Of a DNA stretch of 64,000 bases, positions 1 to 64,000 are shown one piece after another (position 1 is the stretch's first letter; every line of letters begins with the position of its first letter). The stretch is taken from assembly GCA_001600695.1 (NCBI GenBank), contig BCKQ01000008.1:62001-126000 (forward strand), written 5' to 3'. The position numbers and the translations under genes were made by a program. A model generated the notes under the pieces. That model did no database searches. It was not told the origin of the DNA and saw only the letters and a list, made by a program, of their open reading frames with translations. This DNA is from Ascoidea asiatica JCM 7603 (Eukaryota > Fungi > Ascomycota).

Positions 1-556
1 TTTTTTACCATATCAACACAGATTTACTGATTGAATATGATCCAAATTTTTCGATTTATTTGAAATCAGCAAGTTTCAAAAAAAAATTAAAGTATTTTAT
101 TTAAATATATCTTTTTCAGTAAGTTTTAATGAACAACAAACTTCAATTGCTTAATTCCACAACATAACTACATTGTTGTTTTCATAATATTTGATCTATA
201 TTGTGACTTCGTAAACATTATCAGTACAAATCACTTCTTATTGCTTCAATGATATTACATGGAATTATCAAGGTGATTCTTATTAGTTCTATCATATTTT
301 TGACATATATTGTTTTCTAAAACATATTTTTAATCCATGTTCGCTATTGTCAATTTGTTATTGAATGAATATTAAAGAAAGGAAAACGCTTATAAGATAT
401 TTATTTAAAGATATATAAACTATTCAATATCCCATTGAGGACAGAAGAATGGCTCTGAAGATTCAAAAAAGATAAATTTCAAGAAGGAAGAATAAGAAGA
501 AATGGAGACAGAAAGTAAATATAACAGCAAACTGCAAGTCGGAAATAGCTTCAGGC

Positions 557-1117
557 CTAATTAGACTTTTTAATATTGACAGGATAACAAGAGTTGTCAA
601 CTTTGGAATCACAAACAAAATAATTAGACTTGCTGAAATTTTTCATATCTTGTTTTTTAGAATGACCTTTGGAGTCAGCAAAATAGTTTTTGCAAGCATA
701 ATATGTTTCCCTGTTACCATTTTTGCATAAGTAATTTTCAGTATCAAAGGTATATTTAGCATCCGGGTTGGATTTATCTAATTTCAATGAATGGCTTCCA
801 TCATCATTACCAAAATTGACATTTAAAGTTTTTCCTTTGTTTTTGGAATCATTTGGAGTTGCAGTTAACTTGCAGTCAGTTGGATTATAAGTTAAGGTTT
901 TCTTATCATTGTGAGAGTTTCCAAGGTAGAAGTAATAATCCCCATTGTCATCTTCCTTGATGTTAAGACCATAATTGTTGACTTGTTTGTAATTAGGAGC
1001 ATAAGCAGTTAAAGAACAATCGTAGTTAGATTTACGTTGGGAATTTGGACCACCAGGAACAGCAGCAGAAAAAGCAGTAGTAGCAGCGGCTAAGATGGCT
1101 AAAAGTTGAAGTTGCAT
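557..1117 (-). CDS. Secreted Rhd3/Pga29-like cell-wall-family protein, copy A1 (no GPI tail)
   Basis: 186 aa; signal peptide MQLQLLAILAAATTAFS-AAVP; shares GLNIKE..G.YYFY.G, YACKN and C.P.NIK motifs with three paralogs in the window; motifs resemble Candida Rhd3/Pga29-Pga31 as recalled. Confidence 0.85.
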   Translation of the reverse strand: MQLQLLAILAAATTAFSAAVPGGPNSQRKSNYDCSLTAYAPNYKQVNNYGLNIKEDDNGDYYFYLGNSHNDKKTLTYNPTDCKLTATPNDSKNKGKTLNVNFGNDDGSHSLKLDKSNPDAKYTFDTENYLCKNGNRETYYACKNYFADSKGHSKKQDMKNFSKSNYFVCDSKVDNSCYPVNIKKSN

Positions 1118-2587
1118 TTTTTAGATTGGAAGTTAGACTGGAGAGACAATTTTCAATGAGATGAGGAAATTAGTAGAGGTTACTAGATATTATTGTTTGA
1201 TGGTAAAGAAAGAAGACAGAAGAAAGAGAAAGAAAGGAAAAATAACTTTGAAATAAAAACTTGGAAATTCTGTAAGTATTTATAGTAAAAAACACTGATA
1301 TTTGAAACTGAAAAATTTGTGGCTTTGAAAATAGTTTTTCGAAGTAAAAGTAATTCCATTTGGTGAAGATTTCCTTTGACTTGGGACTTTTGAAAAACTC
1401 ATAAGTAAGCACAAACAGCAATTTGGTGAACTTCATTTTATATTTTGGGAAAACCAAAATCCAAAAAGAGCTGAAGCCTTTGGTTGGGTATATATTATTG
1501 GTTTTACAGAAATAGCAGGAATATGGTGAATTGGGAATTAAGGATTTCCTCCAGCAAAATATTTTAACTCAGACTCCAGATATTACTCACTGTAGGTATG
1601 TTTGGATATTAATTCACAACAATACTGGTATCCAGGGTATATTTTAAGAATTGCGAGAAAGAATATGGTAATATAATAAATGAAAATAATTGAGATTGTT
1701 TGAAGATGAATGGGGTTTGTTGGTCGGGAAGCCAGATATGAATTTGAATAGTGCAAGGGTACTGAGGTTACCGGTATGAAAGGTGAAATAAACAGAATAC
1801 GAGAAAAGCCGACTTTAGAAGGAGTGAATTCATTAGGGAATTGGTATAATATGGAAAGACGAGAAACTGCAGGAATCGCTGAAAGTGTTTGGGTTTGCTA
1901 TTGTATAAATCAATTCCATTTATATTTCAGAGGCCTGTATAGTTTTGTGATTTTCGGTGTACCAAACTAAAGTTTTATTATTTTCGTCAGTATATTGGTA
2001 GGTTTTAACGTTTAGCAGTCGCTGAAGGCTGAAAGAGTGACAATTACGGCAATGGTATGGGATATGGTAATGGAAAGGTTTTTACGGTAACTTCCGGCAT
2101 TCGGTGCTTTAATTAAAGAAAACTAGCATGGATGTAGTTTGATGTGTGACCAGATGTGCACATACATATCTCAAATAAATGAAAAAACCTTGGTTATCCG
2201 GATTATTCAAATTGTGTCCATATATCGGGTTTTGGTTTCTGCAGGTTCTGCATGGAACATCACCATTTTGTATTTCTTCTTCTGGGAAAGTGTACCCGGT
2301 ATTCTGTTTCTGTTTAAAAGTCGTTGAATATCCTATACGTATTTTATGTAACTGCTTTATCGTTCAGCTTCTCTGTGGAAGTCTAAAAAAATTATTTACA
2401 CATTTAAATTGCAATAAGAAGAAAGAAGTAGGTAATAAAGTGGATATTTATTTAATTGGGATATATATTTTATATATACAACATAAATATTTAATAATCA
2501 GAAATAAAGAAATAAGCTCTGATTATAATAGAAATAGAATTTTTGATAAGAAGAAGAATGACAAGTTGCCTTGATTTAAGATTAAGC

Positions 2588-3196
2588 TTAACATTTCTTG
2601 ATGTTGATAGGAAAACAGGAATCATGAACTTTTGAAGCAACAATGAAGTAATTGGATTTGGTAAATGACTTAAAACCACCTTTCTTTTGAGGACCTCTTG
2701 AGTTTTTGAAGCAATCTTTACAAGCCCAGTATGTTTCCTTATTACCATTTTTTAATAAACAATTATCATTACCAAAAGTATACTTGGAGTCAGAACCTGA
2801 TTTATCTAATTTTAATGAACGAGGACCACCATCATTTCCAAAATTGACATTCAAAGTTTTGCCTTTGTTTTTGGAGTCATTAGGTCTTGCAGTCAATTTA
2901 CAATCAGTAGGATCATAATTTAATGTTTTTCTATCATTATAAGAATTTCCTGCATAAAAATAGTAATCTCCATTATCATCTTCTTTGATATTAAGACCTA
3001 AATTGTTAATTTGTCCATAACCAGGAGCATCAATAGCTAAAGAAACGTCAAAATTAGATTGCTTAGATTGTCCATTGTTACCACCATTATTATTCCCATT
3101 GTGACCTCCTTGTTGATTATCACGTTGAGCATCAGGAACTGCTGCAGCTAAAACAGCGGAAATGGTTGCTAAAATAGTTAAAATTTGGATTTGCAT
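2588..3196 (-). CDS. Secreted Rhd3/Pga29-like protein, copy A2
   Basis: 202 aa; signal peptide, short Gly/Asn insert, then the same domain as A1 (LGLNIKEDDNGDYYFY, DCKLTA.PNDSKNKGKTLNVNFG, WACK, CFPINIK). Confidence 0.85.
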   Translation of the reverse strand: MQIQILTILATISAVLAAAVPDAQRDNQQGGHNGNNNGGNNGQSKQSNFDVSLAIDAPGYGQINNLGLNIKEDDNGDYYFYAGNSYNDRKTLNYDPTDCKLTARPNDSKNKGKTLNVNFGNDGGPRSLKLDKSGSDSKYTFGNDNCLLKNGNKETYWACKDCFKNSRGPQKKGGFKSFTKSNYFIVASKVHDSCFPINIKKC

Positions 3197-5230
3197 TTCG
3201 ATGAAAGAATTGAGGTAAATTGATTAAGTAAAATTAATAAATTTAATAGAGGCAGCTGAGAGAAAATAATTTCAATAGAATGATATTTTTAATGAAAAAT
3301 AATAAATTGGTGCTATTTTTTGAAAGAACAGTAATAATATATAAACTAGTGATGAAGAATTAATTATAATCAACTATTCCTAAAATTGAAGAATCCACGA
3401 GGTATTTATATCAATTGATTTAATTTAATTTTCTGATAATATTTTTGCTTTACAAACTTCTTTACAAAAGAATCTGAAATAAAGCTACATCAGTAAAAAG
3501 TTAATCCAAAAACAGTAAAGAAATTTCGTTTCCAGTTAAAAACATAAAAAAAACATAGCATAAAAAAGTTGGGAGTCTAAAAATTGCCTCCATGGATACC
3601 ATAGGAGAAACTAATACCACTACTAGTTACCATTAATGAAAAAATATTTAGATATTACTTCTTTTGATCGCAAAGCTGATTATATTTACAAACGGGGGCT
3701 TAAATTATAGGTTTTCGAGAAATAGCTTTGCAGAATAGATATTATTCTTTCATTAGAGAACCTATCATGAATATGTATTTAATTGCAGGTTTATTCTTTT
3801 CACGTAAACTTTTTACTAAGCCCAGACCCTTCTTAAAAAAAGCAAATAAAAAGTCCTTTGAATTTTATAATACACAAATGGTTAACGCTATTTGGTATTG
3901 AAGTTAAATTAGTTTCGCTAAATATTTTGAAAAATTAACTTGGAATCCCTCTGATTTCCTTTTAGAGCATTATTTATTGATGAATAAAGTAAAAACATTT
4001 GTGTGCCCACAAGATATGTGATCCTAAATTATTTATCCAAAACATGCATGAGGAAAATAGATTCATTGGTTACTGAACTTACGGGTTTTGAATACATATG
4101 AAATAATGAACAATTTCAATGGGTTTACCAAACTTCAGTCAGTTTCAATAAAAAATAATGATTATAAATAATAATTTCCATAGTAACCTTTGAAAAAGAA
4201 AAACAATCCAATTTCACAAAGATCAAAGAATTTGAAAATTATTGCTCGCTTCTAAATTTGTTTATTCGCATGTTCGTTAATTCTTTTCTTTTATCCATGT
4301 TTATTCTAGGTGAAATCATTGATCTTAACTTCATATGCCGAAAATCAGGTAAATAAAAACATTTGCATGCATGTACAGTTGGCAAGAAACTTCAGTGCAT
4401 GAACCTGAATTCAACGAGTCGAGTTGCAGATTTACGTTCAAGCCTTGTTGAAATATAAAAAGTTACTACTATTGCTATTACTACTGTAGTTTTAATAGCA
4501 GGTAGCTGGGAAAAGATGAAATTCTAGATTGAATTCCAACAAAATTCAGATTTAAAAGAGTGACTAATGCTAGAAAATATTCCCCACTCGAAATAATGAT
4601 GTTCAAATAGAATACTTTACTTACAGAAAAAGTAATAATGCCATTCAGAGATAGATAAATAAAATTAATCCAACAATAAATCAGATTAAATTGCTTTTTC
4701 TTTATACCATAATAAATTTATTCAAGGAAAGTCAGTAATTGTCAAATACTCTAAAAGAACTGCTTAATTTGAATCTTTCTAATTTTTTTTTTTTTAATTA
4801 TTCACAATCTGAACTTTAATGTTGAAAAATAGTACTTGTTTGTTGAAATATTACACATTCACAAATCTTGTTGAGCCAAAGAAATCTAGACCAGATTTTC
4901 AAATTCGGCTTTTTAAAAAAATACCTGTCTTCTGGGGTAAACTAACTCTTTTTCTGAGCGATTATTCTTATTGGGATTTGAGCTAAGAGAAGAAGCAAAA
5001 GTAAAATAAAAACAGTATACCCTGGTTTACCGAGTGAAGTATCATAATTCTTTCTTCACAAACATATAAAATAGCCTCCAATTAGAAGTTTTCCCACTCT
5101 CTGGTATTTTTCTGTTGGTTAAATAAATAGCTTCGACTACGTTTAAGTGATCCAGATCTTAATCGACGCCAATGGCAAAATCATTGCCACATACTATTTT
5201 CTGAAGAGCGGCTAACAACAACACTAGACA

Positions 5231-5303
5231 GGGCGTGTGGCGTAGTTGGTAGCGCGTCTGCTTAGCGTGCAGAAGGTCTCCGGTTCGACTCCGGACTCGT
5301 CCA
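5231..5303 (+). tRNA. tRNA-Ala(AGC), intronless
   Basis: 73-nt cloverleaf with G3:U70 alanine identity pair; anticodon stem TCTGC/GCAGA with loop TTAGCGT (AGC at 5264-5266); GGTTCGACTCC B box; T-run downstream. Confidence 0.97.
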
Positions 5304-5409
5304 TTGTCTCTATACTTTTTGTATATCTGTTTTATTATTTATTCATAATTGGAAGGAAGCTATTTTGTAATTCATTGTCACCGATGAACGTTATATCTTG
5401 ACTAGTTTG

Positions 5410-5466
5410 GCTGATTTAGCTCAGCTGAAGATCTGAAGGTCCTGTGTTCGATACACAGAATTAGCA
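5410..5466 (+). pseudogene. tRNA-Phe(GAA)-derived relic with 16-nt internal deletion
   Basis: GCTGATTTAGCTCAG joined directly to CTGAAGATCTGAAGGTCCTGTGTTCGATACACAGAATTAGCA; acceptor stem and T arm intact; D-loop, 3' D-stem and 5' anticodon stem missing; followed by an oligo-T terminator. Confidence 0.85.
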
Positions 5467-6300
5467 ATTTTTTTTTAAATGTTTTCCGGTACTTTTTTGT
5501 AGTTTTTTAGATTGGTTCAAACTCTCGATTTGCATTATGGGTAAATTGATCAAAAATATACAATAAATTCATATCAAATTAAATCAAATCAAATAGAAAT
5601 GCAAAATAGTTGACAAAACTTAATTACTCAATTAACTATATGAATTAACACACACTCAGTTGAAATTCTTTATCTTTCTTTCAATTACTACTTTTCTGTT
5701 TCTATTATTATTATTTGATACTTTTGTCCTTTTCTATGAAAATTGAAAATAAATGAGATATAAATATATTTATTATCATATAATAAATTAAGTGTCAAAG
5801 TAATTGAAACCATTAAACTAAAATGTTACTCAACTTACTGTAAATTTAAATGTAAATTCAGATATTCTTATTATAACTCAACCAATTGAAGAAGAAAAAA
5901 AAAAATAGAGAAAAAAAAAGGAGGAAAAAAATAATAATATTGCAACACAAGGTAGACAAAAAAAAATAGATAGATTTTATAATTAAGTGAGGAATGTAAA
6001 AATGAATTTAAATTCTTGATGAAGGAAAAACATGAAAAAAGTTTTAGGTATTAAAAAGATATATGAAAGCTCTTAGACAAAAAATGTAATAATAGTCAGT
6101 ATTGAAATCAAAATTATTAAAAAAGAAAGATACAATTACAAGAAAGTCAATAAATTAAAAAATGAAATTGAATTGCCCAATAAGAGAAATTAAGAAAAAA
6201 AAGATTATTTAAAGTTGAGATTAAGATAAAAATGATGCAATTTTAAAAGAATAATAATAAAAATTAAACAAAAAAAAAAGGTAAAAAAAAATTCTAAAAT

Positions 6301-9300
6301 TTAATCTACCTCTGTAACAAAAAGTTTATAAATGAAATCATTAATTATGGATATTTTTAATGAATAATGAATTATTATACATAAAATTAAAATATAGCCA
6401 CTTATTGTGAATATATTCCTAGAATTTATTTTACTTTCCATATTACTCTTATGTTCAATTTTCATATTCATGATTTGATTTTTAATCATTATTTCTGAAT
6501 TAATGCTATTTTCTCCAATATTGGTTATAGAGTATGTTATACTACTGTTATTATTATTAGTTGGAATAGAGCTATAATCACTAATTCTTTCAATAGTTTC
6601 TTCACTAGTGGTTACTTTCAATATTATATTATTATTGGTAATATCTTCTGTTATTTCTTCAACTTCATCTATAGGTATAAAATCTTCATAATCTTCACTA
6701 TCACTACCATTTGAAATTTCATTTGAAAATTTCAATTTAGCTTCTTCTATATTTTCATTTTTTTCACATAAAAATGAATTACTTGATTTATCATAATTTT
6801 GATAATCTTTATTTTTGGAAATTCTACTGAATTTTAATGATTTTTCATTAGATAAAATTGATGGTAATTCAATTTCTTCAAGTTCTTCCTCTAATTCACT
6901 ATAGCTCTCATCATATTCCAGAATATTCTCTTCGTTTACATTTGAATCCACTAAATTATTTTCATTTTCATTTAAAAAACTTTCGTCCAAAAAACTGTCA
7001 TCATTGTTTGATAAAATATTACCAACTGATAGATTTCTATCTAGTAAATTTTCAAATCCTTCAAGAATATTTATATTAACATTATCTTCACAACCATTAT
7101 CATTTACATCATTCTCCAATTCATCAGGATCAAAATCACTTTCATCTTGATTATTATTATAACTTTCATTTTCATTATCATTATCATTATTATTATCATT
7201 TTCACTATCGGCAAATTCGTCATCAATATCATGAATTACCGAGAGTTCATTATTTACTTCATTTTCCATATCTAAATTATTTTTATCATTGAAATCTTTA
7301 TTAATATCATTTAATTCTAATATTAACTTTTTGGAACTATTGGATTTTGGAATGGTTGTAGAATTAGGTGGTGTAGGTAATAAATCTAAATTATTTATTT
7401 TACTATTACTTCTACTCTTACTATTGCAAAAATAAGATGATAATTCATCTTGTAATGAAATTTTTTTTTTTATAGTTTTTCTATTTGATGAAACTAAACT
7501 TTTCCTTCTATTCTTATCTTTAAATTGACTTTTTCTAGTTTTTAAAGGAGAAGAAAGATTTGAATTTGGGTAATTATTATAATCAAAAGAATTTTCATTA
7601 GGTGAACTTTCATTAGGTGAGTTTTCAGCTGAAGAAAAATAATTTGATGAAAAATTTGATGAAAAATTTGGATTTGGCTTTGGAAATGATAATTGTGGTG
7701 TACTGACTATTCTACTATTCTTATTTTTATTATTTTTTATACTATTATTATTATCATTATTAATAATATTTTCATCATTATAAATATCGCTTAAACTTGG
7801 TTTATTCATATCAATTATATTTTCAATTTTTAAATTTGAATTTGAAAAAATATTTTGATTCGAAAATGGAGATAATGCAGAAGGTGATCTAAATTTATTT
7901 GATTTAAAAGAAGGAGATCTAGAACTGGAATGAAAAGCAGGTAATGAACGTTTGGGTGATAAATTTAATGATTCTTTTCTTTTAGAAGTTTTTGAATTAA
8001 ATATACTTTCATTATTAAAACTGTTTTCAAAATCATCATTACTATTATTATAACTACTGTTATAACTATTATTAAAGCTATTTGTAAAACTATTATTTAA
8101 ACTATTGTTACTACTATTATCATTTTCATTATAATCAAATATTAAAGATTTATCTTTTTTAGTGAAATGAAAATCAACTTTTAATTTTGGTAAAGATAAA
8201 TTAATATCCTTACTTGAAGAAGAATTAGATAATAATGATAAAGTTGAATTCAGTCTTTTATCATTTGGTGAAAATTCTAAAGTTGTATTAGTATTTGAAT
8301 TATTATGATGAATATTCAATGAATCTTTTGAAATTTGAGATTTTAAAATTTGAGATTTTGGATGACGTAAAATAGGTGTTGAATTAAAATTAGAATTTAA
8401 AGTGAGATTTAAATTTAGGCTTGAAGAAGTTTTATTTAAAGATTGATTATTATTAATATAAGGATATTTTATCGGAGAAATCTTTAAGGAAGAAGAAATT
8501 GTGGGAGTTAAAATATGATCTAAGAACTTTTCATTATTTCTTAATTTTCGTGGTCTTTTTTTCCCCTGTTTTTCATTAGATTTCTGTAATTTATTTGATT
8601 TATGAGACTTATGTGATTTATTTGATTTATTTGATTTATTTGATTTATTTGATTTATGTGATTTATGTGATTTCTGAGATTTAGAAAACTTATTATAATT
8701 ATATAATTTATTAGAATTAATAAAATTTGGAGAGATTTCAGATTTTGTTGATTTTAAAGATTTATTTGAATTATCAGAAATATTGAATAAAAGATTTGGA
8801 GTAGAGCTAAAATGAGATAAATTTGAGTTATTCAAATAATGTATAGAATATTGAGATCTTTTTGGAGGATAATAATAAGAAGGAGAAACTATTGAAGAAG
8901 ATGAAGATGAAGATGAAGATGATGATGATGAATAAGATGAAAAGGATCTGGAAGGAGATAAAGAAGATAAAGATATAGAAGAAGAAGAAGATAAAGGTAA
9001 TGAAGAAAATGAATGAGATCTAATTTTAGTTAAATTTGATTTTAAATTATTAAATTGATTAGTTAAATTATTTAATTGATTATTAAAATTATTAATTTGA
9101 TTTGAATACATTTCATTTTCTTTTTTTAAATTATCAATAATTATTAAATCATTATTTGAATCTCTTTTTAAATTATTAACATTTGAATTTAAATTTAAAT
9201 TTGATTCAATAAAATTTAAATGATTTAAATTTTTTGAATTTTCAAGATTTAAATTAATTAATTGATTATTTTTAATATTTAATTTATTAATTAATAAATT

Positions 9301-10254
9301 TTGTTCATTTTCTAAATTTAAAATTATTTCATCTCTATATTTTAATTCATTTTGAAAATTTTGAAAAATTATATCAAAATTTAAATTATTATTATTAGTA
9401 GTAGTAGTATTAGTGTTGGTATTATTATTATTATTAGTTGATAATGAAGAAGATGAAAGATTACTTGAAATATCACTATCAGAAGATATAGATAAAATAT
9501 TTTGATTCTTAATTTTATTTATATTATTAGCATTTATATCATTTATAACATTTTTATTTATGAGTAATTCATTTTGATTAATTATTATATTTGAATCATC
9601 ATAAGATATATTTATATTATTATTTATATTATTATTTACATTATTTATATCGGCGGTTAAATTATTTTTTATATCATTTTCTAAGTTAATTTCAGTATTA
9701 ATTTCTTTACTATTATTATCATCATTATTATTATTATCATTATTATGATAATTATTATTGTGATCTTTGATGGTATTTTTATTATTATTATTTTGATTTG
9801 ATAAAATATTATTTGATTGACAATTAATTAGATCATCAAATAAATTTAAGAAATCAAATTTATTTAAATAAATGATTTTATTATTATTAATATTATTATT
9901 ATTATTAATATTTAAGTTATCAAGATAAAGTTGAATTAAATCTCTTGAATTTTTATTTAATAAAGAATATTTATTTAATTTCATTGTTATTTCTAGTATA
10001 TCTATTAAATTTAATAATTCCTTGATTGAAATTTTACCTAAATTATTAAAATCAATTTTTGACCATGCTTGATCAATTATTGAAGTATCCAATTTTGAAT
10101 TTGATATGATTTTATTGTCATTTTTATAATTGTTATCATTGTTATCATTGTTATCATTATTCTCATTGAATTCATTTAGTTCATTATTGTTTAAATCATT
10201 ATTTGTAGGATCATTTGAAATTGTCGGAAGCAGAGATATTTCTATTTCAGTCAT
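6301..10254 (-). CDS. MPS2: Mps2-like nuclear-envelope/spindle pole body membrane protein with very long N/S-rich expansion
   Basis: 1317 aa; N-terminal IIDQAWSKID..GKISIKELLNLIDILE...FLNLFDDLIN resembles the Mps2 N-terminus; coiled coil near aa 295-410; single hydrophobic segment IFTISGYILILCIIIHYSL near the C-terminus. Confidence 0.55.
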   Translation of the reverse strand: MTEIEISLLPTISNDPTNNDLNNNELNEFNENNDNNDNNDNNYKNDNKIISNSKLDTSIIDQAWSKIDFNNLGKISIKELLNLIDILEITMKLNKYSLLNKNSRDLIQLYLDNLNINNNNNINNNKIIYLNKFDFLNLFDDLINCQSNNILSNQNNNNKNTIKDHNNNYHNNDNNNNDDNNSKEINTEINLENDIKNNLTADINNVNNNINNNINISYDDSNIIINQNELLINKNVINDINANNINKIKNQNILSISSDSDISSNLSSSSLSTNNNNNTNTNTTTTNNNNLNFDIIFQNFQNELKYRDEIILNLENEQNLLINKLNIKNNQLINLNLENSKNLNHLNFIESNLNLNSNVNNLKRDSNNDLIIIDNLKKENEMYSNQINNFNNQLNNLTNQFNNLKSNLTKIRSHSFSSLPLSSSSSISLSSLSPSRSFSSYSSSSSSSSSSSSSIVSPSYYYPPKRSQYSIHYLNNSNLSHFSSTPNLLFNISDNSNKSLKSTKSEISPNFINSNKLYNYNKFSKSQKSHKSHKSNKSNKSNKSNKSHKSHKSNKLQKSNEKQGKKRPRKLRNNEKFLDHILTPTISSSLKISPIKYPYINNNQSLNKTSSSLNLNLTLNSNFNSTPILRHPKSQILKSQISKDSLNIHHNNSNTNTTLEFSPNDKRLNSTLSLLSNSSSSKDINLSLPKLKVDFHFTKKDKSLIFDYNENDNSSNNSLNNSFTNSFNNSYNSSYNNSNDDFENSFNNESIFNSKTSKRKESLNLSPKRSLPAFHSSSRSPSFKSNKFRSPSALSPFSNQNIFSNSNLKIENIIDMNKPSLSDIYNDENIINNDNNNSIKNNKNKNSRIVSTPQLSFPKPNPNFSSNFSSNYFSSAENSPNESSPNENSFDYNNYPNSNLSSPLKTRKSQFKDKNRRKSLVSSNRKTIKKKISLQDELSSYFCNSKSRSNSKINNLDLLPTPPNSTTIPKSNSSKKLILELNDINKDFNDKNNLDMENEVNNELSVIHDIDDEFADSENDNNNDNDNENESYNNNQDESDFDPDELENDVNDNGCEDNVNINILEGFENLLDRNLSVGNILSNNDDSFLDESFLNENENNLVDSNVNEENILEYDESYSELEEELEEIELPSILSNEKSLKFSRISKNKDYQNYDKSSNSFLCEKNENIEEAKLKFSNEISNGSDSEDYEDFIPIDEVEEITEDITNNNIILKVTTSEETIERISDYSSIPTNNNNSSITYSITNIGENSINSEIMIKNQIMNMKIEHKSNMESKINSRNIFTISGYILILCIIIHYSLKISIINDFIYKLFVTEVD

Positions 10255-10967
10255 CTGTTAATTGAAATAGAAGATATAAAAAGAAAAAGAAAAAGAAAAA
10301 GAAAAAGATATTTGATATATGATAACTAATGATGGCTATTGTGATTGATTATTTGATTTATGATGATTTAATAAAATTGACAAGAATATTAATATAAAAG
10401 AAGTTGAGTAAAATAAAAAAAACAAACAATAACAATAATAAATAGCAGGTGAACCAGTTAGGGCCAAGTATAGATTTATGTGAAATAAAACTGAGACTAA
10501 AATAAAGGTGTGATTCAGAGTGACTGAGAATATTCAGTAAAGTTACTCAGCTCTTGACCTGATCTTCAGTACTGGAACTAGAACTTGGGCTAGAATCAGA
10601 ATCAGAATCAGAAGTAGAAGTAGAATTAGAATTAGAATTAGAATCAAAGGCAGCAGAGGCAGCAGAGGCAGCAGAAAGATCATCAGCAAGTGAAAGTGAA
10701 CAGGCAGCGCTACGAGCTCCACCACCACCACCACCACCAACACCACGCGCAGCAGTCGCAACAGTCGCAGTCGTAGCCGTTGCATTTGAATTTGCATTTG
10801 AATTTGCATTTGAATTTGCATTTGCATTTGCATTTGAATCTGAACGTTGCAAGTCAAAGAAACAAACGAGCACCGCGTGGAGCACAGCACTCCAGCGTCT
10901 CTGAATGTGATCCGCTGTGTGACCAATAACTTTAAATAATAGCCTCCGCGCACATGGACTCATAGAG

Positions 10968-11051
10968 GTCACATGCTTAGCTCCGTATTAATGGTCTCTA
11001 ACTAGTCACATGTAAGCACTGCCATTTATCTGGTCTTTTACTAGTCATGTG
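10968..11051. promoter_or_regulatory. Cluster of CDEI/Cbf1-type CACATG boxes in the divergent MPS2-like/RAP1 promoter
   Basis: GTCACATG at 10968 and 11005, GTCATGTG at 11044; degenerate direct repeat TGGTCTyTwACTAGTCA at 10992 and 11031; lies in a GC-rich island. Confidence 0.5.
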
Positions 11052-11366
11052 CCATTTGTTTACTTATTTGTTTATTGTTTATTGTTTGTCTGTTTATTTG
11101 TTTTTTTGTTTGTTGATTTTCGTGTTTGTTGAATTGCCGCTGGCTCTGGACTGGCCCACGGAGCTGTTCCCACGAAGCCCACAGAGCTTGAGTAAAGTGA
11201 CTGTAAACGGTAATCAGTGAATAATCCTCCTTTATTTAATGCAATCAATCCATTCAATAATATATTTATTACTCTTTTCTATCTTAAACTCCAACATCTG
11301 CCTTTTTTATCTCCATACCAACATAATTTAATAATCTCTTGAATATATTTCTTAAACTTTGCTACA

Positions 11367-13214
11367 ATGTCTGATACCAAATCAAATATCATTCAATCTC
11401 ATCTACATTCTCAATCTGAATCTCAAATTGAATCTCAAATTGATTCTCAAATTGATTCTCAAATTGAATCTCAGCTGGATGATAGTGACAGTGATTCTGT
11501 TGCCAGTGTTCAATCAATTCCAATAGATTCTCAAATTGAAGATATTCAAGAAATACAAGAACTAGAACAGATACAACAAATACAAGATATTCAAGAAAAT
11601 CAAGATAATCAAGATAATCAAGATAATCAAGATATTCAAGATAATCAAGATATTCAAGATATTCATGAAATCAAAGATACTCAACCCACTCAACCCACTC
11701 AACCCACTCAACCCACTCAACCCACTCAACCCACTCAACCCACTCAACCCACTCAACCCACTCAGGAAACTCAAGACATTCAAGATATTGAAGATATTCA
11801 AAATATAAATAATATTCATAACATCCAAAACATTAATGATAATCAAGACATTAATGATACTAAAACTAATAAGGATTTTGAAGATAATTTAGAAACTGAA
11901 AAGATTTTAAACATTAAGAATAATAATATCAACAAAAAAAAATTTAAAAATAATAATGATAATCAAGATAATGAAAGTGATGAATTAAGTGATTTAGATG
12001 ATGATTTCATGTCTGCTGCTGAAAATAATGATCAACAATTTAATCAAAAAACAACAAATGCTTTAATTAATTTAAACTCAAATTCAAATTCAAATACAAA
12101 TTCAAATTCAAACACTTTAATACCAAAATATAATACTTTTTATAATTCAATTAAAAAAAAAAAATTGAATTTTTTTCTTTTTGATAATTCTATTGAAAAT
12201 TCAAATTTAGAAAATTTAATTCTTTTAAATAATGGTAATTTAATTAAAAATAATAATATAAATTTATCAAATGAATTATTTTTATTAAAAAATAAAAATT
12301 TATTAATTGATTTAATTATAATTTCAAAATTTTTTAATAAAAATTTTTCAACTTATAATCCAAATTTTATTAATAATTCAATTATTAATCATATTCAACA
12401 AAATTTATCATCTTATAAAAATTTACCTTTAAATGATATAAATGATATAAATGATATAAATGATATAAATGATATAAATAATATAAAAATAATTCAATTT
12501 AATTCAAATAATTCAGATAATTCAGATAATAATGATATTCAAATTATTGATATTAATAATCCAGAAGAAAGATTACCAAATATAAATAGAGTTAATCAAA
12601 TTAAACGTGTAAATAAAAAATATAATAAAAATGAATTTACTCAAGAAGAAGATTCAATAATAATTGATCAAATTAAAAAAAATCCAAAAAAAAGAGGTAG
12701 TCATAAATTTTTTGATAATTTAGCTAAAAATTTCTTACAAAAACATACTGGTAATTCAATTCGTTATAGATTTAGAAATGTACTTTCAAAAGATTTAAAT
12801 TATGTTTATAATGATAATTTATCTTTCATTATTAATATTTCTGATGTTCCTTTAGCTCAAAGAGTTAAATTTAATGCTAATGATGATTATAATTTATCAA
12901 CACATATTATTTCTTATCTTAATAAAAAATATAATAATAATAATCATAATGATATAACTGATTTATCAAGTAATGGAGAAAATAAAAGTACAGTTTATAA
13001 AGTTGATGAAAGAAATCAATTTTCTTTACCAAGTGTACCATTAAGTTTCTTTGATGATTTTAGTAAAAAAAATAATAATCATTCAAAATTTGCTTGGAAA
13101 GATAGATATAGAAAATTTATTTTAAAAAATGGAGTTATTAATTATATTAATTATTATGAAAATGAAATTAATAATAATAGAGTACCAATAGAAGCTAGAA
13201 AAGATTTATTAATC

Positions 13215-13245
<31 letters not shown>

Positions 13246-14309
13246 GTACTAATAAGAAAACTGTCAAAAAAAGAAAAAGATCAAATATTACTAAAAATAC
13301 TAATTCTGAAACTAATACTGATACTAATGCAAACATTAACAAGGATATTAATTCTGATAAAACATATGATAAATCTTTAGATCAAATTATAACTACTAAT
13401 TTATCTGATAATATTTCAAATGATTTATTAAATGAAAACAATAATATCAATATTAATGACAACAATAATGATAATGATAATGATCACGATAATGATAATG
13501 ACAATGACTTATCTAATGATATTGAACTTGTAACTCAACTACAAAATGGTATTCAACAAGAACTTGAAAAACAAAAAAATAATATTAAAGAAAATAATAA
13601 TGATAATAATAATAATGATAATATTACCAATCTTGATAATATGGATGATATTGATTCAAATATAGCACCTGCTTTAAAAAAAGTAAAACGTAATGATTTT
13701 CCCCCAATTTTAATTGATATAGATAACTTTGAACATTCAAATACTATTGATCAAACGGAAAATAATGACAATAATAGCAACAATAATAACACTGATAAAA
13801 ACAATAATGATGATAATAATATTGATGATTTTTCTTCAATTCCACTCAGATCTTCATTATCAACAGAAATTTTAAAAAAAGTTGAAAAAAATTTCACTCA
13901 ATCTTTTCTAAATAATTCACTAAATTATAATTTAAGAAACATTAGAGAAGTAATTAAAAATACTTCAAATAAATCACTTGCATTTGATTTTTTAAAATCA
14001 ATTAGTGATGAAATTGGATTAAATTTAGATTTTGCAAATGAAATGGCAATTAATTGTTCAGGTAGCAAGCATTTGTTTTCAACATATATAGAAAATGTTT
14101 TAAAAACTGGTGATTGTCCACCAAAAAACATTAAAGGTATATTCAATCCAGAAGATGAATATCTTTTTAAAGATTTAATTCATGATTATGATAAAGTTAA
14201 AGAGGATGAAGAATTTAATTTTATAATTGAAAATCTTAAAATGTTTCATGGTAAACACTATTTTGATAAAAGGAAGAAATTTTTTAATAAATTAGCAAAT
14301 AAAAATTAA
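11367..14309 (+). CDS. RAP1: Repressor/activator protein 1 (telomere-binding Myb protein)
   Basis: Tandem Myb-like domains (FTQEED...HTGNSIRYRFR; KFNANDDYNL...AWKDRYRKF); BRCT-like region; C-terminal RCT-like PPKNIKGIFNPEDE. Confidence 0.93.
11679..11759 (+). repeat. Perfect (ACTCAACCC)x9 minisatellite encoding (TQP)9 in RAP1
   Basis: Nine identical 9-bp units read directly from the sequence. Confidence 0.97.
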
Positions 14310-14335
14310 GTTTTTTTGATGTTTTCAATAATAAA

Positions 14336-16033
14336 TTAAAATGAATTATTTAATTTAAATAGTTCATTCAAACTTTCACTGTAATTACTTCTATAATTAA
14401 TGTCTTTTACTATTTCTTTTCGCCTTTTCAATATGGATAATATTTTGGTAATATTTTGTTTATTAAACTTAAAATTTTTTAAGTTTTCAGAAAATTTAAA
14501 TAATTGATTCATAATCTCTAATCTTATTAAAGTATCTATTCTGAAAGTTTCATTTTGATTAATATTCAGATTATTGTTATTAATTGATTTATAAAAAATA
14601 GATAAGATTTTTGAAAAAGATTGAATCATATCAGTATCACTAGGATCATAATTTAAAATTAAATTAAAATTCTTTTCTGAAGAAGAAATCACTTCATTTT
14701 TATTTTTTTCAATTAAGGGAGTATTCATTGATAGAATGAAATTGAAATTGTTAATTTTATTAATATTAATATTTTCCTCAGTTTCATTAAGTTCATTATT
14801 TTCAATAAGATTTAACTTATTAAATTGAGTATAATCTAATGGAATTATATTAAATTTAAATTGAATAAAATCTCTGAAAGTTTTGATAATTTGATAAAAA
14901 TGATAATTAATTAGGTTATGTAATCTTTCCTGAACTAAGTCAGAATTAAAATAATCATTTGATGAATAAATTAAATAAAAATTCAAATTTAAAACTAAAA
15001 CAGTTGAATTATCATTATTTAATAAGGTTTCATTATTTAGTGAAGTTTTATTATTTAAGGAAGTTTCATCTTCAAATGAAACTGGATAGTAATTTAAAAT
15101 TGAATAAGTATTTAAAATTTCTAATAATTGAGTATAATTTTTATTCAAAAGATTATACTCAAATGAAAAAGAATTTGATAAAATTGTTTGAGTTATATAA
15201 TAAGGTAAATCATTATTATTGATTGTTATTAAAGTATAATATAAAATACTTTGTCTTTTGAATTGATCAATATAAATACCTAATTGATCATCTTTATCAT
15301 AATTTGAATGATTATTATCATTATCATTATCATCTTCATTTTCATTATTATCAAATTCATTGAACTTAAATTCTTTATTGTTCAAAATTAAACTATTCGA
15401 ACCCTCAGAATTAGATAAACCATCAGATAATTTATCTTGTTCATAATTCATATTCAATAAAATTAAATCTACGAAATAATTATTTATTTCTTCTTCATCA
15501 TTGATCATAAAATCTAATTGGTTTGAAATTATTGATCTATCAGGTTTAATATTTTTTGGGTCAAATATAGTTAAGTTGAAATTTAAATCAATTAAATTCT
15601 GAGTGTTTTTATTTTTAATTTCATGATTAATTTGAAATTGAGTTGCAAGATTTAAATCTGGATAAGTTATATTATCTATTGAATTAAGGAATATTGGAAT
15701 ATTGAAATGTAAATCTTTTAAAGAATTATTATAATTTGATAACTTCTCTATTAATTCATTACTTGCGTAATTCAAGTTGTTGTGATGGTATATCTGAAAA
15801 ATAATTGAAACTATTGAAACTATTAGAGATAGTAATAACACTAGCTGAAATGAATTATCACCTCGTTTCCTACCCTGAGCACCTTGAACATTAGTTGCTT
15901 CTGTAGCTTGACCATTAGTTGTCTCAATAGCTTGACTATTAGTTGCTACTGTAGCTTGACCATTAGTTATCTCTGTTGACTGGTCATTGATTGCCTCTGT
16001 AGCGGAGTGTTCTTGTTCTCGAATTTCTTCCAT
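14336..16033 (-). CDS. Divergent PIG-S/Gpi17-like protein lacking the C-terminal transmembrane region
   Basis: N-terminal TM, then DLHFNIPIFL..YPDLNLATQFQINH and ILYY...NDLPYYITQTILSNSF, which match Gpi17 motifs. First ATG is at 16033 (the ORF-track start 16075 is GTG). Five 24-nt repeats at 15884-16003. Confidence 0.7.
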   Translation of the reverse strand: MEEIREQEHSATEAINDQSTEITNGQATVATNSQAIETTNGQATEATNVQGAQGRKRGDNSFQLVLLLSLIVSIVSIIFQIYHHNNLNYASNELIEKLSNYNNSLKDLHFNIPIFLNSIDNITYPDLNLATQFQINHEIKNKNTQNLIDLNFNLTIFDPKNIKPDRSIISNQLDFMINDEEEINNYFVDLILLNMNYEQDKLSDGLSNSEGSNSLILNNKEFKFNEFDNNENEDDNDNDNNHSNYDKDDQLGIYIDQFKRQSILYYTLITINNNDLPYYITQTILSNSFSFEYNLLNKNYTQLLEILNTYSILNYYPVSFEDETSLNNKTSLNNETLLNNDNSTVLVLNLNFYLIYSSNDYFNSDLVQERLHNLINYHFYQIIKTFRDFIQFKFNIIPLDYTQFNKLNLIENNELNETEENININKINNFNFILSMNTPLIEKNKNEVISSSEKNFNLILNYDPSDTDMIQSFSKILSIFYKSINNNNLNINQNETFRIDTLIRLEIMNQLFKFSENLKNFKFNKQNITKILSILKRRKEIVKDINYRSNYSESLNELFKLNNSF

Positions 16034-16313
16034 ATTTTCTTCCTGGGCCTCGACTTTCTTTTCCAATTCTATCACAAATTATTTTCTCTGATTGTCTTTA
16101 AAATTTAAACCTTCTTTTTATTTTCTTTTATTTTTTGCTTGGGAATTAAAACAAACAAACAAACAAATAAACAAACTCAATTACAAAAAAGAAGAACATC
16201 CACAAACTTGGCTTCAAACAAAGAGCTCCATTATTCTGGTCTCTACCAGGTGTATGGATGCTACCACCGCAATGGTTACATGATTGCTTCCAGGTTTTTG
16301 GTCTCGTCTTGTT

Positions 16314-16351
16314 AGAGCCCTAACTTGCTATTTTAGGGCTCTGTTGCCACC
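16314..16351. promoter_or_regulatory. Inverted pair of Tbf1-type sites plus PACE-like element upstream of CCT2
   Basis: AGAGCCCTAA (16314-16323) and TTAGGGCTCT (16333-16342) form a perfect 10-bp inverted repeat; GTTGCCACC (16343-16351) is the reverse complement of GGTGGCAAC, close to the Rpn4 PACE GGTGGCAAA. Confidence 0.55.
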
Positions 16352-16600
16352 TGACATTTATATCATCATAACAATTGACAATAATCGTGAAATTTTGAGA
16401 TTGATTGACTTTTTGTTTATAATTTTCAATAGTGGAAAAAAAATAATGTGAATTTTGGAAGAATTGTGTCAATAGAATTTGGAGAAGGAAGTGTTTGATT
16501 TGAATAATTTGTAAAGTCTATTAATTGGTAATCAATCAATCACTTAATCAATCATAATCTAAATATAATTAACTTATAATTAATTTAATAAATACTAATA

Positions 16601-18193
16601 ATGTCAGTGAATATTTTTGGAGATCAAGTAACTGAAGAAAGAGCAGAAAATGCTCGTCTTTCTGCATTTATTGGAGCAATTGCAGTTGGAGATTTAGTTA
16701 AATCAACTTTAGGACCAAAAGGAATGGATAAATTATTACAAAGTGCTTCAACTCAAGAAGCTTTAATTACAAATGATGGTGCAACAATATTAAAATCAAT
16801 ACCTTTAGATAATCCAAGTGCAAAAGTTTTAGTTAATTTATCAAAAGTACAAGATGATTTAATTGGTGATGGTACAACTTCAGTTACAATTTTAGCAGCA
16901 GAATTATTAAGAGAAGCAGAATTATTAATAAATAAAAAAATTCATCCACAAACAATTATTGAAGGTTATAGAATTGCTTCAAAACAAGCTTTAATTGCTT
17001 TAAATAATGTTTCAATTGATAATATTAATAATCCAGAAATTTTTAAAAAAGATTTAATTAATATTTCAAATACAACTTTATCATCAAAAATTTTATCACA
17101 AGATAAAAATCATTTTTCAAAATTAGCTGTTGATGCAATTTTAAGATTAAAAGGTTCAACAAATTTAGATCAAATTCAAATTATTAAAATTGTTGGAGGT
17201 AAATTAAATGATTCATATCTTGATAATGGTTTTGTTTTAAAAAAAAAATTTGGTATAAATCAACCAAAATTAATTAAAAATTGTAATATTTTAATTGCAA
17301 ATACTTCAATGGATGCTGATAAAGTTAAAATATTTGGTGCAAAATTTAAAGTTTCTTCAACAAGTAAATTAGCAGATTTAGAAAAAGCAGAAAAATTAAA
17401 AATGGCAAAAAAAGTTTTAACAATAAGAAAAAATTTTAATAAAATTAATTGTTTTATTAATAGACAATTAATTTATGATTATCCAGAACAATTATTTACA
17501 GATAATAATATAAATTCTATAGAACATGCAGATTTTGAAGGTATTGAAAGATTAGCATTTGTTACAGGAGGACAAGTTGCTTCAACATTTGATAATCCAG
17601 AAAAAATTCAATTAGGATATTGTGAAAAAATTGAAGAAATTATGATTGGTGAAGAAACTTTTATTAAATTTTCTGGTGTTAAAAAGGGAGAAGCTTGTAC
17701 AATTATATTAAGAGGAGCAACAAAACAAACATTAGATGAAGCAGAAAGATCATTACATGATGCATTATCAGTTTTATCACAAACTACAAAAAATTCTAAA
17801 ACTGTTTTAGGTGGAGGATGTTCAGAAATGATAATGTCAAAAGCTGTTGATGAAATTGCACAAAAGCAAGAAGGTAAAAAACAATTAGCAGTTGAAGCAT
17901 TTGCAAGAGCTTTAAGACAATTACCAACAATTTTAGCAGATAATGCAGGATTAGATTCAAGTGAATTGGTAAGTAAATTAAGAAGTGCAATTTATAATGG
18001 TATGTATACATCCGGATTAAATTTAGATGATGGTACAGTTGATGATATGAGACAATTAGGTATTGTTGAAAGTTATAGATTAAAATATCATGTTGTTAAT
18101 TCGGCAACTGAAGCTGCCGAAGTTTTATTAAGAGTTGATAATATTATTCGTGCAAAACCAAGAACTGCAGATAGAAATAGAGGACCAATGTAA
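16601..18193 (+). CDS. CCT2: Chaperonin CCT/TRiC subunit beta
   Basis: [40 protein letters not shown] and IEHADFEG signatures. Confidence 0.98.
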
Positions 18194-18862
18194 TAAATGA
18201 ACTCATACATCATAAAGAAGTTTGATTTTATAGATCTTATAAGTTAAATACACTATTGAAATTTGTAAAAAAGGTATTTTAAAATATTATTGAATAGAAA
18301 TAAATTCAATTCCTGTAGTAAAACTCGAGAATAATTTAATTCTTCCATTTCTTATATTCCACAAAATACTCTTCTTCATCTGTTTATTATCTTTCTCTTG
18401 ACTTGTTTCTGTTGTATTTGAGCTTTCTAAAGACGATTTCTTCAACCTAAAAGCAAAAACATCAAATGAATTGAAAGAGAATACTACAGATAAATGGCTG
18501 ATGAAGTGACGAATTGATTATTCTGTTCTGTTGTTTGAATAAACCCAAATCAACCCACCATCATCATCATCATCTTCTTCTTCTTCTTCTTGTTTCTCTT
18601 TCTCTTCTTTATCTTCTTGTTTCTGTTGTTGTTGGCGTGTCGTTTGGAGCTCGCGTTTGTTTTTGCTTTGTTTTTGCTTTGCTGCTCGTTTCCACGCTGC
18701 GATTTCAGTTCCCACGCCAATTCCAGCCCCACGCCAGAAACAGATCCAAAACCAGCATAAAAACAGAACTTGAACAGAAATGCAAATAAAGGATCAGGAA
18801 TTATTTAATTGAATTGAACATTGTATTATATTATTGTATTATATTATTGTTTATTTAGTGTA

Positions 18863-18898
<36 letters not shown>

Positions 18899-19293
18899 TA
18901 TCATTGTTGTCGAGTATTTCAGATACATCAAATAGTCACCTTCAGCCTTCTGCTTCTCACTTCAAAACAATCCCAAACAAATCTGCAACTGACGGAGATT
19001 TCTCATTTTTGGTTTGTTTTCTTTTTCTGAGTTTGTTTTACAATTTGCACTTTCAGATCATTTTATTTCTGATAAAAGAAGAATCAGAAACTATTATCAG
19101 TCATTAACAACATTCACATATTTATCATTCACTGTTTATTATATATTCAGATTCAATCGTTATCTTATCATATCATATTGTATCCCGTTTTTTTTCTCTA
19201 TTATAATTCTATTTTTTTTCACTCATTTCAATACTCAAAAAATTATAAAATAAATTTAAAATAATTTCAAAATAATTTCGAAATAAAACTAAA

Positions 19294-20244
19294 ATGCCAG
19301 AAATAACAGATTATCAAAGACTTGAAAAAGTTGGTGAAGGTACTTATGGTGTTGTTTATAAAGCTTTAGATCTTAGACATAATAATAGAATTGTTGCTTT
19401 GAAAAAAATTCGTTTAGATTGGGAAGATGAAGGTGTACCATCAACTGCAATTAGAGAAATTTCTTTATTAAAAGAATTAAAAGATGATAATATTGTTAGA
19501 TTATATGATATAGTTCATTCAGATTCTCATAAATTACATTTAGTTTTTGAATTTTTAGATCTTGATTTAAAAAAATATATGGAAAGTATTCCTGTTGATC
19601 TTGGTTTAGGTCCAGATATGGTTAAAAGATTTATGATGCAATTAATTAAAGGTATATGTTATTGTCATTCTCATAGAATTTTACATAGAGATTTAAAACC
19701 ACAAAATTTATTAATTGATAAAGAAGGTAATTTAAAATTAGGTGATTTTGGTTTAGCAAGAGCTTTTGGTGTACCTTTAAGAGGTTATACACATGAAGTT
19801 GTTACATTATGGTATAGAGCTCCAGAAATTTTATTAGGTGCAAAACAATATTCAACAGGTGTTGATATGTGGTCAATTGGAGCAATTTTTGCAGAAATGG
19901 TTAATAGAAAACCATTATTTCCAGGAGATTCAGAAATTGATCAAATTTTTTATATTTTTAGATTATTAGGTACACCAAATGAAGAAATTTGGCCAGATAT
20001 TAATTATTTACCAGATTTTAAACCAACATTTCCAAAATGGAATAAAAAAGATTTAAAATTAGCTTTACCAACTTTAGATAATGATGGTATTAATTTAATT
20101 GAACAATTATTAGCTTATGATCCTTCAATTAGAATTAGTGCAAAAAGAGCTTTAATACATCCATATTTTATGGAAGATAATAATGATCAAAGAGATATAT
20201 CTATGCAACATTCAATACCAATTGGTTCTTCTGTCTATAGTTAA
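19294..20244 (+). CDS. CDC28: Cyclin-dependent kinase 1
   Basis: [47 protein letters not shown]; adjacent to IFA38 as in S. cerevisiae. Confidence 0.98.
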
Positions 20245-20416
20245 GAAACTCTATAGTTAAGAAACTAAATTATTATTACATATATCATATTATATACATT
20301 ATTTATATACAATAAATAATATGTATGTATTAGATAATTATGTATATAATATATAATATATATATATATATATACTGTATATATATAAGAAATTAGGTAT
20401 TTAATAAATTTCTTAA

Positions 20417-21487
20417 TTAATCAGATTTTTGAGCATTTAATCTTTGTCTTTCTTGTTTTCTTAAAGCTCTTCTTCTAATATCTTTATGCATATTATAATT
20501 AATTTTATTTGTTATTTTACTATAAACTCCAACAGTATTTTCAATAAACCAATGCATTAAAGCATGAGACCAAAATGGAGTTGAAGTCATAAATCTTTCT
20601 TGAGCTCCACATCTTTTATTCCAATTATTTAATGTTGAATTAACAAAATTTTTTGGATTTGGTATTAATAATGAACTTTTTCTAATTTTTGACATTTTTG
20701 AAGTAACTAAATATGAAATTATACAAGTTACTTGAATTTTATTTAAAATTAATTCACTTGATAATGAATTTGACCAATTTTGTAAAAAAGCTTTTGAACC
20801 TGAATAAATTGAGAGATATGGAGTTGGAATTAAACCAGAAAATGAACCCATATTTAAAATTAAACCATTTTTTAAATTTTTTTCATTAATTGTTAATTTA
20901 ATTCTATTTTGAATAATTTTTGTAAATTTAATTGTTGAAAAACAATTAATATTAATAATATTATTTAATTCATTATTATTAATTTCTTCAAAAGATACTG
21001 GAATTGAATGAGATTGTCCAACATTATTAATTAAAATACTTATTGGTAAATTTTTTGTTTTTAATTCAATTTCATTTAAATAATTATCAATTTTTGAAGC
21101 ATCATAAACTAAAATTTCAGTTTTTACATTATATTTATCATTTATTTCTTTTGATAATTCAATTAATTTTGATTCAGTTCTTGAAGCTAATAAAATATTA
21201 AAACCTTTTTTAGCTAATTGTAAAGAAAATTCTTTACCAATACCATCAGAAGCTCCAGTAATTATAGCCCAACATGATTTATCTTTTGATTGATAATTAT
21301 TATAATTAACAGATGGAAAAATTGTTAAATCTAAAATCATTGAAAAAAAAGATAATGAAAGAATTGTAACTTTCCATGAACCAATAATTAAAATTAAAAG
21401 TAAAAAATAATTAAGTAATTTACAATCAGTGATTGTTAATAAATCAGCAAAACCTGAACAAAAATTTAAAACAGCTCTTGAATCCAT
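20417..21487 (-). CDS. IFA38: Very-long-chain 3-oxoacyl-CoA reductase (SDR family)
   Basis: TGASDGIG, NNVGQSHSIP, YSGSK catalytic motif, SKMSKIR, TPFWSHALM. Confidence 0.95.
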   Translation of the reverse strand: MDSRAVLNFCSGFADLLTITDCKLLNYFLLLILIIGSWKVTILSLSFFSMILDLTIFPSVNYNNYQSKDKSCWAIITGASDGIGKEFSLQLAKKGFNILLASRTESKLIELSKEINDKYNVKTEILVYDASKIDNYLNEIELKTKNLPISILINNVGQSHSIPVSFEEINNNELNNIININCFSTIKFTKIIQNRIKLTINEKNLKNGLILNMGSFSGLIPTPYLSIYSGSKAFLQNWSNSLSSELILNKIQVTCIISYLVTSKMSKIRKSSLLIPNPKNFVNSTLNNWNKRCGAQERFMTSTPFWSHALMHWFIENTVGVYSKITNKINYNMHKDIRRRALRKQERQRLNAQKSD

Positions 21488-22116
21488 TTTGCAATAAATA
21501 ATATTTAAAAGTTTTAATCAATAAATTGTTTCTAACTACCAAAGACTGAGTATATTTAAATATCAATTGAATGTTCAAGAAATAGATTGATTCAAATGAT
21601 TCAATTGACTCAATTCAAATTCAAATCTGGAGCAGAATTTGAATTTAAATTTATTTCAATTGAATCAATTTTTGTTTGCACTTGGCTTGAATTTGAACTT
21701 AGCCACGAGGAAAGGCTTTTTAATCCCAATGCGGTATTATTTTATTAAAGAGTGGCGTTGTAATTTAGCGTCAAGTTTAGCGTTGTTTTAGCGTTGTTTT
21801 TGTGTTGCGAAGGTGAATTTGAATCTTTTTCAGTCTCAGGAGAAAGAAATCAGAGGAAGAGAAGACAAGAAGACAAGAAGAAGAGAAGAAGAGAAGAAGA
21901 GAAGAGAAGCCAAGAAAAAGACATGAAGAAGACAAGAAGTAGTTACGAGAAGTCAGTGGAATCATTTAAGGACAATCGAAAGTCATTTATTTTTCATAGA
22001 AGTAAAGTAAATCAGAAATAAGATAAAAAAAAAAAGAAGAAGTTAAAAATATATATATTTTGAAAGAATTAAAAGATAAAAATAAAAAAAGAAGACATAA
22101 TAATAAGCACGTCTGA

Positions 22117-22782
22117 TTACATACGTCTTTGAGCTTGATCAAGACCTTCATTTAAACCTTGTTGAGCCAAGTTTTGTTTTCTACCTGAAGATCTGGTAGT
22201 ACGTTGTTGACCAGATAAAGAAGGATCATTTTGTAAACCACCAGAAACACCACGAGGTTGTTTTTGATAACCTTGAGCAGCAATTTGAGAATCATCAATA
22301 TTATCAGAACCAGTTGAAGAAAATTGATTTGCACCAGCAGATTGTTGATGAGAACCCATTCCAGAACCAGAACCCATGGCACCAGTAGAACCCATACCTG
22401 AAGAAGTCATTCCAGATCTATGTTGTTGTTGTTGATGTAATGGTTGATTTGATGAAGAAGATAAACCTTGGCCTTGACTTAAACCTTGAGATTGACCTAA
22501 ACCTTGAGATTGACCTAAACCTTGAGATTGATGTTGAGGATGTTGAGAAGAACCACCACCTAACATAGAATTAGTTCCAGTACCATCATTATAACCAGGT
22601 TCATTAGTTGAATAAGCTTGATCATAATTTGCACCAGAACCTTTCAAACCACTAGCTTTTTGTTGTTGAGCTCCAGCTTGATTTGAACCCATTTGAGATC
22701 TTTGTTGTTGACCTGCAAGATTTTGTTGTTGTTGTTCATCACCAGATAATTTATTAGAAAGTTTGTTTATAAATCCAGACAT
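22117..22782 (-). CDS. Gln/Gly/Ser-rich hydrophilin-like (probably stress-induced) protein
   Basis: 221-aa ORF with strong codon bias and an A-rich start context; QSQGLG repeats; no recognisable domain; ~2.2 kb upstream region containing STRE-like AGGGG/CCCCT. Confidence 0.75.
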   Translation of the reverse strand: MSGFINKLSNKLSGDEQQQQNLAGQQQRSQMGSNQAGAQQQKASGLKGSGANYDQAYSTNEPGYNDGTGTNSMLGGGSSQHPQHQSQGLGQSQGLGQSQGLSQGQGLSSSSNQPLHQQQQHRSGMTSSGMGSTGAMGSGSGMGSHQQSAGANQFSSTGSDNIDDSQIAAQGYQKQPRGVSGGLQNDPSLSGQQRTTRSSGRKQNLAQQGLNEGLDQAQRRM

Positions 22783-23562
22783 TTTGAAGTAATTTAAGTA
22801 AGAAGTTTTAATTAAAGAGTTAATTTAAAGTGTAAAAAATATAAGTTATAATTTAAAAATTCAATATATATATAAGATAAAATTGAATAATAATAATTAT
22901 GATTTAAAAAATAATTTAAAAAAAAAAAAAAAGAAGAAATAAATGGATTATTTATATATTTATTTTTTGGTATATGAATCTTTGAATAAATCTTTGAATA
23001 CTTCTTGGAATACTTTAACAAACTTCTTGAACAAATTTGTATTTCATTGAGATTTAAATCTTAGAATATCTTATGTATAGTAAATTGTTGGAGATGAGAG
23101 ATATAAAAATCATTGTTGCTAGCAATTATAATTGAAATAATTACTTAATTCAATTAAATCATTTAATAAAAATTAATTATTTCTTTAATAAATTAATGAA
23201 TGAATGAATGAATGAATTTATTAAAGAATTAATTGAATTTTAAAATGCCTCATTAATTGATAAATATTATAATTGAAAACATTAGCAATCGAAAGAATTA
23301 AAAAAAAGAAAGAAGGAAAGAATTCTATATGATTTAATTAATTGAATATGAAATAAATGTAATATATGACATCAAGAATAAAATAGTAATTATTTATTTT
23401 AAATTAATTTATAATATTTTTGGGGTAAATGAATAAATATTGATAATTAATTTTAAATGAATAATTGGATTAATTGGATTAATTGAATTATGTTGGATTG
23501 AATTGAATTGAATTAAGTTCAATTGATTTGATTTGATAATAATTATTAGAAAAGAAAGGTCT

Positions 23563-23631
23563 GGAATTGGAATTGGAATTGGAATTGGAATTGGAATTGG
23601 AATTGGAATTGGAATTGAATTGAATTGAATT
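23563..23631. repeat. (GGAATT)x9 then (GAATT)x3 microsatellite
   Basis: Read directly from the sequence. Confidence 0.9.
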
Positions 23632-24047
23632 GAAGGAATGTAATTTAATTGTAATTATGACTGAATATATTCATCTTTTACATTTGATGATGATGATAAT
23701 AATAATAGTAGTGGTGAAATATAGAATATTCTTTTTTATTAAAGGACCACTGAATTTAAATGGAATTTGATATGTAATTGAATTTAATATGTAATTGGAA
23801 TAAGATTTCAATAAGATTTCAATAAAATGTGAATAAGATGTGAATAAGATGTGAAATATGATTACGAGGCAAGTAATGAATCAATCAGATTTGAAGAAGT
23901 TGTAAAAAGAAAATAAATCTTTTTTTCTCGAAAAAATCGATGAAATAAATCTTTGCTCATAAAAATGATCAGAAACTTTAAATGGAATAAAATTAAGATT
24001 CAGAAACAAAAATAATCACATGACAATAAAAAGGGGTCCCGTTGTGA

Positions 24048-24126
24048 TGGTAGTTCCACTGGGCTGGATGTACCAGCCGAAAGGTACTACCAACTAAGCG
24101 GTACTACCATACACAAGGTACTACCA
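24048..24126. promoter_or_regulatory. Phased array of GGTACTACCA motifs
   Basis: Exact copies at 24083, 24100 and 24117 (17-bp period, different 7-nt spacers); inverted 1-mismatch copy at 24048-24057. Confidence 0.6.
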
Positions 24127-24961
24127 TTTCAATGGATCATTAGCCGCATTTTCTTTTTAGTGCAAACAAGCCGTAGTCAGGCTGGTTATAATTTAAGTAC
24201 CAAAACTGTGGGTCACGCCACGAGCACCACCAGCTCAGCCCCCGCTTTCAACTCAAACGGGTAATTCCAGCCCCTTTCATATTAAATTTTCATCTTTTTC
24301 ACAAAGCCAAACAAATTCAAATTCAAATTCACCAAAATCTGAATGAATTTTGATTTTGTTTCAAAACAACAGAAATATCAAAAGTTTCAAATAAAAACTA
24401 GATCAGAATCAGATCAGAATCAGATCAGAATCAAAAAATGATTAGAAAATGTATCAAACAAAAGGTCATCATTCTTTCATGGGTCAAAGCTTTAATTTAA
24501 ATTATTTCTAATATTAAATCAAGCGACCTGAAAACGATGGTTTTATAGTCGAATAATCAATTTCTGATTTCTTTAAATTTTAAATAATATTAAAATATTA
24601 CTTAAAACTTTTACTATTGTCTATAATTTAAAATAAAAAATAATTATAAACTATTTAGTTAGAAATCATTATGATTAGAATAAAATATTATTTAATTTCA
24701 ATTTAATGATAATCAAATTCTCTTTCTTTTATGTCAATTTCAATTTGGGTCACCCTGTCTTGAAAACACTTTTGAAAACACTTTTGAAAACACTTTTTTA
24801 TTTATCAGGGCTAAAATATCCATATAAAAAGTACTAATATAATAATATAATATGAAATAAATGTATAAAACGAGTCTATAAATCTATAAATCTATAATCT
24901 ATAATCTATAATCTATAATCTATAATCTATAATCTAGTCAAGTTTAACATAACACATTCAA

Positions 24962-27900
24962 TTATGATTTTGTAGAAACTGAAGTGTTCTCTTTTGGTAA
25001 ATAAATCTCTGTTTTACCAATTAATTTATTTTCTTCTTTTTTATTTTCAGAATTATTACCATAATTATTACCATATTTATCATTTTTATTATTGAAATAA
25101 ACTATATTATCTAATTTTAATTCATCTAAATCAATTAATGGTAATGGTGCTCTAGAAACTAATAATTTAGATTTAAATTCACTTATATCAATAATCTTTA
25201 TACCACTTGGATATAAATCTAAATATGATTTATCTAATTTAGATATTATTGTTGGTGTTATATTACTTATAATATCTTCATTACTTAATTTTGATGATTT
25301 AAATAAAAATCTTAATTCTGATAATATATCATAAACTTTATCATTTATAGAAAATAATTGATTATTATTATCATTATAAATATATTTATTAATAATTTTT
25401 TCTAATCTTTCATTTGAAATTATTATATCTTTTAATAATAATTCATTTTTTATTGAAGATTCTATAATTTTTTTTAAATTTAAATTATTATCTTCAATTT
25501 TATTATTATCATAATTTTTTAAATGAACAATTAATTTAGCTCTAATTGATGATTTTGGTGATATATAATAAAGATAAAAATATAATAATTCTTTTCTACT
25601 TAAATTTTTTAAAATTTTTATATAATCAATTAAATTTCTAAAATCAAAATATCCTGATTTTATATGATTCCAATAAAAATAAAATTCTTCACTCATATTT
25701 TGAAAATTTATTAATAAATCATTTGAAATTTTTTTTATAATTATATTAAATTCTTTTATTGTTAAATTTCTTAAATAATTTTCAAAAATTTTATTTAAAA
25801 AATTATCAACTCTTGATTCAATAAATTCTGTTGGTAATTCACTTTGAATTAAAATTCTTAATCCAATTGTTGTTCTTGTACTTCTTAATCCTGCTGTCAT
25901 TATATATCCTAATTGTTCTTTATTTCTTAATTCATTTATCATTAATTCTTCAATAATATTACTAATAATATATAATAAAACTTGAGAAGTTTTATCTTCT
26001 TTTATACCACATTGAATATATTCATCAATACAAACTGATGAAATTTCTTTATTAATAACTTCATAATTATAATTATCTCCTTGATATAAAATTAATGATC
26101 TACCTAAAATTTTTTCACTTGATGTTAATGATTGATTTTTATTACATAAATTATTTTTAATTAATTTATTTATAATATTACAATTTTTTATATTAAAATT
26201 TCCATAAATAAAACATTCATATGAAAATAATTCAAATGGATTATAATTTTTAAAATTTGAAAATTTTAATTGATTTAATGAACTTAATTTTTCATCAATA
26301 TTCCATGAATTTTCATTTAATAAACATGATGAATAAATATCAATTTGATTAAATGGTTCACTTAATTTATAATTATTATATAATCTTTTTAAATTTTTTT
26401 TATATTTATTAAAATCTTCTTCATTCATATTACTATAATTATTTGAATTATTTTCAAATTTTAATAATTTTATTATTGTTTCAAATAAATTTAATAATTT
26501 TTCATTATATCCATTAATTTGTAAATAAAATCCATTATAACTTGGTTCAAAACTAAAATATAATCCTGCAAGATTTGCTTCATATTGAATTTTTTCACAA
26601 ATTTCATTAATATATCTTATAAATATATTACATTTTATTGAATTTACTGGTGATATATGTGATGATGGATTTCTAATTAATAATCCAACATATCCTTTTG
26701 GTACTTTACTTGTTTGTTTTAACCATGTTCTACCAAATTCATTACTTTCAAAAAGTATTGGAGGTTTATAATTATTAATATAATTTGCTTCTTTTTGTCT
26801 TTCTTCAATTATTTGTCTTGTTTCATCACTCATATCACTTTTTTTATTTTCCTCTTCTTCATTGTCATTTTCATTTTCATTTTCATTTTCATTTACTTTT
26901 TCTTCTTTTTGATTTTGTAATGGAATTATAGAAATATCTGGAAATGATGATAACATTTCACGATATAAATTTTTATTATATTTATAAGTTAATAATTCTT
27001 TATCTGATAAAAGTTCAAATTCTTTTGGTAAATATCTATTTGGTAAAGGTAATGAAAAATAATTACCATTTTTTCTAATCATTCTAATTAATTTTCTAAA
27101 AAAATCAACATTTAATTTTTCAACAGAATATCTTGTATTTAAAAATGGTTCTTTTCTATAAAGATGATGATCATTATTTTTACTTATTAATAAACTTCTA
27201 AAATTTCTAATATTTAAATATTTATTACCAAATTCTTTAATTTCTTCTGGATGAAATTTTTTTAATAAAAATGATCCAAGAATATCTTTTCTTAATAAAT
27301 ATCTATCTTGTAAAACAGAAGCTAAAGTTGAAGTTGTTTCAGTTTCTGGAATTTTTTGACGACATTTAAATCTACCATATTCCATTGATTTTAATTCATT
27401 AAAAATCCATTTTTGTGGTGTAGATTTATTTAACATTTCAATATAATTAAATACATAACCAATAATTTCATCATATCTATTAAAACCTTCATCAGTTAAT
27501 TGAATAATAATTTTAAATAAATCATCATTATCACTAATATGAGTTATACCTGCAGATAAATTTATTGCTAAATTTTCACTTTTTAAATATGAAATTATTG
27601 AACCATTACCTTCATGAGAAATTAAATGAATATAATATTGAGAAGGATTTGATTGATAATATGGTCTTTGATCTGGTATTGGAAAACAAATTCTTAATTC
27701 TTGTTTATCCATTATTGGTTTAATTTTAATTATAGTACCTAAAGAATTTTTATTAATTGGATGTTGATTATTATAATTATAAATACCATTTTGATTTGAT
27801 AAATTTTTTAAATTTGAAAAATTATCTAAAGTTAATTTTGTTAAATTATCTAAAGATTGATTACTTAAAATAACTAATTTCATTAAATTTGGAATATAAA

Positions 27901-28924
27901 ATTTTTGATAAAATTTTAAAACTTCTAATTTTATATTAATATTTGAATTTAAAAGAGAATCATGTAAAGTATTAATATTACCATTTGAGAAATTATGATA
28001 AGGATGATTTAAATTTGAAATTTTTTTTTCAACTTGTCTAATTTTCCATTGATCATTTTTAAAAATTTTATTAAATTCTGAATCAACACTTTGAATTTCT
28101 CTTTCAATTAAAGATTTATTAATAATATTTTCATTAATTGGATAAATATTTAAATTTTGAAAATAAGAAGAAAATTTTTTAAAAGAAGAATTAAATTTTT
28201 CATTTAAAATATCATAATAATAATTAGTTTCTTCATCAGAAGTAAAAGCATTTGAAATACCTAAATTATCATCAATAAAATTTTCAAATTGATTTTCATC
28301 ACCATTAAATTTATTATTAAATTCATTCATATTTATATAATTTTTACACATAAATAATACATGTTCACATAAATGTGCTAAACCTTTAATATTTTTAGGA
28401 TCTTGAAATCTACCAGATTTTATACTTAATGAAGTTGAAGATTTTTGAGTTTCAATATCATTAATTAATAAAACTTCTAAACCATTTTTAAGATTTAATA
28501 ATCTATAAGATCTATTATCAGATAATGGTTTTTGAATATTTTCATTAATTGAAATTAATCTTGAATCTAATGGAGGTTCTTCAATAATACTAAAATTTAT
28601 TGGTTTTGTAGTATAAAATCTTTTTGTTATATGAACATTGTTTATATAACTAAAGTTGTTAAAATTATTAAGATTATTGAAATTGAAAGATAATTTCAAG
28701 TTATTATTTTTATTTTTATTTTTATTTTTATTTATATTTATATTTTGAAATGAAATATAATTGGTCTGATATCTATGAAATTTATTAAAAGAATTTGTAA
28801 AAGAACTTCTTAAAGGATTCAATAAAGCAGGTAATTGTTTATTGATAGAATTAATAAAAGTTTGTTTTATAAATAAAGAAGAATTTGAATTAATTATTGA
28901 TGAAATTGAATTATATAGGGACAT
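24962..28924 (-). CDS. STE23: Insulysin/Ste23-like M16A metallopeptidase with mitochondrial presequence-like N-terminus
   Basis: HLCEH zinc motif, NAFT, VDSE, HPYHNFSNGN, HLISHEGNGS, ELRNKEQLGY; first ~110 aa lack acidic residues and include KRFYTT. May be a paralog rather than the ortholog. Confidence 0.75.
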   Translation of the reverse strand: MSLYNSISSIINSNSSLFIKQTFINSINKQLPALLNPLRSSFTNSFNKFHRYQTNYISFQNININKNKNKNKNNNLKLSFNFNNLNNFNNFSYINNVHITKRFYTTKPINFSIIEEPPLDSRLISINENIQKPLSDNRSYRLLNLKNGLEVLLINDIETQKSSTSLSIKSGRFQDPKNIKGLAHLCEHVLFMCKNYINMNEFNNKFNGDENQFENFIDDNLGISNAFTSDEETNYYYDILNEKFNSSFKKFSSYFQNLNIYPINENIINKSLIEREIQSVDSEFNKIFKNDQWKIRQVEKKISNLNHPYHNFSNGNINTLHDSLLNSNINIKLEVLKFYQKFYIPNLMKLVILSNQSLDNLTKLTLDNFSNLKNLSNQNGIYNYNNQHPINKNSLGTIIKIKPIMDKQELRICFPIPDQRPYYQSNPSQYYIHLISHEGNGSIISYLKSENLAINLSAGITHISDNDDLFKIIIQLTDEGFNRYDEIIGYVFNYIEMLNKSTPQKWIFNELKSMEYGRFKCRQKIPETETTSTLASVLQDRYLLRKDILGSFLLKKFHPEEIKEFGNKYLNIRNFRSLLISKNNDHHLYRKEPFLNTRYSVEKLNVDFFRKLIRMIRKNGNYFSLPLPNRYLPKEFELLSDKELLTYKYNKNLYREMLSSFPDISIIPLQNQKEEKVNENENENENDNEEEENKKSDMSDETRQIIEERQKEANYINNYKPPILFESNEFGRTWLKQTSKVPKGYVGLLIRNPSSHISPVNSIKCNIFIRYINEICEKIQYEANLAGLYFSFEPSYNGFYLQINGYNEKLLNLFETIIKLLKFENNSNNYSNMNEEDFNKYKKNLKRLYNNYKLSEPFNQIDIYSSCLLNENSWNIDEKLSSLNQLKFSNFKNYNPFELFSYECFIYGNFNIKNCNIINKLIKNNLCNKNQSLTSSEKILGRSLILYQGDNYNYEVINKEISSVCIDEYIQCGIKEDKTSQVLLYIISNIIEELMINELRNKEQLGYIMTAGLRSTRTTIGLRILIQSELPTEFIESRVDNFLNKIFENYLRNLTIKEFNIIIKKISNDLLINFQNMSEEFYFYWNHIKSGYFDFRNLIDYIKILKNLSRKELLYFYLYYISPKSSIRAKLIVHLKNYDNNKIEDNNLNLKKIIESSIKNELLLKDIIISNERLEKIINKYIYNDNNNQLFSINDKVYDILSELRFLFKSSKLSNEDIISNITPTIISKLDKSYLDLYPSGIKIIDISEFKSKLLVSRAPLPLIDLDELKLDNIVYFNNKNDKYGNNYGNNSENKKEENKLIGKTEIYLPKENTSVSTKS

Positions 28925-29926
28925 TATATTTTTTTTCTTTAAAATTCAATCAGTATCCTTAAATTATTTCATGATTAGATTATTCAATTTTACTGAAATC
29001 AAATCTTTATTTTCTTTTACTCTTTTATTAAGTTCAAAAAAATATATTATATTCAATATTTCAAATTTGAAAATAATTTGTCGTCTTTTTTTTACATCGT
29101 TTTTCTGTAATATATATATATATATATATATATATATCAAGTATTTCATTTTTACTGATATTATCATTTGATAATACTCAATAAATAAAACTGATTTCTA
29201 TTGACAATATGATTAGAATTCGAAATTAGTAGATGAAAATTTATCCTAAAGGCATATTATATAATTCTAAAGAGTGCTATTCATTTAGGAGTGATCCTAA
29301 ACTGGTGTTTATGTCATTGTAGGCTGTTAAAGTTCTGAAAAAGGGTTGTTACTTCTAAGTGCCATAAACCAAAGATGAAGTGTTCTTCAATTGCATTATA
29401 AACTCTAGATGAAATATGAAATATGAAATATGAATAGGTGATAAAGGTGAAAGAGTGCTTAGACCTGGCTGACATTATCAGGTTATATTCTGCTATTCCA
29501 TATATTCATCATCTCTCTTCTTCAGTTGAGTGTCTCCATCACTTTTCACTGTTTTCCAACCTTTTTTTTTTTGTTTCTCTTTCGCTCGTTCATCGTCTGA
29601 CGCTGCTTTTTTTGCTGCTCACTCGCCACCCACAAAAAGAAACAGAAGCAAAACGTGACTTTGAGAGAACCGAGACCAGAACAGCGGATGCTCTGACAGT
29701 GAGACCATGTTTGGGGTACTTCTTTTTCGGCGTTTTTTTGATCCGAAATTGAAAATTGCATCAGCCATTTAAAACCAGCCACGTTCCTAAATAGGGAAAA
29801 AAAGTGATGAGGACCCTTTTTTTTTAATTATTATAAATCAGTATTTATATTTATTGTCTGATGGAATAGAAATTAGGAAAGCATCTATTAGATATACTGT
29901 AGAACCAACTGGGATTTGGTAATGAT

Positions 29927-31887
29927 TTATATTCTATCTTGAGTTGCTTCTTTCTGTTTATCATATATTATATGTTCTGGGCTTATTTGTTCATATAACT
30001 CAAACAGACTATCATTATTATTTCTGTGAGTAATACTTTTATCTGACATTGATCTTTCAACTTCTGATGAATGAATTATTGGAATTATTACTTCATCAAC
30101 AATTATATTTTTATGATTATCAATTAAAATCATTTCATTATTATTATTATTTTCAATATCGCTTGCTTTTTCTCGTTTCTTTAAAAGTTTTTTACATTCC
30201 AATTTCACATTTAATTTTAATTTTAATTTTAATTTTAATTTAATTTTATCATAAATTCCTTTCCATAAACCATGAGTTGCATTTAAAATAATTAAAAAAA
30301 TCAATAATCCAGTTAAAAATGATTGAAATCCTAATAAAATAAATCCAATTATTGTTCTTTTAAATAAATTAAATCCAATTTGTTTTGTAAATAATAAACT
30401 TAAAATTAAACTTATAACTCTAATAATTTGAATAAAAATATTTAAAAAATTATTAATTTTAAAATTATATGGTTTTAAAATTATTAAAATATTTAAAAAT
30501 ATAAAATCAATAATTAATTGTCCAATAATTTGAATAAATCCATTATTATAAAATAATCCAATAATTAAATTTCTTTTATTTTTTTCTCTTTATTGATTAA
30601 TTTCAATGAATTTGATGATTTTATTGAAATTTGTACAGATTTATTCAGTTTCAATTCAAATATTTTATTATCACTATTAATTTGAGTATTATTGTCATTT
30701 TTTTTACTTAATGATTGTTTGAATTCTAGATTTTTCTCTAAATTAATTTCAGATGAATTCAATTCAAATAAAAGTCTTTTTAATTCTTTTTTAAAATAAA
30801 TTTCAATACAAATTCTAAATATTATCATTAATAAAATTGTAATTGAAATAATTATTAAAAACCATATAAGTAAAGTCATGAAAGCATTAGTTTTTGGAAT
30901 ATTATTATTTTCTAAGAAATATGGTAATCCATTTTCAGATTTTATTTCAGTTGTAGAAAAGGAATCTCTTTTTTTTAAAAACTTTATTAAATTATTTGAT
31001 ATTGATGAATTTAAATTTAATTTTGAAATTTGATTTTCTAAAAAATTATCTTTATATTGAATTTTTAAATTATTTAAAATTTTAAAACTATTTTTATTTA
31101 AATTTTCACCACCATTACCAGATCTTAAATTATCAATTGAATTTTGTAAAGAATTAAAAGAAATTATACCAATACTCCAAGAAAAATTATTTGAAAAAGA
31201 TCTATAAACTTTTGGTAAATTTATATTTAATAAACCATTTGTAGCAATTTATTGTAAAGTATTCATGAATTCAAATATTCCTGGAGAATTAATACTTAAA
31301 TTTGAATTACTAATTGAGATTATTAAAGCAACTAAAGCAATAATCATAGTAATATATGAAATTGCAGGAATTTCAGCAGAATGACCATTTGAAATTTCAG
31401 AAGTAAAACAACCTAAATTTTGATTATGATTTGAAGAATTATATAATTCAATTGTTACATAAGCTTCTAAATCAGGAATTGAATAAGCTAATGAAGAAAT
31501 ATCATTAATATAATTTAATGGAATTGAATGATTAAATTCTAAATTATTTTCAAATTTTTTTTTCAATGGACATAATTCAGAAATATTTGCATTACAAAAT
31601 GTAATTTGTTTTTGAATTATTGAAATTCCATAAATATTTAATAATATTAAAGCATAAATCTCAACAGTTTCTTTAACAGAACCAGTTACATTATAAAAAA
31701 TTGAAGAAGTTTCTTGATTAAATTTCATATAAAAATTATTAACATTAATTATTGAATTTGAAGAATTTGAATTTGAATTTGAACATTTATATGAACCTTT
31801 TGAAGTTAAGGTAGCTAATGAAAATTGAAAATTTAAGAAAAAAAAAATTAAAAAATTGAATATATTTAATATATTCTTATAATCCAT
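29927..31887 (-). pseudogene. Disrupted FLC-family (TRP-like flavin carrier/channel) gene
   Basis: Signal peptide plus ML-like TRP_N domain (31887-31252); in-frame TAA at 31251-31249; same frame continues with LPKVYRSFSNNFSWSIG...IPKTNAFMTLLIWF to 30565; remaining TM helices (QIIGQL, KPY, IRVIS, QSFLT) lie in another frame, 30589-29927. Confidence 0.85.
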
Positions 31888-32933
31888 ATTATTTACTTAT
31901 ATGAATGAGTATTAATGTAATGAAAAGTGGTTGGTTGATTTTAGATAAAAAGAGAAGAAGAAGAAGAAAAAAAAAAAAAAAAAAGGTATTTTAAAGATAC
32001 ATAGTTTATTCAAATAATATAATTAATGAAAGAATTTATCTGTTTTAATAAACTAGAGTTTATTGAATCAAATTTTCAAAATAGGTTCAATATTAATAAA
32101 TATTTGAATTGAATAAAATCTGCTTATTTACGAAGAGTGAAAGTTTGGTAACGAGAATAAGGTTTGCCTGGTCAGTCCGGAACGCTGGTAGCGGCAGGTA
32201 CTAAAGAAAGCATGCATCGGTATACGGCTCACCCCTTGCACGCACTGCACGCCGCAACTTTTCACAACCACAAAACCTGTTAAGGCAGTACTTTTTAAGT
32301 ACTGCGCTGATGATATTAATTACACAAAACACCTTTGTAAATAGATTATTGGACTGGTTGTGTGGCATGTTTTGGGTGATTCCGATTGCCCAACTAGACC
32401 TTTTTGTGGGTTGTGCGTTTCGCAGGCTCCAAAACAGCATTTGCACAAAAAGAACTAAAACAAAAAGAAGAAAAAGAACTGGAAATCTGACAATTTTTAC
32501 AGCAAAGAATTGAAGAAAGAAGACTGAAGAAGGAAGAGCTGAAGAAGGAGAGCTGTTTTGAATGGCCTTTGTGATTGTTTGTAGAGAGTTGTTTTGTTTG
32601 AAATAAAAAAGGTGAAAAGAAATGTAAGAGATCAAAAGAAATAGAAGTTGTAAGCAAGTACTATATGAATTACATTATTTGAGGCTGAAAAGTTAGTTTG
32701 CTTTTTAATTTACGTTCGTTACTTATTTCAAAGCTTTAAGAATTTTATCATTATCTCATCCAAAGCTTTTGATATGGAATAATGTATAATGTATAATGTA
32801 TAATGTATACAGTATAATGTATACAGTAATATTTTGATACAAATAGATAAGAAATATATGGTAAAGTACTTTATATTGAATATTGAATATGGAATATGGA
32901 ATATTGAGGGAAGAAGAAAAAGAATATATAATT

Positions 32934-33875
32934 TTAAGAAGATAATGAATTTGAGATTAAATCAATACAATGATCTAAAATTTTATATAAATCAGTTGAA
33001 TCTTCATTATCTGAATTAGAAATCTCTTTTAATTTCAATTTTAATTTATAATCTTTATAATCAATTAAATTTATATTTAAATCATTATTAAATTCACCAT
33101 TTTCAACATCTTTATTTTTAAATAAATTTTTATGATAATTAACATATGTTGGATAAACATAATTATTAAAATAATTTGGTGGATCAAGCCAAATTTGATT
33201 AACTGAAGAATCTGTTGTTAAATATCCATTTCTATTTTCTCTTCTTTTTTTTAAAATTTTAAAAGGTACTCTAATAAATATTTTTAAATTTATTAAATTA
33301 ATTAAATTTATATTATGATATAATAAAAATCCATCAATTAAAAGAAATTTTAAATTATAAGATTTATTTATTAATAATAATAATGTTAATAATTTTTTAA
33401 ATTTTTTTATTAAATTATTTAATTCATTATCATTAATTTTATTAATTTTTTCACCTTTTAAATTTTTTTGATTTTTAAATTCAATTAAATTAAAATTTTT
33501 TTCTCTTGATTTTAAATTTAATTTATTTAAATTATTTGAAATTTTATTATTTAATTTAATAAAATTTAATTCATTTAAAAATTCTTTAAAATATAATGCA
33601 TTTTCTGAATCCCAATCTTCATTAATTATTAAATGATCAGGTTTATAAAAATCATCTTCATAAATTATTGAACTAATTTCATTATCATTTAATTCATTTA
33701 TTTCATTTAATTCATTATATGCTTTATTTATAATGAAATTTAATAATTTTGTTATTGTTGTTTTACCAGAACTTGAAGGTCCACTAATTCCAATAAAGAA
33801 ATAAGATGAATTCTCTTGAAAATTATTTAAATTATTCAAATGATTATTTTCTTTCAAAACTTGACCTCTTGTCAT
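32934..33875 (-). CDS. NRK1: Nicotinamide riboside kinase
   Basis: IGISGPSSSGKTT P-loop, EDDFYK, IDGFLLY, RRENRNGY..WLDPPNYF..YVYP. Confidence 0.92.
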   Translation of the reverse strand: MTRGQVLKENNHLNNLNNFQENSSYFFIGISGPSSSGKTTITKLLNFIINKAYNELNEINELNDNEISSIIYEDDFYKPDHLIINEDWDSENALYFKEFLNELNFIKLNNKISNNLNKLNLKSREKNFNLIEFKNQKNLKGEKINKINDNELNNLIKKFKKLLTLLLLINKSYNLKFLLIDGFLLYHNINLINLINLKIFIRVPFKILKKRRENRNGYLTTDSSVNQIWLDPPNYFNNYVYPTYVNYHKNLFKNKDVENGEFNNDLNINLIDYKDYKLKLKLKEISNSDNEDSTDLYKILDHCIDLISNSLSS

Positions 33876-34109
33876 CTTTATTAATTGTAAAACTAAATTA
33901 TTTCCATGGATATTCTTGATCTAATAAATATTTCCTTTCCTTTCCTTTCTTTTCTTTTACTTCCTTTTCTTTTCTTATCTTTTCTTATCTTTTCTTATCT
34001 GATTTCAATTTCATTTCAATTTCAATTTCAATTTCAATTTCATTTTTATCTTTGAACAGAAAATAAAATAAAAATATCAGCCAATAAAAACAAGCCCCGC
34101 AAATCTGGT

Positions 34110-34223
34110 CTCATCTCCTAAAGTATTACGTAATCAATCAACTTCCGACCGTTCAATCCGGGAAATGCACGTGAAAACACCCCGGAACTCCTTTTTTTTT
34201 TTTATTTTTTTTTTGAAAAGTTT
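34110..34223. promoter_or_regulatory. Divergent NRK1/RRP1 promoter with PAC core, TTACGTAA, CACGTG and RRPE-like elements
   Basis: CTCATC at 34110, TTACGTAA at 34126, CACGTGA at 34168, TGAAAAGTTT at 34214; consistent with a ribosome-biogenesis gene. Confidence 0.5.
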
Positions 34224-34376
34224 AATTCAAATTTTTTTATTGCACAAATTCAACATTTGTTTAAAAAGAAGAAGAAGAAGAAGAAGAAGAAGAGAAAAGA
34301 GAAAAGAGAAAAGTTATTGAAGAGAGTGTTAGTTACAAAGACAAGAAGAAGGAAAGGAAGATTATAAGATATCAAG

Positions 34377-35234
34377 ATGTCATCAAACTTATTTGTGAAG
34401 AAGTTGGCTGCTAATGATAGACCAACAAGAGATGCTGCTTTAAAAACTCTAAAAAGTTATCTTGAAAAAACAAAGAATAGAAAGTTGAATAATAATAATA
34501 ATAATAGCAATAAAGGTGGTTTATCAGAAATTAAATATCAACAATTATGGAAAGGTTTATTCTATTCAATGTGGTTTTGTGATAAACCAAGACCACAACA
34601 AAATTTAAGTAAAAATTTAAGTTTATTATTTTTTGAAAATATATCAATATTTGAATTTAAAAAATTTTATAAATCATTTTGGAAAATTATAATTTTAGAA
34701 TGGATTAAAATTGATCAACATAGAATTAATAAATTTTTAATGTTAATAAGAAATGTTATTAATCAATGTTTTAAAAGAATAATATTTGAAAAATTTAATC
34801 ATAAATTAATTAAAGATTTTAATTATGTTATGTTTTATAATAATAATAATAATGATAATGATGATAATGATGATTATATTGGACCATTATCAGGAAATCA
34901 AAAAATATTATCAAGTATACCATTTCATTTAATTGATATATATATTGAAGAATTTGAAAAAATTATTTTTGAAGATTTAGATATTTTAGAAGATGAAAAT
35001 GATTCAATTGAAGAAATTAATAAAAAAAATGAGATAAAATTAAATAAAATTAAAATTAATGAAAATTATATTAATGAAATTTTAATAATACCATTTAAAA
35101 ATTTAATTAAAACAAGTAAATATAAACCATTAAGAATTAAAATTAATGAAGAAATTTTACAAAATGAAACTTTAATTCAATGGAATTTATTAGAACCTCC
35201 AACAGATAATGAATCAAGTGATAATGAAGATTAA
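34377..35234 (+). CDS. RRP1: rRNA processing protein (Nop52 family)
   Basis: FVKKLAANDRPTRD, LWKGLFYSMWFCDKPRPQQ, EW.KIDQHRINKFLMLIR. Confidence 0.95.
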   Translation: MSSNLFVKKLAANDRPTRDAALKTLKSYLEKTKNRKLNNNNNNSNKGGLSEIKYQQLWKGLFYSMWFCDKPRPQQNLSKNLSLLFFENISIFEFKKFYKSFWKIIILEWIKIDQHRINKFLMLIRNVINQCFKRIIFEKFNHKLIKDFNYVMFYNNNNNDNDDNDDYIGPLSGNQKILSSIPFHLIDIYIEEFEKIIFEDLDILEDENDSIEEINKKNEIKLNKIKINENYINEILIIPFKNLIKTSKYKPLRIKINEEILQNETLIQWNLLEPPTDNESSDNED

Positions 35235-35413
35235 ATAATATTAATTAATATTTAATATATATTTAATATACAGAATATCAAATATTTAGAAAATAAACAG
35301 TAATCAATAAACAGTAATCAATAAACAGTAAACAGTAAAAATTTATTAAAAAGTAAAGCTAATATAAAAAAGTAGATAATATAAAAAAGTAAATAAGTAA
35401 ATAAAGAAGTAGT

Positions 35414-35749
35414 TTATTTTGTAAATTTTAAAACCAAAGGAACTATAATAATTATTAATAAAACTAAAATTCCAATAATTAACCAAATTTTAAATTTTAA
35501 ATTTTTTTTCCAAAAAAATTTTCTTTTATCTTTTGATTTTTTTAAAAATTGATTTGAAGTTTCATTTAATTGATTTGAATTATAATCAATATTATTTATA
35601 ATTTCACTATTATCTTTAATTTTTTGATTTGATTCTTTTAAAATATTTATTGTTTCATTTAATTCATTTTGAATTTGATTTGTTTTATTTTTTATTGGTT
35701 CTGGTTTTTTTGGTAATAAAGTTTGATTTAATTCTATATCATTTGACAT
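35414..35749 (-). CDS. Atypical synaptobrevin/Snc-like v-SNARE, copy 1
   Basis: 111 aa; SNARE heptads, FWKKNLK juxtamembrane motif, C-terminal TM ending IIIVPLV; Asn at the zero layer. Confidence 0.85.
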   Translation of the reverse strand: MSNDIELNQTLLPKKPEPIKNKTNQIQNELNETINILKESNQKIKDNSEIINNIDYNSNQLNETSNQFLKKSKDKRKFFWKKNLKFKIWLIIGILVLLIIIIVPLVLKFTK

Positions 35750-35961
35750 TTTGATAAATATTTGAAAGATTTATAATAAATTGGATTAGAATATAAAATA
35801 TAAAATACAATATAAAATGAAACTAAAATATAAAGTGAAATAAAACTGATAAATAAAGGTCTAAAGTTTGAGAGAGATTTGCAGCCTTTACAACGGTAAA
35901 ATAATTTAATAATATATGAATGCTTATGTAAGTAAGTAAGTAAGTAAGTAATTTATAAAAA

Positions 35962-36258
35962 TTAAGTGAATTTTAAAACTATTGGAACTATGATAATAAT
36001 TAATAAAATTAATATTAAAATAAATATCCATATTTTTAATTTTAAATTTTTTTTCCAAAAATGATTTTTAACTATTATTGTTCTTTTTTTAAAAGTTTCT
36101 GAAGTTTCATTAAGTTGTTCAGCTTTTGAATTTAAATTATTTGAAATTTCATTATTTTCTTCCATTTTTACTTTATTTTTAATTAATTGTTCCATTGTTG
36201 CATCAAGTGTATTTTGGATTTCTCCAATTTTATTTGATTGTGAATTATTACCAGACAT
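35962..36258 (-). CDS. Atypical synaptobrevin/Snc-like v-SNARE, copy 2
   Basis: 98 aa; IQNTLDAT...KAEQLNETSETFKK...FWKKNLKLKIW plus TM; Asn at the zero layer. Confidence 0.87.
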   Translation of the reverse strand: MSGNNSQSNKIGEIQNTLDATMEQLIKNKVKMEENNEISNNLNSKAEQLNETSETFKKRTIIVKNHFWKKNLKLKIWIFILILILLIIIIVPIVLKFT

Positions 36259-36699
36259 TTTGTTTATTATTGTTGTTGTTATTGTTGTTGTTATTGTAAT
36301 TGAATATTGATATTTAAAAAGTAAATCACTTCAGTGAAATCAGTGAAAGTTGTAGATTTATATAATTTCTATCAAACCAAATAACATTGTCAACCAACAT
36401 TATTCAATTCAAGTAGTCAACAGTTTATCAAATCAATTACTATATTCAATGGCTTCCAATTATCAAATCATCTCATCCAATTTCAATATTTCATTTTAAT
36501 TTATCAGTTTCCTGAAAGAAGGTAATTTCTAACAATAATCAATAATCAATCATCACTGTGAACTGATAACAGTAACAGTAACAGTAACAATAACAATAGC
36601 TTCAATAACAGTATCAAAAGTATCAAAAATGATGATCGCCTAAGAATAGAAAAGGCTATGAGATTAGTGGCGCAGGGAAATGTAAAAAAAAAAAAATTA

Positions 36700-36754
36700 A
36701 AAACCAGCCACGACGCGTGAAATTACGTAATAGTTGTATTTTACAAAGCACGTG
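36700..36754. promoter_or_regulatory. Motif cluster upstream of the synaptobrevin-like pair
   Basis: CAGCCAC (Crz1-like), ACGCGT MCB at 36713, TTACGTAA at 36723, CACGTG at 36749. Confidence 0.5.
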
Positions 36755-37086
36755 TGGTTTGGTGACCATTTAAACGGCTTTCCTTTTTGAATCCACCTTT
36801 ATGGGTCTTCTTATACACTTTTCCCCTTTCCCTTTTAGGAAATTGATTTAATTTAAATATTAATTTTATCATTTATCATTTAATTTAATCATTTAATAAA
36901 TATTTACAGAGAATTCAAATAGAAAATGTAATTGAATACTCTAATAATGCTATAATATAATATAATATGATATGATAAGATATAATAATATAATGCTTCA
37001 AGGATTTTCAACTTCTATATTAATTGTTTAACAAAAAGGAATCTCTAAAAATGATATAAAAGAAAAAAAAAAAATTAACTGAGTAA

Positions 37087-40000
37087 TTATTCAGTAATTA
37101 TGGTATCACATTCTTTATCATCAATTTCATTATTAATCACTTCAATCTTTTCTCCATTACTTTCACTTCCATTATTCTTAATTTCACTCACTTTACCCTT
37201 TTTCTCAAATTCGGTTGTTACCCATTCATTTGTAATTTTATCCTTTTTCATTTCCATTGTACTAAAATAATGATAATCTGTTTTAATTGAAATTGCAAAT
37301 GGTACATTATCAAATGATATTAATCTAACTTTAACAAATGTTTCATCTGGTATATCTTTAATAACTTTAATAAATTCATCTAATGTTGAAGTTTTAATTT
37401 CATTAATATGTGTAATAAAATTTGTTGAATGTAATTCATAATGCATTGCTGGACTTGATAATGATAAACTTGAAATATAAATATCTGAATGAATTTTTTT
37501 CATACTTTGTCTAACTGAATGAAATGGTTTTTGAATTATTGCTCCACACCAACTTATAAATTGTTCACTTTCTTTAATTTCAATACTTTTTATATTTAAA
37601 TTCATTAATTTTTTTTTCCTAATAATTTTTAAATTAATTTCTTCACTTTCATTTAAATTTATTAAATTATTTAAATCTCTAAAATTTGAAATAATTTTAT
37701 TACCATTACCATTACCATTACCACCACTTAAAATTATATCTCCATATTTTAAATTATAACAATTAATATATTCTTCTTTTAAAATTCCATTTTCAAAATC
37801 TTTAAAAAATTCAAAATTTGGACATGTTATTGATGTTACAAATAAAAAATTAAATCTATCAATATTCTCAATTTTTTCTAATTCTTTTATTGAATCTTCT
37901 GGTACTCCCATAATTCTTGCTTTTGAAATTTGTAATTCAGAAAATTCAGCATCAATAATTTTTAATCTTGGTAATTTATTTGAATTTTGTAATAAATTTA
38001 TAATATTTAATAAATCAAAAATATCTAATCCTGAATAATATAAAATATCTGATCCATCTTCATTCATTTCTCCTAAAAATGTTAACCAAAGTCCTTTAAT
38101 AATACCTTCTTTATTTGTTAAAAATCCACAACCAAATTTTGAACTTAAATTTGTATCTAATGAAAATGTTGTTAAATTTGTACCTCTATATCTTGGTGAT
38201 GTTGAATTTTTGTGTATTAATGTTGGAGAAATTTCTGTAATTGTAGTTTCAGAAATTGAAACTCTATTATTAAAATCATGTCCAATAAAATAAACTTTTT
38301 CACCTCTTTTTAATGGTTTATTACTAAATTTTGGTGTTTTTACAGGCGCTAAAACTAATAATGGATCATATTTTAAAATTGCAATATTAAATATTGGATG
38401 TAAAAAAATTACTTTTGCAGGTACAATAATTGAATTTGATATAGTTATATTAAAATCTCCTAAATCATGTGGTACAAAATATCTTGAAATCATTACATAA
38501 CCTTTTTCAGAATCAATTATTAATCCAGATCCAAACAGAGATGTATAAAAAAAAGAATTTAAGACTATTGGAAAATGTGAAGAAATTGAAATTAAAGATC
38601 TTGATAATTTTTTAATATTTGGTTCAATTGATGGAAAATCAATAAATTTTGCATTTAATGGTTTTAAAGGTAATTTTGGTATTGGTTTTGATAATTTTTT
38701 AAAATCCCATAAACCTGTTAAATCATTTCTTATTGCTAATTTAAAATCTTTATACCAATGTCTATCAATATAAATTGTTTTAATTTTTGGTGTATGCATA
38801 TCACTTACATGTTTTAAAATTATTGAAATTCTTGAACAATCTGGAATTTTAGACATAATATTAATAAATTCATCTAAATTATTAATTTCATTATTATCAA
38901 TATTTTCAATTAACCAACCTGTATTTATTGAATTTTCAAAAGATCCAGAAGCTGAACAAATATAAACACCTTTAATTGGTAATGAAAAATCTTTTGCAAT
39001 TTGATAAGATAAATTATGAAAAATTGCACCAGAAATTTGAACAAATTTATTTGGAGTTATTAAATGTAAATCTTGAATTTTAATATTAAATTCTAATAAA
39101 TTTCCAGATCTTTGAATTTTAAAATTTAATAAATTATTAACATTTGAATCTAAAATTGAATCAATTTGAATAAATGAATTTATAAAAATATTATTAATTG
39201 AAATTAAAATATCACCTTCTTTGATAAAATTAAATGCAGGACCTAAAGGTAAAATTATATTTGCAACTAATAAACCAATAGAATCTTTAAATAAATTTCT
39301 AAATTTTATTTCATAATTTTTTGTTAAACCTAATCTTTTACATTCATCATATGGTTTTAATAACCAAATTGTTTGAATTGTACCTCTTGTAATTTTTTTA
39401 TTTTTTTGAATTAAATTTAAAGCTCTTTTAACTCTATTAATTGGTAAAAAAAAATCAGTTGAAGCATTTGTTGAACCACCAGCTTGTAAAGCAACAACAT
39501 CACCATTAATATTTATAACTGGAGAACCAGAAGAACCACCAGAAGCAGAAGCAGCAGCTTGAATATATTCAGTATTAAAATCATTATAAGTTAAACTACC
39601 ATAATCAGGAGAATTTCTATTTAATCTTGAAATAAAACCAGATAAAATACTTAATTTTTCACCATTATCATTACCAACAACTCTAATTTCAGTACCAATT
39701 TTAGCTAATTCTGGTTTTAAATTTAATTCAAATAATAAAGAATTATTTTGATTATTAATATTATTATTAATATTATTATTAATATTATTAATATTATTAT
39801 CATTTGAATGTAAATAATGAATATGATTTGGATTAAATTTTAAAAAACCAAAATCATGAATTGGATCTCTATAAATTGGAATTACATTAATTTCTTCATG
39901 ATTATCTAAGATTATATAACCTTTAAAAGGACCAGGAGAAACAACATGTCTATTTGTTAAAATTATACCATTTTTATAATCAATTATAAAACCAGTTGCT

Positions 40001-40373
40001 TGAGAACAAGAATTTATACTTTCAGTATCAAAAGGTAAAATTTGTTGAAATTGTATAGAAACAACAGTTTTAATAATTTTTTTTATAGTTTGTTGCCAAA
40101 TTGGATTTAAATCATTATTATTTAAGTTATTATTATTATTAATGTTATTATTTAATTTAATTCTTTTATTTATATTTGAATCTATTGAAGTTGTTATTGG
40201 TATTGGTATTGGTATTGATTTTTGTGTTTGTATTTGTATTGGTATTGGTATTGGTAATGGTAATGGAGATGGTAAAGTTATTGGATCTGATTCAGAATCA
40301 TTAATTAAAGAAATTGGAGTATTTTTAATAGAAAAAGATCTTTTTCTATTTAAGATTCCATTATTGTTAGTAA

Positions 40374-40412
<39 letters not shown>

Positions 40413-40422
40413 CAGAATCCAT
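37087..40422 (-). CDS. NMA111: HtrA-like serine protease Nma111/Ynm3
   Basis: ILTNRHVV, YRDPIHDFG, AAASASGGSSGSP, duplicated protease/PDZ architecture, KTDYHYF. Confidence 0.96.
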
Positions 40423-40769
40423 TTTATTAAAAATTCTATTATTCTTTCTCTTTTACATTAGAAGGAATAATTATTATGAATATGAATTCATTCAATTTAA
40501 TTCAGTTGATTCATTTTTTTTAAAAAAAACAAATACAATTTTAAATAAACAAATTAAAGATAAAAAAAAAAAAAAAAAAAAAATAGATTCGGTCATGTGC
40601 ACGAGTATATTTACCCTCGGGGTTTATTTCAGGGAATATCTACTTCCGAGGTCTACAATTTTATTTTACTTAAATTGTTATTGTATTATAAAATGGTGGT
40701 GGGTGATATGAAAAGATAATAATAATATTATATTATTATTATTGAGGTAAATAAATAAAAGATGATGAA

Positions 40770-40976
40770 TTATACAATTAAAGCTCTGATTGGAATATGA
40801 ATTAATTTTACACCATAACCAACAATACCCATCATTATGAAACCAACACCAACAGCTTGTATAATTTGTAAATATTCTTTTTTATTTGGTTTTGTACATT
40901 TTTTAATAAAAGAAGAACCTTCTTTAATGAAATCTACTGGAGTTTCAATTAATTTTTCAAAACCATCTGAAGCCAT
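40770..40976 (-). CDS. SSS1: Sec61 translocon gamma subunit
   Basis: 68 aa from the ATG at 40976: FIKKCTKPNKKEY...GFIMMGIVGYGVKLIHIPI; the ORF-track upstream extension starts at GTG and looks non-coding. Confidence 0.96.
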   Translation of the reverse strand: MASDGFEKLIETPVDFIKEGSSFIKKCTKPNKKEYLQIIQAVGVGFIMMGIVGYGVKLIHIPIRALIV

Positions 40977-41508
40977 TTTGTGATTGTAATTTTTAATTGT
41001 ATGAAAGAATGATATTTTATAACTTATTGGATTGTATCTAGTGATAATAAATGATAAGTTGTAAGTTGTAAGTTGTAATGGTGACAGTTCGTTGAAATAT
41101 TTGTTGATGAGGATCAAATTCAAGGAAAGGAACGAAGCTGGTAAAAGTGGTGAATTTTGACTGTTGCAAGAGAAACAGCGGCAGCTCGCGGCTGAGCTGT
41201 CATCTAGAAACCAGAGAGGCACGTGCTAGTGGTGCTCGGCCAGGCCGGAAGTAGAATAACTACGTAAACAATTACCGTGATAGTACTTTACTCACATGAC
41301 TGGATACAGGACACTTAAAAGAGAATGGGGGCAGTAACTACACAACACGGGGACGAGGCAATACGTCTTGTCCTAGTTCAAACAGTGATAAGTAGAATTG
41401 CAATTGAAGCTGGAAATCTATTCATTTATCTACAATTATTTACAGAATACAAACACCACCAATGCTACCATCATCTTATAACATCTTCCCCATAGTATTT
41501 CACCAGCA

Positions 41509-41823
41509 TTAAGCGTAGGGAAGCAATCTCTTTAGTTTCTTGATGTGATCTCCATTTCCTTTGCGCATGGCCTCTTTGCTTGAGTCTTTCTTTTGCAAGA
41601 GTCTGTGGCTCCAGCCAACGTTGCCATGTTTTCTTCCAGGCTGGCCTCGGACGTATCTGTCTGGTTTGCCTCTTTTGATCCATCTTTTCATGGCTCCTTT
41701 GTGTGTTTTCATCAATGTTCTGGAGAAACTCAACACATTCACGCTGCTTCTGGTTCCAAAGCTGTTTGCAGCCCTCCTCCAAACGGGACTCACTGCTCCC
41801 ATTATTGTAAGTATCGAGTTCAT
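41509..41823 (-). CDS. MRP35: Mitochondrial ribosomal protein bL35m
   Basis: Presequence, then RTLMKTHKGAMKRW, GRKHGNVGWS and LKRLLPY; near NMA111 as in S. cerevisiae. Confidence 0.92.
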   Translation of the reverse strand: MNSILTIMGAVSPVWRRAANSFGTRSSVNVLSFSRTLMKTHKGAMKRWIKRGKPDRYVRGQPGRKHGNVGWSHRLLQKKDSSKEAMRKGNGDHIKKLKRLLPYA

Positions 41824-42172
41824 TGCAATTCTTGGCCTTGTTGAAGAACTTCTTGAATATTTTCAATTTCAATTCAATTTCAATTCAATTCAATTTCAAT
41901 TTCTTTTTTCACCAACCACAAAACCAAAAAAAATCAATGAAATTAAAATAGCAAGTCATGTGATACTTCGTTACGTAATAAACGTCGAATATTACGTAAT
42001 CCACGAAACTCGATATAATCATTTCTTATCCAAAAAGGGTAACTCTCCAAACTACTGAAAATCCACTGGAATTAGACCTAAATTTATATTGAATCCATTG
42101 TCAACAAATATCAATACAATTACAATCATTAATTATAATATAATATTAAAAAAAATGCATAAATAATTAATC

Positions 42173-42209
<37 letters not shown>

Positions 42210-42277
42210 CATATATCTAATACATTATAAATCCTTTACTTTTTTTTTCACATCTCATTTCATATACATTATATATT

Positions 42278-43027
42278 ATGTCAATTGATCCTTATAAATA
42301 TTGGCATATTTTAAAACTTGATTCTTCAAATTTACCAAAATTATTTAAAAATGAAATTATTCAATTAATTTTAAATAATATTGCAATTTATCAATTTAAT
42401 TATAAAATTAATAATTTTCAAAATGGTAGATTATACTTAACAAATTATAGAATTATATTCATTAATAATATTTTAACCGCTGATACAAATACTAATAATA
42501 ATATATTCATTTATATCAATGATATTGATTATTTAAAAACTTATAATGGCTTTTTAAATTCTTCTCCAAAATTAATTATATACTTTAATGAGAATATATT
42601 CATTAATCAATCTCAATGTAATTATGAAAATATTCAATCTATTAATCCTTCAATTAATCAATTAAATACTAATCAATCAAATAATGATTTAAAAATTAAT
42701 TGGATTTGCTCAATTTGTAAATATTCTAATATAACTTTCATTAATCAATCTTTTAATATTCAATCAATTATAAATTCACCAAATTGTAAAAATTGTGGTA
42801 TAAAAATTAAAAAATTAAATTATTTAAATTCAATTAAAAAATCAAATTCAATTAATATTAATAAATTAAATAATAATCCTATCGATAAAGATCCAATACC
42901 CAATTCAATACCAAATTCAATACCTAATTCAATACCAGATTCAATTGATTGCTTGAAATGTACTTTTAAAAATCATAAATTAATGAAAGTTTGTGAATTA
43001 TGTGGTAATCCATTATTAATAAAAAAA

Positions 43028-43069
<42 letters not shown>

Positions 43070-43315
43070 GATAACAATGAAAAGAATAAAATAAATTTCA
43101 TTTTAGAAAATAATATTAATATAAATTCTTTAATTAATCAATTTAATAAAAATTTTATTAAATTAAGTTTTAGAAATTTAATTAATTTTAAAGATTTTAA
43201 AAATTTTCAAAATATACTTTTAAATAATTTAAAAAATTTAAATTTAATTAATTTAAATTCAAATTTATCTCAACATTTATCAATTAATCAAAATGTTTCT
43301 AAAATTTTAATTAAA

Positions 43316-43367
<52 letters not shown>

Positions 43368-44359
43368 CTAATAATAATTTAGGTATAATTGGTTTAGAAA
43401 AAAAACAAAATGAAATTAATAATAAAAATATAAATTTAATTAAAAATTCTTCAACAGATTTAAATTCTTTAATGTTAAAAGCAAAAGATTTAATAAATTT
43501 AGCAAATTCAATAAAATATTATATTAATAATTCAAATATAACTTTAAATAATTTAAATTCAAATGAAAATAAAATTATTATTAATGCAAAAAAATATTTA
43601 AATGAATCTGATTCTTTATTAGGTTTATCTTCAAATAATAAAAATCAATTAATTTTTAATCATTTTATAACTACAAATAATTTTAATTTCTTAAATAAAT
43701 TAAATAATAAAAATTTATATTATGATGAATTATCAAGAAATTTATCTAATTTTTTAATAAATTTTATCTTTAATAAAAAATTAAATTTAAATTTCTTAAA
43801 TGATAATAATAATAATAATAATAATAATGAAAATATTTATTCTGGTGGTATAATAACTTTAACTGATTTATATTCTTTATATAATAGATCTTTAGGTTTT
43901 AATAATAATTTAATTTCTCCATCAGATTTATTAGAATCTTGTAAAAGATTTGAATCTTTAAATTTACCTTTAATTTTAAAAAAATTCTCAAAATCAAATT
44001 TATTAGTTGTTCAAAATATTAATTTAACTGATAATATAATCTTAGAAAATTTATTAAATTGGTTAATTAATGATTATCAAAATTTAATTTTAAATAATTT
44101 TCAATCTTATTTATTTAATAATTTAAATAATATTGGTTTAAATAATGAATTTAAATTAAATTTAATTATTTTTGATAATAAATTTAAATTTGGAATTTCA
44201 ATTCAAAAATTATCTATAGATTTTAATTTAAGTATTGGAATCTTAGAAGAAATTTTATCAATAGCCGTAAATAATGGTCAATTAATCTTAGATAAAACAA
44301 TTTCTGGAATTGTTTATTATATAAATCAATTATCTGATTATAAAATTGATCCTCTATAA
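42278..44359 (+). CDS. VPS36: ESCRT-II subunit Vps36
   Basis: GLUE domain (FQNGRLYLTNYRII, SSPK, FIKLSFR) split by two NZF fingers (WICSIC..CKNCG; CLKCTFKNH..CELCG); EAP30 region DLYSLYNR..LISPSDL. Confidence 0.93.
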
Positions 44360-44531
44360 AATATTAATGACAAAGGTATGATGTAATTTTTATTAAATAC
44401 AATAGAATAGATTAATATAAAACAATTAAATAAAAAAAAAATAAATAGATGATATAAAGAAAGAAAGAAAGAAAATCAATTAAATAAAACCGAATGTAAA
44501 AAAGAAATAAAAAAGTAACAAAAATATATTC

Positions 44532-47270
44532 TCATATTTTCCTTCTTGGTAATGTATATTTCAAAAACACCTTTTGAAGTTGTCTTCTAACAGATAATTT
44601 TTGAGATCCAATAAAACTATCAACTTCAACTTTTATAGCTCTATCTAAATCACTACTATTAACAAATTCACTTAATCTCATTTTTGCAAAAGATTCTGCA
44701 ATTCTTAATATTGCTTCTAAATGTCTTACTGTTATTGCCATACTACCACTACCAATAGATTGTTTTCTTAAATCTGCATATACTTTTGAAACTTTATCAT
44801 TATCCATTTGACTTAATTTTGGTTTTATTCTTTTGGAATATTGAATATATTTACTTAAAATTTCTTGATCAATTAATCCAAATTTATTTGGTAATTCTGA
44901 TAATATTGTATCTAAACCTGAATTTTCCATATCTTGATCTTTATCTTTATCTTTATCTTGACCTTCTTCTCTATTTTTTTTACCTTCTGCTGCCATTATT
45001 GATTTAAAATGTGAATCAATAACAAATTTTGCTAATCTTTCATCTTCAACTGGATCAACTAAATCTCTTACAATACAAATTATATCAAAACGAGATAAAA
45101 TTGGTTCTGTTAAATCAACATTTCTTGATAATGGCATTGAACTATTATATCTACCACCTATTGGATTTGCAGCTGCAATTACTGAACATCTTGCTTGTAA
45201 TGTTGTTACAATACCTGCTTTAGAAATTGATATACTTTGTTGTTCCATTGCTTCATGAATTGAAGTTCTATCTTGATCATGCATTTTATCAAATTCATCA
45301 ATAATACATGTACCTTTATCAGCTAAAACTAATGCACCACCTTCTAAAGACCATTCATTTGTAACTGGATCTTTTCTTACAGAAGCTGTTAAACCAACAC
45401 CTGAAGCTCCTTGACCTGTTGAATAAACAGCACGATGAGCAGTTTTTTCAACATATTTTAAAATTTGAGATTTTGCAGTACCTGGATCACCAAGTAATAA
45501 AACATTAATATCACCTCTAATTTGATGTTTACCATTAATATCTTTTGCAACACCACCAAATAATGAACAAGCAATTGCAGTTTTAATATTTCTATGACCA
45601 TAAATTGAAGGAGCTATTGAATTTATAATTTTTTCTATAATTCCTTTTTCTTTTGACATTCTTCTAAATAAAGTTTCTTCTTCTTCAGAATATCTAAAAA
45701 TATCTAAATTTTTATCTAAAATTGAACCATCATAAATTTTTCTTTCATCACCAGAATCTGTATGACTACTTGTACTACCATCAACTTGAACAGAATTTGC
45801 TTCAATAATAGTTGCAAAAACTGGAAAACCATTTTTTGCATTTAAATAACCATTATAACTATTTTTATAAACTCCAGTAATTGAAACTAATTGACCAGGT
45901 TTTGCACAATCAACTAAATCCCATAATAATATAACTTCTTTATGACGTGGTAATCTACCAGCAGGTACAGAACCTGGAGGTTCTTGAATTGTAATTTGTT
46001 GATAATTTGAATAAGTTGTAACTTCAGTATTTAATTTAAATGGACCTCTTGAATGACAATTACTACAAAAAGAAACTTTAACTTCTTGATTTGAATCTTG
46101 AAAATAAGGACCTAAAACTACACCACATTTTGTACAATCAAATTTTAAATATTTTAATTGTGGAAAAACTCCAGTTCTTCTAGTTACAACTCCAGAAACT
46201 TTAACTAAAGAATTTAAATGATTTTCTCTTAATTCTCTTAAATTAAATAAATTTGGAGAAAAATTAACAATTCTTACATGAATATCAGAATGAATTTGAG
46301 AATATTCAGAATAATGTAATTCAATACATTCTAAAGCAATTTGATCAAAAATTCTTAAAATTTCTTCAGGAGATGTTGATAAAAAAAATGCTAAAATTGG
46401 TTTTGAATTAATTAAATGTTGATAATTAACTTCTAAAGATTCAGAATTAATTTCACCTAATAATTTTATTTGAGCACCATAATAAGATCTACCTTTTTCA
46501 TCAGTATATTCAACTAAAAAAGATTTTAATTCTCTTGCAATTGATCTACTCACAGGTGGAGATAAAATCCATTCAGTTATTGAAGGAGCTTTAACTTCAC
46601 TTAATTCTTCTAAAGTTAATTCATGAGATAAAGGATCATTATCAATATAATCATCATCATCATCATCTAAATTATCAAAATTTTCTTGATCAAAATTTCT
46701 TCTACGTTTTTGTTGTTTTGGTAAACCATATTGATCTAAATTTTCATTATTATTATCATTATCATCATCATCATCATCTAAGAGACCTTGAGTTAAACCA
46801 TTAAATCTTGAATTTGATTTATTTAAAATTTTATCTCTTTTATTTAATAAATTATCAATTCTTCTTCTTGAAGATAAATCTAAATTATTTAAATTATTTG
46901 AATTATCATCATCAATATAATTTGAATCATAATGATCAAGTTCATCAATACCTTTATAATCATTTTCCATATTATCAGCAAATAAATCTATACCATCTTG
47001 ATCTTCAGCTCTTTCTTCTAAATCATCTATATCATTAATAATTTCTCTATCATCTTCTTCTAATGGAAAACCAGGAGAAGAAGGAGGTAAATTATTAATA
47101 TCATGATGATGATTATGATTATGACTATGATTATTAAGGTTAGAATCTTGAGTTGAAGGAATTGGAGAGGAACCAATACTTGATAAAGCTGAATTTAATT
47201 CAATATCATCATCATCATAATCATTATCTAATTGAGAGACTTGTCTTTTTCTTCTTCTATTATCTGACAT
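44532..47270 (-). CDS. MCM2: Replicative helicase subunit Mcm2
   Basis: Acidic N-terminus with LPPSSP, GVVTRRTGVFPQL, C4 zinc finger, GDPGTAKSQ, IDEFDKM, LSRFD. Confidence 0.98.
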   Translation of the reverse strand: MSDNRRRKRQVSQLDNDYDDDDIELNSALSSIGSSPIPSTQDSNLNNHSHNHNHHHDINNLPPSSPGFPLEEDDREIINDIDDLEERAEDQDGIDLFADNMENDYKGIDELDHYDSNYIDDDNSNNLNNLDLSSRRRIDNLLNKRDKILNKSNSRFNGLTQGLLDDDDDDNDNNNENLDQYGLPKQQKRRRNFDQENFDNLDDDDDDYIDNDPLSHELTLEELSEVKAPSITEWILSPPVSRSIARELKSFLVEYTDEKGRSYYGAQIKLLGEINSESLEVNYQHLINSKPILAFFLSTSPEEILRIFDQIALECIELHYSEYSQIHSDIHVRIVNFSPNLFNLRELRENHLNSLVKVSGVVTRRTGVFPQLKYLKFDCTKCGVVLGPYFQDSNQEVKVSFCSNCHSRGPFKLNTEVTTYSNYQQITIQEPPGSVPAGRLPRHKEVILLWDLVDCAKPGQLVSITGVYKNSYNGYLNAKNGFPVFATIIEANSVQVDGSTSSHTDSGDERKIYDGSILDKNLDIFRYSEEEETLFRRMSKEKGIIEKIINSIAPSIYGHRNIKTAIACSLFGGVAKDINGKHQIRGDINVLLLGDPGTAKSQILKYVEKTAHRAVYSTGQGASGVGLTASVRKDPVTNEWSLEGGALVLADKGTCIIDEFDKMHDQDRTSIHEAMEQQSISISKAGIVTTLQARCSVIAAANPIGGRYNSSMPLSRNVDLTEPILSRFDIICIVRDLVDPVEDERLAKFVIDSHFKSIMAAEGKKNREEGQDKDKDKDQDMENSGLDTILSELPNKFGLIDQEILSKYIQYSKRIKPKLSQMDNDKVSKVYADLRKQSIGSGSMAITVRHLEAILRIAESFAKMRLSEFVNSSDLDRAIKVEVDSFIGSQKLSVRRQLQKVFLKYTLPRRKI

Positions 47271-47499
47271 TTTGTTATTATGTTAAATGATATATTAAGG
47301 AGTAGAAGTAATTGAATATATGATTAAGAAAAGAAATATCTATTAAATATCCAAATAATATAATATAATATAATATAATTGTCAATTCTAATTCTTATTT
47401 GGTAAAAATTCAATTCAATAGTTTCATCAACTTTATTAAATCCATTTCTTTTTTGTTTTATTTGTTTTATTTCAAAGTTTCAAAGTTTCAAGTTTGGAA

Positions 47500-47575
47500 A
47501 CGCGTAAAAAATAAAATAAATTCAAAAATACGCGTCAAAAAAAAGGAATTAAAAAATGTTTCAAAAATTACGCGT
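47500..47575. promoter_or_regulatory. Three MCB elements (ACGCGT) upstream of MCM2
   Basis: ACGCGT at 47500, 47530 and 47570 in otherwise A/T sequence, 230-300 bp upstream of the ATG. Confidence 0.85.
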
Positions 47576-47812
47576 TTTCAGTTGGTAACTATGAATGCTG
47601 AACGGAGAGTGCTTGAAAAAGGAGAAAAAAAAAGATTGTTAACGTTACTGAAAGAAGGTGATTAATTCACAGAGTTCGACAGTGAAGAAAGAAGAAAGAA
47701 GAAAGTGAAGAGAAGAGAAGAAGATGTTTAATTGATTGTAGGGAATATAGAAAATATATAATATATAATATATAATATATAATATATAATATATATAATT
47801 TAAAATATAAAA

Positions 47813-48013
47813 CTATAGAACAGTTCTTTGAGTATGATTATTTGAATTACCTGGATAATTGGATAATTCTATTGAATTTTGATTATTATTGTTATTATTA
47901 TTATTATTATAATAATCAGAATTTTCACCACCAGAATTAGTTGAAGCTATATTAGAAGCAGGATTATAAGAAGTATCTTTTTTATAATCATTTGTATCAT
48001 ATAAAGTTGTAGA

Positions 48014-48056
<43 letters not shown>

Positions 48057-48589
48057 GTATTAAAAGGGTTTAAATTTGAATTTGAATTTGAATTTGTTGA
48101 AATTTCATTATAATAATTTGGAGTTTCATCTTTTGGTGGATACATATTTGGATTTGCTAATGGAGTAAATTTTGGTTTTGATTTTTTATTAAAGAAATTA
48201 TTAAATTGATGATTTGAATCATTATTTATATCTCTTTTATTTTTATTATTATTATTACAACAACATGAACAACATTTTATAAAACAACAACATAAAGCAG
48301 AAATACAAGTTACACCATAACAACAAACTTGAATTATTGTACTTAATAACCAAAGAATTAATAAACCTGCAATTATACATAAAGCTATTACAACCCATTT
48401 ACAAGTTGTATTTTCTTTACATGTACTCCAACTTTTAAAAGAATCTGCAGTTGATACAGTTGAATCATAAGCATTTTCAACACTACTTGCAGTATCAACA
48501 GCATTTGCAAAAGAATCTCTTATTACTAAACCAATTTTATTTGGACATAAAATATCCTTTTTTTGAAAAATTTCATATGGAATATACAT
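47813..48589 (-). CDS. PIN2: Pin2-like single-pass membrane protein with Cys cluster and Asn-rich tail
   Basis: SFKSWSTCKENTTCKW, TM, GVTCISALCCC; N/Y-rich cytosolic tail; adjacent to the VAM3-like gene as in S. cerevisiae. Confidence 0.8.
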
Positions 48590-50016
48590 TATAGATTATA
48601 TTATAGATCAGATAAGATAAGATAAGATAAGATAAGATATAAGTAATATGTTACTACGGTTGTAAGTAAGTAATAAATACGTTTATAGTAAATTAATAAA
48701 GAATAATTGACTTATATTTATCTTTATATATGTTTCTATTATATTTATATATGAATAATAATCCAGAAATAGATTTGAAAATAGATTTGAAAATAGATTT
48801 GAAAATAGATTTAGAAATAGTTTGAAAAGAGAAGAAATTAACTTTGACAAAGTTCCCTTTAAATTGGAATAAATAAAAAAGTGAGATAAAAAAAGAAAGA
48901 AAGAAACTGAGGAAGTGCGGTTTGAACAGGGGGCAGTGCATGGCCCGAGTACTATTTACACTGCAGCGGGGCTTTGGAAAGACATACTTAACAGCAGTAG
49001 GCGCAGGAAAGATAAGAGAAACGTCCCGAATAAAGCAGGGTGTTTATAGTCGGAGAAGTAAAAAGACCTTCTTTATGGTGAATATAGCCTCGATGGAAGA
49101 ATAAATAAATATACCATAAGAATAATAAAGAAAGTAAATGGTAATGGTAATGGTAATGGTAATGGTGATGGTGAGTCCAAATAATCAAGCTCGGTTTGAA
49201 ATAGAATAAAATTATGATTTGCATTTTGCTTTGCTACTTTCAGGGGGCTTTTAAAACAGTTTCTTCAATCATCAAAAAGATCAGAAATAGAGGAGCAGTC
49301 TCTGAAGACAATAATGACTTTATCTGCTGGTGGTGGAGACAATGGAGATGGTGGTGGTGGTGGTGGTGGATATCACTCAGCCATTGACGTGAGTAGCAGC
49401 TGTTGCAGTTGTTCCTTCATAAGAAAGTGAAGAAACAAAGTGCAAATGCGACAATCTTCCATTTTGTGTTTTGTGTTTTGAGAGTCAAGATCGGGGTGAC
49501 GTGTCGAAGTGCGTGCAAAGATGCGTGCCGTTGTGCGTTTGAAAGTGCGTTTGTTTATGTTGCCTAAACAAGTAATATGTTTATTGATGTATATCCACTT
49601 TATTATATGTATTTGTTACTGATACCAACATCAAACCACGCCACTTCCTCTTTAGGCAATGCCCGATTTGGGTCTGAATTCTCTCGAGTCTAAAACACAG
49701 CACTAAAATAAAAAAAGGTGATAAAAGAAGAAAGATAACAAAAGAATAACAAAAGAATATTAAATAATAAATAATAATACAAAATAAATAGGATCAATTG
49801 TTATCAAATATATAAAACTACTTACAATCACCATCAATAGGAGTTATTCTCTTTTAATACAATATTATATATCACTTGCTCTTCATTTTCCTAATACTTA
49901 ATCAATCTATCAGTTAATCAATCAGTTAGTTAATCAATAAGTCAATAAATTCTCAATTGCTAAACATTCTCTTATTCAATCAATATATAATCGAAAATAA
50001 TCAAAATTAATCAATA

Positions 50017-51033
50017 ATGTCATTTGCAGATTTAGATATACAATCTCAAAATAGATCATTATCAAATTCAACAAATTTATTATCATCAAATTCAAATTCA
50101 AATTCAAATACAAAACCTCCAATAATTAATAATAAAACTAATAAAGAAAATAAAAATTCAAATAGTGAAATAATTTTAAAAATTTCAAATCTTTTAAATG
50201 AATTTGCAAATAATATATCTAATTTAGAAAGATTAAATAATCAATTAGGTACAAAAAGAGATAATATAAATTTAAGAAATTTAATAGAAAATTATTTATC
50301 AAATTCAAATTTAAATTTAAATAATTCTAAAAATTTATTATTTAATTTACAAATTATTTCAAATAATAATACCAATAACAATAACAATAACAATAACAAT
50401 AACAATAATAATAATAATACTAAACAATCATTACTTTTATCTAAATTACAAAAAGAATTTAATAATTTAAATTTACAATTCAATAAAATTAAAAGAAATT
50501 ATAATGAAAAAAAAAATTCAGTTATTTTAAATCAAATTGTTAATCAAAATACTAAATCTAATAATAATAATAACAATAACAATAATAATAATGACGAAAA
50601 TAAAACTGCTTTATTAGATGAAGAAGAAAATGAAAATGAAAATAAGACTTTAAAATCTCAAAATCAAAATGAACAAACTCCACTTTTAATAAATAATCAA
50701 CAAGAACAATATGGTCAAATTGTTAATCAATATGATTTAGATTATCATACTTTATTAGTACAACAAAGAAATGATGAATTATCAAATATTCATCAAGGTG
50801 TTGAAGAAGTTAATGCAATTTTTAAAGATTTATCTTCTTTAGTTCAAGAACAAGGTTTACAAATTGATACTGTTGAAAATAATTTAATGCAATATAATGA
50901 TAATACTCAAATTGCTTCTCATGAATTAATTAAAGCTGATAATTTTCAAAAAAAGAAAAAAAAATTTTCATGTATTGTACTTTTAATATTATCTATAATT
51001 TTATTTTTAATAATTTTAGCTGTTTTAAGTTAA
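50017..51033 (+). CDS. VAM3: Vacuolar/endosomal syntaxin (Qa-SNARE)
   Basis: QLGTKRD Habc motif, EQTPLL dileucine-like signal, EVNAIFKDLSSLVQEQGLQIDTVENN SNARE motif, C-terminal TM; linkage to PIN2. Confidence 0.8.
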   Translation: MSFADLDIQSQNRSLSNSTNLLSSNSNSNSNTKPPIINNKTNKENKNSNSEIILKISNLLNEFANNISNLERLNNQLGTKRDNINLRNLIENYLSNSNLNLNNSKNLLFNLQIISNNNTNNNNNNNNNNNNNNNTKQSLLLSKLQKEFNNLNLQFNKIKRNYNEKKNSVILNQIVNQNTKSNNNNNNNNNNNDENKTALLDEEENENENKTLKSQNQNEQTPLLINNQQEQYGQIVNQYDLDYHTLLVQQRNDELSNIHQGVEEVNAIFKDLSSLVQEQGLQIDTVENNLMQYNDNTQIASHELIKADNFQKKKKKFSCIVLLILSIILFLIILAVLS

Positions 51034-51130
51034 TAAATAATTTAATTAAAATAAATTAATTTTACAATTTATATTATACACTAATTATGATATCTTAAAA
51101 AAATATCATAATACTAAAATAAAGAAACTA

Positions 51131-51132
<2 letters not shown>

Positions 51133-51172
<40 letters not shown>
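51133..51172 (+). repeat. Poly(dA) tract, about 40 nt, between convergent VAM3 and SET1
   Basis: Read directly from the sequence. Confidence 0.9.
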
Positions 51173-51174
<2 letters not shown>

Positions 51175-51448
51175 TTATATACTGTATATATATATATATA
51201 TAAAATTTGCTAAGCATTAAATATTAATTAGTAAACAATAATTGATGAAGGATAAAAATCATAAATAATGAACAATAAACAGTAAATAATAAACAATAAA
51301 TAAATAAATAAACAAATAAATAAATAACTGAGAATGAATAACTAATAATAAAAATAAATGAAAAAATATGCAAAATACTTTTTTTTAACAAGATAAAAAA
51401 CAAAAATAAAAATAAAATAAAAATAAAACAAAAATTGATTGAATTTTC

Positions 51449-54400
51449 TTAATTCAAAAATCCTTTACATCCAACTGATCCACATAAACATCGAATTCTT
51501 TCTTCATCATTGGTTTCTCTTTCAAATTTATAATCATAAGTTAATTCTTCATTTGCTTTTATATCTCTTAAAGCATAAATAACAATACGTTTTTGTCCAT
51601 CAACTTTAATAATTTTTGCTGTACAACTTGGTGTACAACAATGATTTATAAATCTTGCAATTCCACCCTTTTTTGTAGCATCAATAACTGTTTGATCATC
51701 AATTCTAAATAAATAACTTGATCCAATTCCTGATTTAATATATTGCCTTTCTCTAATTTCTGCAACTGCTTGTCTTATACTTTCTCCAACATATTCAATT
51801 ATCATTTCTTTTTTTGCTATTGGTTCTAATGCATAAAGTCCCCAATTATGAATAGCTGATCTTGCAAATGAAACTGGTTTTTTTCTTTTATTTAATTGAT
51901 TTAATTTTAAAATATCTGTTTCATAATTAGCTGTAAAATCTGCTGCAAATCTTCTATTATTTGCTCTATTAACTCTAGAACTTTGAATATTTGTATTTAA
52001 TTCTTTACCATCTTCATCTTGAATTGTTGTTAATGGTATATTTTTATGAATTTTACGACGATGAGGTAAATATAAACTTTTAAGTGAATCATCAATTTTT
52101 TTATAACCTTCACTTCTAGCTGATCCAGTTTTATTTTTTAATTCTTCATAAAGTTCTGCATTTTTTTCAATTTCTTCTCTTTGTTCTTTCATTATTTCAA
52201 TAGCTTTATTATTAAACAGAGAATATTTATGAATAGTTGTAAAAGTTTCTGTAAGAATCTTCTTTTTATTTGAAAAATAATATGTAGGATCATCATATTC
52301 TTTTGATGGATTAACATCTTTCATTACTTCTTTCATTAATTCTAAATCTTCATTATCTGTGATTATATTTTTAAGATTACTTAAATTCAATTTGAAATCT
52401 GAAGAAACTGGAGGAATTACAGTATGTGGACTATTTGAATAATCTGGTAGAAATCTTTTAGATACCCCATAAAACTGATCATCTTCCAGTATATTATCAG
52501 TAGATGCTTTTGGTTTGATTTTATCTTCTTCTATAATTTCCTTTTCAAAAGAACTTTTTATATTAACTTGATTTTTAACCGTAGGTTTTATGATCTTTTT
52601 CGCCACTTTTTTAACACTTTTCTTAATTTTTTTATCAACTTTGTTTTTCACTTCTTTGGAAACTAATGTATCTTTTTCTGATTCAATCTTTTTTCTTGAC
52701 TCAACTTTATCTGAAGTTGAAAAATCATTTTCCACTATTTCTTTTGATTTTATCTGGATAACATAATCTTTATTAGAAATAAGTTTTTCTTCAGGAGATG
52801 TTGGAATTGATTCATCTGTAGGTTTTTCAAAAGAAGAAACTGAATTTTTGTTCTTTTCTTCATCTTCATTTGAATCCTTAATGATAATATTAGATGCTGT
52901 TTTTATTTTATGATCACCTATCCTATTATCATGATGATTATTATTGTTATCATAAACATCTTCTTCTTCTTCCACATCATCATCCTCATCGTCGTCATCA
53001 TCCTCATCATCATCTTCATCAGAGGAATACATAAAAGACATATTTCTTTTTCTCCTCTTAGTAAGTGGAGATCCTTGAGATTTTCTCTTAGATGATACTG
53101 TTTTCTTCTCGTTTGGAGAGCTTCTGGAGCTCGATGAAATTTGTTCTTCATCATCTGTAAAATTTAGTGACACATTAACCATATCATTTCTTGATCTTTT
53201 CTTAGAAGCAATTTCATCACGCTTGGATCTACGAATACTTTTAAAGTTAGATGACGTTGATATTCTTCTTCTCTTTCCTTGAATTTTATCCTCTGGACTT
53301 TCTTTTAGTATTCTTTTCTTTTTTCTAAAACTTGGTAATGAAGGTAATTTCAATTTTGAAGGGAGTATGGAAAATACATCCTCACCCATATCATAATTAG
53401 GAATTGGTGTTCCAGTAGTACTTTTCAGATCAACTCCACTTTCTTCATTATCTTCAATACACTTCTTTTCTAATAATTTTTTTTCCATTTTTTCTTTTTC
53501 TTCTTTTATATAATTTTCTTTCATTGATTGAAATTTATCACCCTTTAAATAATTAAATATAATTGAATTTATAGTTCTTTGTCTAATGTTCATATTCAAA
53601 GAATTCCCTAAATCTTTTAAAATCAAATCTGTTGCTTCTGATACAGGATCTCTTTTAATGATAACTGGAGCTAATGGAACTTTTAATTTTTTTTCTGTTT
53701 TATTTTTCGAAATGACAATTTTTTCTGGCATATAAATCTCCATTTTTAAACGATATTTTGTTATTCTTTGATCATTTTCATTATTAAAACATCTTTTTGC
53801 TTCTTTTGGATTATTAAATATTATAATAAAACATTTATCAGGATCTGCAATTATTTTAGCCCATTCATAAGATGCCAATCTACCTTTCATTTGCTTTATT
53901 GGTACATTTTCTAAAGGAACAAATTTTGTGCTTATTGCAATATATGCTCTATTATTAATGACATTTTTTACATTCAAAGAGATAATTTCATTTAAATCTT
54001 TTAATAATGCTTGATTTCTTTTTTTTTCAAAGTTTGGAAGTGTTCCTATTGAACTTATAGCATTAGCTAAACTCATAAGATCTTTTTCATCTGTTCTTTC
54101 TTTTATTAATAATTCACTTTTTAATAAATCTGATTCGATTAAATGAGATTTTTTTGAAAGTGAATTTAAAATGTTAAAATTTGATGAAGAACCCAAATTT
54201 ATTGGAGCTTGATGAATTTGTTTTGATTTTTCTAATAATCTTTCCATTTTTAATAAACTTTTCTTTTTTTCTTCTTCTAATTTTTTTAATCTTTGAAAAA
54301 ATTCTTTTCTTTTTTTTTCAATTTCTAATTTTTTAATTTTTTCTAATTCTTGTTTTTTAGCTTTATCTAAATGCTTTTTTCTTTCTTGAAAATATTTTAT

Positions 54401-56107
54401 TGCAACTTCTGATCTTTTTTCTAATAATTTATTTTTTGAATTATTTATACCAAATTGAATAGAACTATTTTCTATATTTAATTTATCTTTTAAATCTAAC
54501 ATAGCTTCAATACAAGATCTATAACCTTTAACAGGATCATTTTCATTATCAAATTTTAATGAAGCAACACCTAATGGAGTTGCAGAAATTGGATCTAAGA
54601 TCATTTTAAATTCAATAATTTTACCATATTTTGTGAAATAATTTCTCAATAAAGTATGATTAAGATTTTTTGGAAAATTCCAAACAATTAGATTATTTGA
54701 ATATGGTTTATTAATATTTTTTGATTTATTAAATTTATGAAATGGTAAAGTTAAAGATTTAAATAAATTTTTTGATTTTGAATATTTTGAAATTTTTTTA
54801 ATATATGCATTTGTATTTGAATGAGAATTAATTTTTGAATTTAAATAAGATAATCTTGGATCAATTAATTTTAAATTTTTAGAATCTCCTTTAAATCTAA
54901 ATATTGGTTTATTTGAATTTAAATTTGAATTTGAATTTAAATTATGTTTATTTAATTTATTTAATTCTGGATCAAAGATTAAATTATAATTTTTTCTTTC
55001 TTTTTCATTATTATTTTGATCATTTTTTTCAAGATTATTTGAAATTATTAATGGAATTAAAGATTCATTTTGTTTATGTATTTGATTTGAAATTTTAGAG
55101 TCATTATAATAATTTAAATCTATTAGGTCTTTATTATGAAAAGGTTGTTTAGTTTTAGTAATAGTTCTTGGAATAATTTTTGGAATAGTTTTTGTAATAT
55201 TTGTAGTTGAATTTTTTCTAATTGTTGAAATATCAATTCTGAAAATTTCAGGTTTTTTATTTGATTGAGAACCCAGCATTGCTTTTGGAGCATTTGGAGT
55301 TTTTAGTTTAGTTATCGAAGTGTTTGAATATTTAGTTGAAATTGAAGTTGAGGTTGAAGTTGAAGTTGAAGTAGAAGTTGAAGTAGAAGTAGAAGTAGAA
55401 GTAGAAGTGGAAGTTGGGGATGTGATTGAATTTGAGAATATAGAAGAATGAGTTGAAGAATGATTAGAAGAGCTTAATGAATTAGATGAATTCGATTTAG
55501 AATTTGGATTATTATTATCTTTTTTATGAGAAGGTATATAAATATCAGGTTTTCTTCTTATATTCATGTTCATATTCATATTCATGTTAATTTTAGTATT
55601 GTTATTTACATTATTATTTATATCATTAGATTTCTTAGAAATATTTTTATTTGGAATATAAACATCAGGTTTTTTCCTTAAATTATAAGAATTATAGGAA
55701 TTATAAGAATTATATGAGTTATATGAGCTATGAGGATTATGAGAATTATGAGAATTATGAGAATTATGAGAATTCATTCCATAATAATTATTATTGTTAT
55801 TATTACCATTAGCATTTGTTTTATTATTGAATGAATGATTATTTAATTGACTTTTACTTCTTTGATAAGAATTTATAGATAAAGAAGAAGAATTTGAATA
55901 AGAATCATTTAAATAATCATCATTTTCAAAAGAGTTATTTACATTCTTCATTTTATAATTAATTTGATCTATACTAGAATTAGAATCGTTATTAAGATTA
56001 GGATTATTATTAGTAGTAATATTATTGTTATCTTTGTTATCTTTGTTATTATTGTTATTATTGTTATTATTGTTATTATTGCTATTATAATAATCGTAAT
56101 CCACCAT
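51449..56107 (-). CDS. SET1: Histone H3K4 methyltransferase Set1
   Basis: [52 protein letters not shown], post-SET CLCGS..CKGFLN. Confidence 0.98.
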
Positions 56108-56904
56108 TATAAGTTATTTATTATTGGAAGAACTTGAATATATAATTATAAATATAATTGAATTGAAAGATATCAAATAAACAATAGAAAAGTCTTCATT
56201 AAGATAATAAAATACACTTCAATGACAATATTTATATTATTATTATAAGCAATGTGAATGATTCTATTTTAATTTATCTAAAGTCGATTGATTATAATAT
56301 AATATAATAATCTATTATATTTTATTATATTCTTTTCTATTCTATTTTATATTTACTTATTTACTTATTTATTTATTTTATTTTATCTTATTCTAATTTT
56401 CTAATTCTTAAACCATCTCTGATAAAAAATACAATTTTATTCTCGAGCCTTGATTTCTTTTTACCACTTGCAGAATTCTTCCTGTTGCTGTTGCCGGCGC
56501 TGAACAACAATCTTGTCTAGTTTTGCGTTGCAACAATTCTGTCAACGCAGCGCAAGAGCGTCACTAGCGCAAACAGCGTGCAAAACAACAAATGGCACGC
56601 TGCAATTTCGAAAAAGCCCGGTTATCGCGCGCTGCGTTAAATCCTTCGCAAAACTTGTTTATGCACGCGTTTTCAAAAATTTATAGTTTTGCACTGTGTC
56701 CGGAATTAAATATCCGGAATTTGCAAGCCCTTGGAATCTGTCCTGGAATTGTCACTTCCGGTATTCTCTCGTCCTAAATAAATACTCAAATAAATCATCG
56801 AAATAAAAATCAGAGATCAAATTATTAAAATTATTTGTTTATTGAAGAAGAAGAATAAAATGAAATTAATGAAAAGTTATAAAGAATAAGAATAACAATA
56901 AGAA

Positions 56905-58542
56905 TCAAATAATATCATAGAAATGATGTTTTGTTATTCTTGGAACCATTCTTGGTCTATCTCGAAGTCTCATATTTAAATAAGTTCTCATATCAAATAT
57001 TCGAATATCATCTCTAATATTTTTAATTTTTTCACAATCTTCATTATTTAATTCAATTCCATTAATTAAAAGCTTTTCAATGAATTTTGGAAAATAATTC
57101 AAATCAATTGAAATTATTGGATTCATTATAACATTTAAGTATTTCAATTTCTTACAATCATTAAACCAATTTGGAAATTCTGTTAATTTATTAAAATTTA
57201 ATGATAAAACCATTAATTTTTCTTTAAAATAATAAATTGAAGATTCAAATTCAATTTCTTTAATTTGATTTTTATAAAATATTAATTTCTTTAATTTTCT
57301 TAATCCACTCATATTCTCAACTTTAATTATATCATTAACACTTAAATCTAAAACTATTAAATTTTTTAAATTATTTAAATTCTCAATTTTAGAAATATTA
57401 TTTTGAAATAGATTTAAATATTTTAATTTCTTGAAATTTAATAAATCTTTTGATAAAACTTCAATTCTATTATGTGATAAATTTAATTTAATTAAATTTT
57501 TAAAATTTTTCAAATTTTCTATAATCCTTATATTATTATTTGATAAATTTAAATATTTTAAATTTTCATTAATATATAATAAATCTTTTGGAATTTTAAT
57601 TAAATGATTATTTGAAAGATTTAAAGATGTTAAATTATTTAAATTAATTAAAAACTTAAGATCATAAACATAATTTTCTAATGATTCTAAAGAATCAAAA
57701 CTTTCCATACTTTCATATGAAATAAATAAATTATTACTAATATCTAATTTTTTTAAATTAATAAATTTAAAAGAATTCATACAATTCAAATCAATTAATG
57801 AAAAATCATTTCCTGATAAATTTAATTCATATAAATTTGAAAATAATTTTAAATCATTCAAATTCATACTCTTTAAATTATTAATATCTTTAATATTTCT
57901 ATCTTTTAAATCTTTTTTTAATATTGTAATTAAATTATCTGTTAAATTTATTGATTTTAAATTTGGAAATATTTTTGTATTTGAAAAAAATAAAATAAAT
58001 GACCAAAATTCAAATGTTGTACCAATATTTGATTTAAAAATTTCAATTTTTCTTAAATTTTTATATATATTTTTTGATAAAATTTCTTTAAATTTTCTAA
58101 TTGAATTCCAAGATTGTAAATTTATTTCTAAATTTTTAACATTAATTAAATTTTCAAATTCTTCAATATTTATTATTTTATATTCTCCAAAATTATCAAA
58201 ATAATATCTTTTAAGATATTTTTTATTTATAAGTTTATATTCATTATTTTTTAATCTTAATCTATCATCATTCTCAGAAATATCATAAACTAATACATTT
58301 TCATATAATCTTAAATCACTAAAATATTTTATTAATGGAAATTTTGAATATGAAATGAAATACAATTCTAAAGAAGGAATATATTTAAATATTCTTTCAA
58401 CAATTTCATATGGTAAAACATTTATATAATCTGTTAAAAAATTTATTGGAGTTTTTTTTATATCGATTGTATTTATTGAAATTGAATTCAAATTATTATC
58501 AATAAAATTAATACCTGATGAATCTTTAATAGACTGAAACAT
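56905..58542 (-). CDS. F-box plus leucine-rich-repeat protein
   Basis: LPYEIVERIFKYI F-box motif, then about 10 LxxLxLxxNxI repeats; first ATG is at 58542 (the ORF-track start 58611 is TTG). Confidence 0.85.
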   Translation of the reverse strand: MFQSIKDSSGINFIDNNLNSISINTIDIKKTPINFLTDYINVLPYEIVERIFKYIPSLELYFISYSKFPLIKYFSDLRLYENVLVYDISENDDRLRLKNNEYKLINKKYLKRYYFDNFGEYKIINIEEFENLINVKNLEINLQSWNSIRKFKEILSKNIYKNLRKIEIFKSNIGTTFEFWSFILFFSNTKIFPNLKSINLTDNLITILKKDLKDRNIKDINNLKSMNLNDLKLFSNLYELNLSGNDFSLIDLNCMNSFKFINLKKLDISNNLFISYESMESFDSLESLENYVYDLKFLINLNNLTSLNLSNNHLIKIPKDLLYINENLKYLNLSNNNIRIIENLKNFKNLIKLNLSHNRIEVLSKDLLNFKKLKYLNLFQNNISKIENLNNLKNLIVLDLSVNDIIKVENMSGLRKLKKLIFYKNQIKEIEFESSIYYFKEKLMVLSLNFNKLTEFPNWFNDCKKLKYLNVIMNPIISIDLNYFPKFIEKLLINGIELNNEDCEKIKNIRDDIRIFDMRTYLNMRLRDRPRMVPRITKHHFYDII

Positions 58543-60137
58543 ATTTATAATAATAATCTGATTTTGGCAATTATGATAATTTTGAATATCTTTAAAAGAT
58601 AAATCTTGCAATAGAAGTTATTTGATTCGATTTATATTACTTTTATCATTACTTTTGTATTACTTTTATATTTCCTTGAAGATGGTAATTTACTGAAATG
58701 AAAACACCTTTGTAATACGGATGCTTTCTCACCAACTTTCGATGCGGAAAATTGCCCTTTTCTATAAATAGGCAGCACTGCCACAAATACAACGTAACTA
58801 GGGCAACATTCCTGTTAAAACGGGAAAATTCCAAATTTAAGATTTCAAAAAGCATCTTCCCACTGAAAAAAACATATTGAATTCCACAGAATTGTACAGG
58901 AATCTTGCATGATGTTTACCCCTGAAAGCTTGATTTTACGCAGGGTATATGCCTCATAAAGCAATAATCATTTGCAAATCAGGTTTTAAGGTTTCCCGGT
59001 TACGATTCCACTTCAATTTCTCAAAAGCCGGTTTACCAGAAAATCCCAGATAATATCAGTCTTTTCACTTAAATTTTTCATTTGAACTAAGCCAGTTTTT
59101 TTGTCTAAGTAGAATAAATATACTGGTGGTTCTTTTTTTTTTTTTCGCTGGTAATTGACCTAAATTTTCAAACTACTGTACTCCTTATTTGTAAAACTGA
59201 TTAAAACCTAGTAATTAATATTTAGACATACAGTATATCAACATAGTATAATAATAAAACTTTAACAATGGGAATCATTATGACTTTTATTAAAATTGAA
59301 TTTCTCTAAACAGTGAACTGTAATATATGCTCCTGCAAAAGATATCCCTAAACTTATTCATGGACTAGACCTAGGATTCATGAGGCTTATGAACGAAAAA
59401 TAAAACTTTTATGGTAATAAGTTTGAAAATTGATTCCATCGGCATATATTTCATCGGTGACCAAATTCTAATTTCAAATTCAAATACCATAAACAGCGTA
59501 TAAAATTAATTACTAATAGTCTCTAAAACTATCAAACTAATCATAATAATTGAGACCTCTGTATCTTTCAATGTTTATATCAATTTTTGCTATAATTCTG
59601 TTAAAAAATAAAAAATAAAATAAAATAAACTGATATTTGGATCTTTTCTTCAGAAATGGAAAGTTTTTATTCATAAATTGGAAACACAAATAAAATATTG
59701 CTCAACTTAATTCAATTGAATTACTAATTTGGCTTTATAAATTGCAAATACAGAAGTTACTAAAGTTGAATTATCTTTTGTGAAATATTGGGAAAATAAA
59801 ACATAATAAAAAATAATAAATTAATTCCCCAGTACTAGTAAAAAGAAATCCGAATAAGTTTAAAAAAATTCCAATTTTAAAGAAGTCAACTGACTATGTT
59901 TGGAAATAGAAGCTTAAAAGAAAATAAAAGAATATAAATATGGATTAAATCCCATTATATTTTTACTACTTTTAATCTCTTTTATTTCTTCAACCAACAA
60001 TATTAATTCAATTAGTTACTCACATTCGCTTATTAAATCAAAATTATAATTACTCAAATATTTAAATATTTAAATTTTTCCTAATTTATCACAAATAATA
60101 AATTTCTTCTTTAATTTCCTAAATTCTTCAATTCAAA

Positions 60138-60695
60138 ATGCAATTCCAATTATTAGCTATTTTAGCAACTGCCACTACTGTCTTTTCTGCTGCTGTTCCA
60201 GGTAATCAAGGCAGTCAACAAAAATCCAACTATGATTGTTCATTAGTTGCATATGCTCCAGCATATAATAAACTTGATAATTATGGTCTTAATATTAAAG
60301 AAGATAACGATGGTAATTATTATTTCTATGTTGGTTCTTCCAACTCAGATAAAAAGACTTTAGCTTACAATCCAACTGATTGTAAACTAACTGCTACTCC
60401 AAATGATTCTAAAAACAAAGGTAAGACCATGAATGTTAGTTTTGGAATTGATGATGGATCTAAATCCTTGAAATTACAAACTACTACTCCAGATGCTAAA
60501 TATACATTTGATGATAATAAGTTCTTACTCAAAAATGGAGAAAAGGAAACTTACTATGCATGTAAGAATTACTTAACTGGAACTAAAGGTAATTCCAAGA
60601 AAGATAATATGAAATCATTCAGCAAATCCAACTATATGATTGTTGCTTCTAGAACCGACAGTTCATGTTGTCCAATTAATATTCAAAAAGCTTGA
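60138..60695 (+). CDS. Secreted Rhd3/Pga29-like protein, copy A3
   Basis: 185 aa; closest by eye to A1 (KSNYDCSL.AYAP, YNPTDCKLTATPNDSKNKGKT, ETYYACKNY, FSKSNY). Confidence 0.87.
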   Translation: MQFQLLAILATATTVFSAAVPGNQGSQQKSNYDCSLVAYAPAYNKLDNYGLNIKEDNDGNYYFYVGSSNSDKKTLAYNPTDCKLTATPNDSKNKGKTMNVSFGIDDGSKSLKLQTTTPDAKYTFDDNKFLLKNGEKETYYACKNYLTGTKGNSKKDNMKSFSKSNYMIVASRTDSSCCPINIQKA

Positions 60696-61069
60696 ATAGA
60701 CATACTCTTTTCACTCTTTTATGAAAAAATATTTAATTTTCTTGAAATTCTTCTTTCTTTATAATAATCAGACAATTCAGGTTTTCTTGAACTTCTGTTG
60801 ATTTATTTCTTATTTTTATACTTCTTGTCAGAATATATTCCTGACTTCAATAAACAGCCTTTTTATCATTTCAATAAATCCACAAATTTTCTAATTTGAA
60901 CCAAAACCAATTTGTGTAAAATCTTTGAGAAAAAATAGATTCCATATTAGAAATTAAAGTAGACTTGCAATAAAGTGTTTGAGGAGAAATAATGAATTAG
61001 CCAAACTGGTTGAATTCCTTGTATGTTGAATATATGAAAGATATAGCAAAAAAGATAGCAAAAAAGAAG

Positions 61070-61142
61070 TGGACGAGTCCGGAGTCGAACCGGAGACCTT
61101 CTGCACGCTAAGCAGACGCGCTACCAACTACGCCACACGCCC
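61070..61142 (-). tRNA. tRNA-Ala(AGC), identical to 5231-5303
   Basis: Reverse complement matches the left copy at all 73 positions; oligo-T terminators follow on the minus strand. Confidence 0.97.
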
Positions 61143-63155
61143 TCTTTCTTGTCTTTTTATGCTTTCCATTTTAACACACTTGTATTGCACCAACCGATTA
61201 TATTGTATTTTGATGCTTATGATTAACAGCTCAACTACTACTCAACGATATACTATTTAAACGATTATCCTCAAAATGAAGTAATTGATAAAAATCATAA
61301 AACACTATATCAATTGATTTATCAAAATTGCTTACATTTCAATAACTTTTTTTCTATTTAAGATTATTTAAAAGTATAAATAGCAAAACAATTTTAAATA
61401 CATCTAAAAAACATGAATCTTTCTGACTTTTATATCTATAAAGAGTTAGATATAGATTATAATGAAAAAAACAATTAAAAATTATTATAAAAACATTGTT
61501 ATAGGAATTTTTATTTCGGAGATTCAAGAGTGAATCGGAGGGCATTTTGAAAGAATTTCATCCTTTTTTTTCATAATTAACTTTCAATTATTAGTTAAGT
61601 TTCTAATTATAAATCTTTATGATTAGTGGATCAAATAAGTACTTAAATAATCAAATTCGAGTAAACGTAAAAAAAATTATTATTCATTCAATATATGTGT
61701 AACTATTTATATCATATTTTGGAAACCATTTTATTGGTTCTTTGCAGTTTTATATGTTGAAATGGTAACACAACAAAGTATAATATTATCTACCAGTCTT
61801 CTTTGAGTAAATTTTAGTTCATTTTATCAAATGTTTATTAATTTTTTAATTACACTGCTTTTCATTTTTATTTTTACCCATTAAAAGGAAAATATCATTC
61901 AAAGAAAGATGCAAAGCAACATAAGAACATTCTGCCTCGGTTATTACTTTTTCATTAAATTTATTTTGAAATTTGACTTAACCAATAGAGAAAGAGCTTT
62001 TTTATTCAGCTTTAAGTAAAGGATTTCATTGATTTTCGAGATTAAAAATATCGCTTTTTACAAAAATGTAATTACAAAAACTTTATACCAATATAAAAAA
62101 ACGGTTACACCAGATTGAGACCTTCAATTATTGGAAATACTGATTGGTGTTGTCGAAGAAAATATAATGATCAGATATAAACATATTTGGTTTATAAAAC
62201 GAATAATTGGCTAATGACCATCAAGAACAGGATCTCCATAAATTCTAAACGCGAAATGATATATATTTCAGAGAAAATTCCTCTTGACTCTCAACAGGAG
62301 TATGAAAAAGTGGTTAATTTTAGAATTTTCAGACATCCAAATAAGGTTTAGAAGTCTGTTCACTACGGACTCAAACCTAATTTCCCAACTTAAACACTAA
62401 TGTGATTGCCAATGGTATTTCCTAATGTTATTGGCTGTTTGGATAAATTCATGCTTTATTTCCATCTTTTCCACCTACTTGTAGTTCCTTCGTTCTTTCG
62501 TTCTTTCGGCTATTTAAGTATACTCCTTTGATCATATTAAGTAGGACTCTTTGGGCTCATTGGGCTCATTGGACTCATTACTGAAAAATGTAATTGTAAT
62601 ATGAACCTAAGGTTCCAAGCGTGAAAAAAAAAATCATCCTCTTTTATTCAATGAATTGTATTCTATGCTGTCCAATAATGGTGAATTATATGGCTTTTGA
62701 ATTCTCTTCGATAATCTCAATTTCATGGAATAACTTTACCGTAGTATATTATTATTTAACCTAATTCTGACCACCAAATGCAATACCGGCCATTCCATAG
62801 AATACAAAATACTAGTAAATACAATTACATTTACCAAGTTCCTGGAGTAATTCAAATGAAGAAGAAAATAAAATCACCCAATTTTATGAGTTGTATTAGT
62901 TCTTTATGGTAGATGAAAAATCCAAAAGTAATCAATTCAACTCCTTTTTAGGACCAGCAACTAATCAGCCTTGGGTAATATTCGAATTGAGATGATTCAA
63001 TAACAAATCTGGTGGTTAGAAGATTATATAAATAAGTTGAGATTAGTTGTTTTTGTTTTTGATTGAGAGTATTGTTATTCATTATCAAACAGAAATCATC
63101 TCAGGATTTAATACAATAACCTCAAATCATTCGCTTGACATAACAACTTCTCAAA

Positions 63156-63713
63156 ATGAAATTCCAACTTCTCTCTCTTTTAACCTCAGTTTCTTCCATT
63201 TTAGCAGCTGCTATTCCAGGCTCTTCAACTACCTCTTCCACTGAAAGCTTTGGATTGATCATTGAAGCTTCCGAATATCTTGAAATCGATGCTCTTGGAC
63301 TTAATATCAAAGAAGGTATTCTAGGAACCTACTATGTGTATGTTGGGGAATCCACCACAGACTTCGAGACGGTGACCTATGATGCTATTGAAGGAACATT
63401 GTCTTGTGCTCTCACTGCTGCTGATAATGTTGTCAAATCTCTTACAGCTGATTTGGTTTCTGTTGGTACCTGTGAAGCTTTGATATTCAACTCATTGGTT
63501 GCAGATGTTAAATTCACCTTTGACCAGGATAATTATTTATTGAAGAATGGAGAGAAAAAAGAGTTTTATGCTTGTAAGAATATCTTCACAGATTTAGCTG
63601 ATTTATTGGATCTCACTGCCATTGTTGAATTCAATCAAGATAACTTCCTAATTGTTTCTACTAAATTCAACGACAACTGCCATCCAGTTTATGTTAAACA
63701 GTGTGGTTGTTAA
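63156..63713 (+). CDS. Secreted Rhd3/Pga29-like protein, divergent acidic copy A4
   Basis: 185 aa; signal peptide, LGLNIKEG..YYVYVG, KFTFDQDNYLLKNGEK, FYACKN, CHPVYVK. Confidence 0.85.
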   Translation: MKFQLLSLLTSVSSILAAAIPGSSTTSSTESFGLIIEASEYLEIDALGLNIKEGILGTYYVYVGESTTDFETVTYDAIEGTLSCALTAADNVVKSLTADLVSVGTCEALIFNSLVADVKFTFDQDNYLLKNGEKKEFYACKNIFTDLADLLDLTAIVEFNQDNFLIVSTKFNDNCHPVYVKQCGC

Positions 63714-64000
63714 AAAGCAAAAGTCAGTTCTATTTAACTAATAGAAGAAAATTAATTCTCCTCCTTCAATAAACATCTTTCTAATTACATTCTTCAAATA
63801 CATCGTAACTACTTACTTCCAATACTTCTTGCACTTGCAATGTGTCCATATTCCAGAGGTGTTCCTGGTAAGAAGAGACCCAACTGAAAGTGCACCCTCG
63901 GATATCGTTGGAGTCTCGGAGCTTGCGACCTCGAGGCCTAGAACTTTGTTCAATCACTTTCAGACCTGGGATTTTTATGAGATACAATACATTAATATTG

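Follow-up and report, generated by a model that had tools for sequence, protein, structure and literature searches.

The 64-kb stretch of DNA analysed here (the window), from an AT-rich budding yeast, carries two tRNA-Ala(AGC) genes on opposite strands and four paralogous genes for predicted secreted proteins, A1–A4, in the order <-A1 <-A2 tRNA1-> [inner block] A3-> <-tRNA2 A4-> (Table 1). Each tRNA gene lies on the 5' side of a family member, roughly 2.0 kb away and transcribed divergently, a layout given in a preliminary description of the locus and confirmed by the ORF list and the tRNA calls; its tRNA-to-ATG distances of 2035 nt (tRNA1/A2) and 2014 nt (tRNA2/A4) were the same on remeasurement. 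The A3 stop codon is 374 nt from tRNA2. Margins of 556 nt to the left of A1 and 287 nt to the right of A4 complete the window, and additional family copies, or a left breakpoint, may lie outside it.

Table 1. Features of the window (positions counted from its first nucleotide)
Feature	Positions	Strand	Description	Basis
A1	557..1117	-	186-aa predicted secreted protein, probably divergent DUF7907/Pga30-like	ORF, homology, model
A2	2588..3196	-	202-aa paralogue, tRNA1-proximal	ORF, homology
Spacer A2/tRNA1	3197..5230		2034 nt, divergent	
tRNA-Ala(AGC) copy 1 (tRNA1)	5231..5303	+		ARAGORN, Rfam
3' flank of tRNA1	5304..5453	+	weak likeness to tRNA2 3' flank	
Inner block	6301..58542		~22 ordinary genes	Pfam
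Intergenic region LRR gene/A3	58543..60137		divergent; putative right breakpoint zone in the preferred model (or A3 itself)	
A3	60138..60695	+	185-aa paralogue	ORF, homology
tRNA-Ala(AGC) copy 2 (tRNA2)	61070..61142	-		Rfam
Spacer tRNA2/A4	61143..63155		2013 nt, divergent	
A4	63156..63713	+	185-aa, most divergent paralogue	ORF, homology

The two tRNA genes, which are the only Rfam matches at the gathering score in the window, are identical at 73/73 nt and form the perfect inverted repeat described previously (the ARAGORN start of tRNA2, 61069, includes one flanking base; Rfam gives 61070). Under random tRNA placement, an inverted same-anticodon pair within 60 kb is expected about 3–5 times per genome, taking A. 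asiatica tRNA counts as a proxy and assuming a genome size of 15–20 Mb, and two random tRNAs share an anticodon with P ~0.03. Ascoidea species have 6–8 tRNA-Ala(AGC) genes each (PMC6701816, Table S4). What goes beyond chance is the same anticodon combined with the same divergent position beside the same family, not the tRNA pair alone. Functional tRNA isoacceptor copies are constrained, and the two copies are likely identical because of this constraint, not because the block flips; the perfect inverted repeat is no evidence of switching.

A1–A4 are homologous (blastp), and tblastn found no fifth copy within the window. All four show a hydrophobic N-terminal leader (signal peptide judged by eye), which in A2 is followed by a 17-aa Gly/Asn/Gln insert. 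Their similarity to Candida Pga29(Rhd3)/Pga30/Pga31 and to DUF7907 (PF25484) is remote (~25–30%) and includes G-L, a Y/F-rich strand and ACKN blocks besides the leader. In contrast to these relatives, A1–A4 end directly after the domain, with no Ser/Thr stalk, GPI tail or HEGA-type motif, carry 5–6 Cys and form their own long-branched clade; some relatives (P0122, P0133 and P0138) likewise lack a tail. A profile search with A1–A4 returned four hits, three of them yeast-like DUF7907-matching proteins (E 2e-7 to 3e-4), and the nearest Atlas clusters are DUF7907, at 0.93–0.94; none of the four (0/4) matched PF25484 directly, and hhalign against C. orthopsilosis Pga30 gave only 10% probability. 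The predicted A1 model (pLDDT 63, pTM 0.62) has 12 strands. Foldseek matched it at a best E of 0.066, nearly all listed rows being beta-trefoils, and VIA at a best Z of 8.5 (rmsd 5.0, 136 aligned), its 50 rows being mostly beta-trefoil domains by title; with identities of 2–14%, these structural matches indicate fold class only. A1–A4 are probably a divergent, GPI-less beta-trefoil offshoot of the DUF7907/Pga30-like wall proteins, to judge from the model and the remote matches, and the predicted secreted proteins likely act in or on the cell wall. The split between acidic A4 (pI 4.1) and the basic members (8.7–9.0; A1 8.7) suggests functional divergence. Because PGA30 and PGA31 of C. albicans bear consecutive orf19 numbers, 5303/5302 (as listed in PMC2649418), the wider Pga30/31 family also appears to form tandem arrays. 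As far as the searches showed, the A1–A4 clade was previously undescribed, which is a small secondary point.

In a 21-row family tree (supports given as paired values), A1–A4 are monophyletic (100/99), as are A1, A2 and A3 within them (97/95); A1+A2 appears at 71/32, and an A1+A3 sisterhood is not settled there. By blastp, A3 is closest to A1, as had been noted, this being the top pair at 70% identity, followed by A1/A2 (59%) and A2/A3 (55%), with A4 at 31–36% to the others (32–36% to A2). No inverted repeat in the window is longer than the one that A1 and A3 form (554 nt, 73% nucleotide identity). The unrooted amino acid quartet favours pairing A1 with A3 and A2 with A4 (9/2/1 sites, RELL 0.92), although A1+A2 is still compatible with the data (AU p=0.09), and the nucleotide quartet is tied (25/25/13), so that A1 and A3 are likely sisters, a grouping favoured but not secure. 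The values of dS among A1–A3 are 1.5–1.7, identical codons stand at the saturation expectation in 6/6 pairs (absolute z<1.8), and the longest identical run between paralogues is 17 nt; synonymous saturation and such short runs therefore make all duplication and rearrangement events old. No homogenisation by gene conversion was found among the paralogues (31–70% amino acid identity; mosaic test 27/300, 114/300 and 227/300).

The modules had been called mirror images, but the symmetry extends only to the tRNAs and to the coding sequences, which have diverged. Between the two 2-kb spacers no homology was detectable (the best local score was reached by 1/40 block shuffles), nor was there anchored promoter similarity between A2 and A4 (9–18/40 background pairs score equally high). 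Spacer lengths agree within 21 nt, and this pair is among the 3/276 intergenic length pairs that match within 2% (lengths roughly estimated). Over 100–150 nt, the likeness of the tRNA 3' flanks is reached by 2–18/1000 block shuffles (50 nt, not significant), and its score is equalled by 0.1–0.5% of the window's intergenic windows and by 0.2–3% of T-rich ones; it is a possible remnant of a duplicated unit. The idea of an old duplicated gene-plus-tRNA module is accordingly likely, given the shared anticodon and divergent geometry, the A1–A4 clade and the weak flank likeness.

An inverted copy of such a module, placed 56 kb away, could have formed a flip/flop-type repeat; the region may have flipped while the copies were alike, after which homogenisation would have stopped and local duplications and losses would have yielded A1–A4 with no net inversion. 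We regard this as unlikely. In its favour, the module plan is that reported for the FF repeat, where lineage-specific genes have a tRNA gene upstream on the other strand (PMC9731477), the tRNA-proximal A2 and A4 group in the quartet, and the spacer lengths and 3' flanks agree as described. However, A2 is far less similar to A4 than to A1 and A3, which would need fast A4 evolution or conversion, placing A3 on the right takes either another long-range event or reciprocal losses, and the spacers lack homology.

The inner block encodes a Rap1-type Myb, CCT2, a CDK, a short-chain dehydrogenase, an M16 peptidase, a TRP/FLC-like protein, Nop52, two synaptobrevins, a PDZ-protease, Sec61-gamma, Vps36, Mcm2, a syntaxin, a Set1-type protein and an LRR protein (CCT2 named from its own search, the other yeast-style names inferred from Pfam domains), and its largest gene-free gap is ~2.2 kb. 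No HMG, MATalpha, homeodomain or recombinase Pfam domain was found in 24 ORFs and 158 other stop-to-stop frames of at least 45 aa, a search that would miss exons <45 aa. In A. rubescens, the sole family hit, P0125 (GPI-type), is on a different scaffold from CCT2, and two metagenome scans for outgroup gene order gave no match.

The preliminary description had envisaged a segment that may still be polymorphic in orientation. An active or polymorphic system switching or reshuffling surface-protein genes through tRNA recombination would draw on the perfect 73-nt inverted repeat and on the existence of flip/flop in the genus, at the A. rubescens MAT locus with 2-kb repeats (reported in PMC6692504), yet we consider it extremely unlikely. 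The repeat is shorter than the ~200–250 bp given for efficient recombination in yeast (PMC3924818) and far below known flip repeats of 2 kb and 4.2 kb, only the tRNAs match, genes and spacers are not homogenised, and no recombinase or MAT domain was found in the frames searched. Moreover, judging from the coordinates, a tRNA crossover would keep A1, A2 and A4 each joined to its promoter, and A3 would travel together with its own, so no gene would be switched.

The account we prefer, to which we give about an even chance, is that the tRNAs and the four paralogues are the remains of one head-to-tail array cut by a single ancient inversion of ~58–60 kb. A unit of tRNA, ~2 kb and secreted-protein gene would have duplicated in tandem, founding one lineage that led to A2 and another that led to A4, both with a tRNA of their own, and the A2-side gene would have duplicated further into A1 and A3. 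One inversion with ends at or beside family genes (its left end at A1, inside A1 or A2, or in the gap that separates them; its right end at A3) would then have carried tRNA1 and A2, with or without A1, beyond the housekeeping block, so that tRNA repeats once direct became inverted. The breakpoints may even have produced A1 and A3 as inverted duplicates, either by a staggered break or by a crossover at a time when the two were young and still similar; such duplicates are reported at 17/29 Drosophila inversions (PMC1885836). Recent gene gains in yeast are found next to tRNAs far above chance, at 33/96 sites (PMC2675101).

Inverting A1 through the LRR gene gives tRNA-A2-A1-A3-tRNA-A4, with four co-oriented genes and direct tRNAs each just upstream of a gene, and inverting A2 through A3 gives A3-A1 plus tRNA-A2-tRNA-A4; only in these two reconstructions are A1 and A3 neighbours. 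Both require that the tRNA unit was duplicated in tandem and not to a distant site. Among the 28 single inversions enumerated, 8/28 yield a three-gene run, 3/28 a four-gene run and 11/28 a run of at least three, a parsimony argument that rests on seven elements and is weak evidence. Against the preferred account stand the preference of yeasts for short inversions over long ones (as reported in PMC4937564), the lack of significance of A1+A3 over A1+A2, and the absence of a scar: no common repeat or breakpoint scar was seen between 1-556 and 58543-60137.

An old inversion, as proposed earlier, is therefore a reasonable route to the present layout, but its placement at the tRNAs is not supported. 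A one-off crossover between the inverted tRNA-Ala genes, inverting 5304-61069 and moving A3 away from A1/A2, does yield the proposed three-gene run, and low-rate conversion between short paralogues is reported (PMC3924818). We nevertheless judge it rather improbable: seven other inversions do as well and three do better, a prior dispersed inverted duplication is needed too, and the likely sisters A1 and A3 stay separated by A2 and a tRNA. Non-WGD yeasts, moreover, have a bare 74-bp tRNA-Ile inverted repeat flanking the FF-like region, where flipping was placed after repeat expansion (PMC9731477).

Other single or multiple rearrangements, such as inversion of the inner block through A4 or transposition of the tRNA1-A2-A1 block, or insertion of family genes beside tRNAs that is in part coincidental, are about equally improbable. 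Inversion through A4 also produces a four-gene run with direct tRNAs, but in that order the divergent A4 is central, with A1 at one end and A3 at the other. Gained families often adjoin tRNAs, as in all five YPR071W-family genes (PMC2675101), and the number of tRNA-Ala(AGC) genes in Ascoidea species (PMC6701816) adds to the case for insertion, which must also account for the shared anticodon and geometry.

With the split tandem array as the preferred history, the locus neatly illustrates processes familiar from yeast genomes, in which a lineage-specific family grows beside tRNAs and is split by rearrangement. It is very unlikely, in our estimate, that it is a fossil Saccharomyces-FF-type region of independent origin in Ascoideales, where young inverted copies (A1/A3 or whole modules) once drove recurrent inversion of 56–60 kb of essential genes, with repeats still being homogenised, and the block still polymorphic, in some strains or sister species. 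Should both orientations occur among strains, it would add to the Saccharomyces region another tRNA-anchored flip/flop, independent and unrelated to mating type, in which to study how homogenisation of repeats begins and ends, a question that the Saccharomyces study did not answer (PMC9731477).

The Saccharomyces chrXIV FF repeats are 4.2 kb long and 97.6% identical including intergenic DNA, with proteins at 96–99% (Salzberg et al. 2022, PMC9731477); they are described as continually homogenised, with both orientations of a 24-kb block among strains, in a region that has the Centroid genes. As there, a block of ordinary genes here lies between inverted modules, each combining a tRNA with fast-evolving, lineage-specific paralogues encoded on the other strand. 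In contrast, only 73 nt are identical here, the proteins are predicted to be secreted and share 31–70%, the spacers are unrelated, the block is 56 kb, and the modules point outwards rather than inwards. The mating-type flip/flop FF1 is reported from Ascoidea rubescens, probably of the same genus as the DNA analysed here, and from Ogataea and Pachysolen (Krassowski et al. 2019, PMC6692504); its inverted repeats enclose a segment of similar size, 44 kb long in A. rubescens. FF1 ends carry MATa and MATalpha, its repeats measure 2 kb, a neighbouring element exerts silencing, and the A. rubescens segment is non-coding, whereas the block here is gene-dense, with no MAT domain and no ~2-kb inverted repeat. 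A further parallel is offered by the tRNA-associated gained families and breakpoints in yeast described by Gordon et al. (2009, PMC2675101), in which a lineage-restricted, divergent family likewise adjoins tRNAs at a likely rearrangement site; unlike those cases, both tRNAs here share one anticodon and one geometry, which points to duplication of a unit, not to separate insertions.

The window carries four paralogous genes for predicted secreted proteins (A1–A4) and two inverted tRNA-Ala(AGC) genes (t1, left; t2, right), which enclose a block of ordinary genes of roughly 56 kb. This layout, set out in a preliminary description, is borne out by the open reading frames (ORFs), by the identity of the two tRNAs over all 73 nt and by the distances: the tRNA-to-ATG intervals are 2035 and 2014 nt, and the A3 stop codon lies 374 nt from t2. 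A1 is indeed the closest paralogue of A3, with the highest blastp identity of all pairs (70%; A1/A2 59%, A2/A3 55%, A4 against the other three 31–36%). Comparison of positions 1–6400 with 58401–64000 by blastn gave four strong matches, namely A1/A3, A2/A3 in two pieces and the tRNAs, and no inverted repeat in the window is longer than A1/A3 (554 nt, 73%). All four family genes are preceded by TATAAATA at −129 to −214. There is no fifth family copy within the 64-kb window, which ends 556 and 287 nt past the outermost family genes; a 72-aa open frame without a Pfam match, in GC-richer DNA (37%), enters from the right end towards A4 and is possibly the 3′ end of an outer neighbour gene.

Features of the window and their coordinates
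Feature	Position	Strand	Remark
A1	557-1117	-	family gene
A2	2588-3196	-	family gene
tRNA-Ala(AGC) copy 1 (t1)	5231-5303	+	73/73 nt identical to copy 2
1317-aa Asn-rich protein	6301-10254	-	
Repeat in Rap1-type gene	11500-11900		9-nt period
565-aa protein, N-terminal membrane segment	14336-16033	-	no convincing Pfam family
221-aa Gly/Gln/Ser-rich hydrophilin-like protein	22117-22782	-	no convincing Pfam family
TRP/FLC-like channel gene	29930-31887	-	in-frame TAA 31249-31251; frame change near 30570-30590
Synaptobrevin (Snc-like) tandem pair	35414-35749 and ~35927-36330	-	
Sec61-gamma (SecE family)	40773-41225	-	match in a frame absent from the 100-aa ORF list
258-aa Cys-rich membrane protein	47813-48589	-	no convincing Pfam family
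A3	60138-60695	+	family gene
tRNA-Ala(AGC) copy 2 (t2)	61070-61142	-	73/73 nt identical to copy 1
A4	63156-63713	+	family gene
72-aa open frame	63784-64000	-	

The window is AT-rich (GC 0.14–0.33 in 2-kb steps) and gene-dense, and its proteins carry Asn-rich inserts. At its left end the inner block starts with the gene for the 1317-aa protein and the Rap1-type gene, and Set1 and an LRR gene stand at its right end. CTG is scarce (10 codons, 0.8% of the Ser or Leu box); we rejected this rarity as a species marker, since every GC-rich codon is rare here. The TRP/FLC-like gene falls into three pieces without canonical intron signals and is either a pseudogene or an assembly error. The two synaptobrevin genes are 70–74% identical in nucleotides, and the upstream copy has a frame shift or ends near its last codons. 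The 1317-aa protein combines a weak N-terminal EF-hand match (E 0.02) with a C-terminal hydrophobic segment, a layout that we take to resemble the KASH type of the nuclear envelope. The long repeat of the Rap1-type gene lies in its N-terminal part and consists of Q-D-x and Q-P-T units.

Of the 271 tRNA genes listed for A. asiatica, 8 are Ala(AGC), compared with 6 of 172 in A. rubescens (PMC6701816, Table S4). If the A. asiatica counts are applied to a genome assumed to be 15–20 Mb in size, any two tRNAs drawn at random have the anticodon in common with a probability of 0.031, and each genome should contain 3–5 pairs of same-anticodon tRNAs that lie inverted within 60 kb, so the inverted tRNA pair alone is ordinary. 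The same family next to a same-anticodon tRNA in the same geometry is beyond ordinary, and a duplicated tRNA+gene unit is the likely source of the twin modules. The 3′ flanks of the tRNAs are weakly alike over 100–150 nt (2–18 of 1000 block shuffles; not significant over 50 nt), with a score equalled by 3–20 of ~3700–4000 overlapping intergenic windows and 1–15 of ~450–510 T-rich ones, which at most hints at a common segmental origin. The 5′ flanks show no significant likeness (50–191 of 1000 block shuffles), and RNAfold of the tRNA was uninformative (z −0.3).

Residual similarity between the two 2-kb spacers had been named beforehand as a test of the inversion, and local alignment against block shuffles found none: the best score was equalled in 1 of 40 shuffles and lay off the diagonal. 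Anchored alignments of the A2 and A4 promoters were ordinary beside 40 background pairs, and none of 12 upstream spacer or flank comparisons exceeded all 40 shuffles. Three of 12 downstream comparisons did so and were rejected, since all were brief T- or AT-rich matches of low complexity whose positions do not correspond. The sole non-coding hint between paralogues is a likeness of the A2 and A3 proximal promoters (matched or exceeded by 0–1 of 40 background pairs, z 1.3–1.9), which is not significant over 36 comparisons.

The family genes are old copies. Among A1, A2 and A3 dS is 1.5–1.7, identical runs shared by two of the four genes reach 17 nt at most, and identical codons at identical residues fit the expectation at saturation in all six pairs (|z| <1.8). 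None of the mosaic tests reached significance (27, 114 and 227 of 300 permutations). A chimera formed by crossover inside A2/A3 was rejected: the trend was as predicted (A1=A3 at 24 and A1=A2 at 4 sites in the 5′ part, 61 and 66 in the rest), yet 27 of 300 permutations reached it. Judged by these sequence comparisons, the family genes have exchanged no sequence for a long time. In a tree of 21 proteins (the four from the window plus 17 yeast-like relatives out of 26 retrieved, all cut to 185 residues), A1–A4 form a single clade (support 100/99) containing an A1-A2-A3 sub-clade (97/95) whose inner order is not settled. A four-taxon amino-acid test favoured A1+A3 | A2+A4 (9/2/1 sites, RELL 0.92), with A1+A2 still acceptable (AU 0.09) and A2+A3 rejected (AU 0.04); the same test on all nucleotide positions was tied. 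Either A4 may have split off first, or it may be a sister of A2 that evolves fast.

The order A1− A2− t1+ Block A3+ t2− A4+ allows 28 single inversions, all of which we listed. The proposed tRNA-to-tRNA flip of 5304–61069 does produce a co-oriented run of three genes, but it is not special, with seven other inversions equalling it and three of the 28 giving a run of four. Inversion from A1 through the block yields t-A2-A1-A3-t-A4, a single array in which A1 stands next to its likely sister A3 and the tRNAs are direct repeats, each preceding a gene by ~2 kb; inversion from A2 through A3 leaves A3-A1 at one end of the block and t-A2-t-A4 at the opposite end. Tandem duplication would have produced the twin tRNA modules, and a single inversion ending in or next to family genes would then have split this old tRNA-linked tandem family, with the tRNA as a passenger; this is the likeliest of the histories considered, and we give it an even chance. 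Inversions have been described to leave inverted duplicates at their two breakpoints (in Drosophila, 17 of 29; PMC1885836), and A1/A3 may be such a pair. Against this history, no breakpoint scar is visible in the window, which ends close beyond the outermost family genes. The preference of yeasts for short inversions, as described in PMC4937564, counts against so long an inversion. A one-off crossover between the tRNAs, inverting the block, is possible because tRNA genes of yeast are reported to be about threefold enriched at breakpoints and at sites of gene gain (PMC2675101). We consider it unlikely: its ancestor, A3-t-A2-A1 with a distant t-A4, would also require a dispersed inverted duplication and keeps A1 apart from A3.

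All four proteins have a hydrophobic leader, judged by eye, and 5–6 Cys, without a GPI tail. A4 is strongly acidic (pI 4.1) whereas A1–A3 are basic (8.7–9.0), which on sequence grounds suggests functional divergence. None has a Pfam match of its own; their profile picks up yeast DUF7907 proteins, and the nearest Atlas clusters are DUF7907/7909 (0.93–0.94). A widened profile, already including three such relatives, returned 25 proteins, one named Pga30; Pga29/30/31 of C. albicans are described as GPI wall proteins, with wall defects in pga31 mutants (PMC2649418, PMC7730094). The predicted A1 structure, of middling quality (pLDDT 63), matches beta-trefoils at class level (Foldseek best E 0.066; VIA best Z 8.5, rmsd 5.0, 136 residues). 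A putative secreted wall-associated or glycan-binding role is consistent with these features.

An exhaustive profile search, with four matches at E ≤0.001 among 1.84 billion, found no close orthologue of A1–A4. None of 76 candidates from a single-sequence search with A1 passed. By exact sequence, none of 10 window proteins had a match in the protein collection. The bacterial Cna-B protein P0123 was removed from the profile matches as a repeat-driven false match. Metagenome scans with the A1–A4 alignment (0 of 272 stretches confirmed) and the Rap1 Myb region (0 of 593) yielded no loci and hence no synteny comparison. The window CCT2 best matches Ascoidea rubescens (82%; next 78–79%), where CCT2 lies on a 1.13-Mb scaffold and the sole family relative found, the GPI-type P0125, on a 353-kb one.

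The preliminary description also raised the possibility that the tRNAs form a flip system, perhaps still polymorphic, that reshuffles A1–A4. Its interpretation is supported in part: an old inversion is the likeliest history, and a switch is not supported. By the coordinates, a crossover within the tRNAs would leave the promoters of all four genes unchanged, and the efficient recombination length in yeast is put at ~200–250 bp, with rare events below it (review, PMC3924818). MAT-type, recombinase and transposon domains were absent from 24 ORFs and 158 other frames. We regard an active system as highly improbable. The closest described system, with a module plan resembling that of the window, is the flip/flop (FF) region of Saccharomyces chrXIV, described in PMC9731477 as 4.2-kb inverted repeats, each with a tRNA-Ile and two opposite-strand genes, 97.6% identical including intergenic DNA and encoding proteins 96–99% identical; this defining homogeneity is absent in the window. 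Inversion there is a by-product of gene conversion, non-WGD species have only a 74-bp inverted tRNA repeat at their FF-like region, and the onset of flipping is dated after repeat growth (PMC9731477). Mating-type flip/flops, that of A. rubescens included, have 2-kb repeats around MAT genes (PMC6692504). The locus most likely represents one more case of genome dynamics already known from yeasts rather than a switch.
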